Shown here: positions 1 to 64,000 of the stretch, piece by piece
How the letters are laid out: each line of letters begins with the position of its first letter
Position numbering within the stretch: the stretch's first letter is position 1
Source of the DNA: Eukaryota sp. GEM-RC1
Lineage: Eukaryota
Assembly: GCA_040285855.1 (NCBI GenBank)
Contig: JAUFOQ010000005.1
Coordinates: 2,170,001 to 2,234,000, forward strand
Direction: 5' to 3'
DNA length: 64,000 bases
Notes under the pieces: model-generated
What the model saw: only the letters and a program-made list of their open reading frames with translations
Databases searched by the model: none
Told to the model about the DNA's origin: nothing
Made by a program: the position numbers and the translations under genes

Positions 1-989
1 CTACTAGGTATCGTTATCTTCACTAACACTACATTTTCCCATTTCTTTTGAAGCTGTGCAGAGAACTTATTTGAACTCATAAAGGGGGTTCAACAAACGC
101 TTGGGACCTGGATACGAGTCATTTGCATGAGACAGGAAGTGAATTTCGTGTTTTACCTTAGAAGGACAATCCCGAGCTAAATGGCCATTCTGATGACACT
201 TAAAACAAGTACCATTAGCCAGATTGCGAGATCTATCCGAGGAACGAGACTTTGTGCCAACTTGACGGGAGGGATCGCAGTTTTCGGCAGGAATCCTTGT
301 AGACTTATTCCATGAGGCTACTCTGGAACAATCAAGCAACTCATCCGTTGCAGTATCTACTAAGGTAGAGAAGTCAGGGAAGACCTCATCGCGGATCCGA
401 GCTATCAACGATTTTTGCAAGCCCATGGGAAGGATCCCCTTGGCAAATCGTGTCATAAAAGCTGAGTCAGGCAACTTCAGTCCGGAAGCCCGGCTTTTCG
501 CCTGAAGGAAACGCCTCAGGTAGCCTGACATTCGTTCACGGACATCGCCTTCTCGGACATCAACTCTAATCTCAGATATCGCAGAGTGGAATTCCTCGTA
601 CGTCGAGAACGAGGTGGTGGATCTCAGGTGATCCAAGAAAACCTCTTCAGAGGCATCAACCCCAGGCTTAGTAAGAATCAAAGACTCTAGTAAGAAGGGG
701 TCGACGAGGAGCCTTGGCGGAACAAGGTCCTTTTTCGGGGTGACGGAAGAGTACACTTTCCACTGTTGTAGGAACAGGAGTACGTCTTCTACTTTCATGG
801 AAGAAAGTGAGGGGAGAACTACGCGGGTAGAAAACATCTGCAGTGAGGGCCAATAATTATTGTTGCCGTAAGGTCAACGTTGATACAAATGGAAAGAAGA
901 AGTGTTTATTGTTGCTAGAGATCCTTAAGAATAGATGCCACGTCATCAGAGGTGAAGATATCTACTAGGTATCGTTATCTTCACTAACA
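1..989 (-). mobile_element. Gag-only miniature LTR retrotransposon, copy 1 (3' LTR cut by window start)
   Basis: 5' LTR at 861-989 reads TGTTAG...GCAACA on the minus strand (129 bp). Its first 28 nt recur exactly at 1-28. A purine-rich tract (AAAAGAAATGGGAAAATGTAG) directly precedes the 3' LTR. The internal region holds a single gag ORF. Confidence 0.88.
67..837 (-). CDS. gag: Retrotransposon Gag with CCHC zinc knuckle (256 aa)
   Basis: Contains CFKCHQNGHLARDC (CX2CX4HX4C) and a capsid-like Y..RF.....A/F.KGI segment. Homologous to the ORF at 31582-32382. No protease, RT or integrase follows. Confidence 0.85.
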   Translation of the reverse strand: MFSTRVVLPSLSSMKVEDVLLFLQQWKVYSSVTPKKDLVPPRLLVDPFLLESLILTKPGVDASEEVFLDHLRSTTSFSTYEEFHSAISEIRVDVREGDVRERMSGYLRRFLQAKSRASGLKLPDSAFMTRFAKGILPMGLQKSLIARIRDEVFPDFSTLVDTATDELLDCSRVASWNKSTRIPAENCDPSRQVGTKSRSSDRSRNLANGTCFKCHQNGHLARDCPSKVKHEIHFLSHANDSYPGPKRLLNPLYEFK

Positions 990-1022
990 ATTGATTTCAA
1001 AAGAAACCTGTTTTTGACGATA

Positions 1023-3584
1023 ATGACTGCTTCTTATTGTCACAACTGTTCCTGCATCATCCTTGACAATACTACTATCGGATGCTGTGATCTTCAGTTC
1101 TGCTCTCAATCTTGTCACGATACATGGATGGAAGAAGTGATCGTATGTCCTCGTTGTGATGAATTGTTAGATTGGTCGTTACTTTCTGAAGCTGACGAAG
1201 AAACTCGCTCCGCCTTTGTAACTGAAATACCGGACCTACCAACTACATCTCCGCTTCCCATTGTCCAAACTTCATTGGACCACACTTCCTCGGACTATTG
1301 TGACGTTTTTGAGGATCTGGAAATGTTTCAACTTCGCCGTCGTAATGAGTTGATCGATAAATCCAACATATCTGGTTATGCCCCTCCCAAACTCCCCTAT
1401 AGTCTCATTAAAGAAGTAATGCTGTTTTGTCTATCATCCGTCTTTAATAAGTTGTTCTCAGAAACTCCAAATGTCCAACTCTCCCAATTCCCCACCTTAC
1501 TCCACGAAGTTTCTCACTTGGGTCGTGTTAGTAAGAGATTCTTAAATATATTTCAACAAGTAGTTGAGATCTTCTGCCGTGAAAGGACTTTCTTAGTTAC
1601 TTCAACTAGTTCAACAGATGTTCCCATCTTTACAAAACTTCTACATTTACGACAGCATCCACAATGTCCTCTACTAACTCTTCCTTTCAATCACCTGTTC
1701 TTATCAATGTTCTTTGATGCTTCTTTGGTATCCGTTTCAAGTTTTCCTTCTCATTTGCTTGATCGAATTACATTGCTAACACTTCCTTCTTATGCTCACT
1801 TTGGCTTTCTCCTCCCCTACGATCCTTACTTTTGCCGTAATCTACATCATCTGACAATCTCTGGTGCTCAGATGGTGACTGATGAAGCTGTAACTGAATA
1901 TGTTCAATTAGATCTTTCCAAATTGAAACTTGACCAGTGTCCTAGACTGACGTGCTTTACTCTCTGTTACATTTCAATTGACGATTATTCTATTTTTGAC
2001 CAAGAATCAAGCTTAACAGAGTTGTCCTTTATTAAATGTAATTTCTGTGGTGATCCGTCATTGCTGACACGTCATCTTGCTACTAATAGTATTCTTAAAA
2101 CTTTATGTATCGAACGCTGCCGACTCAGTGATACAGAGCGTATGTCATTGATTGAAGGACTTTCCCTGAACACATCTATCACTGCTCTCGTCTGGGATTG
2201 TCTTGTTGATGTTGATGACGTCATCCTTCGTGGTCCTGTACACCCTTCCTCCTTTTTTAAAAGAAGTTTGTTATTTTCCAAACTATCGTTAACTTTGGAT
2301 GTAACTACTATTCAACAGATAATACCAGTATTTCAGTCTGCTGTTGGTTCAAGTATCTTTTTAAAAAGTATTAATTTAAAATTCTTGGGAACTTTTTCAA
2401 CGCAGATTTTTTACACTTTCCTTGCTTGGTTGGTCAGTCAACAATCATTGGAACGTTTCAAATTGCAGTTATTTAAATTCAGTTACGTAAATTCAAATTT
2501 TCCGGATAATTTACTACTTCTGCCAAAGCCTCATCAAATACAATCAATTAATTTGAAATATTTAAAATTACAGGGTCTTAAGTCTCGTGACGGTTCTCAC
2601 TTCCTTTGGGCTTCCATCATTGCTAATTGTCTGCTACTTCAAGAGTTAGATCTGTCCCATAATGTTTTTGAATATTCGTTGGGTGATAGAGTTGTTTCAT
2701 CTGCGATGCTTTGCACATCACTTTACAAGCTAAATCTTTCTGGGTGTGGTTTAAAGGATGCAGAAGTTGAGGTTTTAGCTAATTTGTTACTCCACAGCGA
2801 TTCCTTGCAATTTTTAAATCTAAAACATAACTCATATTCGCTCCTTGGACACATGGTAATTGCTGACGTTTGCAATCAACGAAAGTATCTACAAGTTCTA
2901 TCATCATACCCTAAGGATGTAATCGTGTTAGACGAATATCAAGTAGTTGACAGACATGTGGTTGCGTTAAATCGATTGTTGGACCTTTGTTCTATTACTG
3001 GTGATTGTCAATCAGAAATTCGTTTCGAACAATGCATGTTTTTTGATCTCCAAAGTTTTAAAAGTTTCATTCGCGTTTTAAAATCACACAAATTGACCAA
3101 CACTGTTGTTTTTGCAAATTCTTCATTCGATTTTCTTGTTTTTCTGTCTCTTTACGATGAAATGAAGCACCTTGGTCATATTAATTTTACTTTAGATCCG
3201 TATCATATCGATGTAAACAATGGAATTCTTGGATTTGCTGGACGACTTGGAAATGGATTCCGTTCTGAAATCCTTGCTTCTCGTTCAATCAAAATGTTCG
3301 ACTGTTCAAGAGCTAGATTTCGGTCAGCGGCCAGTGATTTAAAATTTAGTTGGGATTTACTCAAGGCTTCTGTTTGTTCTTTCTCCACACCGCGTGTCAA
3401 ATGGGTTGGGCACAATTTAGAATTAGATCTTTCTGACTCAGATATTGAATATTTGAAATACTTTGAATCTTTCACATGTCTGAAGAAACTCAATCTAACC
3501 AGGATTAAAGGTTTTGACTGTCACGTTTTGGATTCGTTTCCTTTTTGGAAGATCTCAATCTTTCTTATACATCACATGTTTTGA
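1023..3584 (+). CDS. RING-like Cys-rich + F-box-like + leucine-rich-repeat protein (~853 aa)
   Basis: N-terminal CHNC...CC...FCSQSCH..W.....CPRC; LPYSLIKEV...LGRVSKRF (F-box-like, split); many LxxLxLxxN/C repeats (LQELDLSHN, LYKLNLSGC, LQFLNLKHN). First ATG is at 1023. Confidence 0.7.
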   Translation: MTASYCHNCSCIILDNTTIGCCDLQFCSQSCHDTWMEEVIVCPRCDELLDWSLLSEADEETRSAFVTEIPDLPTTSPLPIVQTSLDHTSSDYCDVFEDLEMFQLRRRNELIDKSNISGYAPPKLPYSLIKEVMLFCLSSVFNKLFSETPNVQLSQFPTLLHEVSHLGRVSKRFLNIFQQVVEIFCRERTFLVTSTSSTDVPIFTKLLHLRQHPQCPLLTLPFNHLFLSMFFDASLVSVSSFPSHLLDRITLLTLPSYAHFGFLLPYDPYFCRNLHHLTISGAQMVTDEAVTEYVQLDLSKLKLDQCPRLTCFTLCYISIDDYSIFDQESSLTELSFIKCNFCGDPSLLTRHLATNSILKTLCIERCRLSDTERMSLIEGLSLNTSITALVWDCLVDVDDVILRGPVHPSSFFKRSLLFSKLSLTLDVTTIQQIIPVFQSAVGSSIFLKSINLKFLGTFSTQIFYTFLAWLVSQQSLERFKLQLFKFSYVNSNFPDNLLLLPKPHQIQSINLKYLKLQGLKSRDGSHFLWASIIANCLLLQELDLSHNVFEYSLGDRVVSSAMLCTSLYKLNLSGCGLKDAEVEVLANLLLHSDSLQFLNLKHNSYSLLGHMVIADVCNQRKYLQVLSSYPKDVIVLDEYQVVDRHVVALNRLLDLCSITGDCQSEIRFEQCMFFDLQSFKSFIRVLKSHKLTNTVVFANSSFDFLVFLSLYDEMKHLGHINFTLDPYHIDVNNGILGFAGRLGNGFRSEILASRSIKMFDCSRARFRSAASDLKFSWDLLKASVCSFSTPRVKWVGHNLELDLSDSDIEYLKYFESFTCLKKLNLTRIKGFDCHVLDSFPFWKISIFLIHHMF

Positions 3585-4061
3585 ATTTTGAAAATCTCAA
3601 TGATTTTGTGTATTTAGATAAACGTCATAAATCCTTGTTCCGAGATGAAACAAAGGTAATGAACTGAGTTTCTTGTCACTAAAAATAAATCTTTGTTTGA
3701 ATCGTTGTTTCAAAAAATGAGACAAACATTGTGAGCATTCGCTTATGACTTTCTCAGTCTTCTGGTAATCCTAAGATAGAACTTATTAATATAGTAAGCT
3801 AGGTTGGTCGTTGGGGAAGACTGTGAGGTAAAGTCAATGTACTCAATGTGCAACAAATACGCGTGTCCTAGATTGCTCGCTTCTTATTTCAGATAATGTA
3901 TAGATATATTGATTTTTTTTTGGCCAAGTTGTGTGATAGCAAGTACTGTTTTTGAATTGGTTAGATCATTAGCTAAACAATACATTGTTTTAAACAAATA
4001 CGCCCCTAACGATCAATCAGCAAAATACTTGCTTTTGCAAAACAGTGTCAATTAAAAGACA

Positions 4062-4300
4062 CTAACTAAAGTAATAGTTGATAATATTTCTAAGATCCTT
4101 CTGTCTTTCACCGAACAACTGACCAAAAATTGAATTAAAATATCTGTGCATGGAACGAAACAGTGCAAACATTAAATTAATTTTCGTTGAAAACTTTTCC
4201 TTATTTAGAACATAATTTATTGAAAAAGTTAAACAAACTTGTGCAGCTGGTCCAATATTACCGCATATCGACATCCCATACGGCTGAAACACAATAGAAT
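4062..4300 (-). pseudogene. Degenerate 3' fragment of RLE-type non-LTR retrotransposon
   Basis: FQPYGMSICGNIGP aligns with FQPFAVSLFGSISP/FQPFAVSLYGNFG of the longer remnants at 18.2-19.8 kb and 32.5-33.7 kb. Confidence 0.5.
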
Positions 4301-4989
4301 TGTACCTGTCAACTTCCAGTTGGATAATTAAATGACATTACGTTGTATTTTTCCAAAAAAAGAACAACTCCAATATCAGGATAACCTTCAGCATTTTATT
4401 TTGGAATTTCATCTTGTATTACAAGGATTAACTCTTTGTGTTAATAGTCTTTGTTTATAATATGTTTCTCAGCACGTGACATAGCACATTTTACTGAGTA
4501 TAACTTAACTAAAGAAATTTAAAGGTTCATAAATTTGTGGTTCCATCACAAAAGATTTTAAGAAGGCAACCAAAGAAGCCACTTACAGTATTTCCTAGAA
4601 TTGATAACCAATAGACACAAAACAGGCAGGAGTATTCTTTAAAAGAGAGTACAAACATAAATTAGATATAGTCCTAGGCTATAGTTACTATTTTTAGTCA
4701 CTTATGGCCGGTCCAATGGCTATCTTTCGTTTCTTAAAGAAATTAAAATTTTCTTAAATGGCAATCCCACTCATTAAGAAGTTCAAACAAATTGGATTCA
4801 CTTATTGGATGTTGCTTATCATCAATGAAGTTACAGCTGTGTATTTTAGATAAAGTAAGCAGATTTAATTTTGTGGTTCCATTTCGAAATATGCGGTTTT
4901 TGGTAAGTAATTTCACGGCGGTACTTATTAAAAATGTTTTAGTATAAAAAAAGTTTTATTGATGAATTGCACAAAAATACATATCATAA

Positions 4990-5240
4990 CGAAAGCTATG
5001 AAACACTTGACACATAAGATTTCTGATCAACAGTACCACTGTTCTTATACAACTTTGTTATAATTGATGTAATAAACTTAAGCATCGACCGTAACAAAAC
5101 AACAAACAAACGGTTATGCCAAATTGATAAGTTAAATCTCTTATTCTGAGATTTACACATAGATCCAAATCAGTTAAAAACTTAGAAGCCATTTCACCAA
5201 TACTACCGAAAATAGATATAACAAATGGAACAAATACAAA
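4990..5240 (-). repeat. Dispersed repeat: 3' fragment of a second RLE-type non-LTR family
   Basis: Similar to 12530-12780 (same strand) and 25670-25880 (opposite strand). The 12.7-kb copy translates FVPFAISIFGSIGE. Confidence 0.55.
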
Positions 5241-5563
5241 TTTTGATTGAGTTTAGCAACATTAGAAATCCGTTTTACGTTTTTCGGCTGTTTCTAGGTG
5301 GAATTTGTTTAAATGTTTGTGTTCAGAATTTGGCAAGAAGAATTTAACATAACGTACTGGAAGAGTAATTTGGTTTCTCGTTTTTTAGGACTAAGTATGT
5401 CAACATATTTAGACCTAAAAATCATTTTGTCCAAGTTCTTTGCTGGCAACTACTTTTCGAAATTAAGTAGTTCGTTTGACAATTTGTTTTAATAGTCTGT
5501 ATTTATTTGTTGTTTTCTTGTTGAGTGTTTTTCTCCGTACATAAATCCGTTTACTTTAATTAA

Positions 5564-6417
5564 TTAAGATTCATAGAGTTCATCTACTCCCACTATTTCA
5601 ACTCTATGATTAACTTTCAACGCATCTGCCAAAGCTCTCACACCTTCAGCTCCAATATAATTGGAAACCAGATTAACACTTGTAACTGAAGAATTAACTT
5701 TCAACGCTGCTGCCAAAGCTCTAGCACCTTCAGCTTCAATAACATTTCCACTTAGATCAATACTGGTAATTGAAGCATTAACTTTCAACGCATCTGCCAA
5801 AGCTCTGGCACTTTCAGCTTCGATAGAGTTTCTACTTAGCTTAACACTGGTAACTGTAGTATTGGTTTTCAACGCTTCAATCATAGAAACAGCGGTGTAT
5901 TCGAACACTTCTACTTCTATTTGCTTAAGACGTGGAAATAAAGAAGAAGGATTTTTTAAAAACTCTAAATCAGAGGGTTCGCTTAGATAGAGTGTCAATC
6001 CTGTAATTATACCAGAATAATTTAGAAATTTCTCAATTTTCCAGGATCCGTAAGTGTAAGTGTCCAAAAACACAGATTGTAGACCTGTTCTAAAGAAAGA
6101 AGTAAGTGAAATTAGTTCGGGAAGGTGTTTGAGATTAGTATGAAAGGTGTGTAATTGAAAAAATACTTTAACTGCCTGGGATGAAGAATCAAGGAAGTGA
6201 TTGCTTACATAGCCAACTTGTCCAAAGAATGCAGGTAATGCTGTTTTCAAAGCAGATAGTTGATGCTTAGTTCGATCATGATTATGTTCAAGAGTATCCT
6301 TGACAAGACGTCTCAGCAAGTGGAGATGGACAAGAATCAACAAAGTCTGCCACGGACACGTTTGGAGGGAGAATCTGTGGTTGAAGACAATGCCGACAGT
6401 TCGTCACAGTTAGACAT
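5564..6417 (-). pseudogene. 28-aa RI/NLRC3-type LRR family member 1 (3 repeats; 5' frameshift)
   Basis: Has the family N-terminal domain (LLILVHLHLLRR...FFGQVGYVSNHFLDSS) and three SVTSVxLxxNxIGxEGARALAxALKVN repeats. A small deletion near 6352 disconnects the MSNCDEL start at 6417. Confidence 0.75.
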
Positions 6418-6494
6418 CACAGATGAGAAGCTGGAAGGGGATGAACGAAAGGTTCAGAGCATTGATCAAGAAATGAGGACTTTGTTCTTTCAAC

Positions 6495-6975
6495 CATACC
6501 TGGGCATGACAACAAATTGATATCTGTCATGACGTCATGACACTCCATGACATGACAGCATGACAAGCAACCACTATTTCCAATATGTATTGATAGTTAT
6601 TCAACAATAGTCTACATGTATGAATATTCTTTTTATTCTTCATTTCCAAAATTTGTCAGCTTGTATACTGCTAAGAAGTTCACTGAATAATCTTTTGCAC
6701 CAGCACGAGTTTGTGGTTCATTTGTTGTGATATCATTCATCATAATTTTATATGTCATTTAAACTAAAGATTTTGCATATATACTAGGAATATCAGATAA
6801 TGTCAGAATGTAACTGAGAAAAGAGGAAGAGAGGTTATTTGGACAATGTCGGGCGACAAACGGTTCATTTGTTTCAGCTGTATTCGCAGCAATTAATTAT
6901 CTCTAAAGGATATGTCATAACACTTCAAAAAAAAAACAATGGCGTCATGACGTCATGATGTCATGTCCAGGTATG
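6495..6975. mobile_element. hAT-type MITE (481 bp)
   Basis: 17-bp TIRs CATACCTGG(G/A)CATGACA (16/17 match). Perfect 8-bp TSD CTTTCAAC at 6487-6494 and 6976-6983. Clustered subterminal CATGAC/GTCATG motifs. Confidence 0.88.
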
Positions 6976-8819
6976 CTTTCAACTGTACAACTGTCTGTCG
7001 TTTTCCTCAACTTGATATTAACACCATGAACCATTCGAAATCTCCGGAAGATAAGTGTTGGTGATGAATCTATTGATCCCATCATGAATCATTCTTGAAG
7101 ACATCCTGATGCTTGTCCTCAAAATGACCTGCTGGGTGTTCAAAATAAATGCTAGTGTTTATCATTGACTGACTCCTGTGCAATGAATTGTCCTTTTGAT
7201 GACGTATCACATCATTGAATATCTAAATTATGTACAGATTCAACATGATTGATCTTCACATCCAAATCGATTTAACAATCAGTGTTGAGTTCTTGGTTGA
7301 GAGTGACACAATATTCACAGTAAGTTTGTGGATTGAGATCACCTTCTGCAATTTCTTACAATGAACAACGAATTCTTGTTAGCAAATGATAGATTATAAT
7401 TTACAATAATTTAAATTTGTCTTGAATTGTCACACCCTTCCGATACCTCTAACATCAACTTTTCTCTATTATAACTGCTATCTGCCATTAGAACTACTTA
7501 AGTGCATCTGCTGAAACGTTGATATGAGTCTGCATGGAATTTCCTGTTGTCGAGCCTTTGGTCTTCTGATAGCTATCTAAGTACGTTCTAGCTATGCTGA
7601 TGATTCATAGAGTCAGTTTGATGTTACTATGTGTGTGTCATAAATCGTGTTTTCGCGTTTGCCTGCGTTTCAACTGGTGGATTCTACCACTTACTTACAT
7701 CCCAAAATACATAGCCATACAACACAAACGTCTTCTTCGTTGTTGTGGTAGTACTGTTGGTTACTCGTTTCCGCAAATCTTGCTAAACGGGGTCTGAAAC
7801 ATGCAGCTCAGCTCTAGACGTTACGTTGATGAAGTCCACGGAATAGGATATCATTGACATCGATGCGGACGACAAGATCAACAAGAAATAAACACTTATC
7901 GAATCAGTACGATCCATGTGAAAGACTAAGCAATTCGATGAATTGGTATTTTATTAGTTTACACAGAGACTATAGAGCGTATCATGAGTGAAAGTAGTTG
8001 AGAAGATAGAGAGATCCTATAAATTCAAGGTTCCTCTAATTTCAAGGTCCGGATAGGATTGAAATTATAGGAACCTGACTGTATTTTGATGATCGCCAAA
8101 AAGGCTCAAAAATTACTAAAAATAGAAATAAATAGAAATAAATAGAGTTTATATTTATTTGTGAGGAGCCCTGACTGTCTTCGTTTTTTGCCTGATCGCG
8201 TGCTATACCATATTATCATTATTAAGGCAAAGTTAAAGTTATTACCAAAAGAGTACAATTGGAGTTAATACTTTGACAAAGTATACTGAAATTTTTCATA
8301 GATTTCAATTACATGTACTAGTTAAAAAAGCCCTTAGCCAGTATAATTTGTAAATAGACTGTAACAACTGAAGGACAAGTCTGTAGCACAAGAATAACTA
8401 AACTTCTAGGAAACAATGATACAATGCAGTTTCTTGATTTTGAAGGCAATTATACTTGTTCTGTCGACACTGGCTTTAGAGAAGCTAAGAATTTTTTTGA
8501 TCTCAAGGTGGTCGACAACTTACGAGATTGACGACAACCTTGTTTGACCACAAGATTGTAGACGTGTCATATTTTGATGTTTGTTTTGATTAGATTGATC
8601 TTACTGTCTGTTAAGAGTTATCAGCACATAAACATAATAGCTGATTGACGTTTTTTTAAGAATCCATTCCAATGTGAGTGATTTTGTAATGATAAAAACT
8701 TTAATATATACAAAACAGAGATTTAAAGGACCCTAATACAGGCATAGTAAAGGGTATGCTTGTATAGTATTCAAGGTTGCTTGTATTGGGACCCTGACGA
8801 TATATTGTGGTATTATTTT

Positions 8820-9765
8820 CATTGTTGTCAAATGCGCACTTTTTCCAGAAATGAAATGCGTGAAAATGCGTCAAATGCGCGCATTTCTGTGCATTTTGAC
8901 GCATTTTATGTGCGCATTTTGATTTTGAACTTGAGACACCAAGTAAATAAAAATATTTCGTCATACTGATTCATGTCCTCGTAATTCTCTATATTCCATG
9001 CCCGTTTCGATATGTATCAAAATCCCACATCATTTGGCATCACGCTACAATTGTATATCAACCTCCTTCCAAAGGTTCTGTTGTATCAGAAGCTACAGTT
9101 CATTGTCATCATTGTGTCCACCAGTCCGTCACTGGAACTAATTTTTTGAAACAACACTTTGTACCGAGGACGACGTAATGTTTTCTTGTTCAAAACTGTG
9201 TTCAGAACTCGTTCAAAGTCTTTAAGCTGAGTTGAGAGCTCCAAAACGCACATCCTCTTCTCATTGACCAATCTCATTAAACAACTGTTACTGTTGATCA
9301 CATACTATATACAGAATATGTGTTTCAACTTTAAGGGCAAACAGTGGGCGTTGGTGTCTTAATAAATGGTCTTTAAACCATATTTCATTCAGTATTTTAT
9401 ACGATATTAGCTGTTTATGGTTTTGTATCGATTTACATTGTTCGTAAATATGGGTAAAACAGACTTTTGATCAAAAGTTTTGCTTGAATCACACTAACTT
9501 CACAGGTTTTAAACCAATTCACATTGTGATATCAAAAGAAAGTTCACTGATCTGTATACAATACAACTTTGCATTTGTCCAACGAAAGAGGTACTGCAAA
9601 ACACTGGTTTGAGATCAACATCACTGATATTGCATATAGAGATTTATACAGAAGCACAACAAAAAAATCTCCAAGTCAAAATGCGCAAGATCACAAAATC
9701 CCAAATAAAAGGTGTCAAAATGCGCACATTTGGCGCCTAGGCATTTCTGAAAATTGATAACACTG
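8820..9765 (+). mobile_element. Non-autonomous hAT element, CAGTG family (946 bp)
   Basis: Ends CATTGTTGTCAA / TTGATAACACTG. 8-bp TSD ATTATTTT (8812-8819) versus ATTGTTTT (9766-9773). Subterminal AAATGCG repeats. A second copy lies inverted at 13438-16222. Confidence 0.8.
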
Positions 9766-9796
9766 ATTGTTTTAGTAATATTTCAATGTTCTATCA

Positions 9797-11874
9797 ATGA
9801 CATCTTCCCAAGATTCCCTACATCATATCTTCAACACAACTACCCCAAATGAGGAGACTCTTGATATAGCTACTTCCCTCCTCTCAAATCTCAAGTTATC
9901 TATAGAATGGCTCACCAATATCAACTTGACTGTCCTTTTTTCACGTTTACCAGATAAACTAGATGTTTTGTTCTTCTCGTATCCCACCGCTTCCCATCTT
10001 ACTCGTCATTCTGTTACTGAATCTCTTATATCATCCATTCTTCATCTCCTGGAAGAACACTCTGATCTCACTGAGCCTGCTGCTTCTTTTATCCTTAGTC
10101 TGGCCTTTTCACGAGGTCATTCTCAATCTGTTCTTACCATTCTACAATCCTCTGACAACTTTTCCCTTCTTCTTTCGTCGTTATTCACACATGCTACATC
10201 CTCCCAAGCCTCTTCTCTTCTACATCTTCTCATTAAGAACTTCCCCATGTCATCTCTTAAGAATCTGCCTCTGAACTCCATCTCGCATCTTCCCAATCTT
10301 ATCTTCCGTCTTCATCCTACACTTCCATCTATTCCAAAACTTGTTCACTTTCTTCTATCATCACTTGTACAACCTAACATGTTTGACTTGTCCTTAGTCA
10401 ATGCTATTTCTTCAGGTCTTTCTTCTTCATTTTCCTCTTTCTTTCTTTCCTCTTCTGCTGAATGTCGTTTGTTATCACATTCAATGTTTTGTTTTCTATT
10501 GTTACTATTTAAGGCTCATGAGGTTTCAATTTCTATATCAAAAGATATTCTCTCGATTGTAAACGTGTCGCTCTCAATCGGTGATGATTGCGACCGGCAT
10601 CAGTCGATGATGGTGATGGGTTTATTATCTGAGCTCAACTCTAATGATGAAGGATATTCGAACTTTGATTTCGATTTTTATCTAAATGAGGATGTTATGA
10701 ATGTCTTTTTAAATATATTTAAATATTTTGATTTTAATCCCAAGTTTTTGCAACGTGAAAATGAAGATGATGTTACGCAATCACCTTATGATTCAATCAA
10801 GGTCGAAATTGATTCTGACTCTGATGAAGAAGAACCAATCAAATTTGATTCTGATTACAATGACTTGCCTCAAGAAATTGGTGAACGAACTGCTACTGTA
10901 AGAGAGTGTTTAAAGCTTTTACAAAGTTCCAACTTTAATGAATGGTCTTTAGGTTTTAAAGCAATTGGACCAAAAATAGAACAATTTGCCGACTTTTTCA
11001 AAAACAACCACTATTTCTGTGAAAATGTTGCTAAATCGTTGTTATTTCTTGAGAATTCCTTCTCTGAAGATCATTTTCACCATCAAGTTTCAGACTGTAT
11101 CAAGAACCTCCTGGTAGCTGCTCCTTCTTCTGTCCACTACTTAGTTGATCATGGTTTACAGACTGATGTGACGACAGCTAAGCAGTTGTCTGTGATTGCT
11201 GGTATGACGTCAGCAGTGGATCAGCTCTCAAATCAGGAAAGTGTTCGGCCAACAGTGTCCGAAAGCAGCTCATCTTATCTTAAGTCAATCAATTCTGATT
11301 GCGGAATTCCGGCGAAATCACAAGATATTATTAGGCAACGATTGTTGAAAAAAACGAGAGTCTTATCTAAAGGGTATCAAAAATCTACCGCTTTTCATTC
11401 AAAATTTTATCAAAATTTCAATGTTTTCTTTTGGCCCGTTTTCAATCATTTTTGTACACAAATGAATCAAATGTCGCAGTCACTTTCCTCTTTTGATTCA
11501 GCTTCGTCAGTTCATTTTTCTTGCATTTTGTCCTCTCTTTTGGTTATTTTGGGATTGTTTGTTCTTCTCTATCTATTACTACTGAAACTCTACCTATTTT
11601 TAAAAATGTGCTGGAATTCGCCATGCATTTTGTTGAATTTCAAAATTGTTCCAAATTTTTACGACAAGGATTGTTTTGTTGTATTTCGCTGCTTTTGGGA
11701 AGCGTTTCAAAAGATGAACATTTACTTCAAATATTTGAAAGTATTGAAAATTTGGTACAATGTGGAGAGTTTTTGAAAAGTGGACTATCTGATGGAAATT
11801 CAAATATTGTCAAATATTCAAGTAATTCCTTAACAATTATTTCAAAAGTGATTAAAAAACATCTTGGAGATTAG
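9797..11874 (+). CDS. TEL2: Telomere length regulation protein TEL2/TELO2 homologue (TTT co-chaperone); one probable sequencing frameshift near 11520-11560
   Basis: Helical-repeat protein with an acidic DSDSDEEE patch followed by TVRECLKLL..NEW, AKSLLFLEN.F, LLVAAP, RQRLLKKTRVLSK and F...FFWP, in the motif order I recognise from Tel2. The ORF at 11521-11874 supplies a plausible C-terminus. Confidence 0.72.
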
Positions 11875-12529
11875 TGTGTTTGTCCTTTTAAAGTTGATAT
11901 TTCAGTGGCTGAATATTTTCAAAGCCAATTCTTTGAGTGATTTCTATATAACTTGAACATTTAAACTTCCTGGTTATTTTATTATTTCAATGTTTTGGAG
12001 TCTCTTCATCACATATTTTATTTGTTTCTCGATAGATTCACTCTCGGAAAAAAATTCACGACCGACTTTGATTTTCGTGATCCCCTGTTTAAATTTTTGT
12101 AATAGTTTGCACGAAACATTCTTTGTTTCTACAGCAACTGATAGTTTTTTTTACAGCTTTGTTTGTCGATTTAAAATCTAATTTTTATTGTTTCATTTTA
12201 TTACGACGATTTTTCATGATTATACACTTAGATCTGTTTTTTCTCTCATTTTTAGAAGATAAAACTCTCTATATTTAGAACAAGAAATTCGGTAAGTAGC
12301 TGTAAGTGTTATGGACCGTTCACTCTACTTTCATACTCGTACTGGAATTTAATAATTTGGTGCTATTCATGATACTGACTTTGATAACTACATGTAGCAT
12401 TTCTTTTCTACAATTTATTAACTCAAACTAACAAGTTAATTGTTGCAGGTCAAAAGAATCATATTTCAGATACATTAGTTTGTGTCTTTCACTTGCTTAA
12501 AACAGTGTATTGATGGAGGGTACAAAACA

Positions 12530-12875
12530 AAGCTATGAAACACCAGACACCGAAAATTCCTGGTCAACAGTACCACAATTCTTGCACAACTTTGTGAAAA
12601 TTGATTTAAAAAACTTAGGCACCGAACGGAACAAAGAAAAAATCAAACGGTTATGTCAAATTGATAAGTTAAATCTCTTATTCTGAGACTTACACATAGA
12701 TATAAATGAGTTAAAAGCTTAGAAGCCATTTCACCAATACTACCAAAAATAGAAATAGCAAATGGAACAAATACAAATTTGAAAACTTTATTCGGCACCC
12801 AATAAGGTAACCTTCCTACAAAACCATGAAATTGTAAAAACAAACAAATAATACTAAGAATAAATTGAAACGACT
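12530..12875 (-). repeat. Juxtaposed 3' fragments of two RLE-type non-LTR families
   Basis: 12530-12780 matches 4990-5240. 12787-12875 matches the 3'-terminal sequence (..GGGTGCCGAATAAA on minus) also seen at 58960-59050 and ~22105-22190. Confidence 0.6.
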
Positions 12876-14339
12876 TTTGTTTCCAAACAGTGAATGTTGA
12901 AACACACGAAAAGTAGATCAACACAATCTTAGAGCTCAAAAAACCACAATTTGACCAATGTTTGATAATTTGAGTTTCATTATTCATTTCATTTTTTTTA
13001 TGGATTGCTTCATATGCTACCAACCTTTCAACCTCTCTGGTCGTCTACCTTTGCTTTTACCCCATTCCTGATTTTTAAATTCTGTTTCAACAATTGTTAA
13101 CAAATTTTAATCCACAAACGAGCAGTGCAAAAGAAAACTACATTTTTTAAAAGTTTTAAAAAAAGCTGACATAAATCAATTTTTGTGTTTATTTTAATGT
13201 TTTTATTCCATAAAGTGTTCGAGGTTTAAAAAAAATAAATCAGTTGGTGTGTATGATTTTGGTACTTTAGTTTGTTTTACTGAAGAAAACTGTTTCTACT
13301 TTAAAGAGCAATTTTTCAAAACCTGGTTCTTGTGAGCCGGTTAATCCAAGATGTATCATGGCAAATCACTAGTTAATACTGGAGCATTTAAGCTTTAAGT
13401 GGAAATACTGCTCTTCTAGTGACTACAGATTTCGGATCCGTGGGATGAATTTTCAGAAATGCGTCAAATGCGCACATTTTGGGCATTTTGACGCCTTATA
13501 CGCCTTTTAAAATTTTTGATCTTGCACATTTTGACTCTGAGATTTTTTTTCTCACTTCTTTGTTACTGTGTTTCTGTATAAGTCTCTTAATACATTAACA
13601 ATAATGATGAACTCTCAACATTGATTCCCAGTACCTCTTTTGTTGGATAAATTCACAATAATGCTAGTCACTACAACTCAACGATCATTCACTGTCATTG
13701 AATCTCACAGAAGCCTTTCCCACATAGCCACTTTTAATTACTTAAATTATCGTTTGATATCACAATATGCATTGTTTTAAAATGTGTGAAGTTATTGTGA
13801 TTAAACCAATACTGTTGATCAAAAGTCTTCTTTGCCTATAATAACGAACACTGTAAATCGATACAAAACCATAAACAGTCAAAATTGTAAAACCGTGTGT
13901 AAATACTGAATGAAATATGGTTTAAACGCCATTTATTAAAATACATACGTCCACTGTTTGTCTTGAAAGTTGAAAATTTTTCTGTATAGAATATGTGATC
14001 AACAGTAATTGCACAATAAGATAAAGATGATGATTTATGTGAAGATGTGGGTTTTCGAGCTGTCAACTCAGCTTAAAGAGTTTCAACGAGTTTTGAACAC
14101 AGTTTTCAACTGTCCCTGGTACAAAGTGTTGTTTAAAAGGATTAGTACCAGTGACGGACTGGTAACCACAATTGTGACAACGTAGCTTGTAATACAACAG
14201 AACCTTTGGATGGAGAATGGTATACAAATGTAGCGTGATGCCAAATGATGTGGGATTTTGATACATCTCGAAACGGGCACGGAACATAGAGAATTATAGT
14301 ACATTATAGTACATGTATCACTATGACGATAAAGATTTT

Positions 14340-15795
14340 TTAAACCACTAACAACCATGTCCTCATCTGCAATAAATTCCCAGTATGTTGTCAGTTTTGT
14401 GAGCATAAGATCAGCTGCTGTTCTGATCCAATGAGGAGCACGATTGGATTGAAGATGATTGACAAGATGGTCTTTCAATTTGGACATATAAAATAAAGCG
14501 ATTCCATCGGAACAATATTTGAAACCAGAGAGTTTTGTGGTAACTTGATAAAAGGGCTTTAAGAAGCGGACAACTTCAGTTAATGCATCTCTCTCAATTT
14601 GGGTCAATTTCAGTTTACGGAATTTTGGATGTCTTGATGTATCAATTGCTACATCAACCACAGCTAAGTACTTCAAATATTTGGAAATCATCAAATATGT
14701 GCTATTCCATCTGGTTGCCACGTCCTGAGGAATTCCAACAACTTTTGAACCTATTTGTTGTTCGAAAGCAGTTCTGTAATCTTCGTTTACAACATTTGAT
14801 TGGTGTAATTTTGAAACAAAACCACGGACTCTGGTGATAGTATTGGAAATATTCACATCCATTGAAGCAACAGGAACATCAATATCAGACAATTCAACTT
14901 CTTCTAATGGCACAGTATCATTTGGTTGCTTATTATTCAACGTTTTGACAACAACATTGATAATATGGGCACAACACCGTCTTAAAACAATTTTTGATCT
15001 TAAATTTTGTTCAAAGTGTTCCTTCAATTTGTTCATGGCAGACACAACATTACGACCATTGTCGAATGTAATTCCCTTTAATTTTGTTTCCAAGCCGAAT
15101 TCTGTTATCGCAGCGAGTACAAAGTTCTTGATGGTGACACCTGTATGAGGATTTGGCATCATTCTCATCATAAGAACAAGTGACTTAATTTCAAAATCAC
15201 TGTCAACAAAATGCAGAGTTATACCCATAAACGATTTTTGTGCTGGTGATGTCCAGAGATCAATTGTTAGAGATACATGGGCATCGAGATTTTGTAAGAA
15301 AGTCTTTAGACGTGTTTCCATCAGGTTATGAGCAGCAACAATACGACGTTGGACTGTTTGACGTGACGGCAAAGAAGGGATGTTGGGAACACAGTAAAGA
15401 AGCAGATTTCTTAGAGCTGGACTTTCTACAAAGGAGAAGGGAAGATCTTGTTCGACAATAAGCTGGAGAACAAAAGCAAATACGTTTTGCAGTACTGTTG
15501 GATCACACTCGGCGTCTTGCTTACGCTTTTGCAGGAAAGTTGTGAGGACTTGGACATTCTGAAGACTTTCCTTCCGTTCATTGGGTTGAAGAATATCATT
15601 GTGGTGGTTCTGAAGATGTCGTACAATAGTACTATTCCCTGTGGTTGCTGCATAAGGTTCTTTGTGTTTCTCCCAACCTTCAGCGTTGCAGCGAACACGT
15701 TTGTCCTCAAGGCGGGTGAAGTAGTTCCAAATCCATGCTTCTTTACGTGAAGCAGGAGATGAAAACTCTGGAGGAGGATTAGCGTTAAGGGCCAT
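14340..15795 (-). pseudogene. hAT transposase with BED finger, C-terminally truncated
   Basis: WIWNYF...RVRC...HLQNHH (BED-like), LPFSFVESP, IDLWT, TFDNG, CCAH, TRWNS. The frame runs into host-element sequence after DEDMVV, so the last catalytic Glu and dimerisation region are absent. Confidence 0.88.
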
Positions 15796-15934
15796 TAGGG
15801 GACAAGAATTTCAAGAATAATCCTACACTAATTTATTGATTGTTTCAGTTAGATTGTCACATTGTGATCACTGTGTCCAATACAGTATATCTTCGAAAAA
15901 GTTGCTTTTACCACTGACAAGAGTTTAAATAAAA

Positions 15935-16079
15935 TATCGGTTCGGACTGGTTCGGACTGGTTCCGGTTCGGTCCATGAAAATGGGGAACCTGAACCAGTG
16001 AACCAAGAAGGACCGGACTGGGTCAGACCAGTTCGAACCAGTTCGAACCGATGGGTGAACCGAACTTTGGACAGTCCTA
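15935..16079 (-). repeat. Probable 5' terminus and subterminal repeats of the truncated hAT
   Basis: Minus strand begins TAGGACTGTCCAAAGTTCGG. About a dozen GAACC(A/G)/GGTTC motifs occur in both orientations. Confidence 0.6.
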
Positions 16080-16249
16080 ATTTTTTTTATGGGGTGGCTC
16101 AAATTCGAAATCAAAACGCTTACGTAAAATACACGCATTCAGCCAAGATTTGTCAAAATGACCACATTTGGCGCATTTTGACGCGTATCATTTCTGGAAA
16201 AAGGGCGCATTTGATAACACTGAAGTTTTCCACATCATACAATGAACCA

Positions 16250-17527
16250 ATGATCACACCTCGCTATCAACATTTGTTGCAAAGGAGTCGTTCTTCCCCT
16301 TCCAGTATTTCCTCTGGGATGGCTCACTCTGACGAACTGCATGTATTGTCTTCATTCACGGACCCTCCCTCTAAACGTGTCCATGTTCAGCAGACTTTGT
16401 TGATTCTGGTCCATCTACACTTACTGAGACGTTTTCTCAAGGATAATCTTAAAAACAATCACGATCGAACTGATCCTCAACTCACTGCTTTGAAAACAGT
16501 TTTGTCTGCATTTTTTGGACAAGTTGGCTATGTGAGCAATCACTTCCTTGATTCTTCATTACAAGCAGTTAAAGTCTATTTTCAATTACACACCTTTCAT
16601 GCTGATCTTAAACACCTTCCTGAACTAATTTCACTTGCTTCTTTCTTTGGAGCAGATCTACAATCTGTTTTCTTGCACGCTGACGAAGTTTCAATAATTG
16701 AAATACTTCTGAAGTATTCTGGTATACTTACAGGATTGAGAATCAAACTAAGGGAACCCTATGATTTAGAGTTTCTAAACAACTCCTCTTCTTTATTTCC
16801 ACGTCTTAAGCAGCTAGAAGTAGAAGTGTTCCAGCGCACCTCTGTTTCTATGTTATTGATTGAAGCGTTGAAAACCAATACTACAGTTACAAGTGTTAAT
16901 CTGAAGTCCAACTCTATTGGAGCTGAAGGTGCCACAGCTTTGGCAGAAGCGTTGAAGGTTAATACTTCAGTTACAACTGTTTATCTATGTGTAAACTTTA
17001 TTGAAGCTGAAGGTGCCAGAGCTTTAGCAGAGGCATTGAAAGTTAATGCTTCAGTCACCAGTATTAATCTAAGTGGAAACTCTGTTGGGGCTGAAGGTGC
17101 CAGAGCTTTAGCAGAGGCGTTAAAAGTTAGTGATTCGATTTCAAATCTCGACCTAAGTATTAACTCTGTTGGAGATGAAGGTGCCAGAGCTTTGGCAGAT
17201 GCATTGAAAGTTAATACTTCAGTTACAAGTGTTAATCTGATGTTCAACTCTATTGGAGATGAAGGTGCTAGAGCTTTGGCAGAGGCATTGAAAGTAAATA
17301 CTTCAGTTGCAAGTGTGAATCTGAGGTTCAACTCTATTGGAGATGAAGGTGCCAGAGCTTTGGCAGAGGCGTTGAAAGTTAGTGATTCGATTACAAATCT
17401 CGACCTAAATATGACCTCTGTTGGAGATGAAGGTGCCAGAGCTTTGGAAGATGCGTTAAAAGCTAACCATAGAGTTACAATTATGGGAATAACTAGTCTG
17501 ATTATCGATAGTGACATTGTACTTTGA
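16250..17527 (+). CDS. 28-aa LRR family member 2 (7 repeats)
   Basis: MITPRYQ start matches the paralog starts. Conserved N-terminal domain followed by 7 repeats. The 15998 start in the ORF track lies in transposon sequence. Confidence 0.85.
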   Translation: MITPRYQHLLQRSRSSPSSISSGMAHSDELHVLSSFTDPPSKRVHVQQTLLILVHLHLLRRFLKDNLKNNHDRTDPQLTALKTVLSAFFGQVGYVSNHFLDSSLQAVKVYFQLHTFHADLKHLPELISLASFFGADLQSVFLHADEVSIIEILLKYSGILTGLRIKLREPYDLEFLNNSSSLFPRLKQLEVEVFQRTSVSMLLIEALKTNTTVTSVNLKSNSIGAEGATALAEALKVNTSVTTVYLCVNFIEAEGARALAEALKVNASVTSINLSGNSVGAEGARALAEALKVSDSISNLDLSINSVGDEGARALADALKVNTSVTSVNLMFNSIGDEGARALAEALKVNTSVASVNLRFNSIGDEGARALAEALKVSDSITNLDLNMTSVGDEGARALEDALKANHRVTIMGITSLIIDSDIVL

Positions 17528-18225
17528 TTTGTTTTTGGTATAAAATGTTATATTATATATCAATCACTTCGGTGCATATCTCAAAAATACACACACTTTG
17601 ATCTGATATTATGCAATTAAGACAATTCGGCCAAAAGTACAATGTAATACAATGGAAACAGTGACGTTCCAACCTCCAATATCATTGAAGTCAGTACATT
17701 CCGCTACTGGAAAGTATTCGGATGTCACAGACAACATACAGCAACATGCAGTGTTAGAGGTGGATAGTGAGGAACACAATGAAAGCCTACAATTGATTTC
17801 CCAATATGATCCACTCCAAATTATACGAGGTGTATCTGGTACAGTGCTGAAAAAACAGAACATACAAAATAGACTTTACTCAGTGCCCAAAAAAAACATT
17901 CCTACAAACATGGGAATTAATATAGCAAAACATAGAATACTGAGACTAAGTTACAACGACTTCTTCGGTAAAAGATTACGGTTATCAACATTAACCTTCA
18001 CACCAAACTTGTACAATTTCTTAATTAATCAAGAGAAATAGAAACAGAGAAAAACACATAATAAGATAAGTACAAATAAATAAACACTATTGGAACAAAT
18101 TATCAAACGAACTACCTAATTCTGAAAATTAGTTGCCTCCAAACAACTTGGACAAAATGGAATCAACATATCTATACATAGACCTAAAAATCGAAAAAGC
18201 AAATTTACTCTTCCAGTACGATCTG

Positions 18226-19800
18226 TTAAACTTCTGAACACAAATTTTCAAATAAACTTAAAAACTCCTTGGTAGAAGAACCGAAATTTCCGTACAATGA
18301 AACTGCAAAAGGCTGAAAGACGATATTATTGTGTCTTCGTGAATTCAATGCAGCAACTTGATGTCCGTACTTAGACACTTTGGCGTTCTCAGCGTCTTTC
18401 AGCGAATGATTTGAAGTATTCAAAATATTGGCAATAGCTGAAGCTTTGCAAGGATTAACGGTCGTAAAATCAACAACAATTTCTTGGCATGACAACCAAG
18501 GGCCAATAAAATCACCCCGTTTCTGAGTAGAATCAGAGTGATCTGAAAGATGAGAAAGTAATGGTTCAACTTTGCCATGGAAACCATTCGCCTTAAAAAT
18601 TTCCAAACATGTATCTTGAAGACTGTTGTGCAAAATTGAACGACAATATATGAACTTTGAACAATTGACCAAATGATGAAAGCTAGCCTTATGTTTGTTT
18701 TTACAGATACACGTGCTGTTCTGTAACAAACCAAATGGCCAAAAACCTAAAACCGATATATGGAAAACACTATACGGTTTTTCCATTCAGCCATTCTAAA
18801 CTTACGCTTCTTTTCTTTACACAATTCTTCAAAATCCTTGAAAAATTCATCACCAGCAGGACTAATAGAGTCATACTTGGAGTGTTTGAGCTTTTCAGCA
18901 GCTGTTAACGGATTAAAAGAAGAATACAATATCCTGCTTACTCAAGATTTGTTACAAACATTTACTGTAGTAAAATCCATAAATGATTGATTCGATTCAA
19001 GCCCACGGAGTATGGAGATCCCCTAATTTTTAATCAGTAAATTCATTTTCTGAAAGATAATTCAAAACTGGTTCAATTTTTAAGGGAAAATCATGTACTT
19101 TAAACATGGAATAACAAGAATCACGTACACTATCATGAATTAATGCACGTAGATGAATAAAGTAACGACAATTAATTAAATGACGAAAAACACCATTAGC
19201 TCCACAAGAGCAAGTTGAATAAATTAATAAATTTGCAGGCCGAATAGCCAAACGAAGAAGCATATTGATCATCCAAGCTTCATCAGATAGATGTAATCCA
19301 TACACCTTAGGAATTTGAGAAATAAATCCAGAAGGTCCACTATTACAAAGGTCAATTAAAAAAGCAGCGAACTCGGGACTATTAGTTTTAGCCAAGATAA
19401 TACGATTGTTACAGTCCAAGAGTTCAAACTCTTTGTCAATATATTTTGCAGCTTACATACGGCAGACGGTAGAGATGAAACATTTTTAAAGGAGTCTCCT
19501 TCAAATGAGCAGGGAACAAAGATCTTCACATTTCAGGAGCCATATATGATACCACATCTAAGCAGATTGAATCCAACGACAATTAGTGGAATTCAACAGA
19601 TTGATTCCATCCAAGGGAAATCGTTTCAAAAATTCAATTATACAATTCTTAACACCTCCTAAAAGAGCAGATTTTCTAATGATTTTTGCATGGGTGAAAC
19701 CTACCCATGCGAAGTCAGAGGAATAAAAAGCATGAAATGTAACGTTAGACTCGTTAATTTCAGCCAAATAAGAGAGAAAATTTGTTCTAATAGAATTAAA
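18226..19800 (-). pseudogene. Degenerate RLE-type (CRE/NeSL/R2-like) non-LTR retrotransposon 3' halves, two joined pieces
   Basis: CxC...HLxNC zinc motif, IHD.VRD, EP, RGD...VDFTTV, AE..K..KY, FQPFAVSLYG.FG, with many stops and frameshifts. 18747-19800 is the inverted paralog of ~31400-33600. Confidence 0.7.
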
Positions 19801-20155
19801 TTTCTTGGCAAATATTTAATAGTAATAATATATTTTAGTCGTTCAAAAGTAAAGTACGGTACGGTACGTCTAAAATCGCCACGGGACGGAACATTTGCGT
19901 TCTAAACAACTTAATACTAATTATATAGGCAAAGTCAACATGTTCTATACCCAAATATGTCGATTAATGATTTTTCTTTGCTCGGAGAGCAGTTATTGAT
20001 TTAATGAATTTTACCCAACAAAGGCAAGAAAAGTTGAAGGAGAGCTTGACATACCTTGACAGTGCTGCTTTAGTGACTAGAGAGTTTGAATGGTTCATGG
20101 TTTTAATAGATGTTGGATTGAAAGAATGTAGAAAAACTCCATTTCTTCAGCATCA

Positions 20156-21523
20156 ATGGTCACACCTTGTCCTGAATCTTTGAAAAGGAGTCGTTCATCC
20201 CCTTCCAGTATCTCCTCTGCGATGTCAAACTGTGGCGAACTGTCTGTATTGTCTTCATCCACAGTTTCTCCCTCTAAACGTGTCCATGTTCAGCAGACTC
20301 TATTGATTCTTATCCACCTTCATTTGCTGAGACGTCTACTAAAGCTTACTCTTGAAAATATTCATAATCGAACTAATCTTGAACTCACTGCTTTGAAAAC
20401 AGCATTACCTACATTCTTTGGACAAGTTGGTTATGTAAGTAATCACTTCCTTGATTCTTCATTTCAAGCAGTTAAAGTCTATTTTCAATTACACACCTTT
20501 CATGCTGATCTTAAACACCTACCTGAACTAGTTTCACTTGCTTCTTTCTTTGGAGGAGATCTACAATCTGTTTTCCTGGACACTTACGAAATCTTAGAAG
20601 TTGAGAAGTGTCTTAATTATTCTGATATAATTACAGGATTGAGAATCAAACTAGATGAACTCGCTGATTTAGAGTTTCTAATCAATTCTTCTTCTCTATT
20701 TACACGTCTTAAGCAACTAGCAGTATCAGTGTTCCAAAACCATTCTGTTTCTATGTTATTGATTGAAGCTTTGAAAACCAATACTACAGTTACAAGTGTT
20801 GATCTAGGTAGCAACTCTATTGAAGATGAAGATGCCAGAGCTTTGGCAGAGGTGTTGAAAATTAATACTTCAGTTACAGGCATTGATCTTCGTAACAACT
20901 CTATTGGAGATGAAGGTGCCAGAGCTTTGGCAGAGGCGTTAAAAGTTAATGTTTCAGTTACAAGTGTTAATCTGTGGGATAACTCTATTGGATATGAAGG
21001 TGCCAGAGCTTTGGCAGAGGCGTTAAAAGTTAATGCTTCAGTTACAAGTGTTGTACTGCGGGACAACTTCATTGGAGATGAAGGTGCTGAAGCTTTGGCA
21101 GAGGCGTTGAAAGTTAATTCTTTTGTTCTAAGTGTTAATCTGGAGGACAACTCTATCGGAGCTGAAGGTGCCAGAGCTTTGGCAGAGGCGTTGAAAGTTA
21201 ATTCTTCTGTTACAAGTGTTAATCTGTGTCTCAACTGTATTGGAGATGAAGGTGCTGAAGCTTTGGCAGAGGCGTTGAAAGTTAATTCTTCTGTTACAAG
21301 TGTTAATCTTCAGGATAACTCTATTGGAAATGAAGGTGTTAGAGCTTTGGTAGATGCATTAAAAGTCAATGCCTCAGTTACGAGTGTTAATCTGAGTTTC
21401 AACTCTATTGGAAATGAAGGTGTTAGAGCTTTGGCAGTGGCTATAAAAGTTAATCATAGAGTTGAAATAGAGGGAGTAGAACAACTCAATAGGTTAATTA
21501 GTTCTAAAATTAGTACAAAATAG
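20156..21523 (+). CDS. 28-aa LRR family member 3 (8 repeats)
   Basis: Intact 455-aa ORF: family N-terminal domain plus 84-bp repeats. Confidence 0.88.
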   Translation: MVTPCPESLKRSRSSPSSISSAMSNCGELSVLSSSTVSPSKRVHVQQTLLILIHLHLLRRLLKLTLENIHNRTNLELTALKTALPTFFGQVGYVSNHFLDSSFQAVKVYFQLHTFHADLKHLPELVSLASFFGGDLQSVFLDTYEILEVEKCLNYSDIITGLRIKLDELADLEFLINSSSLFTRLKQLAVSVFQNHSVSMLLIEALKTNTTVTSVDLGSNSIEDEDARALAEVLKINTSVTGIDLRNNSIGDEGARALAEALKVNVSVTSVNLWDNSIGYEGARALAEALKVNASVTSVVLRDNFIGDEGAEALAEALKVNSFVLSVNLEDNSIGAEGARALAEALKVNSSVTSVNLCLNCIGDEGAEALAEALKVNSSVTSVNLQDNSIGNEGVRALVDALKVNASVTSVNLSFNSIGNEGVRALAVAIKVNHRVEIEGVEQLNRLISSKISTK

Positions 21524-22468
21524 ATTTTCATTTCAAGTTAATATATATCTGTTGAAGTGAAGTGTGTTAAGGTCATCAAGAGCTGATGCTTTTGAAAATT
21601 TGAATTGTTATATGATGACCTTCGTGACGTTCAATACATCAGTTGAATCCAACATCCAATCAAAAGTGATGAATTCCCAGTTCATGGTGATATTCTAAAC
21701 AACAAATAACTAAAGGGCACAATTTCAATAAATATTTTTTTGATAAACAGACTCAATTTCCATGCTTGGTATATATAAGACTTAAAACATTTCAGTTTCA
21801 CACTGAAGAAAACTCATAAATTGTCCATCAAGTCAACATGTATTATTCCCAATTTGTTCTTAATTAATGATGATTTAGCTATCGATTTAGACGTTCAGTC
21901 TCTGTATATCTTCTGAAGCTGAAACCTTGGCCATTCCAGTTCTAAATGAACTCAAATCATTGGGGTAAATTAGGATAAAACCAACACGTCATTATGACAG
22001 AGTATACAATGGGATTCACAAAAGTAGGCCAAAATTCAAATTGTTTGAGAAATTATCCACGTTTGGTGTGAAAGCTAACGTTGCAAAACGTAATCTTTTA
22101 TGAAGTCGTTTGGATTTAATTTTAGTATTAATCATTTGTGTTTACAATTTCATAGTTTTGTAGGAATTTTACCTTAATGGGTACCGAATATAGTTGTTTA
22201 TTTGTTTATATATTGCTTTGAAGATGTTGAAATTCTGCCCTTTAATGGATTTGTTGTTTAGGATATCACCATGAACTGTGAATTCATCACTTTTGATTGG
22301 ATGTTGGATTCAACTGATGTATTGAACGTCACCAAGGTCATCAAATAACAATTCAAATTTTCAAAACCATCAGAAACACTTCTCTTGACTACCTTAACAC
22401 ACTTCATTTCAACAGATATACACCAACTGAAATGAAAATCTATTTTATACTAATTTTAGAACTAATTA
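21494..22468. repeat. ~230-bp inverted repeat formed by shared 3' flanks of convergent LRR genes 3 and 4
   Basis: 21494-21728 is the near reverse complement of ~22228-22468, e.g. GACGTTCAATACATCAGTTGAATCCAACATCCAATCAAAAGTGATGAATTC. Confidence 0.85.
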
Positions 22469-24049
22469 GGACCTATTGAGTTGTTCTACTCCCACTATTT
22501 TAAGTTTAGGATTAAATTTTAACGCATCTGCCAAAGCTCTGACACCTTCATCTTCAAGAGAGTTGTCCCGCAGATTAATACTTGAAACTGTAGTGTTAAC
22601 TTTTAACGCCTCTGCTAAAGCTCTGGCACCGTCATCTCCAATAGAGTTATCCTCCAGATCAATACTTGTAACTGAAGCATTCACTTTCAACGCCTCTGCT
22701 AAAGCTCTGGCACCTTCATCACCAATAGAGTTATACTCCAGATCAATACTTGTAACTGAAGCATTCACTTTCAACGCCTCTGCTAAAGCTCTGGCACCTT
22801 CATCACCAATAGAGTTATACTCCAGATCAATACTTGTAACTGAAGCATTCACTTTCAACGCCTCTGCCAAAGCTCTGGCACCTTCAACCCCAATGGAGTT
22901 GGACTTCAGATTAACACTTGTAACAGAAGCATTAACTTTCAACGCCTCTGCCAAAGCTCGGGCACCTTCAGCTCCAATAGAGTTGTAACTCAGATTAACA
23001 CTTGTAACAGAAACATTAACTTTCAACGCCTCTGCCAAAGCTCGGGCACCTTCAGCTCCAATAGAGTTGTAACTCAGATTAACACTTGTAACAGAAACAT
23101 TAACTTTCAACGCCTCTGCCAAAACTCTGGCACCTTCATTTCTGATAGAGTTGTCCCTCAGATCAACACTGGTAACTGTAGTATTGGTTTTCAACGCATC
23201 TGCCAAAACTCTGCCACCTTCATCTCTGATAGAGTTGTCCCTCAGATTAACACTTGTTACAGAAGCATTAACTTTCAACGCATCTGCCAAAGCTTCGGCG
23301 CCTTCATCTCCAATAGAGTTGAAACTCAAATCAACACTTGTAACTGAAGCATTAACTTTCAACGCATCTGCCAAAGCTCGGGCACCTTCAGCTCCAATAT
23401 AGTTGCATCCCAGATTAACACTTGTAACTGAAGTATTGGTATTCAACGCTTCAATCAATAACATAGAAACTGAGCTGCGTCGTCTCGCAACTTCTACTTC
23501 TAGCTGCTTAAGACGCGGAAATAAAGCAGAAGAATTGTTTAGAAACTCTAACTCAGAGGGTTCCATTAGTACAATTCTCAATCCTGCAATTATACCAGAA
23601 TAATTCAGAAATTTCTCAATTTCTAAAATTCCGTAAACGTCCAAGAAAACAGATTGTAGATCCACTCCAAAGAAAGAAGCAAGTAAAATCAGTTTGGGGA
23701 AGTCTTCATCATCAGCACGAAAGGTGTGTAATTGAAAATAGACTTTGACTGCTTGTAACGAAGAATCAAGGAAGTGATGACTTACATAACCTACTTGTCC
23801 AAAGAATGTAGGTAAAACTGTTTTCAAACCAGTGAGTTGAGCATTAGTTCGATCATCAATATTTTCGAGAGAGTGTTTGAGAAGACGTCTCAGCAAGTGA
23901 AGATGGATGAGAACCAACAAGGTCTGGTGAACATGGACACGTTTAAAGGGATGATGTGCGGATGAAGACAATACCGACAGTTCGCCACAGTTAGACATCA
24001 CAGAGGAACGGCTCCTCTTCAACAAAGGTTCAGGATGAGGTGTGATCAT
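22466..24049 (-). CDS. 28-aa LRR family member 4 (11 repeats)
   Basis: Intact 527-aa ORF containing adjacent identical repeats (NLSYN x2, DLEYN x2). Confidence 0.88.
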   Translation of the reverse strand: MITPHPEPLLKRSRSSVMSNCGELSVLSSSAHHPFKRVHVHQTLLVLIHLHLLRRLLKHSLENIDDRTNAQLTGLKTVLPTFFGQVGYVSHHFLDSSLQAVKVYFQLHTFRADDEDFPKLILLASFFGVDLQSVFLDVYGILEIEKFLNYSGIIAGLRIVLMEPSELEFLNNSSALFPRLKQLEVEVARRRSSVSMLLIEALNTNTSVTSVNLGCNYIGAEGARALADALKVNASVTSVDLSFNSIGDEGAEALADALKVNASVTSVNLRDNSIRDEGGRVLADALKTNTTVTSVDLRDNSIRNEGARVLAEALKVNVSVTSVNLSYNSIGAEGARALAEALKVNVSVTSVNLSYNSIGAEGARALAEALKVNASVTSVNLKSNSIGVEGARALAEALKVNASVTSIDLEYNSIGDEGARALAEALKVNASVTSIDLEYNSIGDEGARALAEALKVNASVTSIDLEDNSIGDDGARALAEALKVNTTVSSINLRDNSLEDEGVRALADALKFNPKLKIVGVEQLNRS

Positions 24050-25339
24050 CAGTGGAAGAAGTAGTGAAAACCTTACTCACTGTTCAATGGACTTTTTTGA
24101 TAATGCCCAACTTGCTTTAACAACCAGGAACCATCCGAACTCTCCAGTCCCTAGAAGAGCAGTATTTTCAATGAATCCTTTTCATCCGTCATGAATCATT
24201 CTTGCATGCAACCTAAAACTTGTCATCAAACTGACATACTTTGATGTTCAAATAAGTTGCCAGTGTATAACATAACCGGGTAGCTTGTAATTTATTCGAA
24301 GCGAGTTCTCTGTTCTGCTGTGGCCTTATTAGTTCTACTCGATTATAAACAGAAACGCACGATAGAGTGTTTCTTCGTTGAGTATATATGAATTTATGTT
24401 GAATTTTTATTTTGAATAAATCTCATCATAAAACAGTAGTTTACTAAGCTTGTGGAAGTGATATCTGAACCGTCTGATATTATTATGATCTTCATGGTTT
24501 TGCTTACAGATACTGTTTAGATAATGTTTACTAAATTACTCTCTGCAGAGTCTTTGATGGTTCTGTACGGATTGATCGAATTCTGTTTGCGTTTTACACA
24601 AGCATCCCGAAGTATCTAAGGTTTATTTATTCCAAATTATTTAGAGACAGTTTCCGTGTTGATGTAGAGAATTAAACTTTTTACGTTTTTTGAATTAGTG
24701 TGTATTAAACTATTTTTGCAATTAAAGTTAGTCAACTCTATAAAAAAGAATTCAACTTTTCCAGCTTTAATGTATTCCAGGTTTTAAACGTATGTGAACA
24801 CTAATATTTAAAGTAAAAGTCTCCAATATTAACTCAGGATTTGTAATTCTACAACTTGGATCAACTGGTTCAGTAAAATCTAGGTTTTTAGAAATTCTTC
24901 TTTAAAGTACAAACAGATATTTTGAGTAGAACAAACTAAACCAACAAAGTCATATACGGCATTTGAAGTTGCTGGACTAAAATACCCTCAGATTGAAGTA
25001 ACAGCTAGCACGCCTATAAATTAACTATATTTATTTTTTTTGTTGAGATTTCTTCAAAACTTACAAACAATCAGAATGCTAATGATGTTTAGTCTTTGGT
25101 TGACCGCTTTTGGAGTCACTCAAAGAGGTGTAGTTATAGACTTGTGCAAAGGGTCAACTGTAAGTTAATCAGCCACAACTTGAGGGGAAACAACAACATT
25201 CTTTTGTCCAGCTTTATATGATACTCTAACAGGGCATCTCATAAACAAATATAAATTCCAGTTATTTACGTGTATCTTAATTTAATTTTATTTTTGACAC
25301 TTTTTGGCGATCATTTAAATAATATATATATAAAACTAA

Positions 25340-25880
25340 ATATCAATATAGTGCTGTCAGAGATGTAACATTTGAATTGTTTAAAGCTCATGGATTTCAT
25401 ACCTTAGTTGAACCCTTATTGAGTAAGTTTGGTCTTGACTTAATTAACAATTCTCGTCAAGATGGTCCTTTTATTGATTCTAGTTAAATTATCCTTGATG
25501 ATACAGAATCATTCCATGTGCTCAAACTTATGATACCATCTTAAATTCAAACGGATTTAAACACCTAGAAACTACAGAAAAACGTAAAGTTGATTTATAA
25601 TCCAAAAATGTTACTCAGCTCAGTCAAAAGTTGTGTTTGATTCATTTGCTTTTCCATTTTTGCTAGTACTGGAAATGGCTTCTCAGTTTTTAACTGATTT
25701 TAGATCTAAATGTAAGTCTCAGAATAAGAGATTTAATTTATCATTTTGACATAACCGTATGATCTTTTTGTTCCATGCGATCCCGAAGTTTTTTACATCA
25801 ATTATGACAAAGTTGTTTAAAGCTGTGCTACTGTTGATCAGGAATATTCTGTCTTACTGTTTCATAGCTCTTATTATGAT
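25340..25880 (+). pseudogene. Degenerate RLE-type non-LTR remnant
   Basis: Reads FELFKAHGFHTLVEPLL near 25372-25422 (compare MFKAHGFHSKVEPVL at 33.17 kb). The 3' part matches the 5.0-kb and 12.6-kb repeats. Confidence 0.55.
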
Positions 25881-27523
25881 ATCTATTTTTGTGCCCTTCA
25901 TCGATAAATTTTTGTGTTTTTAACGAAGAATTAGTAGATATCGAAATTTTTTGAGTATTTGTTTTCTCAACTTAATTGTTCATTTCCAAAACCTTTTCCA
26001 TCAATAATTCATATGTTAAAAATTTCAACTTAAAATAATAAAAGCTTTTTACTACGGAATTTTATTGAACATAGACAAATACTAAATCAATCCTATACTG
26101 GAACTCAATATCATTTAAACAAAATTCCTTGTCTCTGAAACTCACAAAAGCTTCTCTTTAGTCGTTAAAAGCATTATTAGGAGCTATAAATAGAGAAACA
26201 AGTTCACCAAGATTTTTAAAAAACACTCCAATACAGGATTCTTTATGCGTTTTAATTTTCTTGAACATATTTAACGATAGAAATTGTTTGTGAGACGTAA
26301 GATTGTTGCTGTAACAAATGTAAATAGAAATACGACATTTTTCTTGAGTTGTTGGCAATAATTATTAGTAATATTGTCCCATACTGTTTGTATACGTTCC
26401 TTAGAGTAGTGAGAATACTTTTTTAAAAAATGTCTGAAATGATTAATGGTTTAAAAGATAGATTACAATAACGAGAAATCGAAGAACATGAACATACAAC
26501 AGTGAATGGACTTAGATAGCTCCTACAATGTACAGTAAATTATACAGTTTTCAATAATCAAATGACCACTCCAAAACTATTTAAATTTTATAAACAAATT
26601 GGGGAAAAATGTAAAAAGAGGATGAACAATCGGTTTTACCATTGGCTGATTCGTATAGTTGTCACTGTTTTTAGAACAGTGACACTAATCGGTTTCAAAA
26701 CTATACTAAGAGTGAGTTCGTTCAATGAGGTTATAAGTGTTGTAAGATTTGATAGTGATGGGTGTTACAATGAAATCTAATAGAAGTTGGTGTAATTGTT
26801 TCGCAATTAGGAATTCATTGTGTTTATGAAAATAGAGACGTCCTTGTTGTTCACCTAATTTCATAATAAATTGTTAAACACACCCTTACTTCATGAAACG
26901 GCGTCTGTTTGAACCACGATGGTACTATGCACATTCACGTAGTATGTTCTTGTCCAAATTTTAAAAAAAACCTTTTGGTTAATCATATAAATCAAGATTA
27001 TCATCAATATTATTGAATGAAATACAAATACATCTGCATCATCTCAAATGAACGTTTCAATGCACAGAGACAGTTCATGGTCGAAAACATTCGAAAAAAT
27101 ACCTTGATGCTCTGAAGAGGGAAATTGACAACCTCCCTTTCCAATAACTTTCATTAGAGATCTTTTCATTCTGCTTACATAAAAAAACCGCTTACATAAT
27201 GTACCGAAAGATGTGAGAAATTTTTGTCCAAAAAAAGCCAAACGTTCCGTAAAGAGAAATAGCAAAAGGATAGAAAAACAAACAGAGTGCGTCAACGAAA
27301 ATTCATCTTGGTAATTAATTCACCACATCGATCTAATTTTTTCCTTTCAGCAGTTTCACGAGCTAAAAATTTCATTATCAAATTTTGTTAACAAAAGCTG
27401 AGTTACAAGGATCAACGGTTGTAAAGTCCAGTATTATTTCCTGAGAGGAAAGCCAAGGACCAATCAAATTACTTCTACTCTTCTCTAATTGAGTCAGAAA
27501 ATCCAAATTTTAATGTCTCACCA

Positions 27524-29762
27524 ATGACAATGCTCAAGCATCTTTTTCTGCTGTATATTACCTTTCTATGCTTTGTTTCAGCCAACGTTGCTGATATTGA
27601 ATCCGAAACACCGTCGATCCCTCTTGTAACGGTTACATCGGATCCCACCGATATCGTATCTCAACTCCTTCTTAATAAACGAAGTGAAGTTCTCACGGAC
27701 AAGCTCATTGTCGTCCACGGGGAATCTTATCCATGTCATTCTTCTTTCCTCTCCTCCTTCAGTTCAGTTCTGAGAGAGAAACTCTTGGAAGCCGATTCTG
27801 AAGTAAACTTCCCTGAACGAGACTCTATCATTCCCAATGCCGCTCTTCTCTTCCAAATCCTCGATTACTGCTATGGAGAACCCTTGTATCTTACAATCGA
27901 GAACATGGGCAACGTGCTTACCCTATGTTCCTCTCTACAACTTCCCTCTTTAGCAGATCCCATCCATAAGCTTGTATCTGAAGGGTTCGCTAAGTCATGT
28001 AACCTTCAGTTGAAACCCGCAGAAGTTGTCCAACAACTTTACTCAAGTGTTAAACGTGACGTGGTGATAACATACAAAGAAAATTCTGTTAATATAAGCT
28101 CTCTGACGTTGATTTCAGTTTCAGAATATTTTAAAAATCTGTTACCTTTGAATTTCTCTCATTCTGAAGAAACGATTTTTGCATATGATCAAGAATTTCC
28201 CGATGTTTCAGCTCCAAATTTTGAAATCTTTGTAAATTATTTCCACGGGAAGTCATTTTTTCTTGATGTTGATAACGTTATTGATTTTTATCAATTGTCA
28301 GTTTTTTTCAAGTAGAAAAAGTTAAACAAGCTTGTATTTCATTTGTTTCTACACTTTCTTCTGCTGAAGATATCCTCTTTTGCTGAAAACTATTTCGGAA
28401 CGAAACATTTTAAATTTTTAGAAGAAAATTTTGAAACTTTTGTCCGACTTAACAACAGTTCCAACCATGATTCTGTTTTTCCTTTACCTCTTCCTTTCAT
28501 TTCACTTTTGATTGAAGAAGTTCAAACTTCATGGTTGTTGAAATGTTTAACTTTGTCTGTCAATTCCGATGTTCTCAAAAACGATTACTCCACTTTAACT
28601 CAAATATTTGAAAAAATGATTGTCACAGATCAAAATATTCATGATGTTTACATTTGTCTACAACCTTTATTTAATCAACAATACCTACATAAATTTCTGT
28701 TAAATTGGACAATGAAAAAGCCTTTCCAGGAATTACTGATATTACTACAATTCCTGATGAATGGTTTTTAGGGGGTTGTCTCAATGGTGTTTCTATAAGT
28801 GGACAAAGAAAGTTCTAAAAATCGACTTTTTTGTTCAAAATTTCTCATTTGTCATTGATGAAAATGATTTGATTGCTATTGAAAATTATCCCTTTCTTAC
28901 TCCTGAAATTCTGAAAAATTTAAAATCCATTCTACCTCCGTCCTATGACCTATTTCTAGTTAAATGTTTGGTTAAATCATGGAAGAACACAAAACTGTGG
29001 ACTGTTGAAGATTTTGAGGACGTGTTTTTGAATTATGATTTTCAGTCTGGGGGAGATGGGGTTCAAATTTTAAATATTCTTTCCAAACTTTTGACTGACT
29101 CACGACTTGCTGATCGTCTTACTCTCAATTTGTTAAACCATGCATTGGGGGCTCTAAATTACCACCACAAAGAACTAAAAGAAATTTACCACCAAAATGT
29201 TGCTCTAATTGATGAATTATCGACGCTCCGACATTCCTTCTTACCGTGGGTTACCAAACTTGAACAGAAGGAGAAGGAACTGCTAAGAGATTCTATTGGC
29301 ACATTCAATCCAAGTAATTGTAGTCCAGGATTTTCTTTATCTGATTATAATCATGTTGTAAGGAAGGTTTCCCCTTCGGGAAGAGAAGGTACGTTTGTAG
29401 AAGTTATTCATTCCGATAATTGTACTCTAAAATTTACAAAATTGGATGATATTTATTATGGTAGTTTTATGGTTAATGAATTTATTGGCTGGAAAGAACG
29501 TGATATACTCCAAGATTCTAGCACACCTAATCCCGCTATTTGTCCCAAGGGTGTTAACTTTGCTGGTTCTTTCTCCCCTTCAGAACCAAGATTTCCTCCA
29601 ATTACTACTGGAGAATCAATTACGGTCACGTTTGCTGATGGTTATGTACACTTCAAACCTTCTACGTGTACAACTACTTTTAGTATCGAAAACCCTAAAA
29701 ATTTGGTCTTCGGTGTGTATCTTTATTGGCATAACAAGGATTGGAAAGTGGAACGTATTTGA
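27524..29762 (+). CDS. Signal-peptide-like N-terminus + tandem BTB/POZ-like domains + C-terminal beta-rich domain, paralog A (frameshifts at homopolymers)
   Basis: Hydrophobic N-terminus. YPCHSSFLSSFSSVL...ILDYCYG and LISVSEYFKNL...FVNYFHG are two BTB-like units. ORFs 27524-28315, 28343-28771 and 28761-29762 join at T/A runs. Confidence 0.72.
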
Positions 29763-29965
29763 TTTTTCGTTTGTCTTATATGATTTATAAAGGCATCTGA
29801 TTGTAATTTAAATGAATAAAATTAGGAATTAGTTATCGTTTTAAAAATCCGTTAGAAATCGTCATCTGAATCAGATCAAGTTGTATCACTATAATCATAA
29901 CGAAAAAAACGGGGTTTATGATCAATCACTGAAATAGATGCATTTGCAGAAAATAAACAATATCA

Positions 29966-31092
29966 TCATCTACTATCATATATGCCTTGATGTGAATACT
30001 TTACATCTACTTTGGTATTAACTTTCAATGCATCTACCAAAGCTTCGGCACCTTCATATCTAATAGAGTTATACTCCAGATCAACACTGGTAATTGCAGA
30101 ATTAACTTTCAACGCCTCTGCCAAAGCTTCGGCACCTTCATCTCCAATAGAGTTTAAACTCAAATCAACACTTGTAACTGAAGCATTAACTTTCAACGCA
30201 TCTGCCAAAGCTCTAGCACCTTCATTTCCGATAGAGTTGAATTTAAGATCAACACTGGTAACTGAAGCATTCACTTTCAACGCCTCTGCAAAAGCTCTAG
30301 CACCTTCAATTCCGATAGAGTTGAGGTTAAGATCAACACTGGTAACTGAAGCATTCACTTTCAACGCCTCTGCCAAAGCTCTGGCACCTTCATATCCAAT
30401 AGAGTTATCCCACAGATTAACACTTGTAATTGAAGTACTAACTTTCAACGCTTCAATCAATAACATAGAAACAGAGGTGCATTCGAACACTTCTACTTCT
30501 AGCTGCTTAAGACGTGGAAACAAAGAAGAAGAATTGTTTAGAAACTCTAAATCAGAGGGTTCCATTAGTTTGATTCTCAATCCTGTAATTACACCAGAAT
30601 AATTAAGACACTTCTCAATTTCTAAGCTTTCGTAAGTGTGCAGGAAAACAGATCCCAGATCTCCTCCAAAGAAAGAAGCAAGAAAAATGAGTTCGGGAAG
30701 GTGTTTAAGATCAGCATGAAAGGTGTGTAATTGAAAAACACTTTAACTGCTTGAAATGAAGAATCAAGGAAGTGACTACTTACATAACCAACTTGTCCAA
30801 AGAATGTAGGTAATGCTGTTTTCAAAGCAGTGAGTTCAAGATTAGTTCGATTATGATTATTTCTTCTTCTAAGATAGGGCCTCTCTGCGAGAGTACGCTC
30901 GAAAGCAAAGAGACGTCTCAGCAAATGAAGGTGGATAAGAATCAATAAAGTCTGCTGAACATGGACACGTTTAGAGGGGAGTATGTGTGGTTAAAGACAA
31001 TACAGACAGTTTATCACAGTTTGACATCGCAGAGGAGATACTGGAAGGGGATGAACGGCTCTTTTCAAAGATTCAGGACCAGGTGTGACCAT
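29966..31092 (-). pseudogene. 28-aa LRR family member 5 (5 repeats; frameshifts)
   Basis: MVTPGPESLKR start at 31092. Pieces lie in three ORFs (30991-31245, 30622-30945, 29966-30580). Confidence 0.75.
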
Positions 31093-31444
31093 TGATGCTG
31101 AAGAAATGGGGTTTTTCTGCATTCTCTCAAACTTACCACTGTCAACTTCTATTAAAACCATGAACCATTCGAACACTCTAGTAACTAAAGCAGCATTTTC
31201 AAGGTCTCCTTCAACTTTTTTTTGCCTTTGTTGGGTAGAATTCATTCAATCAATTACTGCTCTCCAAGCAAAGAAAATAATTAATCGACGTAATTGGGTA
31301 TAAAACATGGAACGCAAATGTTGTCCCGTGGTGTACCGTGCCGTACTTTACTTTTGAACGACTAAAATATATTATTACTATTCCCTTACTGAAATATTTA
31401 ACAATAAACTTAATTCTATTAGAACAAATTTTCTCTCTAACTGG

Positions 31445-32503
31445 TGTTAGTGAAGATAGCGATACCTAGTAGATATCTTCACATCTGATGACGTGTCACT
31501 TAGTCTTAAGGATTTCTTTATACAATAAACTCTTCTTTCTTATCAACGTTGACCTTACGGCAACAATAATTATTGTTGCCTATGACTTTCTCATCTACTA
31601 ACCCTAGAAAGTTCCGTGATCTTGCTTTTTTTGTCCCGCCAAAGCTTGCAACCTTCACAAGGAACGAGATTCAAACCTTCCTCGAGGAAGTTGATGTGTA
31701 TACGTCTATTACAGACAAGAAGCATCAGGTAACCCTCCGGCTTATGCTGGATCCGGTTTTGCTCAGGTCGCTCCATCTCTCCGAGCCTGACCTTGAAGCT
31801 TCTGATGAGGCTCTCCTTGAGTATCTCAAACGGCAGGTACAATTCTCAACTTACGAGCAGTTCAACCAGACGATTTCTGGTTTGCGTATGGATGTACGCA
31901 TTTGTGAACCTCGTGAGCGGATGAACGAGTATCTGCGCAGGTTTGTGAGAATTCGGGATCGAGCTGAATCTCTCAGCTTACCAGATAAGGTTCTGGTCAA
32001 GCGTTTTGCCAGAGGGATTTGTCCCAAAGGTCTGTCCAGTTCGTTGATTTCGCGTATTAACGATGAACTCATAACTTCTCTCCCTGAAGTTATTTCCGTT
32101 GCTTCTGATGAACTTCTTGATCTTTCACGAGTTTCGTCGTGGTTAAAGAAAGACAGTTCTGTGCTTGACTCTCTTCCAGCCGTGGAATTTCGTAACCAAC
32201 AGCGTTCTAATGACAGAAAACGCAACAGTTGCTTTAAATGCCATAGGTCTGGCCACAAAGCCAATGAATGCTCTTATGCAGCCAAAGTGGAGTCCATCAA
32301 CTCCATCATCGTAGATGAACCTAAACATACTTTTGACAACACTTGTTATACAAACCCTATAAAAAAAGCTGAGAAGGGGTAGTGTTAGTGAAGATAGCGA
32401 TACCTAGTAGATATCTTCACATCTGATGACGTGTCACTTAGTCTTAAGGATTTCTTTATACAATAAACTCTTCTTTCTTATCAACGTTGACCTTACAGCA
32501 ACA
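31445..32503 (+). mobile_element. Complete Gag-only miniature LTR retrotransposon, copy 2 (1059 bp)
   Basis: 121-bp LTRs at 31445-31565 and 32383-32503 (TGTTAG...GCAACA, one mismatch seen). 4-bp TSD CTGG at 31441-31444 and 32504-32507. PPT GAGAAGGGGTAG. AATAAA in the LTR. Confidence 0.93.
31582..32382 (+). CDS. gag: Retrotransposon Gag with CCHC zinc knuckle (266 aa)
   Basis: Contains CFKCHRSGHKANEC. The ORF fills the internal region and its TAG abuts the 3' LTR. Confidence 0.85.
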   Translation: MTFSSTNPRKFRDLAFFVPPKLATFTRNEIQTFLEEVDVYTSITDKKHQVTLRLMLDPVLLRSLHLSEPDLEASDEALLEYLKRQVQFSTYEQFNQTISGLRMDVRICEPRERMNEYLRRFVRIRDRAESLSLPDKVLVKRFARGICPKGLSSSLISRINDELITSLPEVISVASDELLDLSRVSSWLKKDSSVLDSLPAVEFRNQQRSNDRKRNSCFKCHRSGHKANECSYAAKVESINSIIVDEPKHTFDNTCYTNPIKKAEKG

Positions 32504-32507
32504 CTGG

Positions 32508-33735
32508 ACTGAAACTAATGAGTCTAAGATTCCATTTCATGCTTTTTATTCCTCTGACTTCGCATGAGTAGGTTTCACTCATGCAAGAATCATTAGAAAA
32601 TCTGCTCTTTTAGGAGGTGTTGAGATTTTTATGTTTGAATTTTTGAAACGGTTTCCCTTGGATGGAATCAGTCTGTTGAATTGCACTAATTGCCGTTGGA
32701 TTCAATCTGCTAAAGATTTGGTATCATCTTTGTCTCCTGAAATGTGGGAATCTTTGTTCCCTGCTCATTTGAAGGAGACTCCTTTAAAAATGTTTCATCT
32801 CTACTGTCTGCTGTATGTAAACTGTAAATTAACCGGACAAGGGAGTTTGAACTCTTGGACTTTAATAATCATATTAGCTTGGCTAAAACTTATAGTCCCG
32901 AGTTCACTGCTTTTTTTATTTGACCTTTGTAAAAGTGGACCTTCTGGATTTATTTCTCAAATTCCTATGGTGTTTGGATTACATCTATCTGATGAAGCTT
33001 GGATGATCAATATGCGTCTTCGTTTGGCTATTTGGCCTGTACATTTATCAAACTATTCAACTTGCTCTGGTGGAGCTAATGGAGTTTTCCGTCATTTAAT
33101 TAATTGTCGTTATTTTATTCATCTAAGTGCAGTAATTCATGATGGTGTACGTGATTCTTGTTATTCCATGTTTAAAGCACACGGTTTTCACTCTAAAGTT
33201 GAACCAGTTTTGAATCATCTTTCAGATAATGAGTTTACTGATCAAAAAGAGGTGATCTCCATACTCCGTGGCTTAAATCGAGTCAATCATTAATGGATTT
33301 TACGACAGTACCATAGATGTTTGTAACAAATCTTGTGTTAGTAGGATATTAAATTCTTCTTTTAATCCGTTAACAGCTGCAGGAAAGCTCAAACACTCCA
33401 AGTATGACTCTCAAGTAGAAGAATTAAATAGAAACTCATATTCCAAATTTGTGTTTCAACCTTTTGCTGTTTCTCTTTTTGGATCTATCAGTCCTGCTGG
33501 TGATCAATTTTTCAAGGATTTCGAAGAATTGTGTGAAGAAAAAAAGCGTAAGTTTAGAATGGCTCAATGGAAAAACGGTATAGTGTTTTCCATATATCGG
33601 AATATGCCTTTCTATTTCTCTCGAATAATTGAGAAATTGTACAAGTTTGGTGTGAAGGTCAATGTTGATAAACGTAATCTTTTACCGGGTGGTGATGAAG
33701 TCGTTTGGATTTATTCTTAATATTATTTGTTGAGA
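32508..33735 (+). pseudogene. Degenerate RLE-type non-LTR retrotransposon 3' half (host of the LTR insertion)
   Basis: ORFs 32631-33293 and 33451-33720 carry HLINC, IHDGVRD, VEP and FQPFAVSLFGSISP. Confidence 0.7.
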
Positions 33736-34261
33736 TCACCACATGCAATTTCTTAAGATGAACAACGAATTCTTGTTAGCAAATGATAGATTTTATTTTA
33801 CAATAATTTACATTTGTCCTGAACCGTCCGTTTATGGATTATAATGGGGAATCTATGTTTGAAAATATTCAAAATCAAAATCAGGAATGTATTAGATAAC
33901 ACGGTTGTGTTACTGTTTTCACTTTTGCCTGGTCTTGCGCTATACCGTACCGTTTTTAAAAAGGCAAAGTTAAAGTTATTACAGAAAGAGTACAATTGGA
34001 GTTAATACTGTGACAACGTATATTTTCAAGACTCTCTACGAAGATTCTGGCTTGATTCAGTGAGTGTGTTCCACAAAAACGAGAAGTACCTGATCATTTG
34101 GTAAAATCGTTCAATGTTTTTCCACTTCCGATCACAGTTCATTTGATGAATACCATTTTTTCGATGTTTAACGTTTTTAGATTTGATTGACAAATGTGAT
34201 TTATTTGAGTAGCTATCTTGAAAAAACCCAACTTAAATTTTACAGTAAGTATTCAATCAAA

Positions 34262-34966
34262 TCAAACACGTTCTACTTTCCATTCATGATTTTCCCAAGG
34301 AATCAACATTCCAAAAATTAAATTAGTAGGTATTTCGACACTAAAAGTAGTTGTACAAGTAGACGGTTTAAAGTGTGCCTTACCATAAGCAAAACTTACC
34401 ACAATTGATTCTCCTTTAGTAATTGGAGGAAACTTTGGCTTTGGAGGTGTGAAAGATCCTCTACTACCATCATCTCTAGTAAAAAAGTCCAGGGAAAGCC
34501 ATAACATTGTTTGAAAGACCACTGCTATCTTTCCAACCAATTGAATCAGTATGACCGTCATCAACGTCATCCAATCTAGTAAATTTAACTGAATGATTGT
34601 CGGGAAGATTAACTTCTACAAAACTGTTGTGGCCATTATTATAACGTTCTGTTTTAACAACATGATTGTTTTCAAACAACGTTAAACACGAGCAACAATT
34701 ATCAGGATTAAACGTACCAATACTATCTTCAAACTGTAGACGTTCTTCCTCTCTTTCTTGCAGTCTTTTAAGCCAAGGTAGAATAGATTCTTTTAATAAC
34801 TTGACTTCGTTAGTTGAAATGACGTTTTGTTGCTTCATTGCTTTTAATTCTTTGTGGTGATAATTAACAGCACCCAAAGAATGGTTTAATAAATTGACAG
34901 TAAGTCGATTGGTAAGTCGTGAGTCAGTCAAAAGTTTTGAAAGAATGATTAAAATTTCAACACCAT
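34262..34966 (-). pseudogene. Orphan C-terminal fragment of BTB paralog B
   Basis: Near-identical reverse complement of ~42836-43541. Its 3' flank also matches, to ~43730. Confidence 0.85.
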
Positions 34967-34977
34967 CTTGGAGGAAG

Positions 34978-35308
34978 ATTTACAAAATTGGATGATATTT
35001 ATTATGGTAGTTTTACGGTTAATGAATATGTTGGCTGGAAAGAACGTGATATACTCCAAGATTCTAGCACACCTAATCCCGCTATTTGTCCCAAGGGTGT
35101 TAACTTTGCTGGTTCTTTCTCCGCTTCAGAACAAAGATTCCCTCCAATTACTACAGGAGAATCAATTACGGTCACGTTTGCCGATGGTTATGTACACTTC
35201 AAATCTTCTACGTGTACTACTACATTTAGTATCGAAACCCCTAAAAATTTGGTTTTAGGAGTGTATCTTTATTGGCATAATAAGGAATGGAAAGTGGAAC
35301 GTATTTGA
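34978..35308 (+). pseudogene. Orphan C-terminal fragment of BTB paralog A
   Basis: Near-identical to ~29432-29762. The 3' flank match continues to ~35432. Confidence 0.85.
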
Positions 35309-35495
35309 TGTGTCGTTTGTCATATATGATTTATAAAGACATTTGATTGTAATTAAATGAATAAAATTAGGAATTACTTATCGTTTTAAAATTCTGTTAG
35401 AAATCGTCGTCTGACTCAGATCAAGTTGTATCTTGATGGTAGTTCCAATTTCAGTCGTTACTATAATATAATAGAACATCCCCTGGAGTAGCAGA

Positions 35496-38400
35496 ATGAA
35501 TCTCCCATTTAAGACCATTTGTTCCTCAGATGAACTGACTGATTACCCTCTTCTAACATTACACTGCCAACAGTAATTATTGGTGTTGATTAATTGTCAC
35601 TTGTTGAGTCATCACTTGAAGTCTTCTCTAGTAGTCTTCTCTTGTAGTCAAAAAATCATCAAAACTATCGTCAACATTCTCTCTGTCGTTTGGGAAACAA
35701 ACTTGTTGGATTTATTAAAAAGTTTGGCTTTGTAAGTCAACTATTGTTTGATTCTTCATTGACAGCAGTGCAACTGTTTCTTGGAACAACTACTATTCCC
35801 GTTTTCCCAAAAGACATTGTTCTACTTTCTGCAATGACTTCATTCTTTAAAGCAAAGGTTTATTCTGTTTACCTGATTGTAAATGACTTTCTTGTAGATA
35901 AAGATATTATTGAGTTTACTACTAATATAACTCATTTAACATCAGTAGTTCTTCTTTTGTACATTACTTACTTAACCATTCGTCTTCTCTTTTCCTTCCA
36001 CGTCTGCGAGTTCTTGACATTCCCAGGAAGTCATCTTTTCAGGGAGATACTTTTACTGCACTTTGTAAGTCTTTAATGGGTAATAGAACAATTTTAGAGT
36101 TAAATCTTGGTCTGCACTCACTTACTTCTACTGAAGCTGCCTCGCTGGCAGAGGTGTTTTATTCTAACAACACCCTGAGAACAATTTCATTTAGCTCTGA
36201 CTACTCAATTAATAATAAAGTATCTTTGATTCTATTTACCGCAATTTCAAATAATTCAAATATTTCAAAAATTCATTTGAATAATCTTCGAATCCAGTGT
36301 TCAAGCGATCTTATTCCACTTTTCAAAAGTTTAAGTCTTAGAAGTATTACTCTTCCTGGTGGTTGTCTTGATTCTGCTTTATTCAATGGACTTGAGAACA
36401 ACTCATCTATTAGAGAACTTTCTGTTAAGTTCGCTTACTTTAAGGGTGAAGACCTTGGGAAAGTGTTAAAATTCAACACTGCTTTAAGAAAACTTGAATT
36501 AATATTCTGTAATGTTGAACTCTCAACAATTTTTAAATCTCTTATATCTAATACTTCACTACTAGAGTTGTCAATTGTTTTACCTGATGTCAGATCAATG
36601 ACCAGACAGTTAAGTTGTTATTAGAAATGGTCCAACACAATATTTCCTTGTGCTTAGTCTCCAAGATTTACGGGTTGAACTAAATCAGTTTAAACACATT
36701 CTGAAATCTCTCGAATTGAATTCTGTACTGAAGAAAGTCTGTTTTCACTCCTTAAATTTAAAATTTCTACTCTCCTTGTTTGAACCAATGTTTAGTGAAA
36801 AGGTACGATCTCGGATTGATCTGACTCCTAATTTAATTGATATTCACAGGGGCGTGTTTTATTTCTCACCAAGTCCACCAAATTATTCAGTAACTCACAT
36901 ATACATTTGTTCTCGAATAACTGCTACCGAACATTCGTTATTACAGTCGATTTTACAGTGTTTTACCATCACAGAACTTTTTTTTAAAAGGATGTAGTTT
37001 TACTCACGAATCAATCCCCGTTTTATGTCATTTAATAAGGAATAATAACTGCTTGACTTCTGTTGACTTCAGTGATTGTAGTCTAGATGATGACGTGATC
37101 TTATGTATCCTCAATGCATGTCAGTCCAATTGTTATTTGAAAAGGATCAATCTAAGCAATACCAACATTGGTCTCAAAAGTCTTTTACATATCTTTAATT
37201 TGATTCCTACTCACAAATTAACCCTTAATATTCATGTTTCTCCGTATACGATTGAAACTGATAAAGGTTTGTTCTGTTTTTCTCCTGAAAGTTCTTTCAA
37301 TGTTCGTTCACGATCACTATTGAGGAAATCTAATCTAAAACTTCTTTTGAAGTGTAGTTCTATCGAAGAGCTGGCAATTAAGAGTTGTATCTTTTTGATA
37401 GAACAATCCCTGTTATTTGTGATTTAATTAGGGTCAATAAGTCATTGACTTCTGTCAGCTTCAGTGACTGTGGATTAAATCATCTAGATTTCTGTCGCTT
37501 TAGTTATTTTACCGATGTTGTTTTCTCAGACTTACTCAAAGCCCTACATTCTCTTTCTTTTCTAAACAACAATAATTTCAACAATTTTCACATCGGATTT
37601 ATGAGTCTTTTAGCTCTTTTTAAGCTATTTTCCACTAGAACACTCATTCCAACAATTCAAGTTTCTCCTCATTTTATTGATATTGAAAATAGTGTTTTAC
37701 GATTTCTACCAGAAAGAGCTACGGAAATCCAATCTTCAGAAGTTTTAGCTTTACAGTCTTTGCTGACGTGTTTCAGTATCAAAGATCTTGCTATTAGAGG
37801 GTGTTCATTTATTTACGAAGACATGGTTGGATTGTATGATTCAGTCAGCATCAATCAGGAATTGACTTCTGTTGACTTCAGTGATTGATTTAGTTTGATT
37901 GTTCAAAACATAATGGTCCTTTTAGAAACAGTTGTACTCCCACATTGGATGACACTTTTTCAAACTTAATCAAATCGTTGTGTAACTCTTCTTTGAACGC
38001 GGTTAGCTTTCGAAATTGTTCCATTGGAATCAACACTCTTTTGTCTGTTTATGAAACAAAAGTGATGACGTCATCAGTCAGCAAACCCACAACTATTGAT
38101 GTTTTCCCTCATTTTGTTGATTTTTCACTTGCACTTATTCGTTATCAGAATGAGATTGAAAATCAGGAAATAATTTCACTTTTAAATTCGTTAAGGTCAA
38201 ACCTTCCTCTTAAACGTGTTGATTGCCTTGGATTGAAAAGTTCAAGACTAGCAGGACTAATCACCTTATTTGAAATTCTTTCTATCAACAATTCAGTGAT
38301 CGATCTTGATATTTCTCCTTCTTTTGTTGGTGTTGACAATGGCTTGTTTTGTTATTCACCAGAGAGTTTTACTCAATTAACAACTGACGATGTTGTATCT

Positions 38401-38577
38401 CTGCGGTGTTTTTTGACGTCCTTTAAAATCCAAGAGCTTATTTTAAAAAACTGCGGGTTTACGGGCGAAGCAATCAAAGTTTTGAATGACTTTATCAAGC
38501 TCGATAGTCCATTGACTTCTCTTGACCTCAATGAATGTGATCTATCTGAGGATGTTTTTAGAGCACTTGGTAAGTAA
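35496..38577 (+). pseudogene. Large divergent LRR gene, multiply disrupted
   Basis: Consecutive ORFs with LTSVDFSDC, LRKLELIFC and SP..ID...G.F.FSP repeats. The N-terminal region (FGFVSQLLFDSSLTAV) resembles the 28-aa LRR family N-domain. Most breaks are shared with the inverted copy. Confidence 0.7.
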
Positions 38578-39034
38578 GTTATAGATTGATTAATTGAATT
38601 CTTTCAATCATTATTTCTGATTTTATAATGATTAGTTTTAAGTTCCAACTTTCTTTTTATTGTGATCTAATACCAGAAATACATCAAGTGTAAGGACAGT
38701 TTCTGATAGTGTTGCTAATTAGATATCTACACAAAAGTTATGTATAGTGATATGTTGCCCTATTAACAATCATTGCATATATTCCTATTCAAACTGTTGT
38801 TTTTATTACATTCCTTCCTCTTCAAACACATTAGACTCCTACTTAGCCTTACAGAATACTTATTTAAACAGATGCTATCAAGTTTATCCATTTGAAGTCC
38901 ACTTGAAAAGGAACAACATTTGTCTTTACTGGAATTGTGGTTTAAAACAACAACAAGAGACATCATGAGAGACGTCAACACATGCAACACCACCTTGACT
39001 TAACCCAAAGAACTTTATCTTCCCATTTAAATTT

Positions 39035-41285
39035 GGGATTTATGCAGATTTCATCACTAATATACATTAATTGCATTTTTCATCTAATATTACTTTATTT
39101 TGCAATCATTGTTTCAACTCATAAAACCTATTTCGTTGGACAGTTTCTCCTGTCATGACCAACTTGGTCACAATTTCTACACTTACGTTGTCGTGGTCTT
39201 GGTGCTGAACCATCTACTACTGTTGGTATCATACTGCTGGCACCTTGCTGCAACACAATCCACTCTGGGCAGTTTCTTCTGTCGTGCCTAATAATTCTAC
39301 AATGACCACATCTACGTGGGGAGAGAGGCATTGCTTCCTGATTCTCTTCCGTTGCTGCTGCGTCAGGTTCTACTTCTTCACTGTCGCTACTCGCATCCTT
39401 CTCATCGAATCTCTTTTGATTAAAGCGTTTAGTACGTGAGTACTTGTCCTTACGTGAAATTGGCGGACGACCTGGCATTACTGTATCTAAAGGAGGAAAC
39501 ACATCACTTTCTAGTTCTTCGATATTCCTTCTATAGTCGATTGGATAAAATTCGCCATCATACGTCTTCTTAAAATTAGTAACTAAATAATAGGGAGACA
39601 CTAAAGATCTGCGGTGAATTCTAACACGTCTCGAAACTGACATTACGTGAATACATGGCACATCATGTTGTTTCCAGAATCCGCAACTGCACGTTTTGTA
39701 CTTCAGATCCACAGAAAACACAAATTCGTTTTCTCTCACGGAATACAAATTGTCGGAGAACGTGGTTACTTCTAAACTGCGAGCTCTCAATATCGACGGC
39801 AACAAATACTCTTCAACATCATCAACGAATTCTCCATGCATCTTCATTGATTCATCTTTTCTTCTTCTGAACAAATGAGTCATTGCTTCAAAGATACCGT
39901 TAACCATTGAAGTCACTGGCAAAGAGCGAACTGGAAGAAGCCATGCATTTAAGGATTCAATGATATTGGAGGTGAGTTGTCCATATCTATTCCCTTCAAA
40001 GTGTACTGTCGACCAAGATTCTTTCGGAGCTGACTCTTCCAAATAAGTATAACCCACTGGGCACTGGATTTGAAGGAGCTGCCAATAGCGGTCAAATTCG
40101 TTTAACGTACTCGCTCTTGCACATTTCCAAAACAATTTCATTGCTTTCTTTCCACCTCTGGACGAGAGATTGTCACTGAGATGTTTACAGCACACAGAGT
40201 GGTAGGTTTCGTCACCAAAAACTTCGACCAGCGTACGGGATATGGCTGGATTTCTGTCACTAATAAATACTGTTTTGTCGTTGATTGCAAAATTGTCATT
40301 CAAATTCTCCAAAAAGCTTCTCCAATTTATTACATTTTCCGTTCGAGTAATTTCAAAAGCTATAGGAAAGAAATGTCCGTTGGCATCAATGCCAGCAGCA
40401 GCCAACAATATTCCCTTGTATTTGGACCTCAGATGAGTTCCATCTATCACGATAACAGGCCTTAAAAACTCAAATCCTTTCACAAGAGGTTGAAAAGTAA
40501 AGAAAAAGCGCTCAAATGTGCCATCAGGTGCAACATTCAGCTTAAAAGGAGAGTCAGGATTAGTGGAGTTGAGACTTTGGAAAAGGGTTCCAGAAAGGTG
40601 TATGAGGTATCTAAAGAACCATAAAGTAGTTCGTTAGTGGCCTCTAGAGCTCGACAGGCTTTACTCGGACTTATATCAATAAAGTACTTGGTTTTCAGCT
40701 TCCTAGCAAATACAGATGGACTGGTAATCTTTCCACCTCTTACTTCTTCTGCCATTAAAATGGCACAGATTTGTTTAGGCAAGGTCGTAAAACATAAGGA
40801 TTGGCAGGAAGCAATGTGATCGACAAACTTTCTTATTTCCCATTCGTGGGTGTCTGTGTCCTGAAAACAGTGGATGTAACAGGGACAAGGTGTAGAGGAG
40901 CCACATCGTATATCCCAACGGTTCTGGTTTTTCTGAGTTATGTCGAAGCTTTTATCACTCGAAAGGAACCAAGAGTAAACATCATGCTGCAAGTGTTGGA
41001 TGTTTGTATAAGAATGACCTTGTTGAAGAGTTGTATTAGTTGTAGTCATTAGTAAAAGAGTATTGATGTTAAATGAATTGTTATTTACTTATGTGATGTA
41101 AATTGACGATTTCCCTAGGTTTTATGAGTTGAAACAATGATTGCAAAATAAAGTAATATTAGATGAAAAATGCAATTAATGTATATTAGTGATGAAATCT
41201 GCATAAATCCCTAATGTATATTAGTGATGAAATCTGCATAAATCCCATTGTTATTTACTTATGTGATGTAAATTGACGATTTCCC
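39035..41285 (-). mobile_element. MULE/MuDR-type transposon copy 1 (39035-41115) plus stacked terminal fragments
   Basis: GGG...CCC imperfect TIRs. 9-bp TSD TTTAAATTT at 39026-39034 and 41286-41294. Confidence 0.92.
39128..41049 (-). CDS. MULE transposase (~640 aa; 1-bp slip at A-run near 40581)
   Basis: IVIDGTH, FISDRN, CCKH, TSNIIES (DDE core), SWIM finger CSCGFWKQHDVPCIH, and two CX2CX3HX4C knuckles. Confidence 0.92.
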
Positions 41286-41315
41286 TTTAAATTTTGGATT
41301 CCCACGATATCCAAC

Positions 41316-43541
41316 ATGCACCTGTTTCTACTCTTTATAGGCTTGATATGCTCTGTTTCATCCAACGTTGCTGATATTGAGTCTGAAACACCGTCTATCC
41401 CTCATGTTACGATTACATCGGATCCCACCGATATCGTATCTCAACTCCTTCTTAATAAGCGAAGTCAAGTTCTCACGGACAAGCTCATTGTATTCCACGA
41501 TCACAATTATCCTTGTCATTCTGCTTTCCTCTCCTCCTTCAGTTCAGTTCTGAGAGAGAAACTCTTGGAAGCCGATTCTGAAGTAAACTTCCCTGAACGA
41601 GACTCTATCATTCCCAATGCCGCTCTTCTCTTCCAAATCCTCGATTACTGCTATGGAGAACCCTTCGAGCTCACGCTTAATAACATGGGCATCGTGCTTA
41701 CCTTGTGTTCCTCCCTGCAGCTCCCCTCCTTAGCAAATCCCATCCATAAGATTATTTCTGAAGGATTTTCTAAGCCAGTTAGCCTTCAGTTGAAACCCGC
41801 AGAAGTTGTCCAACAACTCTACTCAAGTGTACAACGTGACGTGGTGATGAATTACAAGGAAAAGTCTTTCGCTATAAGCTCTCTGACGTTGATTTCAGTT
41901 TCAGAATATTTTAAAAATCTGTTACCTTTGAATTTCTCTCATTCTGAAGAAATGATTTTTGCATATGATCAAGAATTTCCCGATGTTTCAGCTCCAAATT
42001 TTGAAATCTTTGTCAATTATTTCCACGGGAAGTCGTTTGTTCTTGATGTTGATAACGTTATTGATTTTTATCAATTGACAGTCTTTTTTCAAGTAGAAAA
42101 AGTTAAACAAGCTTGTAATTCATTTGTTTCTACGCTTTCTTCTGCTGAAGATATTCTCTTTTGCTCAAAACTATTTCGGAACGGAACATTTTAAATTTTT
42201 TAGAAGAAAATTTTGAAACTTTTGTCCGACTTAAAAACAGTTCCAACCATGATTCTGTTTTTCCTTTACCTCTTCCTTTTATTTCACTTTTGATTGAAGA
42301 AGTTCAAACTTCTTGGTTGTTGAAATGTTTAACTTTGTCTGTCAATTCCGATGTTTTCAAAAATGATTACTCTACGTTAACTCAAATATTTGAAAAATGA
42401 TTGTCACAGATCAAAATATTCATGATACTTACATTTGTCTACAACCTTTATTTAATCAACAGTATCTACATGAATTTCTTTTAAGCTGGACAATGAAAAA
42501 AGCTTTTCCAGGGATTACTGATGTTACTACAATTCCTGATGAATGGTTTTTAGGTGGGTTATCTCAATGGTGTTTTTACGAGTGGGAGAAGAAAATTTTA
42601 AATATTGACTTCTTTGTTCAGAATTTCTCACTTGTCATTGATGAAAAGATTTGATGGCTATTGAAAATTATCCTTTTCTTACACCTGAAATTCTCAAAAA
42701 TTTAAAATCCATTCTACCTCCGTCGTATGACTTATTTCTAGTTAAATGTTTGGTTAAATCATGGAAGAACACAAAACTGTGGACTGTTGAAGATTTTGAG
42801 GACGTGTTTTTTAATTATGATTTTCAGTCTGGGGGAGATGGTGTTGAAATTTTAAATATTCTTTCAAACCTTTTGACTGACTCACGACTTACCAATCGAC
42901 TTACTGTCAATTTATTGAACCATTCTTTGGGTGCTCTTAATTATCACCACAAAGAATTAAAAGCAATGAAGCAACAAAACGTCATTTTAACTAACGAAGT
43001 CAAGTTATTAAAAGAATCTATTCTACCTTGGCTTAAAAGACTGCAAGAAAGAGAGGAAGAACGTCTACAGTTTGAAGCTAGTATTGGTACTTTTAATCCT
43101 GATAATTGTTGCTCGTGTTTAACGTTGTTTGAAAACAATCATGTTGTTAAAACAGAACGTTATAATAATGGTCACAACAGTTTTGTAGAAGTTAATCTTC
43201 CCGACAATCATTCAGTTAAATTTACTAGATTGGATGACATTGATGACGGTCATACTGATTCAATTGGTTGGAAAGATAGCAGCGGTCTTTCAAACAATGT
43301 TATGGCTTTCCCTGGACTTTTTACTAGAGGTGATGGTAGTAGAGGATCTTTCACACCTCCAAGGCCAAAGTTTCCTCCAATTACTAAAGGAGAATCAGTT
43401 GTGGTAAGTTTTGCTTATGGTAAGGCACACTTTAAACCGTCTACTTGTACAACTACTTTTAGTGTCGAAATACCTACTAATTTAATTTTTGGAATGTCCA
43501 TTCCTTGGGAAAATCATGAATGGAAAGTAGAACGTGTTTGA
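41316..43541 (+). CDS. Signal-peptide-like + tandem BTB/POZ-like protein, paralog B (frameshifts at homopolymers)
   Basis: Highly similar to paralog A up to NYHHKELK, then carries a distinct but homologous C-terminal domain. Confidence 0.72.
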
Positions 43542-43755
43542 TTAGATTGAATACTTATTGTAAAATTTAAGTCGGGTTTTTTCAAGATAGCTACTCAAAT
43601 AAATCACATTTGTCAATCAAATCTAAAAAACGTTAAACATTGAAAAACGGTATTGATGAAATGCACTGTGATCGGAAATGGAAAAACATTGAACGATTTT
43701 ACCAAATGATCAGGTACTTCTCGTTTTTGTTATACAAAAGGTGGTTATTCACAGA

Positions 43756-43842
43756 AGTGTGGTTACGCTAGTATTTTTGAAAAAACTATTATTTTTAAAT
43801 AATTTAATTTAAATTTTTGAAAAAAACTAGCGTAACCACACT
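43756..43842. repeat. Perfect 17-bp inverted repeat around an AT-rich spacer (possible micro-MITE)
   Basis: AGTGTGGTTACGCTAGT (43756-43772) and ACTAGCGTAACCACACT (43826-43842). Confidence 0.75.
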
Positions 43843-45678
43843 GGTGAAATGATGTTGTTCAAATCTTACTACCATCAATCTGTCAGGAAATTGTATCAGT
43901 AATGAAGGTGCGTTAGAATTGATGGAATTTTTATAATTTGAATGTTCAATTGCAACGGTTAATCTTCAAAGTAATCATTTTGATTCTGGAAACAATGGAA
44001 TTTATTAGAAAATTCTCATTGAATAGGATATTTGTTTAATACAATATGTTCTTAGATTGGCTTTTTCAATCATCATTTTCGATCATCGAATATACAACCT
44101 TATACTTGTGGATTTGATTCGATTAATTAATGATACAGTAAAACTCTATACCACTAAATTTGTTCCAAAACTAGCCAATGTTGGATTTATTTGACTCTAT
44201 TCCAAAGTTGGTCAATCAAAATTTCTTTGATGGGTTATCTTCATTGGTTTCAACAACATGCGATAACCATATTATACTTTGAGCATTACAACACACGGAA
44301 AATTAGTCAAGTTTTCACTGGTGAAACTAGGTTCTAGCATTACAGTATTCTTGAAGTACAGTTTTTGTATTTTAATAAAAAATTATTTAAATAGGTTACT
44401 TTTTATCCAAACAAAGTGTACTTAAGTGTAAATGAAATCACAAAACTTCTTTAATACAATATGTTCTTAGATTGGTTTTTTTAACTTATAAGTGAGAATT
44501 TTTCAAGAAAGTTTTTGAAAAGATCAGAGATCAATCAGAACATCACCATAATTTAACTTTAAAAGAAGAGAACTGATAATTAATATAATTTATTCAAAGA
44601 TTGAAAAGAATCAGAATAAAACAAAACTAAATAATGTACTTACTTAAACCAAGGAATGACATTCCTGTCCTTAGGGAAGTACCCATCGTCAGACAAGAAA
44701 ACTTCATCGTCCTTCAAAGGTCTAAGGGCATAGAGACCAACCAGCTTTTCCCCGTTCACAAACAAATCAAAATATATCAAAATTGGTACCAGTCAAAAAT
44801 TCTAAAAATATTAATAATTCTAAAAGTGTGAATAATTCCAGTAAATCGTCGTTCAATGATCAATTGTCGTACATGTGGTTATGCCATCACCTTTTTCAAG
44901 GAAAACGTCACCACCTTTTTTCAAGGTGCTAGCATAAACACACTCACTGAATCAAGCAAAAATGTTCCTAGAGTGTCTTGAAAATATACTTTGTCAAAGT
45001 ATTAACTCCAATTGTACTCTTTTGGTAATATGTTTAACCTTTAAATAACTTTAACTTTGCCTTTTTAAAGACGGTACGGTATAGCACGCGACCAGGTAAA
45101 AAACGAAGACAGTAACTTAACACAACCGTATTATCTAATCCTTTCCTGATTTTGATTTTGAATATTTTCAAACATAGATTCCCCATTATAATCCATAAAC
45201 GGACGGTTCAAGACAAATTTTAATTATTGTAAAATAAAATCTATCATTTGCTAACAAGAACCCAGACACGTTGTTCATTTTAAGAAATTGCATATGGTGA
45301 TCTCACTCCACAAACTTACTGTGAATATTGTGTCACTCTCAACCAAGAACTCAACACTGACTGTTAAATCGATTTGGATGTGAAGGTCACGTTGAATCGG
45401 TACATTATTGAGATATTCAATGATGTGACACGTCATCAAAAAGCACAATTCGTTACGATAAAGTCGGTCAATGATATACACTAGCATTTATTAAATGCAA
45501 CAACATGTCATTTTGAGGACAAGCATCAGAATGTCTGCAGGAATGATTCATGATGAAAGCAATAGATTCACCACCAATACTGATCTTCCGGAGATTTCGA
45601 ATGGTTCATGGTGTTAATATCAAGTTGAGGATAAAAGACAGTTGGACGTTTGAAAAGAAGACATTTCTTGATTCATCA

Positions 45679-46600
45679 ATGACTACACCACGTCCTAAAC
45701 ATTTGTTGAAAAGGAGTCGCTCATCCCTTCCAAGCTTCTCCTCCGTGATGTCTAACTGTGACGAACTGTCTGTATTGCCTTCAACCACAGATTCTCCCTC
45801 TAAACGTGTCCATGTTCAGCAGACTTTGTTGATTCTGATCCATCTCCACTTGCTTAGACGTTTTCTCAAGGATACTCTTGAAAACAATCACGATCGAACT
45901 AAGCATCAACTATCTGCTTTGAAAAGAACATTATCTGCATTCTTTGGACAAGTTGGCTATGTAAGTAATCACTTCCTTGATTCTTCATTCCAAGCAGTTA
46001 AAGTGTTTTTTCAATTACACACCTTTCATGCTGATCTTGAACACCTTCATAAACTAATTCCACTTGCTTCTTTCTTTGGAGCAGATCTACAATCTGTTTT
46101 CTTGCACCCTGCTGGAAATTTAGAAATTGAGAAGTTTCTTAATTATTCTGGTATAATTACAGGATTGAGAATCGAACTAAGGGAACCCTCTGATTTAGAG
46201 TTTCTAAACAATTCTTCTTCTTTATTTCCACGTCTTAAGCAACTAGAATTAAAAGTAACGAGACGAAACGCCTCTGTTTCTATGTTATTGATTGAAGCGT
46301 TGAAAACCAATACTACGGTTACAAGTGTTAATCTAGGTAGCAACTCTATTGGAGATGTAGGTGCCAGAGCTTTGGCAGAGGCGTTAATAGTTAATTCTTG
46401 TGTAACAAGTGTTGGTCTTCAATCTAACTCTATTGGAGATGAAGGTGCCAGAGCTTTGGCAGAGGCGTTAATAGTTAATTCTTGTGTAACAAGTGTTGGT
46501 CTTCAATCTAACTCTATTGGAGATGAAGGTGTCAGAGCTTTGGCAGATGCGTTGAAAGTTAATGCTTCAGTTACAAGTGTTGATTTGAGTTTAAACTCTA
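45679..46600 (+). pseudogene. 28-aa LRR family member 6, truncated in repeat 4 by a MULE end
   Basis: MTTPRPKH start. The frame ...VDLSLNS runs directly into GGGAAATCGTC at 46601. Confidence 0.85.
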
Positions 46601-48506
46601 GGGAAATCGTCAATTTACATCACATAAGTAAATAACAATTCATTTAACATCAATACTCTTTTACTAATGACTACAACTAATACAACTCTTAAACAAGGTC
46701 ATTCTTATACAAACATCCAACACTTGCAGCATGATGTTTACTCTTGGTTCCTTTCGAGTGATAAAAGCTTCGACATAACTCAGAAAAACCAGAACCGTTG
46801 GGATATACGATGTGGCTCCTCTACACCTTGTCCCTGTTACATCCACTGTTTTCAGGACACAGACACCCTCGAATGGGAAATAAGAAAGTTTGTCGATCAC
46901 ATTGCTTCCTGCCAATCCTTATGTTTTACGACCTTGCCTAAACAAATCTGTGCCATTTTAATGGCAGAAGAAGTAAGAGGTGGAAAGATTACCAGTCCAT
47001 CTGTATTTGCTAGGAAGCTGAAAACCAAGTACTTTATTGATATAAGTCCGAGTAAAGCCTGTCGAGCTCTAGAGGCCACTAACGAACTACTTTATGGTTC
47101 TTTAGATACCTCATACACCTTTCTGGAACCCTTTTTCCAAAGTCTCAACTCCACTAATCCTGACTCTCCTTTTAAGCTGAATGTTGCACCTGATGGCACA
47201 TTTGAGCGCTTTTTCTTTACTTTTCAACCTCTTGTGAAAGGATTTGAGTTTTTAAGGCCTGTTATCGTGATAGATGGAACTCATCTGAGGTCCAAATACA
47301 AGGGAACATTGTTGGCTGCTGCTGGCATTGATACCAACGGACATTTCTTTCCTATAGCTTTTGAAATTACTCGAACGGAAAATGTAATAAATTGGAGAAG
47401 CTTTTTGGAGAATTTGAATGACAATTTTGCAATCAACGACAAAACAGTATTTATTAGTGACAGAAATCCAGCCATATCCCGTACGCTGGTCGAAGTTTTT
47501 GGTGAAGAAACCTACCACTCTGTGTGCTGTAAACATCTCAGTGACAATCTCTCGTCCAGAGGTGGAAAGAAAGCAATGAAATTGTTTTGGAAATGTGCAA
47601 GAGCGAGTACGTTAAACGAATTTGACCGCTATTGGCAGCTCCTTCAAATCCAGTGCCCAGTGGGTTATACTTATTTGGAAGAGTCAGCTCCGAAAGAATC
47701 TTGGTCGACAGTACACTTTGAAGGGAATAGATATGGACAACTCACCTCCAATATCATTGAATCCTTAAATGCATGGCTTCTTCCAGTTCGCTCTTTGCCA
47801 GTGACTTCAATGGTTAACGGTATCTTTGAAGCAATGACACATTTGTTCAGAAGAAGAAAAGATGAATCAATGAAGATGCATGGAGAATTCGTTGATGATG
47901 TTGAAGAGTATTTGTTGCCGTCCGACAATTTGTATTCCGTGAGAGAAAACGAATTTGTGTTTTCTGTGGATCTGAAGTACAAAACGTGCAGTTGCGGATT
48001 CTGGAAACAACATGATGTGCCATGTATTCACGTAATGTCAGTTTCGAGACGTGTTAGAATTCACCCCAGATCTTTAGTGTCTCCCTATTATTTAGTTACT
48101 AATTTTAAGAAGACGTATGATGGCGAATTTTATCCAATCGACTATAGAAGGAATATCGAAGAACTAGAAAGTGATGTGTTTCTCCTTTAGATACAGTAAT
48201 GCCAGGTCGTCCGCCAATTTCACGTAAGGACAAGTACTCACGTACTAAACGCTTTAATCAAAGAGATTCGATGAGAAGGATGCGAGTAGCGACGGTGAAG
48301 AAGTAGAACCTGACGCAGCAGCAACGGAAGAGAATCGAAATGTCTCACGTAGATGTGGTCATTGTAGAATTATTGGGCACGACAGGAAACTGCCCAGAGT
48401 GGATTGCATAGTAGATGGTTCAGCACCAAGACCACGACAACGTAAGTGTAGAAATTGTGACCAAGTTGGTCATGACAGAAGAAACTGTCCAACGAAATAG
48501 GTTTTA
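46601..48506 (+). mobile_element. MULE copy 2 (ends at internal 9-mer TAGGTTTTA; 39-bp in-frame deletion, degraded 3' part)
   Basis: ORF 46667-48190 (LPS|DNLY deletion). Joined tail-to-tail to copy 3. Confidence 0.9.
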
Positions 48507-50588
48507 GGGATTTATGCAGATTTCATCACTAATATACATTAATTGCATTTTTCATCTAATATTACTTTATTTTGCAATCATTGTTTCAACTCATAAAACC
48601 TATTTCGTTGGACAGTTTCTCCTGTCATGACCAACTTGGTCACAATTTCTACACTTACGTTGTCGTGGTCTTGGTGCTGAACCATCTACTACTGTTGGTA
48701 TCATACTGCTGGCACCTTGCTGCAACACAATCCACTCTGGGCAGTTTCTTCTGTCGTGCCCAATAATTCTACAATGACCACATCTACGTGGGGAGAGAGG
48801 CATTGCTTCCTGATTCTCTTCCGTTGCTGCTGCGTCAGGTTCTACTTCTTCACCGTCGCTACTCGCATCCTTCTCATCGAATCTCTTTGATTAAAGCGTT
48901 TAGTACGTGAGTACTTGTCCTTACGTGAAATTGGCGGACGACCTGGCATTACTGTATCTAAAGGAGGAAACACATCACTTTCTAGTTCTTCGATATTCCT
49001 TCTATAGTCGATTGGATAAAATTCGCCATCATACGTCTTCTTAAAATTAGTAACTAAATAATAGGGAGACACTAAAGATCTGGGGTGAATTCTAACACGT
49101 CTCGAAACTGACATTACGTGAATACATGGCACATCATGTTGTTTCCAGAATCCGCAACTGCACGTTTTGTACTTCAGATCCACAGAAAACACAAATTCGT
49201 TTTCTCCTCACGGAATACAAATTGTCGGAGAACGTGGTTACTTCTAAACTGCGAGCTCTCAATATCGACGGCAACAAATACTCTTCAACATCATCAACGA
49301 ATTCTCCATGCATCTTCATTGATTCATCTTTTCTTCTTCTGAACAAATGAGTCATTGCTTCAAAGATACCGTTAACCATTGAAGTCACTGGCAAAGAGCG
49401 AACTGGAAGAAGCCATGCATTTAAGGATTCAATGATATTGGAGGTGAGTTGTCCATATCTATTCCCTTCAAAGTGTACTGTCGACCAAGATTCTTTCGGA
49501 GCTGACTCTTCCAAATAAGTATAACCCACTGGGCACTGGATTTGAAGGAGCTGCCAATAGCGGTCAAATTCGTTTAACGTACTCGCTCTTGCACATTTCC
49601 AAAACAATTTCATTGCTTTCTTTCCACCTCTGGACGAGAGATTGTCACTGAGATGTTTACAGCACACAGAGTGGTAGGTTTCTTCACCAAAAACTTCGAC
49701 CAGCGTACGGGATATGGCTGGATTTCTGTCACTAATAAATACTGTTTTGTCGTTGATTGCAAAATTGTCATTCAAATTCTCCAAAAAGCTTCTCCAATTT
49801 ATTACATTTTCTGTTCGAGTAATTTCAAAAGCTATAGGAAAGAAATGTCCGTTGGTATCAATGCCAGCAGCAGCCAACAATGTTCCCTTGTATTTGGACC
49901 TCAGATGAGTTCCATCTATCACGATAACAGGCCTTAAAAACTCAAATCCTTTCACAAGAGGTTGAGAAGTAAAGAAAAAGCGCTCAAATGTGCCATCAGG
50001 TGCAACATTCAGCTTAAAAGGAGAGTCAGGATTAGTGGAGTTGAGACTTTGGAAAAAGGGTTCCAGAAAGGTGTATGAGGTATCTAAAGAACCATAAAGT
50101 AGTTCGTTAGTGGCCTCTAGAGCTCGACAGGCTTTACTCGGACTTATATCAATAAAGTACTTGGTTTTCAGCTTCCTAGCAAATACAGATGGACTGGTAA
50201 TCTTTCCACCTCTTACTTCTTCTGCCATTAAAATGGCACAGATTTGTTTAGGCAAGGTCGTAAAACATAAGGATTGGCAGGAAGCAATGTGATCGACAAA
50301 CTTTCTTATTTCCCATTCGTGGGTGTCTGTGTCCTGAAAACAGTGGATGTAACAGGGACAAGGTGTAGAGGAGCCACATCGTATATCCCAACGGTTCTGG
50401 TTTTTCTGAGTTATGTCGAAGCATTTATCACTCGAAAGGAACCAAGAGTAAACATCATGCTGCAAGTGTTGGATGTTTGTATAAGAATGACCTTGTTGAA
50501 GAGTTGTATTAGTTGTAGTCATTAGTAAAAGAGTATTGATGTTAAATGAATTGTTATTTACTTATGTGATGTAAATTGACGATTTCCC
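48507..50588 (-). mobile_element. MULE copy 3 (both termini present)
   Basis: GGGATTTATG...GATTTCCC. Transposase pieces at 48600-50522. Confidence 0.9.
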
Positions 50589-52678
50589 TAGGTTTTATGA
50601 GTTGAAACAATGATTGCAAAATAAAGTAATATTAGATGAAAAATGCAATTAATGTATATTAGTGATGAAATCTGCATAAATCCCTAAAACCTATTTCGTT
50701 GGACAGTTTCTCCTGTCATGACCAACTTGGTCACAATTTCTACACTTACGTTGTCGTGGTCTTGGTGCTGAACCATCTACTACTGTTGGTATCATACTGC
50801 TGGCACCTTGCTGCAACACAATCCACTCTGGGCAGTTTCCTCTGTCGTGCCCAATAATTCTACAATGACCACATCTACGTGGGGAGAGAGGCATTGCTTC
50901 CTGATTCTCTTCCGTTGCTGCTGCGTCAGGTTCTACTTCTTCACTGTCGCTACTCGCATCCTTCTCATCGAATCTCTTTTGATTAAAGCGTTTAGTACGT
51001 GAGTACTTGTCCTTACGTGAAATTGGCGGACGACCTGGCATTACTGTATCTAAAGGAGGAAACACATCACTTTCTAGTTCTTCGATATTCCTTCTATAGT
51101 CGATTGGATAAAATTCGCCATCATACGTCTTCTTAAAATTAGTAACTAAATAATAGGGAGACACTAAAGATCTGGGGTGAATTCTAACACGTCTCGAAAC
51201 TGACATTACGTGAATACATGGCACATCATGTTGTTTCCAGAATCCGCAACTGCACGTTTTGTACTTCAGATCCACAGAAAACACAAATTCGTTTTCTCTC
51301 ACGGAATACAAATTGTCGGAGAACGTGGTTACTTCTAAACTGCGAGCTCTCAATATCGACGGCAACAAATACTCTTCAACATCATCAACGAATTCTCCAT
51401 GCATCTTCATTGATTCATCTTTTCTTCTTCTGAACAAATGTGTCATTGCTTCAAAGATACCGTTAACCATTGAAGTCACTGGCAAAGAGCGAACTGGAAG
51501 AAGCCATGCATTTAAGGATTCAATGATATTGGAGGTGAGTTGTCCATATCTATTCCCTTCAAAGTGTACTGTCGACCAAGATTCTTTCGGAGCTGACTCT
51601 TCCAAATAAGTATAACCCACTGGGCACTGGATTTGAAGGAGCTGCCAATAGCGGTCAAATTCGTTTAACGTACTCGCTCTTGCACATTTCCAAAACAATT
51701 TCATTGCTTTCTTTCCACCTCTGGACGAGAGATTGTCACTGAGATGTTTACAGCACACAGAGTGGTAGGTTTCTTCACCAAAAACTTCGACCAGCGTACG
51801 GGATATGGCTGGATTTCTGTCACTAATAAATACTGTTTTGTCGTTGATTGCAAAATTGTCATTCAAATTCTCCAAAAAGCTTCTCCAACTTATTACATTT
51901 TCCGTTCGAGTAATTTCAAAAGCTATAGGAAAGAAATGTCCGTTGGTATCAATGCCAGCAGCAGCCAACAATGTTCCCTTGTATTTGGACCTCAGATGAG
52001 TTCCATCTATCACGATAACAGGCCTTAAAAACTCAAATCCTTTCACAAGAGGTTGAAAAGTAAAGAAAAAGCGCTCAAATGTGCCATCAGGTGCAACATT
52101 CAGCTTAAAAGGAGAGTCAGGATTAGTGGAGTTGAGACTTTGGAAAAGGGTTCCAGAAAGGTGTATGAGGTATCTAAAGAACCATAAAGTAGTTCGTTAG
52201 TGGCCTCTAGAGCTCGACAGGCTTTACTCGGACTTATATCAATAAAGTACTTGGTTTTCAGCTTCCTAGCAAATACAGATGGACTGGTAATCTTTCCACC
52301 TCTTACTTCTTCTGCCATTAAAATGGCACAGATTTGTTTAGGCAAGGTCGTAAAACATAAGGATTGGCAGGAAGCAATGTGATCGACAAACTTTCTTATT
52401 TCCCATTCGTGGGTGTCTGTGTCCTGAAAACAGTGGATGTAACAGGGACAAGGTGTAGAGGAGCCACATCGTATATCCCAACGGTTCTGGTTTTTCTGAG
52501 TTATGTCGAAGCTTTTATCACTCGAAAGGAACCAAGAGTAAACATCATGCTGCAAGTGTTGGATGTTTGTATAAGAATGACCTTGTTGAAGAGTTGTATT
52601 AGTTGTAGTCATTAGTAAAAGAGTATTGATGTTAAATGAATTGTTATTTACTTATGTGATGTAAATTGACGATTTCCC
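50589..52678 (-). mobile_element. MULE array unit 4 (96-bp 3' end inverted)
   Basis: TAGGTTTTA-3'end-CCC (50589-50684), then TAAAACCTA and transposase 50691-52612. Confidence 0.9.
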
Positions 52679-54728
52679 TAGGTTTTATGAGTTGAAACAA
52701 TGATTGCAAAATAAAGTAATATTAGATGAAAAATGCAATTAATGTATATTAGTGATGAAATCTGCATAAATCCCTAAAACCTATTTCGTTGGACAGTTTC
52801 TCCTGTCATGACCAACTTGGTCACAATTTCTACACTTACGTTGTCGTGGTCTTGGTGCTGAACCATCTACTACTGTTGGTATCATACTGCTGGCACCTTG
52901 CTGCAACACAATCCACTCTGGGCAGTTTCCTCTGTCGTGCCCAATAATTCTACAATGACCACATCTACGTGGGGAGAGAGGCATTGCTTCCTGATTCTCT
53001 TCCGTTGCTGCTGCGTCAGGTTCTACTTCTTCACTGTCGCTACTCGCATCCTTCTCATCGAATCTCTTTTGATTAAAGCGTTTAGTACGTGAGTACTTGT
53101 CCTTACGTGAAATTGGCGGACGACCTGGCATTACTGTATCTAAAGGAGGAAACACATCACTTTCTAGTTCTTCGATATTCCTTCTATAGTCGATTGGATA
53201 AAATTCGCCATCATACGTCTTCTTAAAATTAGTAACTAAATAATAGGGAGACACTAAAGATCTGGGGTGAATTCTAACACGTCTCGAAACTGACATTACG
53301 TGAATACATGGCACATCATGTTGTTTCCAGAATCCGCAACTGCACGTTTTGTACTTCAGATCCACAGAAAACACAAATTCGTTTTCTCTCACGGAATACA
53401 AATTGTCGGAGAACGTGGTTACTTCTAAACTGCGAGCTCTCAATATCGACGGCAACAAATACTCTTCAACATCATCAACGAATTCTCCATGCATCTTCAT
53501 TGATTCATCTTTTCTTCTTCTGAACAAATGTGTCATTGCTTCAAAGATACCGTTAACCATTGAAGTCACTGGCAAAGAGCGAACTGGAAGAAGCCATGCA
53601 TTTAAGGATTCAATGATATTGGAGGTGAGTTGTCCATATCTATTCCCTTCAAAGTGTACCGTCGACCAAGATTCTTTCGGAGCTGACTCTTCCAAATAAG
53701 TATAACCCACTGGGCACTGGATTTGAAGGAGCTGCCAATAGCGGTCAAATTCGTTTAACGTACTCGCTCTTGCACATTTCCAAAACAATTTCATTGCTTT
53801 CTTTCCACCTCTGGACGAGAGATTGTTACTGAGATGTTTACAGCACACAGAGTGGTAGGTTTCTTCACCAAAAACTTCGACCAGCGTACGGGATATGGCT
53901 GGATTTCTGTCACTAATAAATACTGTTTTGTCGTTGATTGCAAAATTGTCATTCAAATTCTCCAAAAAGCTTCTCCAATTTATTACATTTTCCGTTCGAG
54001 TAATTTCAAAAGCTATAGGAAAGAAATGTCCGTTGGTATCAATGCCAGCAGCAGCCAACAATGTTCCCTTGTATTTGGACCTCAGATGAGTTCCATCTAT
54101 CACGATAACAGGCCTTTAAAACAACCTCAAATGTGCCTCAAGTGCAACATTCAGCTTAAAAGGAGAGTCAGGATTAGTGGAGTTGAGACTTTGGAAAAGG
54201 GTTCCAGAAAGGTGTATGAGGTATCTAAAGAACCATAAAGTAGTTCGTTAGTGGCCTCTAGAGCTCGACAGGCTTTACTCGGACTTATATCAATAAAGTA
54301 CTTGGTTTTCAGCTTCCTAGCAAATACAGATGGACTGGTAATCTTTCCACCTCTTACTTCTTCTGCCATTAAAATGGCACAGATTTGTTTAGGCAAGGTC
54401 GTAAAACATAAGGATTGGCAGGAAGCAATGTGATCGACAAACTTTCTTATTTCCCATTCGTGGGTGTCTGTGTCCTGAAAACAGTGGATGTAACAGGGAC
54501 AAGGTGTAGAGGAGCCACATCGTATATCCCAACGGTTCTGGTTTTCTGAGTTATGTCGAAGCTTTTATCACTCGAAAGGAACCAAGAGTAAACATCATGC
54601 TGCAAGTGTTGGATGTTTGTATAAGAATGACCTTGTTGAAGAGTTGTATTAGTTGTAGTCATTAGTAAAAGAGTATTGATGTTAAATGAATTGTTATTTA
54701 CTTATGTGATGTAAATTGACGATTTCCC
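52679..54728 (-). mobile_element. MULE array unit 5 (96-bp 3' end inverted; local deletion near 54115)
   Basis: Same junction at 52679-52783. Transposase pieces at 52781-54662. Confidence 0.9.
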
Positions 54729-56653
54729 TAGGTTTTATGAGTTGAAACAATGATTGCAAAATAAAGTAATATTAGATGAAAAATGCAATTAATGTATATT
54801 AGTGATGAAATCTGCATAAATCCCTAAAACCTATTTCGTTGGACAGTTTCTCCTGTCATGACCAACTTGGTCACAATTTCTACACTTACGTTGTCGTGGT
54901 CTTGGTGCTGAACCATCTACTACTGTTGGTATCATACTGCTGGCACCTTGCTGCAACACAATCCACTCTGGGCAGTTTCTGTCGTGCCCAATAATTCTAC
55001 AATGACCACATCTACGTGGGGAGAGAGGCATTGCTTCCTGATTCTCTTCCGTTGCTGCTGCGTCAGGTTCTACTTCTTCACTGTCGCTACTCGCATCCTT
55101 CTCATCGAATCTCTTTTGATTAAAGCGTTTAGTACGTGAGTACTTGTCCTTACGTGAAATTGGCGGACGACCTGGCATTACTGTATCTAAAGGAGGAAAC
55201 ACATCACTTTCTAGTTCTTCGATATTCCTTCTATAGTCGATTGGATAAAATTCGCCATCATACGTCTTCTTAAAATTAGTAACTAAATAATAGGGAGACA
55301 CTAAAGATCTGGGGTGAATTCTAACACGTCTCGAAACTGACATTACGTGAATACATGGCACATCATGTTGTTTCCAGAATCCGCAACTGCACGTTTTGTA
55401 CTTCAGATCCACAGAAAACACAAATTCGTTTTCTCTCACGGAATACAAATTGTCGGAGAACGTGGTTACTTCTAAACTGCGAGCTCTCAATATCGACGGC
55501 AACAAATACTCTTCAACATCATCAACGAATTCTCCATGCATCTTCATTGATTCATCTTTTCTTCTTCTGAACAAATGTGTCATTGCTTCAAAGATACCGT
55601 TAACCATTGAAGTCACTGGCAAAGAGCGAACTGGAAGAAGCCATGCATTTAAGGATTCAATGATATTGGAGGTGAGTTGTCCATATCTATTCCCTTCAAA
55701 GTGTACTGTCGACCAAGATTCTTTCGGAGCTGACTCTTCCAAATAAGTATAACCCACTGGGCACTGGATTTGAAGGAGCTGCCAATAGCGGTCAAATTCG
55801 TTTGTTCTACCTTTCGACATTTCCAAAACACAGAGTGGTGTTTCACCACAAACTTTCGACCAAAAGCGCAGCTGGATATGGCTGTCATAAATACTGTTTG
55901 TCGTTGATTGCAATTGTCATTCAAATTCCGCTTTCAATTATTACATTTTCGTTCGAGTTTTAGCTATAGGAAAAAGATCAATGCCAGCAGCAGCCAACAA
56001 TGTTCCCTTGTATTTGGACCTCAGATGAGTTCCATCTATCACGATAACAGGCCTTAAAAACCAAATCCTTTCACAAGAGGTTGAAAAGTAAAGAAAAAGC
56101 GCTCAAATGTGCCATCAGGTGCAACATTCAGCTTAAAAGGAGAGTCAGGATTAGTGGAGTTGAGACTTTGGAAAGGGTTCCAGAAAGGTGTATGAGGTAT
56201 CTAAAGAACCATAAAGTGTAGTGGCTCTAGAGCTCGACAGGCTTTACTCGGACTTATATCAATAAAGTACTTGGTTTTCAGCTTCCTAGCAAATACAGAT
56301 GGACTGGTAATCTTTCCACCTCTTACTTCTTCTGCCATTAAAATGGCAAATTGTGATTTGTTTAGGCTCGCAAGGATTGGCAGGAAGCAATGTGATCGAC
56401 AAACTTTCTTATTTCCCATTCGTGGGTGTCTGTGTCCTGAAAACAGTGGATGTAACAGGGACAGAGGAGCCACATCGTATATCCCAACGGTTCTGGTTTT
56501 CTGAGTTATGTCGAAGCTTTTATCACTCGAAAGGAACCAAGAGTAAACATCATGCTGCAAGTGTTGGATGTTTGTATAAGAATGACCTTGTTGAAGAGTT
56601 GTATTAGTTGTAGTCATTAGTAAAAGAGTATTGATGTTAAATGAATTGTTATT
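54729..56653 (-). mobile_element. MULE array unit 6 (poor-quality middle; 5' end cut at ATTGTTATT)
   Basis: Same junction at 54729-54833. Many indels at 55800-56470. Confidence 0.85.
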
Positions 56654-58730
56654 GGGAAATCGTCAATTTACATCACATAAGTAAATAACAATTCATTTAA
56701 CATCAATACTCTTTTACTAATGACTACAACTAATACAACTCTTCAACAAGGTCATTCTTATACAAACATCCAACACTTGCAGCATGATGTTTACTCTGGT
56801 TCCTTTCGAGTGATAAAAGCTTCGACATAACTCAGAAAACCAGAACCGTTGGGATATACGATGTGGCTCCTCTACACCTTGTCCCTGTTACATCCACTGT
56901 TTTCAGGACACAGACACCCACGAATGGGAAATAAGAAAGTTTGTCGATCACATTGCTTCCCGCCAATCCTTACGTTTTACGACCTTGCCTAAACAAATCT
57001 GTGCCATTTTAATGGCAGAAGAAGTAAGAGGTGGAAAGATTACCAGTCCATCTGTATTTGCTAGGAAGCTGAAAACCAAGTACTTTATTGATATAAGTCC
57101 GAGTAAAGCCTGCCGAGCTCTAGAGGCCACTAACGAACTACTTTATGGTTCTTTAGATACCTCATACACCTTTCTGGAACCCTTTTCCAAAGTCTCAACT
57201 CCACTAATCCTGACTCTCCTTTTAAGCTGAATGTTGCACCTGATGGCACATTTGAGCGCTTTTTCTTTACTTTTCAACCTCTTGTGAAAGGATTTGAGTT
57301 TTTAAGGCCTGTTATCGTGATAGATGGAACTCATCTGAGGTCCAAATACAAGGGAACATTGTTGGCTGCTGCTGGCATTGATGCCAACGGACATTTCTTT
57401 CCTATAGCTTTGAAATTACTCGAACGGAAAATGTAATAAATTGGAGAAGCTTTTGGAGAATTTGAATGACAATTTTGCAATCAACGACAAAACAGTATTT
57501 ATTAGTGACAGAAATCCAGCCATATCCCGTACGCTGGTCGAAGTTTTTGGTGAAGAAACCTACCACTCTGTGTGCTGTAAACATCTCAGTGACAATCTCT
57601 CGTCCAGAGGTGGAAAGAAAGCAATGAAATTGTTTTGGAAATGTGCAAGAGCGAGTACGTTAAACGAATTTGACCGCTATTGGCAGCTCCTTCAAATCCA
57701 GTGCCCAGTGGGTTATACTTATTTGGAAGAGTCAGCTCCGAAAGAATCTTGGTCGACAGTACACTTTGAAGGGAATAGATATGGACAACTCACCTCCAAT
57801 ATCATTGAATCCTTAAATGCATGGCTTCTTCCAGTTCGCTCTTTGCCAGTGACTTCAATGGTTAACGGTATCTTTGAAGCAATGACTCATTTGTTCAGAA
57901 GAAGAAAAGATGAATCAATGAAGATGCATGGAGAATTCGTTGATGATGTTGAAGAGTATTTGTTGCCGTCGATATTGAGAGCTCGCAGTTTAGAAGTAAC
58001 CACGTTCTCCGACAATTTGTATTCCGTGAGAGAAAACGAATTTGTGTTTTCTGTGGATCTGAAGTACAAAACGTGCAGTTGCGGATTCTGGAAACAACAT
58101 GATGTGCCATGTATTCACGTAATGTCAGTTTCGAGACGTGTTAGAATTCACCCCAGATCTTTAGTGTCTCCCTATTATTTAGTTACTAATTTTAAGAAGA
58201 CGTATGATGGCGAATTTTATCCAATCGACTATAGAAGGAATATCGAAGAACTAGAAAGTGATGTGTTTCCTCCTTTAGATACAGTAATGCCAGGTCGTCC
58301 GCCAATTTCACGTAAGGACAAGTACTCACGTACTAAACGCTTTAATCAAAAGAGATTCGATGAGAAGGATGCGAGTAGCGACAGTGAAGAAGTAGAACCT
58401 GACGCAGCAGCAACGGAAGAGAATCAGGAAGCAATGCCTCTCTCCCCACGTAGATGTGGTCATTGTAGAATTATTGGGCACGACAGAAGAAACTGCCCAG
58501 AGTGGATTGTGTTGCAGCAAGGTGCCAGCAGTATGATACCAACAGTAGTAGATGGTTCAGCACCAAGACCACGACAACGTAAGTGTAGAAATTGTGACCA
58601 AGTTGGTCATGACAGGAGAAACTGTCCAACGAAATAGGTTTTATGAGTTGAAACAATGATTGCAAAATAAAGTAATATTAGATGAAAAATGCAATTAATG
58701 TATATTAGTGATGAAATCTGCATAAATCCC
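56654..58730 (+). mobile_element. MULE copy 7 (inverted duplicate of copy 1)
   Basis: GGGAAATCG...ATAAATCCC followed by AAATTTAAA, the reverse complement of the copy 1 flank. Confidence 0.9.
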
Positions 58731-58955
58731 AAATTTAAATGGGAAGATAAAGTTCTTTGGGTTAAGTCAAGGTGGTGTTGCATGTGTTGACGTCTCTCAT
58801 GATGTCTCTTGTTGTTGTTTTAAACCACAATTCCAGTAAAGACAAATGTTGTTCCTTTTTCAAGTGGACTTCAAATGGATAAACTTGATAGCATCTGTTT
58901 AAATAAGTATTCTGTAAGGCTAAGTAGGAGTCTAATGTGTTTGAAGAGGAAGGAA

Positions 58956-59117
58956 GAGATGTTTATTCGGCACCCAATAAGGTAACCTTTCTACAAACTA
59001 TGAAATTGTAAAAACAAACAAATAATACTAAGATTAAATCCAAACGACTTCATCACCACCCGGTAAAAGATTACGTTTATCTACATGAACCTTCACACCA
59101 AACTTGTACAATTTCTC
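58956..59117 (-). mobile_element. 162-bp 5'-truncated RLE-type non-LTR insertion
   Basis: 11-bp direct repeat AGAGGAAGGAA at 58945-58955 and 59118-59128. Absent from the paralogous arm (~38811-38821). Sequence matches the 3' end of the 33.6-33.7 kb remnant. Confidence 0.85.
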
Positions 59118-59362
59118 AGAGGAAGGAATGTAATAAAAACAACAGTTTGAATAGGAATATATGCAATGATTGTTAATAGGGCAACATATCACTATACATA
59201 ACTTTTGTGTAGATATCTAATTAGCAACACTATCAGAAACTGTCCTTACACTTGATGTATTTCTGGTATTAGATCACAATAAAAAGAAAGTTGGAACTTA
59301 AAACTAATCATTATAAAATCAGAAATAATGATTGAAAGAATTCAATTAATCAATCTATAACT

Positions 59363-62300
59363 TACTTACCAAGTGCTCTAAAAACATCCTCAGATAGATC
59401 ACATTCATTGAGGTCAAGAGAAGTCAATGGACTATCGAGCTTGATAAAGTCATTCAAAACTTTGATTGCTTCGCCCGTAAACCCGCAGTTTTTTTAAAAA
59501 TAAGCTCTTGGATTTTAAAGGACGTCAAAAAACACCGCAGAGATACAACATCGTCAGTTGTTAATTGAGTAAAACTCTCTGGTGAATAACAAAACAAGCC
59601 ATTGTCAACACCAACAAAAGAAGGAGAAATATCAAGATCGATCACTGAATTGTTGATAGAAAGAATTTCAAATAAGGTGATTAGTCCTGCTAGTCTTGAA
59701 CTTTTCAATCCAAGGCAATCAACACGTTTAAGAGGAAGGTTTGACCTTAACGAATTTAAAAGTGAAATTATTTCCTGATTTTCAATCTCATTCTGATAAC
59801 GAATAAATGCAAGTGAAAAATCAACAAAATGAGGGAAAACATCAATAGTTGTGGGTTTGCTGACTGATGACGTCATCACTTTTGTTTCATAAACAGACAA
59901 AAGAGTGTTGATTCCAATGGAACAATTTCGAAAGCTAACCGCGTTCAAAGAAGAGTTACACAACGATTTGATTAAGTTTGAAAAAGTGTCATCCAATGTG
60001 GGAGTACAACTGTTTCTAAAAGGACCATTATGTTTTGAACAATCAAACTAAATCAATCACTGAAGTCAACAGAAGTCAATTCCTGATTGATGCTGACTGA
60101 ATCATACAATCCAACCATGTCTTCGTAAATAAATGAACACCCTCTAATAGCAAGATCTTTGATACTGAAACACGTCAGCAAAGACTGTAAAGCTAAAACT
60201 TCTGAAGATCAGTTTCCGTAGCTCTTTCTGGTAGAAATCGTAAAACACTATTTTCAATATCAATAAAATGAGGAGAAACTTGAATTGTTGGAATGAGTGT
60301 TCTAGTGGAAAATAGCTTAAAAAGAGCTAAAAGACTCATAAATCCGATGTGAAAATTGTTGAAATTATTGTTGTTTAGAAAAGAAAGAGAATGTAGGGCT
60401 TTGAGTAAGTCTGAGAAAACAACATCGGTAAAATAACTAAAGCGACAGAAATCTAGATGATTTAATCCACAGTCACTGAAGCTGACAGAAGTCAATGACT
60501 TATTGACCCTAATTAAATCACAAATAACAGGGATTGTTCTATCAAAAAGATACAACTCTTAATTGCCAGCTCTTCGATAGAACTACACTTCAAAAGAAGT
60601 TTTAGATTAGATTTCCTCAATAGTGATCGTGAACGAACATTGAAAGAACTTTCAGGAGAAAAACAGAACAAACCTTTATCAGTTTCAATCGTATACGGAG
60701 AAACATGAATATTAAGGGTTAATTTGTGAGTAGGAATCAAATTAAAGATATGTAAAAGACTTTTGAGACCAATGTTGGTATTGCTTAGATTGATCCTTTT
60801 CAAATAACAATTGGACTGACATGCATTGAGGATACATAAGATCACGTCATCATCTAGACTACAATCACTGAAGTCAACAGAAGTCAAGCAGTTATTATTC
60901 CTTATTAAATGACATAAAACGGGGATTGATTGGTGAGTAAAACTACATCCTTTTAAAAAAAGTTCTGTGATGGTAAAACACTGTAAAATCGACTGTAATA
61001 ACGAATGTTCGGTAGCAGTTATTCGAGAACAAATGTATATGTGAGTTACTGAAGAATTTGGTGGACTTGGTGAGAAATAAAACACGCCCCTGTGAATATC
61101 AATTAAATTAGGAGTCAGATCAATCCGAGATCGTACCTTTTCACTAAACATTGGTTCAAACAAGGAGAGTAGAAATTTTAAATTTAAGGAGTGAAAACAG
61201 ACTTTCTTCAGTACAGAATTCAATTCGAGAGATTTCAGAATGTGTTTAAACTGATTTAGTTCAACCCGTAAATCTTGGAGACTAAGCACAAGGAAATATT
61301 GTGTTGGACCATTTCTAATAACAACTTAACTGTCTGGTCATTGATCTGACATCAGGTAAAACAATTGACAACTCTAGTAGTGAAGTATTAGATATAAGAG
61401 ATTTAAAAATTGTTGAGAGTTCAACATTACAGAATATTAATTCAAGTTTTCTTAAAGCAGTGTTGAATTTTAACACTTTCCCAAGGTCTTCACCCTTAAA
61501 GTAAGCGAACTTAACAGAAAGTTCTCTAATAGATGAGTTGTTCTCAAGTCCATTGAATAAGGCAGAATCAAGACAACCACCAGGAAGAGTAATACTTCTA
61601 AGACTTAAACTTTTGAAAAGTGGAATAAGATCGCTTGAACACTGGATTCGAAGATTATTCAAATGAATTTTTGAAATATTTGAATTATTTGAAATTGCGG
61701 TAAATAGAATCAAAGATACTTTATTATTAATTGAGTAGTCAGAGCTAAATGAAATTGTTCTCAGGGTGTTGTTAGAATAAAACACCTCTGCCAGCGAGGC
61801 AGCTTCAGTAGAAGTAAGTGAGTGCAGACCAAGATTTAACTCTAAAATTGTTCTATTACCCATTAAAGACTTACAAAGTGCAGTAAAAGTATCTCCCTGA
61901 AAAGATGACTTCCTGGGAATGTCAAGAACTCGCAGACGTGGAAGGAAAAGAGAAGACGAATGGTCAAGTAAGTAATGTACAAAAGAAGAACTACTGATGT
62001 TAAATGAGTTATATTAGTAGTAAACTCAATAATATCTTTATCTACAAGAAAGTCATTTACAATCAGGTAAACAGAATAAACCTTTGCTTTAAAGAATGAA
62101 GTCATTGCAGAAAGTAGAACAATGTCTTTTGGGAAAACGGGAATAGTAGTTGTTCCAAGAAACAGTTGCACTGCTGTCAATGAAGAATCAAAGAATAGTT
62201 GACTTACAAAGCCAAACTTTTTAATAAATCCAACAAGTTTGTTTCCCAAACGACAGAGAGAATGTTGACGATAGTTTTGATGATTTTTTGACTACAAGAG

Positions 62301-62443
62301 AAGACTACTAGAGAAGACTTCAAGTGATGACTCAACAAGTGACAATTAATCAACACCAATAATTACTGTTGGCGGTGTAATGTTAGAAGAGGGTAATCAG
62401 TCAGTTCATCTGAGGAACAAATGGTCTTAAATGGGAGATTCAT
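59363..62443 (-). pseudogene. Inverted duplicate of the divergent LRR pseudogene
   Basis: ORFs 59454-62249 mirror 35690-38577. Confidence 0.7.
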
Positions 62444-62576
62444 TCTGCTACTCCAGGGGATGTTCTATTATATTATAGTAACGACTGAAATTGGAACTAC
62501 CATCAAGAGCAGCATGTGTGTGGTAGAAAGTTTTCAACTTGAAACTAAATCTTCTTTCAATCGTCAAACTCCTCCC

Positions 62577-64000
62577 ATGTTTAGAAGTAACAGAGTGTCC
62601 GCGGAGTTCACTGTTACCATTCATTCAATAAACAAACTCTCTATACCTTCTAGGCTTCTTTATGTACAATGGAAAAGGGGATCCAAACTTTCTGGTCGCT
62701 CTCGTCGTTCCAATCTATCTGATGGTACTTGTGTGTGGCAAGAAACCACGACCTTCAAATGCACACTCATATCAACCTCCCAGGTGAACAAATTCCGTCG
62801 GAAAGCCTTTGAAATCTCCATCTACGAAGTAGTAGGTATCAATGGATCTAAGTTCATTGGACAAGTCATCATTGACCTTTCTCAATACATCAACCACGAG
62901 CCTACCACACTTGAATTCCCAATCTCTCGCTCCTCTCATCCCTCTGCTACTCTCCGTGTCTCTGTTGTTGCTCCTCTCCTTCCACATTCATCTCTCATTG
63001 AATCTCCTCTCTCTTTAGAACCTTTAATTGAAGACTCCTGCACTGCTGGCGATACAACCACTGACTTCACTTGCACTGATGCTACAGCTACTGAAGGAGA
63101 CGATTTGCTGGAGGACCATTCTAAGAGTGAAGCTGAATCAAGCATTGGTGCAAAGCTTTCTCTAGGGCGTCTTTCTTTAGATGAAGAACCTTCCCTAAAC
63201 CTTAAAAATGATGACGTCACCAAAGAGGAAATTAAATCCCCAGTTACTCCTAGAAGAAGAAAGAATAGGACAAAGCAATCACGTGCGTCCTCTCTTTTCC
63301 TCACGTCACCTTCCAATTGGGGATTGGCTGATGACGCGGCAACTTCTCCAAAAGAAGCTCAATCACCAAAGGAAAAGAGCAACCTTCATTTGAATTCTGT
63401 TGAAGTTGAGCCAGTTTCTCCAGATGTCTTGAAATCACCGAATGATGACGTCATGGATGACGTTTCCATAGGTGGTGACGTTTCCTTGCCAATTCCAGAG
63501 TCACCGCCTCTTAATGTCAATGGTCTAGTATCTCCCAATGTTTTAACTGAAATACATGAGAGAGAAACTGAATTAAAAACAGCTCAAATCACGATTGAGA
63601 AACTGGAAAGGACAGAGGAAGAGCGTGATTTGATTGATGCAATCACATCATCTGATTATGAAGTAGTTAATAATCTTCCATTAGGGGCTTTAGAGCTCAT
63701 TAATTCGTTGTTCACGTGGAAGTCTTTTGAAGTCACGCGACTTGAGAGTCAATCAGATATCATTGTGAGGTCAGTTAGGTCTCTTAGTCAGGTAATTTCC
63801 TATTTGGGAAAGTTCACGTCATCAATGCCGACCCCCAGTTTAAAACGTAGACAATCAATCTCTCTAAATACTGTTTTCTTGTCAGATCTGCGTGGTCTTT
63901 TTTATTGGACTCAGGGATCGTTATTTATTGGCGGAATTAGTCGGATCTTAACTCAAAATGATGACGTTGCTCTGCAGAAATCACTTGACTTTTATGAGCT
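62577..64000 (+). CDS. NT-C2 (EEIG1/EHBP1-type N-terminal C2) domain protein, partial, open at window end
   Basis: Manual translation from ATG 62577: MFRSNRVSAEFTVTIHSINKL...LYVQWKRGSKLSG...CVWQETTTFKCTL...IGQVIIDLSQY, followed by acidic low-complexity and coiled-coil-like sequence. Probably missing from the ORF track because no stop is reached. Confidence 0.75.
   Translation, partial: MFRSNRVSAEFTVTIHSINKLSIPSRLLYVQWKRGSKLSGRSRRSNLSDGTCVWQETTTFKCTLISTSQVNKFRRKAFEISIYEVVGINGSKFIGQVIIDLSQYINHEPTTLEFPISRSSHPSATLRVSVVAPLLPHSSLIESPLSLEPLIEDSCTAGDTTTDFTCTDATATEGDDLLEDHSKSEAESSIGAKLSLGRLSLDEEPSLNLKNDDVTKEEIKSPVTPRRRKNRTKQSRASSLFLTSPSNWGLADDAATSPKEAQSPKEKSNLHLNSVEVEPVSPDVLKSPNDDVMDDVSIGGDVSLPIPESPPLNVNGLVSPNVLTEIHERETELKTAQITIEKLERTEEERDLIDAITSSDYEVVNNLPLGALELINSLFTWKSFEVTRLESQSDIIVRSVRSLSQVISYLGKFTSSMPTPSLKRRQSISLNTVFLSDLRGLFYWTQGSLFIGGISRILTQNDDVALQKSLDFYE

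What the first reader, a model, noticed from the sequence alone, without database searches (positions are those of the whole stretch)
5564..46600. Modular LRR repertoire: constant scaffold, variable di-residue, repeats shuffled among paralogs
Seen: six paralogs share a ~200-aa N-domain followed by 3, 7, 8, 11, 5 and >=3 84-bp repeats. Variation concentrates in xLxxN. The same cassettes recur in different genes and positions: LWDN..GYEG (genes 3,5), DLEYN (4,5), NLKSN (2,4), LRDN, LSFN and LEDN (3,4), DLSLN (5,6), LSGN (1,2), LGSN (3,6). Exact adjacent duplicates occur in genes 4 and 6. Established: these positions line the concave ligand-binding face of RI-type LRRs. Inference: a recombination-diversified recognition repertoire, loosely analogous to VLR cassettes or TALE di-residues. 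No NACHT/NB-ARC domain is present.
Basis: partly seen in the sequence, partly recalled or inferred. Interest (0 to 1): 0.7.

Follow-up and report, generated by a model that had tools for sequence, protein, structure and literature searches.

The report
Shuffling F-box-like LRR repertoire in protist
A free-living anaerobic protist carries a large family of repeat proteins whose near-identical 28-residue units vary fastest at two predicted binding positions and are partly shared between genes, likely through ordinary recombination, and these proteins likely act as changeable adaptors that would mark foreign proteins for destruction.

Summary
Six paralogs carry 3, 7, 8, 11, 5 and 3 (plus a partial) 84-bp LRR units, but three genes are broken. 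Codons 13-14 change about four times faster than the synonymous clock (omega about 4; scaffold 0.3-0.45; at most 1.66 in 100 neutral simulations with conversion). Cross-gene sharing is real at DNA level (58-67-nt identical tracts; one chimeric paralog), though several listed cassettes are same-position, convergent or core-only. Named paralogs are from the metamonad Eukaryota sp. GEM-RC1 (Skoliomonas); the N-domain search gave 150 clusters. The N-domain is predicted as three helices plus four degenerate LRR turns, and it links weakly, through a neighbouring gene, to F-box domains. The Skp1 docking test was unavailable. Best reading: cytosolic F-box-like LRR adaptors, diversified by duplication, unequal crossing-over and gene conversion under diversifying selection. 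This pattern is known from fungal HIC NLRs and brown-algal ROCOs, and the repeat varies alike in a Legionellaceae bin. No VLR-like donor array or TALE-like feature was found. New variant of a known kind.

The parts
5564..6460 (-). g1: paralog with 3 LRR units (5621-5872); 4-bp deletion near 6350 and no recognisable start
16250..17527 (+). g2: intact paralog, 7 units (16868-17455)
   Evidence: P0003
20156..21523 (+). g3: intact paralog, 8 units (20771-21442); used for the structure model
20276..20491 (+). Three-helix region of g3 (residues 41-112), candidate degenerate F-box with an inserted hairpin; followed by four predicted degenerate LRR turns up to 20770
   Evidence: F-box identity is inferred
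22466..24049 (-). g4: intact paralog, 11 units (22523-23446), two exact adjacent duplicates; tail to tail with g3 across a 942-bp spacer with about 89% inverted arms
29966..31092 (-). g5: paralog with three single-base frameshifts and a 30-bp insert in the N-domain; 5 units (30029-30448); mosaic of g3-like and g4/g6-like units
45679..46599 (+). g6: paralog with 3 units and a partial fourth (46300-46599), cut by a MULE transposon copy
20958..21024 (+). 67-nt tract of g3 r3 identical to g5 r1 (30363-30429, minus strand)
46534..46599 (+). 66-nt tract of g6 r3-r4 identical to g5 r3-r4 (30149-30214, minus strand); 58 nt of it also match g4 r1-r2 (23322-23379)
43866..43983 (+). Single degenerate LRR remnant, the only unit-like DNA outside the six genes (E 0.003)
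1014..3584 (+). Neighbouring LRR gene with a clearer F-box-like segment; the bridge between the family's helices and F-box domains
35577..38577 (+). Frameshifted long-LRR member of the same N-domain superfamily; mirror copy at 59454-62362 on the minus strand

Best explanation
These genes are a young branch of a large gene family of a Skoliomonas protist; their near-identical LRR units vary fastest at two positions, are partly shared between genes, likely by unequal crossing-over and gene conversion, and likely form changeable binding surfaces on adaptors that would bring target proteins, probably foreign ones, to a Skp1-cullin ubiquitin ligase. Shown: repeat anatomy, unit duplications, cross-gene identical tracts, a chimeric paralog, an elevated nonsynonymous rate at codons 13-14, broken copies, family size and the absence of an ATPase domain. 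Predicted: the fold (three helices, four degenerate turns, then a regular RI-type solenoid, with residues 13-14 just after the concave strand) and a cytosolic location. Inferred: that the helices are a degenerate F-box (about 55%), that they bind Skp1, that the targets come from viruses, symbionts or transposons, and that exchange is ordinary homologous recombination, not a dedicated machinery. The evolutionary part alone I put at about 0.85.
For: Selection: omega 4.3-4.7 at codons 13-14 against 0.32-0.45 for the scaffold. A site model with no prior choice of sites gives 7% of sites at omega 4.1, LRT 31, p 2e-7; dropping any one gene gives 3.8-4.4. 100 of 100 neutral simulations, 75 with conversion, stay at or below 1.66. 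Ten close unit pairs show 7 nonsynonymous and 0 synonymous changes at these codons (p 0.036 against the synonymous rate). Exchange: g4 r2 and g5 r4 differ at 3 of 84 nt while their N-domains differ at 15.5%; 58-67-nt identical tracts. P0002 switches from g3-like to g4-like inside the N-domain (0 of 401 permutations) and shares 7 units with g4. 84 different residue pairs occur among 185 units of 30 genes. Family: 150 clusters at 50% identity; 10 of 10 checked are GEM-RC1. F-box link: helices with an SLLxLI start and a VGYVSxxF turn; profile match to the F-box-like segment of ORF 1014 and its paralog, score 22.8, 0 of 200 shuffles; that segment's best Atlas hits are F-box clusters at 0.90. FBXL2 and FBXL17 chains align over nearly their whole length, from model residue 44-46 (Z 23.4 and 23.7, rmsd 5.4 and 5.8, 350 of 389 and 358 of 375 residues). 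The best PDB sequence match is a GALA LRR. No membrane segment in 28 paralogs.
Against: No direct F-box match for the family: F-box is not among the top 25 of 94 Pfam families for 104 members and is not found in 39 proteins at E<=10. Direct profile comparison with 23 F-box sequences was not significant (13 of 100 and 32 of 300 shuffles as good). The hallmark proline is present in only about 13 of 104 members. Non-F-box LRR proteins also align from residue 42-56 and score higher (NOD2 Z 32.8). With the synonymous rate freed at codons 13-14 alone, omega falls to about 2 and is not significant (p 0.14); with a local rate over codons 12-15 it is about 3 (p 7e-4), so a local rate effect may contribute. 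The 13 near-identical cross-gene unit pairs come from only three gene pairs, ten from one. A family-wide mosaic test of the N-domain did not clearly beat its null (25.1 against 14-29 in 12 permutations). g3 and g5 are close paralogs (9.5%), so their 67-nt tract may be inherited. Three of six copies are broken. No ligand is known.
Confidence: 0.5

Rival explanations
1. Same evolution, different output: stand-alone LRR sensors or inhibitors that bind and block targets, as ribonuclease inhibitor or metaeffectors do, or signal through a separate partner. The helices are only a cap or a partner-binding module.
For: No direct F-box hit. The best fold matches are NOD2, NLRP3 and RI. The Legionellaceae genes with the same unit start almost directly with LRRs.
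Against: The bridge to an F-box-like neighbour. The GYVSxxF turn is the most conserved part of the family. No NACHT fusion of this N-domain was found among longer proteins, though that search is weak.
Confidence: 0.3
2. Non-adaptive expansion: copies spread passively in a transposon-rich region, the scaffold is homogenised by conversion, and codons 13-14 are merely unconstrained or locally hypermutable.
For: Three of six copies are broken; MULE and other mobile-element remains surround them. The synonymous rate at codons 13-14 is estimated at about twice the average.
Against: Neutral simulations never exceed omega 1.66. The scaffold is under purifying selection (0.3-0.45). Other neutral-looking sites stay near 1. 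The fast sites are those predicted to face the ligand.
Confidence: 0.13
3. Programmed assembly, as in lamprey VLR: a dedicated mechanism copies cassettes into expressed genes within cell lineages.
For: Some shared pieces are short cores with identical codons (7 pairs share both codons against 1.6 expected, p 0.003). Broken genes keep intact arrays and could serve as donors.
Against: No donor array in the window. Every array sits in a full gene copy. Units differ by many point changes. Intact arrays in broken genes are not unexpected at this sample size.
Confidence: 0.04
4. Assembly artefact: exact duplicates and shared tracts come from misjoined or mispolished long reads.
For: The far end of the window holds 99.5% identical inverted blocks and many single-base frameshifts.
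Against: P0002, a separate paralog with a different 5' half, has the same duplicate pattern with small differences. Shared tracts are flanked by gene-specific sequence. It could explain some g5 frameshifts, not the pattern.
Confidence: 0.03

Closest known systems
Fungal NLRs with high internal conservation (Podospora HNWD and NB-ARC-TPR; PMC13449251, passages and section 12 read)
   Same: Near-identical repeats, a few hypervariable positions under diversifying selection, gain and loss of repeats, repeats shared between divergent paralogs, association with transposons, pseudogenes with intact repeats.
   Different: Those have a NACHT or NB-ARC ATPase and WD40, ANK or TPR repeats. Here there is no ATPase, the repeats are RI-type LRRs and the N-terminus is F-box-like.
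Ectocarpus ROCO LRR genes (PMC3341825, abstract and outline seen)
   Same: LRR units shuffled among paralogs, diversifying selection, fast birth and death, proposed defence role.
   Different: There each repeat is an exon and the protein has a ROCO GTPase. Here the arrays are uninterrupted open frames with no GTPase.
Expanded F-box families of Caenorhabditis (PMC8665587, passages read; Thomas 2006 seen only as a reference entry)
   Same: Hundreds of lineage-specific clustered copies, a conserved N-terminal adaptor, positive selection in the substrate-binding part, proposed arms race with pathogens.
   Different: Their F-box is recognisable. Near-identical shuffled LRR units are not described in the passages read.
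Ralstonia GALA and Legionella LegL proteins (PMC2244805, passages read)
   Same: GALA joins an F-box to LRRs with a GAxALA helix; about 40% identity to the g4 array.
   Different: They are bacterial effectors. GALA repeats are classed as CC-LRR, and selection was reported on the convex side; here it is next to the concave strand.
Lamprey VLR and TAL effectors (recalled, no call except VLR fold rows)
   Same: Constant frame with variable binding residues.
   Different: No germline gene with donor cassettes, no signal or anchor, no helical DNA-binding repeat.

Membership tests
RI-like LRR proteins | 28-residue LxxLxLxxNxL units forming an alpha/beta solenoid | tested here: met
   Pfam LRR_6; model pLDDT 92; RI and NOD2 fold matches
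F-box/LRR (FBXL) proteins | N-terminal F-box motif | tested here: inconclusive
   No direct match; indirect bridge through ORF 1014; whole-chain alignment of FBXL2 and FBXL17
F-box/LRR (FBXL) proteins | C-terminal LRR substrate-binding domain | tested here: met
F-box/LRR (FBXL) proteins | Binding to Skp1 | not tested
HIC NLRs | NACHT or NB-ARC ATPase | tested here: not met
   None in 21 window ORFs, in the top 25 families of 104 members or in 31 longer hits
HIC NLRs | Repeats about 80% identical with hypervariable selected sites | tested here: met
   Mean 16.7 of 84 nt different; omega about 4
HIC NLRs | Repeat exchange between paralogs | tested here: met
   few gene pairs carry the signal
HIC NLRs | Repeat-number polymorphism between strains | not testable with these tools
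   No reads or second strain listed
VLR | Incomplete germline gene with flanking LRR donor cassettes | tested here: not met
   One degenerate remnant outside the six genes in 64 kb; the rest of the genome was not available
VLR | Signal peptide and membrane anchor | tested here: not met
   Hydropathy of 28 paralogs, best 19-residue mean at most 1.63; a simple scan only
VLR | Somatic assembly by a cytidine deaminase | not testable with these tools
TAL effectors | 33-35-residue helical DNA-binding repeats | tested here: not met
   Units are 28-residue LRRs; the TALE definition is recalled
GALA proteins | Bacterial type III effector with CC-type GALA LRRs | tested here: not met
   Eukaryotic paralog family; 28-residue RI-type units; about 40% identity

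The most novel reading that the evidence does not exclude
A single-celled metamonad runs an anticipatory immune repertoire through ubiquitin ligases: many F-box-like adaptors whose LRR units act as an exchangeable library of two-residue specificities, reshuffled fast enough to differ between cells of one clone, and sending viral or symbiont proteins to the proteasome with no NLR ATPase involved.
Probability: 0.15. Interest if true: 0.8.

Novelty: new variant of a known kind. Interest (0 to 1): 0.47.

Why it matters
Protist defence against viruses and intracellular bacteria is poorly known. This family joins two known strategies, repeat shuffling as in fungal NLRs and F-box adaptor expansion as in nematodes, in a cultured free-living metamonad. 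If Skp1 binding holds, it gives a direct handle on ubiquitin-based immunity in a deep-branching lineage. It is also a natural library of one LRR scaffold with at least 84 residue pairs. The evolutionary pattern itself is not new, and function is untested, which caps the score.

Tried and rejected
No whole genome was held, so the genome-wide unit tree could not be built. DNA tests rest on 37 units of six genes, protein tests on 30 genes. No sequencing run was listed, which says nothing on expression. The metagenome scan with the N-domain found no relative. The complex prediction with a stand-in Skp1 was not available; nothing was folded. Fold searches of the helical region alone gave no clear match and no F-box row (Foldseek none at E<=0.001; best Z 7.3). 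PDB sequence search of the helices gave only chance hits. The Atlas search of the family's N-domain gave only leads under 0.9. The first 24 simulations were too diverged (mean 38-51 differences) and were dropped for the calibrated set. The scaffold-only tree gave omega 22, which I reject as inflated by recombination. The unit tree has low support at deep nodes. F-box searches in five bacterial bins found nothing. A remnant of an NLR helical domain as source of the N-domain was considered; the N-domain profile did not match the NACHT proteins found. A BC-box reading (recalled motif) was considered and not tested.
Full report
1. Observation. The window is gene-poor, about 36% GC and rich in mobile elements. 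Of 37 units, positions 13 and 14 have 3.2 and 3.1 bits of entropy; L1 and L12 are invariant and N15 nearly so. Three genes are broken: g1 has a 4-bp deletion and no recognisable start, g5 has three one-base frameshifts and a 30-bp insert, and g6 ends at a MULE copy at 46600. Some g5 changes lie in homopolymers and may be sequencing errors.

2. Are cassettes shared by descent? After dropping 7 within-gene near copies, 30 units were compared with 1000 codon-column shuffles. There were 3 cross-gene pairs at <=6 differences (0.18 expected), 2 identical 18-nt cores (0.11) and 7 pairs sharing both variable codons (1.6; 2000 shuffles). The best cases are g4 r2 / g5 r4 (3 of 84 nt; N-domains 15.5% apart), a 66-nt tract in g5 and g6 (14.8% apart), and a 67-nt tract in g3 r3 and g5 r1. 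The last pair are close paralogs (9.5%, with an 80-nt identical run in the N-domain), so that tract may be inherited. g5 still reads as a mosaic, since its unit 4 matches g4 and g6.

3. More paralogs. A search with the N-domain gave 28 close proteins. 25 of 28 are named Eukaryota sp. GEM-RC1, the other 3 are the window's own, and 25 of 28 lie on a contig of one length. Across 30 genes, 185 units carry 84 different residue pairs; 181 cross-gene pairs share a pair against 117 +/- 11 in 2000 shuffles. Thirteen cross-gene pairs differ by at most 2 residues (null mean 1.2, maximum 5 in 30 shuffles), but they come from three gene pairs, ten from P0002 and g4. P0002 is g3-like for 16 of its first 17 informative sites and mostly g4-like after that (0 of 401 permutations; this triplet was chosen after seeing it), and it shares g4's last seven units. 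P0014 and P0023 (69% N-domain identity) share late units and their tail. A family-wide mosaic scan over 10,956 triplets was not clearly above its null. The deeper search gave 150 clusters at 50% identity. Ten of ten checked are GEM-RC1, on several contigs; at least one hit is spurious (P0165). 45 of 147 new hits have two or more regular units by a simple pattern; several of the longest have degenerate LRRs.

4. Selection. My own codon model on the unit tree gave omega 4.3-4.7 at codons 13-14, about 1 at codons 11, 16 and 19, and 0.32-0.45 elsewhere. An M1a/M2a-type test chose no sites in advance and found 7% of sites at omega 4.1 (p 2e-7); leaving out any gene gave 3.8-4.4. In 100 simulations with neutral codons 13-14, matched divergence and four settings of duplication and conversion, omega never exceeded 1.66. 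Ten close pairs, which I picked from the neighbour table, show 7 nonsynonymous and no synonymous changes there. Against this: when the synonymous rate is freed at those two codons, it is estimated at 2.1 times the average, and omega of about 2 is not significant (p 0.14); sharing a local rate over codons 12-15 gives about 3 (p 7e-4). Diversifying selection is likely, and a local rate effect is not excluded.

5. Structure. The model of g3 (104 sequences, pLDDT 92) shows a disordered 40-residue tail, three helices (47-68, 75-92, 96-112), four degenerate strand-helix turns and the regular solenoid. The strand covers unit positions 9-11, so residues 13-14 sit right after it. That these positions contact ligands in RI-type LRRs is recalled knowledge. 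Best fold matches are NOD2, NLRPs and RI; the best sequence match is a GALA LRR. No membrane segment was seen in 28 paralogs.

6. The F-box question. The most conserved motifs are QQSLLxLI and VGYVSxxF, which recall the first and last F-box helices around an inserted hairpin. Direct tests failed: Pfam and profile comparison with 23 F-box sequences from giant-virus bins. An indirect route held. ORF 1014-3584 and its paralog have a segment whose best Atlas hits are F-box clusters (0.90, near the tool's chance level of 4-10 in 100), and whose only three PDB hits are weak ones to the LRRs of SKP2 and FBXL2. That segment matches the family's helices at score 22.8, above 200 of 200 shuffles and only in windows that hold the conserved turn; it matches the F-box profile at 12.5, with 1 of 100 shuffles as high. 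FBXL2 and FBXL17 align along almost their whole chains, but other LRR proteins also reach the helices. I rate the F-box reading at about 55%.

7. Is the pattern special? Two genes in a Legionellaceae bin (54-56% identity) have the same unit, the same peak at positions 13-14, exact block duplicates and omega about 2. So a constant scaffold with a variable pair is a general trait of this repeat type. No donor array lies in the window; 64 kb hold one degenerate remnant.

8. Literature. PMC13449251 (passages, section 12) describes near-identical repeats with hypervariable sites and inter-gene exchange in fungal NLRs, and finds such repeats in 5.6% of repeat proteins without an ATPase. PMC3341825 (abstract, outline) reports LRR shuffling in brown algae. 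PMC8665587 (passages) covers F-box expansions with selection in the binding part. PMC2244805 (passages) covers GALA. PMC11316075 describes Skoliomonas genomes; its main text has no occurrence of 'LRR' or 'leucine' (passages and section 6); its supplements were not read and may list the family. Eight searches listed no paper on this family; the library is incomplete. Three look-ups in the scan's notes showed nothing on it.

9. Verdict. A real, selected, recombining LRR repertoire in a metamonad, working like fungal HIC NLR sensors but without an ATPase and probably wired to ubiquitin ligases. It is not a VLR or a TALE. New variant of a known kind; interest 0.47.

Noticed in passing
window 1014-3584 (+): 856-aa LRR protein with an F-box-like segment preceded by a Cys-rich tract; one paralog found (P0177).
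   Followed up: partly
window 35431-41115 and 56654-62508: Inverted duplication at about 99.5% identity enclosing a run of MULE transposase copies (38811-58955), many truncated or frameshifted; a recent rearrangement or an assembly problem.
   Followed up: partly
window 27524-29762 (+), 41316-43541 (+), 34073-34968 (-): Two broken BTB-domain genes with a shared unassigned C-terminal domain, and an inverted fragment. BTB proteins can be Cullin-3 adaptors (recalled), so a second adaptor family may be expanded here.
   Followed up: no
window 21524-22465: g3 and g4 lie tail to tail; the 942-bp spacer has inverted arms of 210-270 bp at about 89% identity.
   Followed up: partly
window 6977-7426 and 45207-45655: g1 and g6 share about 450 bp of upstream DNA at 87% identity, so duplication carried flanks.
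   Followed up: partly
window 9797-11776 (+): TEL2-like gene (Pfam Telomere_reg-2), a housekeeping gene inside the repeat-rich region.
   Followed up: no
window 67-837 (-) and 31573-32382 (+): Two related gag-like ORFs; the first has a zinc knuckle by Pfam.
   Followed up: no
window 14083-15795 (-): ORF that looks like a hAT transposase by eye (no Pfam match); a partial copy lies near 8982-9539.
   Followed up: no
window 18226-19766 (-) and 32505-33720 (+): Fragments that resemble the C-terminus of a non-LTR retroelement (recalled motif, no Pfam match).
   Followed up: no
window 62397-64000 (+): NT-C2 domain protein running off the window end.
   Followed up: no
L001:2465-3556 and L002:1298-2410: Legionellaceae bin genes with the same 28-residue unit, variable pair and block duplicates, beside resolvase genes on small contigs.
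   Followed up: partly
L010-L014, L016, L017; L137-L159: Giant-virus records encode Skp1 homologs, and three of four searched also hold 2-16 F-box matches.
   Followed up: no
P0005, P0010, P0012, P0013: Four paralogs share an acidic C-terminal tail; g5 has its beginning.
   Followed up: no

Follow-up and report, generated by a model that had tools for sequence, protein, structure and literature searches.

The window, a stretch of 64,000 nucleotides from contig JAUFOQ010000005.1 of Eukaryota sp. GEM-RC1, contains two short LTR retroelements in which gag is the only gene. We refer to them as element 1 and element 2, the latter running from 989 to 1 and belonging to a subfamily termed B. The following features were located:

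31441..31444 (+): target-site duplication of element 1, left copy, CTGG, from flank comparison and the empty site
31445..31565 (+): 5' LTR of element 1, 121 bp, TG..CA
31559..31580 (+): palindrome of 22 nt in element 1, covering the LTR end together with the primer-site position
31582..32382 (+): gag ORF of element 1, 266 aa
32361..32379 (+): polypurine tract of element 1, overlapping the end of gag, then TAG and 3' LTR
32383..32503 (+): 3' LTR of element 1, 121 bp, one mismatch versus the 5' LTR
32504..32507 (+): target-site duplication of element 1, right copy, CTGG
19760..19780 (-): empty site within the paralogous segment 19275-20249
861..989 (-): 5' LTR of element 2, 129 bp
67..837 (-): gag ORF of element 2, 256 aa, Pfam zf-CCHC E 7e-6
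34..49 (-): polypurine tract of element 2
1..28 (-): first 28 nt of the 3' LTR of element 2, ending at the window edge

Element 1 comprises 1,059 bp in total, and its interior of 817 bp carries one ORF of 801 bp. The LTRs start with TGTTAG, end with CAACA and are 99.2% identical (match E 2e-58), the sole difference residing at position 115 (G/A); identity stops at position 122. The gag gene starts 16 nt past the 5' LTR and its stop codon TAG is the last triplet ahead of the 3' LTR, so that the purine tract (17 of 19 positions are purines) comes to lie within the reading frame. Element 1 thus approaches the smallest LTR replicon that can still encode Gag. When the element and one copy of CTGG are removed, the flanks align gaplessly across the junction to the minus-strand paralogous segment at ~19764-19776, flank and paralog being 83.8% identical over 938 flank bases. 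A target duplication of 5 bp does not fit. LTRs, duplication and gag layout together exceed chance by far. The original prediction had described 121-bp TG..CA LTRs with one mismatch, a 4-bp duplication, a polypurine tract, a gag stop abutting the 3' LTR and an empty site near 19765 on the minus strand, and all of these were recovered upon re-measurement. With one mismatch in 121-bp LTRs and an empty paralogous site, element 1 is young, and the CTGG duplication likewise agrees with the recent mobility that had been proposed.

The second member at positions 1-989 had been described as having a clearly related LTR, a strongly diverged but intact Gag and no pol, and this description is borne out. 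The interior of element 2 amounts to 832 bp, the 28 nucleotides of its 3' LTR that lie in the window match its own 5' LTR exactly, and its target duplication falls outside the window. The LTRs of elements 1 and 2 are identical in 109 of 121 aligned columns (90%, or 84.5% with gaps counted) and the 5' LTRs have in common a 9-bp inverted repeat near the start and an AATAAA at ~+80, while the two Gag proteins share 44% identity across 225 aa.

Other parts of the window are also repetitive. Near-identical copies of a MULE (Mutator-like) transposase with SWIM and CCHC domains are found at 38906-58859, several of them in tandem at ~2.09-kb spacing, in both orientations and many frameshifted. A ~3-kb inverted duplication (35431-38450 and 59491-62508) that is 100% identical lies on either side of this cluster. 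The 570-aa ORF at 14083-15795 on the minus strand gave no Pfam match at E 0.01; judged by eye, its product resembles a hAT transposase with an N-terminal zinc finger. Leucine-rich-repeat genes built from 84-nt units reside at 5525-6000, 16250-17527, 20156-21523, 22466-24049, 29966-30565 and 45550-46635 (Pfam LRR_6 for the one tested), with BTB-domain genes interspersed at 27524 and 41316. Two paralogous ORFs (44% over 78 aa) are situated beside the empty and the filled site, at 18226-18786 on the minus strand and at 32631-33293 on the plus strand. Both encode a cysteine/histidine stretch and then a further motif that presumably resembles the endonuclease end of non-LTR retroelements; Pfam gave no match for the ORF at 18226-18786. 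Finally, a Tel2-like gene is present at 9797-11776 on the plus strand (Pfam Telomere_reg-2, E 4e-10).

The Gag protein of element 1 is made up of a capsid region (~aa 16-189), a CCHC knuckle (aa 217-230) and a short tail in which an NP[L/I] motif is conserved. Pfam reports just a weak match to Retrotrans_gag (E 0.009). The AlphaFold model reached a mean pLDDT of 80 on the basis of a 38-sequence alignment, as compared to 42 with 13 sequences. When this model was compared with 48,161 solved chains by VIA-align, the best 20 rows were all capsid domains of retrotransposon, retroviral or Arc/PNMA/PEG10 origin. The top row is a copia capsid (rmsd 7.0, 152 aligned) with a Z of 11.5, which falls short of the value of about 13 below which the tool advises caution with helical proteins; the C-lobe of PEG10 was matched with Z 9.8 (rmsd 3.2, 84 aligned). 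Foldseek returned no match at E<=0.001, its top ranks being PNMA2, PEG10 and Ty3 capsids, all with E above 0.001, and the Atlas neighbours of Gag are Retrotrans_gag/Ty3_capsid/zf-CCHC clusters at 0.93-0.97. Gag is therefore predicted to adopt the two-lobed fold of retroviral-type capsids followed by a CCHC knuckle. The fold does not tell gypsy from copia, the best Z belonging to a copia capsid. A frameshift signal considered at the NPL codons was dropped by eye, because it is in the wrong frame in element 2.

A comparison of the two gag genes over 220 aligned codons revealed saturated silent sites (pS 0.81) and a dN of 0.54. Codon positions 1, 2 and 3 are 54, 69 and 31% identical, and four-fold sites agree in 16 of 47 cases (34%) with a random expectation of 26%. 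Saturated silent sites, a dN of 0.54 and an LTR identity of 90% together show that purifying selection acts on Gag and that the elements are not fresh deletions; the dN/dS comparison concerns one gag pair, and part of the signal may reflect selection in autonomous ancestors. The LTRs are far more alike than neutral sites, be it through constraint or through recombination in shared particles. Such LTR identity at saturated silent sites would be expected if shared enzymes read them.

Where else does the family occur? The first protein search yielded five matches, all from Eukaryota sp. GEM-RC1 (91-97%) and TZLM1-RC, and the closest named relatives (97%) stem from Skoliomonas sp. GEM-RC1. Skoliomonas sp. 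GEMRC, or a species close to it, is accordingly the most probable host. GEM-RC and TZLM3-RCL have been described as Skoliomonas isolates, i.e. free-living metamonads (PMC11316075), and TZLM1-RC is treated here, by inference, as S. litria. Three short-Gag protein clusters were obtained for GEM-RC1. Those containing the Gags of elements 1 and 2 have at least 4 and 11 members and a third one at least 6, while the short-Gag clusters of TZLM1-RC and TZLM3-RCL have at least 3, 6, 6 and 10, all of these counts being lower bounds from gene models, not DNA, that were built after repeat masking. Diverged gag-only subfamilies are thus present in three Skoliomonas species, with copies dispersed over several contigs; outside the window, the gag-only status is that of protein models. 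None of the 21 members of the three GEM-RC1 clusters (183-303 aa) carries Pol, in agreement with the multi-copy gag-only family that had been proposed. This absence is informative because the clustering does unite short Gags with long Gag-Pols, as seen in two Pol-bearing families in which P0049 groups with P0172 and P0104 with P0242. By the same token, the 251-aa Gag P0104 sits in a Pol-bearing cluster, so that a short gene model alone is no proof of a gag-only element.

The C-terminal ends of these proteins contain further information. An NP[L/I/F] motif near the C-terminus is present in 42 of 83 Gag-like proteins from all three species, one of which is a truncated Gag-protease model. In 15 of the 83, again from all three species, C-terminal peptides (GSV.., VVL..) correspond to the junction of purine tract, TAG and TGTT read in another frame; the other 68 do not have such a read-through peptide. 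Four TZLM3-RCL models whose locus tags lie next to each other on a single contig (P0035, P0194, P0195 and P0197) continue for ~110 nt through the 3' LTR into GNNNYWP, the translation of the LTR-end and primer-site sequence of element 2. Read in this way, by back-translation and not from DNA, the junction peptides suggest that the primer site is conserved and that gag-only elements form tandem arrays in TZLM3-RCL. Searches elsewhere were negative: a motif scan of JGI metagenome DNA gave seven loci, none with Gag, Pol or LTR, and viral contigs queried with P0090 and the Gag alignment gave no matches.

Longer, pol-bearing partners were found at the protein level. When 1.84 billion proteins were searched with a profile, long proteins with a homologous N-terminal Gag were retrieved, among them P0038 (E 9e-31), which had been missed by a weaker search for longer relatives that returned only two zinc-knuckle helicases from 7,994 candidates. 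P0038 (1148 aa) and P0172 (1177 aa), the latter reached by way of its cluster, are the candidate helpers in GEM-RC1. Both are single-ORF Gag-Pol models in which Gag precedes PR-RT-RNaseH-IN with the motifs DTGA, YIDD and DNG.EF. The best solved match of the candidate helper Pol is Ty3 Gag-Pol (E 1e-55), and in a tree of 49 rows the seven Pols from Skoliomonas group as a single clade (SH-aLRT 100). The Gag of element 1 is hence a homologue of the N-terminal part of Ty3/gypsy-type (Metaviridae) polyproteins with the order Gag-PR-RT-RNaseH-IN, from which the element differs by the lack of pol. With 22-36% identity between their Gags and those in the window, none of the candidate helpers is a recent parent. 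The Pol models of GEM-RC1 look incomplete, P0038 and P0172 ending at the integrase core and P0242 in RNase H. For TZLM3-RCL, no Pol was present among the 45 matches listed (7,990 candidates scored). Two metagenome polyproteins, P0090 and P0111, combine a homologous Gag with a Pfam Chromo domain, the mark of the chromovirus lineage, which was detected behind the integrase in none of the seven Skoliomonas Pol models; P0200 matches the C-terminal region of P0090/P0111 as far as the first strand of the chromodomain (E 4e-10, search with seven sequences). The TZLM1-RC models P0199 and P0201 contain an extra region of several hundred residues between RNase H and integrase without Pfam match, and an LNPF/LNSF sequence ahead of the protease that is like the tail motif of the gag-only proteins. 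Two TZLM1-RC Pol models end with EREGSVSCG and KRRQC-stop, both compatible with the same LTR start, and these two peptides hint at LTRs that may be shared by helpers and gag-only elements. A complex prediction for the capsid domains of element 1 and P0038, folded without alignments, gave a score of 0.00.

The minus-strand primer site was not part of the original prediction. A TGG at the LTR end is the signature of tRNA priming (PMC5006619) and such a primer-binding site is absent in elements 1 and 2; the 64-kb window contains no tRNA genes. Instead, both elements have in common a palindrome with the 12-nt core CA/ATAATTATTG, in which CA represents the final bases of the LTR and which extends to 22 nt in element 1, with self-duplexes of -36 and -20 kcal/mol. 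Self-priming of the Tf1 type requires a complement in the 5' LTR (PMC4600332, PMC6317226). It was rejected here as the best helices have 6-8 bp and were equalled by 48-107 of 300 shuffles, and no helix that extends to primer positions +1 to +3 is longer than 4 bp. Element 1 thus resembles Tf1/sushi elements in the apparent absence of a tRNA-type site and differs from them in an LTR complement no better than chance (PMC4600332, PMC6317226). The fold z-score of the 5' region is -2.5 for element 1 and +0.5 for element 2, which speaks against a conserved 5' structure beyond two hairpins. From its sequence, the site would fit neither tRNA-3'-end nor Tf1-type priming. An internal tRNA fragment or another host RNA may serve as the primer, which we put forward tentatively and at somewhat less than even chances. 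Pairing of two packaged RNAs via the palindrome, followed by cleavage, is speculation and rather unlikely, and priming by still other means also appears doubtful.

Taking these observations together, element 1 is most likely a young copy of a multi-copy, non-autonomous, Ty3/gypsy-derived element that encodes only Gag, packages its own RNA and borrows PR, RT and IN from full-length Gag-Pols in the same Skoliomonas-type host. RNA would be made from the 5' LTR and Gag produced in cis, with the knuckle binding the RNA from which it was translated. We propose that gag is retained because Gag made in cis favours its own RNA in packaging. The Gag-Pol of a helper would join the same particle, the minus strand would be primed at the conserved ATAATTATTG by a primer that is not the 3' end of a tRNA, and the plus strand at the purine tract. 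The integrase of the helper would then insert the product, leaving a 4-bp duplication.

The original prediction had seen in these elements one old pol-less lineage that keeps Gag under selection and obtains Pol in trans. Selection on Gag, candidate Pol-bearing elements in the same species and the lack of pol in the members retrieved all agree with this idea; the notion of a single lineage is less secure. Subfamily B groups across GEM-RC1 and TZLM1-RC with support of 95/92 and 96/94, so that the gag-only mode of life is old in the genus, subfamily B at least predating the split of the two species, and may have arisen repeatedly. Gag trees of 26 and 19 rows, from which fragments, near-copies, P0199, P0201 and five partial Gags were left out, need 2-4 changes between the gag-only and the Pol-bearing state (three in the best trees), and a single gag-only clade appears in 0 of 200 bootstrap trees, yet AU tests do not reject such a clade (p-AU 0.133 and 0.149). 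The Pol-bearing Gags have long branches (1.6-3.3, as compared to 0.1-1.0 for gag-only proteins) and their placement is unsure, while the common C-terminal tail and the stop-at-LTR layout favour one deletion event. Several origins from different Gag-Pol ancestors, a scenario that would leave the mechanism unchanged and affect only its history, are therefore conceivable, if on balance doubtful.

It is also possible, albeit improbable, that the gag-only elements are partners rather than parasites and supply surplus Gag in trans to single-frame Gag-Pol elements that need it, as if the short gag transcripts known from plant copia elements had become a replicon of their own. P0038 and P0172 are each modelled as one ORF, although such models may conceal frameshifts or introns. 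The gag-only proteins sit on the shorter branches, there are 23 gag-only models in GEM-RC1 versus 7 Pol-family models, and downstream of the knuckle gag-only proteins have a segment similar to V-[NH]-x-[IVL], which we assume to be a putative cleavage site and which resembles the Gag-protease junction of Gag-Pols. Particles have been proposed to need surplus Gag from short transcripts (PMC9784723). On the other hand, the autonomous elements own an intact-looking Gag, and ~30% identity between the Gags leaves mixed lattices uncertain. An even bolder picture is a metamonad two-part system, in which an old, genus-wide capsid-only lineage of ~1.1 kb would give particles to single-ORF Gag-Pols and take enzymes in return, both priming without tRNA from an LTR-end palindrome that pairs RNAs; we regard this as a long shot.

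Defective LTR elements usually originate by internal deletion (PMC4350172), and full-length copies that are unannotated or repeat-masked could escape protein collections. Still, it is very improbable that the two elements are sporadic, dead-end deletion products of an active full-length element. Apart from the complete lack of Pol in the three clusters, the nearest Pol-bearing Gags are 31% (subfamily A) and 36% (subfamily B) identical, as opposed to 42-77% for other gag-only Gags in the nearer subfamilies, the same short tail recurs in three species, and the insertion of element 1 is recent and comes with a target duplication of its own. Retention of gag by the host as a restriction factor or Arc-like protein, with the LTRs as remnants, is hardly tenable given nearly identical LTRs, a fresh duplication, an empty paralog and dispersed copies, even if the closest folds include the domesticated capsids PEG10, Arc and Drt2 and a Pol-less Gag could disturb autonomous particles.

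Among known elements, the non-autonomous one preferred here comes closest to the plant TR-GAGs that had been named as precedent. The comparison confirms a shared layout with TG..CA LTRs, a polypurine tract, a single knuckle-bearing Gag ORF, no pol, less than 4 kb and multiple copies (PMC4350172), and a closely similar autonomous partner was likewise not found for TR-GAG1 (PMC4350172). The working mode would also be like that of plant TR-GAGs (PMC4350172, PMC8704663, PMC13570524, PMC9784723), one of which has been seen to mobilise in Arabidopsis ddm1 (PMC8704663). Element 1, with 1.06 kb and 121-bp LTRs, is smaller than TR-GAG1 (~2.5 kb, 485-bp LTRs), its duplication at the one site available has 4 bp instead of the 5 bp shared by TR-GAGs, and TR-GAG1 has a tRNA-Leu primer site (PMC4350172), a type apparently missing in element 1. 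Furthermore, its Gag ORF overlaps the purine tract, its host is a metamonad and its Ty3/gypsy origin lies separately in Skoliomonas. We file element 1 as TR-GAG-like and not as a plant TR-GAG, from which it is set apart by size, 4-bp duplication, primer site, host lineage and persistence across species. TRIMs have no coding capacity and are ruled out by an intact Gag under purifying selection. Skipper of Dictyostelium has neither a TGG primer site, as in element 1, nor an LTR complement; its primer position is a polypyrimidine stretch and that of element 1 an AT-rich palindrome (PMC5006619). Gag-only LTR elements beyond plants are known from the brown alga Ectocarpus, where the families are copia-derived and LTR elements span 3.9-14.5 kb (PMC4350172, PMC12477816). 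The view that the family is unusual for a protist-like genome consequently needs to be restricted in light of Ectocarpus (PMC4350172, PMC12477816) and holds with respect to metamonads: in the literature searched, which mostly excludes subscription papers, we found no description of these elements or of any metamonad LTR element, and LTR elements are not mentioned in the main text or in six supplements of the Skoliomonas genome paper (PMC11316075).

The findings point to a clade of LTR retrotransposons in metamonads. Being near-minimal, element 1 marks out the signals needed in cis. The question whether elements of this kind live as parasites or donate capsids dates back to the description of TR-GAGs and has stood open ever since (PMC4350172, PMC8704663). 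Several subfamilies in which silent sites are saturated while Gag and LTRs are conserved, found in three cultured species whose genomes were sequenced with long reads, make this question one that can be tested by comparison.

What the first reader, a model, noticed from the sequence alone, without database searches (positions are those of the whole stretch)
41116..41294. Stack of transposon ends: three different self-targeted 9-bp sites, all within 100 bp of the termini
Seen: after copy 1's end (41115) come the 96-bp 3' end (starting TAGGTTTTA), a 35-bp 3' end (starting TAATGTATA, 41212-41246) and a 39-bp 5' end (starting ATTGTTATT, 41247-41285). Only then does the genomic TSD TTTAAATTT appear, matching 39026-39034. 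Every junction is a precise terminal CCC joined to an internal subterminal site. Inference: this transposase preferentially inserts into or next to its own TIRs. Loops of 35-39 bp are very short for a purely intramolecular reaction, which favours insertion into a sister or neighbouring copy.
Basis: partly seen in the sequence, partly recalled or inferred. Interest (0 to 1): 0.8.

Follow-up and report, generated by a model that had tools for sequence, protein, structure and literature searches.

The report
Transposon ends jumping into own ends
A Mutator-type jumping gene in a microbial eukaryote carries three extra fragments of its own ends, joined base-perfectly to its right side, likely left by repeated misdirected jumps into the ends of a sister or neighbouring copy; such jumps are known from maize and flies, and here they may show how transposons with doubled ends arise.

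Summary
A 2,081-bp Mutator (MULE) element (39035-41115) is followed by 96, 35 and 39 bp of its own ends, each 100% identical to the element, and then by the 9-bp target duplication. For 2 of the 3 self-sites the reciprocal junction lies 7-15 kb away with exactly 9 bp of overlap, the mark of transposase action. The 35-bp piece has no partner and could be a tandem duplication. In a symbolic model, plain nesting cannot give the stack: it takes three hybrid-end (sister or neighbour) reactions, or three nested insertions plus a recombination collapse. One such event also seeds the neighbouring 2,090-bp tandem array. A true preference for its own TIRs is not established. There are only three sites, the ends are the AT-richest part of the element (p 0.02; 0.06-0.31 with an AT-context null), and proximity or survival bias could do the same. 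No genome or reads were available. It works like maize Ac/Ds alternative transposition and P-element hybrid insertion; I found no report of this self-targeted form for a MULE.

The parts
39026..39034 (+). Left copy of the genomic 9-bp target duplication
39035..41115 (-). Copy 1: full-length 2,081-bp MULE; imperfect TIRs of about 60 bp starting GGGA; transposase gene on the minus strand (41049-39128), split here by a one-base frameshift in an A run near E1546
41116..41211 (-). Stub E96->1 (3' end of the element); joined to copy 1's R end at site E88-96, which holds the transposase stop codon
41212..41246 (-). Stub E35->1; tandem second copy of the L terminus; reciprocal junction absent from the window
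41247..41285 (+). Stub E2043->2081 (5' end, R terminus); site lies 28-36 bp upstream of the transposase ATG
41286..41294 (+). Right copy of the genomic target duplication, 22 bp before the ATG of a BTB/POZ gene (41316-42194)
46592..46600 (+). Nine genomic bases next to an R end inside a leucine-rich-repeat gene (45550-46600); no second copy next to an element end in the window
46601..48506 (+). Copy 2: E2081->88, inverted, with block deletions; forms a palindrome with copy 3
48507..50588 (-). Copy 3: full length, L end joined to E88 of copy 2, R end joined to E96
50589..56653 (-). Tandem array of three units [E96->1 + E88->2081], period 2,091/2,090/2,050 bp (2,081 + 9); last unit ends at E2051
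56654..58730 (+). Copy 7: full length, inverted; R end joined to E2051 of copy 6 (reciprocal of the L|2043 junction in the stack); L end still on the same donor flank as copy 1
58731..62508 (-). Inverted second copy of the left flank 35431-39034; differs by 9 substitutions, a few small indels and a ~170-bp insertion

Best explanation
The stack is three exact fragments of a Mutator transposon's own ends, likely left by successive hybrid-end (alternative) transposition events in which a cut end, still attached to its chromosome arm, attacked a sister or neighbouring copy 27-96 bp inside one of its termini. Shown: the element, the junctions, the 9-bp overlaps at two sites, the intact outer target duplication. 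Inferred: (1) an R end and an L end from two copies insert at E88-96, giving flank-E-[96->1]-[88->2081]-flank, which unequal exchange or a repeat event expands to the 2,090-bp array; (2) a stub's L end and another copy's R end insert at E2043-2051, leaving the 39-bp stub on one product and the 2051|R palindrome on the other; (3) an L end attacks E27-35 of the sister stub, doubling the last 35 bp. The order of (2) and (3) is open. The clustering near the ends is likely due to nearness of the partner end plus AT-rich non-coding DNA and harmlessness of such hits, rather than recognition of the TIR as a target.
For: MULE, Transposase_mut and SWIM domains above Pfam cut-offs; intact 640-aa relatives in a 22-member cluster on at least 4 contigs, 15 of 22 listed. 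Reciprocal junction pairs with exact 9-bp overlap, equal to the genomic TSD length. Shortest modelled route to the stack is 3 hybrid-end steps; plain nesting never reaches it; the same first step gives the array unit. The R ends joined to E96 (copy 1) and to E2051 (copy 7) belong to copies whose L ends are still on the donor flank, one R end sits in a host gene with no partner duplication in the window, and the flank is duplicated in inverted form: all expected from ends that moved without their own partner. All 4 copies that begin at E88 share a T at E844 where all 3 full-length copies have A, which fits one founding event at E88-96 and later amplification. Muta1 cuts both strands and can join single ends in vitro (PMC5499845, passages). 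Alternative transposition is proposed for the MULE VANDAL21 (PMC12312487, passages).
Against: Three nested insertions plus one recombination give the identical sequence in 4 steps, and one nested insertion plus a 96-bp flip gives the array unit; step counts are parsimony, not probability, and the model allowed only the 3 observed sites. Strictly single-end intermolecular steps alone did not reach the stack within 6 steps. L|35 has no reciprocal and has 3 bp of microhomology if it arose while E88 followed the stub. The two flank copies differ by 0.25% and a small insertion, so they are not fresh sisters; they may be alleles joined by the assembler. No reads or genome could be examined. SNP patterns in repeats can be scrambled by polishing (general knowledge).
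Confidence: 0.5

Rival explanations
1. Ordinary cut-and-paste copies inserted one inside another three times (E2043-2051, then E27-35, then E88-96), and recombination between the outermost and innermost direct copies, in the cell or in the assembler, removed about 6 kb and left only the right-hand halves.
For: Reaches the exact stack in 4 steps and keeps the outer TSD. 46601-50684 reads as a plain inverted nest with the 9-mer on both sides of copy 3. Other copies in the genome could supply the donors.
Against: Needs an R|27 junction that is not in the window; does not by itself explain the unpaired R end at 46600, the inverted flank copy, or the array unless a crossover in 96 bp is allowed.
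Confidence: 0.27
2. An excised element integrated into itself at E88-96, forming a 2,090-bp inversion circle that recombined back into a chromosomal copy (once, repeatedly or as a rolling-circle multimer); later end attacks made the two shorter stubs.
For: The array period is exactly 2,081 + 9 bp and circle integration gives it in one step per unit; circle plus two single-end steps gives the stack in 3 steps. Inversion circles are a known autointegration product (PMC3952818, passages).
Against: Needs a 96-bp loop; Sleeping Beauty autointegration rarely hit the inverted repeats (same paper). Cannot make the 35- and 39-bp stubs on its own.
Confidence: 0.15
3. The stack is a sequencing or assembly artefact.
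For: Copies 2 and 6 carry 89 and 144 deleted bases in blocks with 0-2 bp microhomology, a sign of poorly supported consensus; the inverted flank copy could be a second haplotype joined in.
Against: Copy 1 and the stubs have no block deletions and the stubs are exact. Errors do not create terminus-exact junctions with 9-bp reciprocal overlaps at two sites. The two noisy copies are arms of tight palindromes, where nanopore base calling is known to fail (PMC7229812, abstract), which suggests these palindromes were on real molecules if nanopore reads were used (platform not known).
Confidence: 0.05

Closest known systems
Maize Ac/Ds alternative transposition (sister-chromatid and reversed-ends transposition, composite insertions)
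   Same: Ends of two copies used together; products carry split target duplications, inverted and tandem duplications, and can involve rolling-circle re-replication (PMC3744419, PMC4270019, 10.1101/2020.01.07.897926; passages). The stack has L and R ends in direct orientation, the configuration that drives sister-chromatid transposition.
   Different: hAT superfamily, 8-bp TSD; described targets lie in flanking DNA kilobases to megabases away. Here the enzyme is a MULE and 3 of 4 secondary targets are inside the element's own last 100 bp.
Drosophila P-element hybrid element insertion and local tandem insertion
   Same: Hybrid use of ends from separate copies (named in PMC3744419); frequent tandem dimers that expand to arrays (10.1101/158386, passages). 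A hot spot inside the P terminal repeat for local hops is recalled from memory; those papers were not held.
   Different: Different superfamily; the natural dimers described there keep intact ends separated by an 8-bp host TSD, not stubs cut at internal sites.
Double Ds and sesqui-Ds of maize (recalled, not read)
   Same: An element inserted inverted into a copy of itself, giving directly oriented ends.
   Different: One nesting event in a non-autonomous hAT element; here three distinct self-sites, all terminal, in an autonomous-type MULE.
Tandem-TIR and extra-TIR MULEs of plants (Ferguson and Jiang 2012, PMC3310237)
   Same: A MULE with extra terminal sequences on one side, the whole flanked by one TSD and the inner end lacking its own TSD (their type 3). 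The paper says the origin of the extra TIR is not clear (passages).
   Different: Plant elements have long TIRs, are old and mostly non-autonomous. Here the stubs are 100% identical, include both L and R ends, and the reciprocal junctions survive nearby.
VANDAL21 alternative transposition in Arabidopsis (PMC12312487)
   Same: A MULE pair causing local deletions, inversions and complex rearrangements.
   Different: Seen in hypomethylated mutants, targets outside the elements, TSDs not resolved (passages).
Autointegration of Sleeping Beauty/piggyBac; Tn10 target-site channelling
   Same: Self-targeting; inversion circle has the junctions of the array unit; IHF channels Tn10 targets close to its end (as stated in PMC3952818).
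   Different: Sleeping Beauty showed no channelling and avoided its own inverted repeats; products are lost circles, not chromosomal stacks.

Membership tests
Mutator/MULE superfamily | MULE-type DDE transposase | tested here: met
   PF10551 57 bits (cut-off 27.6), PF00872 above cut-off; acidic motifs at 203, 265 and 365 and a CxxH motif in the intact 640-aa relative P0023 (motif roles from general knowledge)
Mutator/MULE superfamily | 8-11 bp target site duplication | tested here: met
   9 bp at the genomic site and at 2 self-sites; range from PMC6446971
Mutator/MULE superfamily | Terminal inverted repeats (14-500 bp, sometimes degenerate) | tested here: met
   Imperfect TIR of about 60 bp with GGGA at both ends; short and degenerate, closer to 'non-TIR' MULEs
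Mutator/MULE superfamily | Zinc-finger domains (SWIM, CCHC) | tested here: met
   SWIM above cut-off; two CCHC-like knuckles at the C terminus
Alternative (hybrid-end) transposition products | Reciprocal junctions with a split TSD, ends contributed by different copies | tested here: met
   L|2043 in the stack and 2051|R on copy 7, 15.4 kb apart, exact 9-bp overlap
Alternative (hybrid-end) transposition products | Structure not explicable by ordinary insertion plus homologous recombination | tested here: inconclusive
   Nesting plus recombination reaches the stack in 4 steps
Alternative (hybrid-end) transposition products | Excision footprint or twin reciprocal chromatid; dependence on replication | not testable with these tools
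   No reads, progenitor or sibling lines
Tandem-TIR MULEs | Extra terminal sequence inside one TSD pair, inner end without TSD | tested here: met
   39035-41285 between the two TSD copies
Tandem-TIR MULEs | The compound element has itself transposed (copies at new sites) | not testable with these tools
   One copy in the window; genome not held
Autointegration inversion circles | Free circle with R|t+8 and L|t junctions | not testable with these tools
   Junction pair present in the chromosomal array only

The most novel reading that the evidence does not exclude
This MULE transposase channels its targets to DNA 27-96 bp inside a partner copy's end, so the element breeds in place: it stacks new ends, builds tandem arrays whose units keep a complete transposase reading frame, and makes palindromes. 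That would be a direct, transposase-driven origin for tandem-TIR MULEs and for hairpin (Mu-killer-like) loci.
Probability: 0.25. Interest if true: 0.7.

Novelty: new variant of a known kind. Interest (0 to 1): 0.45.

Why it matters
How MULEs gain extra terminal repeats is described as unclear (PMC3310237), and alternative transposition has only recently been proposed for a MULE (PMC12312487). This locus keeps both halves of two self-insertion junctions at base resolution, so it offers a concrete route from one element to stacked ends, a 2,090-bp array and palindromes of the kind that start silencing in maize. Intact 640-aa transposases exist, so end-proximal targeting can be tested directly. 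The limit is that it is one locus with three sites, and the classes of reaction are known.

Tried and rejected
Sequencing runs: none was listed; no evidence either way. Pattern scan of metagenome contigs with the L terminus: 1 locus (L001), matching only the 21-nt pattern, taken as chance. Earlier findings: none by place or sequence; 8 loose word matches, all other kinds of element. Empty-site test through the paralogous BTB gene: similarity stopped at the target site, left-flank score 43 against a shuffled maximum of 49, so it neither confirms nor denies the original flank join. Plain nesting without recombination, strictly single-end steps alone, and circle integration alone each failed to reach the stack in the model. 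A nick-only replicative (rolling-circle) route was considered; it fits the array period but was set lower because Muta1 makes double-strand breaks; it was not modelled. Ten paper searches listed no report of a MULE inserting repeatedly just inside its own termini; the library lacks most subscription journals, older Genetics papers were not held, and no supplements were read. 10.1101/024216 and PMC3903597 passages added nothing on self-targeting.

Full report
Observation. The element (E) spans 39035-41115, 2,081 bp; I number it from the left end L = 1 to the right end R = 2081. After R come E96->1, E35->1 and E2043->2081, each exact, and then the second copy of the 9-bp target duplication. The duplication does not extend to 10 bp, and the 9-mer occurs 9 times on this strand of the window.

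The element. The gene reads from R towards L. It carries MULE, Transposase_mut and SWIM domains above Pfam cut-offs. The ends are imperfect inverted repeats of about 60 bp. The best database hit is 98% identical and labelled 'Eukaryota sp. GEM-RC1'; the other 18 of 19 hits are 22-41% identical, from metagenomes and plants. The cluster has 22 members; the 15 listed lie on 4 contig lengths and include three 640-aa forms. Copy 1 has a one-base frameshift in an A run, also seen at other loci; it may be a real allele or a homopolymer error.

The wider locus. A second cluster at 46601-58730 reads E2081->88, E1->2081, then three units of [E96->1, E88->2081] with the last ending at E2051, then E2081->1, then an inverted copy of the left flank. 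It holds the reciprocal junctions for 2 of the 3 self-sites: L|88 for R|96, and 2051|R for L|2043, each overlapping by exactly 9 bp. This is the best evidence that the transposase made these joints. The third, L|35, has no partner; it is also a 35-bp tandem duplication, with 3 bp of microhomology if it formed while E88 followed the stub. One R end interrupts a leucine-rich-repeat gene at 46600 with no partner duplication in the window. All 4 copies starting at E88 share a T at E844 where the 3 full copies have A, so the many E88-96 junctions likely descend from one event and are not independent hits.

How the stack can arise. I searched symbolically over nested insertion, homologous recombination, hybrid-end reactions between sisters and inversion-circle integration, allowing only the three observed sites. 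Nesting alone never gives the stack. Nesting three times plus one deletion gives it in 4 steps. Hybrid-end reactions give it in 3 steps, with or without a 96-bp loop. A circle made at E88-96 plus two single-end steps also takes 3. The array unit comes from one hybrid step, one circle, or one nest plus a flip in 96 bp. The sequence cannot separate these, and step counts are not probabilities. I favour hybrid ends because the attacking R ends of copies 1 and 7 are on copies still attached to the donor flank, one R end is unpaired in a host gene, and the flank is duplicated in inverted form. Against this, the two flank copies differ by 9 substitutions in 3.6 kb and a ~170-bp insertion, and copies 1 and 7 by 7 substitutions, so they look like alleles or older duplicates, and their joining may be an assembly choice.

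Is there a preference for the ends? Three of 3 self-sites are in the terminal 100 bp: p 0.0007 if any 9-mer of the element is a target. But the ends are 74-75% AT against 50-67% inside, and all 5 targets have at least 7 of 9 A/T. Counting only such 9-mers gives p 0.02; adding a 29-bp AT context of 0.65-0.72 gives 0.06-0.31, and 0.56 at a stricter threshold than one observed site meets. Including flanking DNA, the chance that 3 of 4 local targets are terminal runs from 0.0001 (5-kb hops) to 0.17 (500-bp hops, strict context). These filters were drawn from the observed sites and the window was chosen for the pattern. The ends are also the element's only non-coding DNA: one site is 28-36 bp before its ATG, one holds its stop codon, and the genomic site is 22 bp before a BTB gene's ATG. 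VANDAL MULEs favour 5' regions and accessible chromatin (PMC12312487, passages), while Muta1 showed no sequence preference (PMC5225508, passages). So very short-range targeting is suggested; recognition of the TIR as a target is not shown.

Artefact check. Copy 1 has no block deletions; copies 2 and 6, each an arm of a tight palindrome, have 89 and 144 deleted bases. That matches the base-calling failure reported for inverted duplications on nanopores (PMC7229812, abstract), or real palindrome instability. Copy number and layout of the array are therefore less sure than the junctions. No genome or runs were available.

Comparison. It is a MULE by every feature tested. It works like Ac/Ds alternative transposition and P-element hybrid insertion (PMC3744419, PMC4270019, 10.1101/2020.01.07.897926, 10.1101/158386; passages); double Ds and the P-element terminal hot spot are recalled, not read. 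It differs in that the targets are the element's own ends, which Sleeping Beauty avoided in autointegration (PMC3952818, passages). The product, extra ends inside one TSD pair, matches plant MULEs with extra TIRs whose origin is left open (PMC3310237, passages). MULE features were taken from PMC6446971, PMC5499845 and PMC4334395 (passages). Ten searches listed no report of this self-targeted form in a MULE, within a library that lacks most subscription journals; supplements were not read.

Verdict. Real, transposase-made and unusually well preserved; a new variant of known aberrant transposition. The claim of a built-in preference for its own ends stays open at about 1 in 4. Interest 0.45.

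Noticed in passing
window 58945-59128: A ~170-bp insertion flanked by a 10-11 bp direct repeat is present in the inverted flank copy and absent at 38811-38821; four partial relatives (75-95%) lie at 12787, 17875, 22046 and 33630. It looks like a polymorphic MITE.
   Followed up: partly
window 35431-39034 against 58731-62508: Inverted 3.6-kb flank duplication with 9 substitutions; its far breakpoint shows no element end and, on the right, lies about 70 bp before an ATG in a long open frame (62397-63998) unlike anything else in the window. Two alleles joined by assembly, or a real fold-back.
   Followed up: partly
window 46601-50588: Copies 2 and 3 are convergent and form a ~2-kb palindrome with an 87-bp spacer; read-through would give hairpin RNA, as in Mu killer (inference).
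   Followed up: no
window 39122-39130 (E88-96): The self-target contains the transposase stop codon, so copies cut at E88 keep the whole reading frame and the 5' end; the array multiplies coding capacity.
   Followed up: partly
window ~40580 (E1546): An A run is one base longer in copies 2 and 3, which keeps the frame; the short form recurs in database proteins from other loci (170-aa truncation, 12-aa gap). Real allele or homopolymer error.
   Followed up: partly
window 5500-46600: Many paralogous leucine-rich-repeat genes with 84-bp units and BTB/POZ genes (27524-28315, 41316-42194) in duplicated modules, 78-97% alike.
   Followed up: no
window 9797-11776, 67-837, 31573-32382: A telomere-length-regulation (PF10193) gene, a zinc-knuckle ORF, and a below-cut-off retrotransposon gag match.
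   Followed up: no

Follow-up and report, generated by a model that had tools for sequence, protein, structure and literature searches.

A nest of self-inserted MULE copies and a tandem array of a 2090-bp unit in the genome assembly of Eukaryota sp. GEM-RC1

A contig of Eukaryota sp. GEM-RC1 (JAUFOQ010000005.1) carries a tandem array whose repeat unit is a MULE with its 3′ end turned around, and the locus raises the question of how insertion of an element into itself could end as a direct repeat. For a DNA transposon, insertion into itself counts as a dead end, and inverted tandems are regarded as incapable of expanding into arrays. All coordinates below are 1-based positions within the 64,000-nt stretch of this contig that was analysed (the window).

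The element and its copies

The MULE assignment made in an earlier, sequence-only reading of this DNA is supported by profile search: the 640-aa family member P0004 matches the DDE transposase of the MULE family above cut-off (PF10551, E 2e-15), and we take its residues D203, D265, CxxH and E365 to be the MULE transposase motif positions. The transposase also contains a SWIM zinc finger (profile match above cut-off) and two C-terminal zinc knuckles (Pfam zf-CCHC match below cut-off). The terminal inverted repeats are degenerate, with matching bases at 12/20 of the first 20 and 18/30 of the first 30 positions; such repeats are missing in some MULE families. Target duplications of 9 bp, the length that the earlier reading gives for MULEs, flank the host insertion (39026, 41286) and occur at two of the self-targets, in the 8–11 bp range of MULE target duplications (PMC6446971). 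Two protein searches returned the element's own family, for which 15 of the 22 cluster members were among those listed, plus one distant relative each (34% and 27% identity). Among metagenome contigs the left end had no exact match and a related locus gave 140 pattern matches with 0 confirmed; among viral contigs the array junction had no match.

The array is one part of a MULE nest that spans 20 kb (39.0–58.7 kb) and contains 15 element ends. The earlier reading had overlooked the element copies at 39035–41115, 46601–48506 and 56654–58730, two further self-target sites and an inverted flank duplication. The blocks of the window are as follows.

35431–39034, minus strand: truncated inverted duplicate of host flank Y (compare 58731–62508)
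39026–39034, plus strand: host 9-bp target duplication TTTAAATTT, left copy
39035–41115, minus strand: E0, full element, 2081 bp
41116–41211, plus strand: element 1986–2081 joined to the E0 left end, same junction as in the array, exact match
41212–41246, plus strand: element 2047–2081; right end on the second self-target TAATGTATA, parallel insertion
41247–41285, minus strand: element 39–1; right end on the third self-target ATTGTTATT, then the outer left end
41286–41294, plus strand: host 9-bp target duplication TTTAAATTT, right copy
41295–46600, plus strand: host flank X (BTB gene, LRR gene)
46592–46600: LRR gene cut by a left end at TAAACTCTA
46601–48506, plus strand: E1, element 1–1994, host of the nested insertion; 10 deletions, 89 bp
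48498–48506: TAGGTTTTA at the end of E1
48507–50588, minus strand: E2, full element back-to-front between direct copies of TAGGTTTTA
50589–50684, plus strand: 96-bp block 1 (element 1986–2081), exact
50685–52678, minus strand: E3, element 1994–1; MULE, SWIM transposase ORF on the minus strand
52679–52774, plus strand: 96-bp block 2, exact
52775–54728, minus strand: E4, element 1994–1, 40 bp lost
54729–54824, plus strand: 96-bp block 3, exact
54825–56653, minus strand: E5, element 1994–31 with 31 deletions (144 bp); its end is ATTGTTATT, the counterpart of the junction at 41247
56654–58730, plus strand: E6, full element, its right end abutting the host duplication AAATTTAAA (58731–58739)
58731–62508, plus strand: host flank Y, the copy that runs on into a further reading frame

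In the assembly, this MULE is a young cut-and-paste transposon that inserted into its own copies at three internal sites.

Array unit, junctions and self-targets

The repeat unit consists of element 1986–2081 forward and 1994–1 reversed, and its 2090 bp equal 2081 + 9. The three reported junctions (50589, 52679 and 54729) are exact in the assembly; each passes from the left end through TAGGTTTTA into the 3′ segment, and from the right end through TAAAACCTA into the reversed ORF. Both 9-mers are indeed the two strands of one internal site, element 1986–1994, whose first three bases are the stop codon. The 96-bp blocks are exact copies of element 1986–2081 in 3/3 cases, the long blocks between them run from element 1994 to 1, and the 3′ end is flipped relative to the ORF as described, the length of 96 bp counting the 9-mer in. 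Two periods of the array are complete; the long block of a third is cut off at element position 31. The proposed period of 2090 bp fits the first period, but the second is 2050 bp, with 40 bp net lost in the copy at 52775–54728; likewise, the 2081 bp given for copy 1 (48507–50588) are 2082 bp in the assembly and hold for the copy at 39035–41115.

The 130-bp junction cassette (left end, 96-bp block, right end) is identical along the array (3/3 exact). The assembly contains four copies each of GATTTCCCTAGGTTTTATGAG and ATAAATCCCTAAAACCTATTTCG (either strand) and one of every other junction, together with two copies of flank Y and one of flank X. Chance junctions were ruled out, as only 1 of 20,000 random host 15-mers is found in the element, and a head-to-tail dimer array was excluded because the 9-mers at the junctions come from inside the element and the 3′ block is turned around. 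Two claims of the earlier reading stand, namely that transposase made the junctions at one internal 9-mer and that the array is an amplification of one unit, not a series of fresh insertions.

All six ends from 50588 to 54824 face right, as do all four from 41115 to 41285. Because the six array ends face one way, no unit has an excisable pair of ends; in addition, the 3′ untranslated end is flipped, and the description of the array as an amplification route was overstated. Each unit was also said to keep both termini and a full transposase ORF: both ends are in the unit, but the frames are broken in 4/4 assembly copies at 48.5–56.7 kb (longest 462, 451, 440 and 360 aa; none of 640 aa).

Adjacent to the array lies a nest with a direct 9-bp duplication, 46601–50684, in which a host copy, a reversed copy inside it and a host tail follow one another. 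It contains both array junction types, each once, and 46601–50588 forms a 1.9-kb hairpin.

The position-732 allele is common to E1–E4 and is found neither in E0 and E6 nor in 5/5 readable listed proteins on other contigs; since the array copies share it, they point to one source template. Across E1–E5, the alleles at positions 1238, 1734 and 1839 are mosaic and follow no clean tree; mixing of alleles can result from polishing.

Three different self-target 9-mers were used, and 3/3 lie within 96 bp of an element end (p ~0.001 if targets are uniform, 0.025 with AT-rich target choice allowed for). The array target is 87–96 bp from the right end, and the two other self-targets are 26–39 bp from an end. 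For 2/3 self-targets (1986–1994 and 31–39), the reciprocal junctions overlap by exactly 9 bp. A neighbouring gene was attacked once, by the left end at 46601 in the LRR gene. The self-targets suggest that the transposase may prefer its own end regions and lack target immunity.

We consider it very improbable that the stop-codon 9-mer is a hot spot that was hit six times in strictly alternating orientation, giving a nest of seven levels that later lost its left half by collapse. Worked out by hand, the block order matches that of the right half of a nest of this kind, TA-N5-TA is read by 3/5 targets, and two targets agree at 7/9 positions. However, two other internal sites were also used, so that the stop-codon site is not exclusive; strict alternation has a chance of 1 in 32, besides the six hits at one site; and the common allele points to a single template.

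Flank Y is present as a 3.6-kb inverted duplication (35431–39034 versus 58731–62508). Between its two copies there are 9 substitutions in 3604 bp and a 173-bp deletion, and E0 and E6 with their flanks differ by ~0.25% plus this deletion. At 35431 the duplicate is joined to other DNA of the same gene cluster via a 2-bp overlap.

Possible origins of the array

The account that we favour, and to which we give an even chance of being right, is a nest of the double-Ds type with sister-chromatid transposition, in which one back-to-front insertion yields the array by a flip and recombinational expansion. Specifically, the MULE inserted into its own copies at three 9-bp sites close to its ends, every junction being an element end on an internal or a host 9-mer, and the donor would have been the sister chromatid or a neighbouring copy. 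The centre would then flip between the 2-kb inverted arms, placing two 96-bp blocks in direct orientation, and the unit would be multiplied by unequal exchange, or else the same 2090-bp circle would pop out and be copied. The direct orientation of ends would further allow a left end to strike the sister chromatid in the flank, at a distance of 5.3 kb, putting flank Y on both sides, and the break would then be healed at 35431. The predicted outcome is a chromosome-breaking locus that produces hairpin RNA and is no new source of mobile copies.

Consistent with this sequence of events, a symbol-level derivation starting from one nested insertion arrives at the beginning of the right locus, and from the flipped form of that insertion at the unit; it also reproduces the left locus (39035–41285) exactly, through collapse of a four-level nest between direct repeats. 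The 5′ and 3′ ends at 50588–54824 and 41115–41285 are in direct orientation, and the duplication of flank Y is linked to an element end that lies at a new target, 46601 in the LRR gene. Pairs of inverted Ds elements yield inverted duplications through sister-chromatid transposition, and homologous recombination between them leads to inversions (PMC3239180); a closely spaced pair of VANDAL21 MULEs produces flipped spacers, deletions and circles (PMC12312487). The array as assembled likely stems from one back-to-front insertion multiplied by recombination, and the inverted flank duplication was likely produced by sister-chromatid transposition.

Several observations count against the nest. At least two recombination steps are needed after insertion, one of them over only 96 bp of homology; the centre 48498–48602 must have flipped back or be mis-oriented; the window contains neither the partner junctions for TAATGTATA and TAAACTCTA nor an excision footprint; and the alleles across E1–E5 are mosaic.

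The unit is also formally identical to the inversion-circle product proposed earlier, having both ends, an inverted target duplication and a length of element plus target. A circle as the source is not established, as the nest at 46601–50684 yields the unit too; since flip and unequal exchange of a nested insertion give the same unit, no excised circle is needed. We regard it as unlikely that an excised element autointegrated and that the repaired 2090-bp inversion circle was rolling-circle copied from a broken chromosomal copy into a concatemer that re-entered the chromosome. Equally doubtful is the form in which self-insertion at the stop codon made an inversion circle of 2.09 kb that kept the whole transposase frame and was rolling-circle copied into the chromosome in living cells, leaving three units. 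Such a circle would provide the unit in one step and would fit the identical junctions and the common allele; inversion circles have been shown for Sleeping Beauty and piggyBac (PMC3952818), and transposition-started rolling circles that give three tandem repeats were proposed for maize Ds (PMC4270019). However, a target 87–96 bp from the right end calls for a very tight loop, the self-targets 26–39 bp from an end are probably too close for intramolecular attack and argue for self-targeting between copies, and the nest at 46601–50684 would require three template switches (hand count). Furthermore, a single Sleeping Beauty autointegration event was recovered from the terminal repeats (PMC3952818), so that self-targets near the ends, rare in that setting, better fit copy-into-copy insertion. 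As nest and circle are interconvertible on paper, their order is undecidable from sequence alone.

A further reading, rather improbable in our view, holds that the junctions are real transposase products but that library preparation or assembly gave the array its copy number and block order, and perhaps created the duplicated flank, through rolling-circle copying of a 2.09-kb circle in amplification or a few-read, mixed-population layout through identical 2-kb repeats. Deletions are heavier on the left arm of both hairpin centres (E1 versus E2, 10 versus 1; E5 versus E6, 30 versus 4), the events not being independent of each other. This pattern is the second-arm signature of nanopore sequencing (PMC7229812); it should average out over many both-strand reads, and few reads therefore likely span the array. 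In addition, the reciprocal junctions of one event (41247 and 56653) lie 15 kb apart in reversed order. Against this reading, the 130-bp cassette should not be obtainable from overlapping reads on a 2-kb repeat and would therefore exist in some molecule, the array copies carry a common allele missing from the outer copies, the Y copies differ as described, and the 35431 join links DNA of the same gene cluster, unlike a random chimera. Nanopore fold-back at both hairpin centres was rejected, as each centre has a reciprocal junction overlapping by exactly 9 bp.

If reads confirm the assembly, the locus would show how, in nature, a single reversed self-insertion can lead to a direct tandem array that retains the transposase frame, and it would be a natural breakage locus of the double-Ds type for a MULE outside plants, with every junction readable to the base. 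If the circle is the true source, an autonomous DNA transposon would be able to amplify in tandem by way of self-insertion, here seen at the stage of three units. Should the array prove to be an artefact, the three sites of self-insertion would remain as a modest observation.

Comparison with known systems

In double Ds, one Ds copy lies inside another in reverse orientation. Inverted Ds pairs of maize and rice resemble the present locus in having a copy inside or beside another reversed copy, directly oriented 5′ and 3′ ends, an inverted flank duplication starting from an element end, and inversions between inverted copies (PMC3239180). In contrast to double Ds, the element here is a MULE and not a hAT, has three self-targets, all near ends, and forms a nest expanded into a tandem array of an ORF-complete unit, as read from the assembly.

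Autointegration circles of Sleeping Beauty, piggyBac and Tn10 share with our unit both ends, the inverted target duplication and the length of element plus target (PMC3952818). They are free circles from plasmid assays, called suicidal and rarely located in terminal repeats, whereas the form here is tandem, in a contig and beside a direct-duplication nest. In the composite insertions of bz1-m4-D6856, transposition-mediated re-replication likewise starts a rearrangement from element ends and gives three tandem repeats with truncated elements, but its target is unreplicated host DNA and its repeats carry host genes, while the target here is inside the element (PMC4270019).

In P-element and hobo tandem dimers, as here, one transposition-made junction was copied into an array of identical junctions; those arrays consist of whole elements head-to-tail with a host target duplication between them, which is not the case here (bioRxiv 10.1101/158386). 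The same study set inverted tandems aside as non-expanding, whereas here an inverted nest would yield a direct repeat.

The head-to-head VANDAL21 pair of Arabidopsis met1 also shows close MULEs with spacer inversions, deletions, circles and end-to-host joins, but it consists of separate elements with a 200-bp spacer, is somatic, and is described, in the part of PMC12312487 available to us, with no tandem array of a self-insertion unit. A MULE array with a 2090-bp self-insertion unit was not found described in a limited literature collection, nor in the available part of PMC13469147. Finally, silencing at the present locus is a prediction, unlike that by Mu killer (PMC3440606) and Ac killer (bioRxiv 10.1101/2020.01.07.897926), with which it shares a long inverted transposase duplication downstream of a promoter.

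Copies, ends and junctions of the nest

Within the window, 39.0-58.7 kb holds seven long copies and 15 ends of an element of about 2081 bp, whose positions are numbered along the copy at 39035-41115:

39035-41115, minus, E0
46601-48506, plus, E1
48507-50588, minus, E2
50685-52678, minus, E3
52775-54728, minus, E4
54825-56653, minus, E5
56654-58730, plus, E6

The encoded protein contains MULE, Mutator and SWIM domains, in agreement with the Mutator-like (MULE) identity given in the sequence-only reading, and the element ends resemble degenerate inverted repeats (12/20 and 18/30 bases matching). The 9-bp duplication at the host site (39026 and 41286) falls inside the 8-11 bp range for MULE targets in the excerpt of PMC6446971. 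The family, 22 proteins in one 90% cluster, is young and dispersed; the 15 of these 22 that were listed include at least three of full length (640 aa) and are spread over at least four contigs, while protein searches returned just two relatives outside the cluster, both distant.

The three array junctions proposed earlier (50589, 52679 and 54729) are found at exactly those positions. Specifically, each starts a 96-bp block identical to element positions 1986-2081 of the reference copy E0, and the intervening long blocks correspond to positions 1994 to 1 of that copy on the opposite strand. The period of 2090, element plus 9, therefore holds (96 + 1994 = 2090 bp), and the second period is 2050 because one copy has lost 40 bp. 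The common 9-mer, said to overlap the transposase stop codon, begins with that codon. Only 1/20,000 randomly sampled host 15-mers is also present in the element, ruling out a chance origin of the junctions. The frame of 640 aa that opens with the start codon at position 67 is one base longer than 2081-bp copies allow; 2082 bp is thus the likely true length of the element and 2091 the likely true period, which leaves the +9 rule unchanged.

Junctions with element ends occur at three distinct 9-mers inside the element:

Positions 1986-1994, four left-end and four right-end junctions
Positions 31-39, one left-end and one right-end junction (56653 and 41247) that share exactly 9 bp
Positions 2047-2055, one right-end junction, its partner not in the window

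In addition, an LRR gene is interrupted by the left end at 46601, which lies 5.3 kb away from the original site, and the partner of this junction was not found within the window. Its host target TAAACTCTA (46592-46600) is identical to self-target TAAAACCTA (50685-50693) at 7/9 positions; 3/5 targets have the pattern TA-N5-TA, which may reflect a preference for palindromic targets.

Surrounding DNA

67-989, minus, relative of the element at 31445, with a 256-aa zf-CCHC frame and a terminal repeat 86% like that at 31445
5564-46635, LRR/BTB cluster, two BTB genes plus six or more LRR genes whose repeats are 84 bp (28 aa) long
9797-11776, intact TEL2-family gene, 659 aa, PF10193
31445-32503, gag-only LTR-like element, 1.06 kb, with 121-bp direct terminal repeats TG...CA and 4-bp flanking duplication CTGG
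35690-38577 and 59454-62249, flank Y gene, 5-6 frames in each copy
58957-59119, 12787, 17875, 22046 and 33630, five copies of a 160-bp non-coding repeat, 75-95% alike

Flank Y, host DNA, lies inverted on both sides of the nest (35431-39034 and 58731-62508). The two copies differ by 9 substitutions in 3604 bp and one 173-bp deletion between 10-bp repeats, and the left copy is truncated, joining other cluster DNA via a 2-bp overlap. The 160-bp repeat in flank Y is bracketed by 10-bp direct repeats and has no counterpart in the duplicated copy; as the other copies have no obvious inverted ends or duplication, microhomology deletion is likelier than a MITE. One frame break of the flank Y gene is common to both copies (128- and 182-aa frames, one-base overlap) and the others are private; these breaks may be intron, pseudogene or error.

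Segmental duplications (80-97%) of either orientation are numerous in the LRR/BTB cluster. The element at 31445-32503, not present in the paralogous stretch near 19770, encodes a zinc knuckle in its single gag-like frame of 269 aa, which scores below the cut-off for Pfam Retrotrans_gag (E 0.009), and looks like a gag-only LTR element. The TEL2-family gene is suitable as a single-copy depth control.

Origin and reality of the array

In a symbol-level model, the stretch 46601-50684 corresponds exactly to a copy that carries a second one, inserted back-to-front and flanked by a direct duplication. If the centre of this nest is flipped between the two inverted 2-kb arms, the model gives the unit with a direct 96-bp repeat on either side. 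The left locus (39035-41285) is likewise equivalent to a nest of four levels that has collapsed between direct repeats. The model also confirms the formal equality of the array unit and an inversion circle; each of the two, nest and circle, can be converted into the other, so the unit is in itself no proof of autointegration. The earlier observation stands, and its interpretation does so in part.

None of the three self-targets is more than 96 bp away from an end; p is about 0.001 under a uniform choice of site and 0.025 once the AT-richness of targets is taken into account. In the excerpt of PMC3952818, the terminal repeats of Sleeping Beauty were hit by only one autointegration event. The paired-end complex would cover those targets that are only 26-39 bp away from an end, making copy-into-copy self-targeting more likely at this nest. 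An autointegration circle returned via rolling circle would supply the observed unit, and rolling-circle repeats following alternative transposition are proposed for Ds in the excerpt of PMC4270019; with copy-into-copy targeting favored, we consider this origin unlikely.

The position 732 allele of E1-E4 is absent from E0 and E6 (E5 is deleted there). Among the 15 listed proteins the residue is readable in 10, three with the array allele and seven with the other; two of the three are window-encoded, the third has E3's private residues and comes from a contig equal in length to that of the window, and none of the five readable listed proteins on other contigs carries it. This distribution favors expansion of one unit. 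Repeated hot-spot insertion could also place many junctions at one 9-mer, and beside the shared allele it is highly improbable. E1-E5 show a mosaic of alleles at positions 1238, 1734 and 1839, which speaks against a clean history; polishing can mix alleles between copies. We give a nest plus recombinational expansion about an even chance.

That the array is a library or assembly product is somewhat unlikely. At both hairpin centres the left arm carries most of the deletion events (10 versus 1 and 30 versus 4; rough p 0.012 and 6e-6, the events not being independent), matching the excess on the second arm read described as a nanopore signature in the excerpt of PMC7229812. The pattern points to real molecules spanning both centres, but also to few such reads, all of a single direction. 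The cassette of left end, 96-bp block and right end is likely present in some molecule, being too short for read-joining on a 2-kb repeat; copy number and block order are less sure.

Consequences and comparison with known systems

The proposal that each unit keeps a full ORF and both ends, opening an amplification route, holds for the start and stop codons; no array copy has an unbroken transposase frame in the assembly, and solo excision is precluded. Most frame breaks are homopolymer indels and deletions, likely errors. The six ends from 50588 to 54824 share a single orientation, so a lone unit is not excisable, and, judged from end orientation, only composites using the end at 46601 or 48507 could be excised. 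According to the excerpt of PMC3239180, directly oriented ends are a substrate of sister-chromatid transposition giving inverted duplications, and recombination between inverted copies gives inversions. The overall layout is truncated Y, element, X (host DNA 41295-46600), element, Y; it could arise if the left end attacked X on the sister chromatid, followed by a break and healing.

The 1.9-kb hairpin at 46601-50588 resembles the Mu killer and Ac killer loci in excerpted accounts; silencing by it is a prediction. In the literature searched, we found no description of an array with a self-insertion product as its unit. The double Ds structure is the basis of comparison with this nest, which would behave like double Ds with sister-chromatid transposition. 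The VANDAL21 pair offers a MULE precedent in the excerpt of PMC12312487, and hobo and P dimers, as excerpted from bioRxiv 10.1101/158386, offer arrays that grow from one junction, inverted tandems being set aside there.
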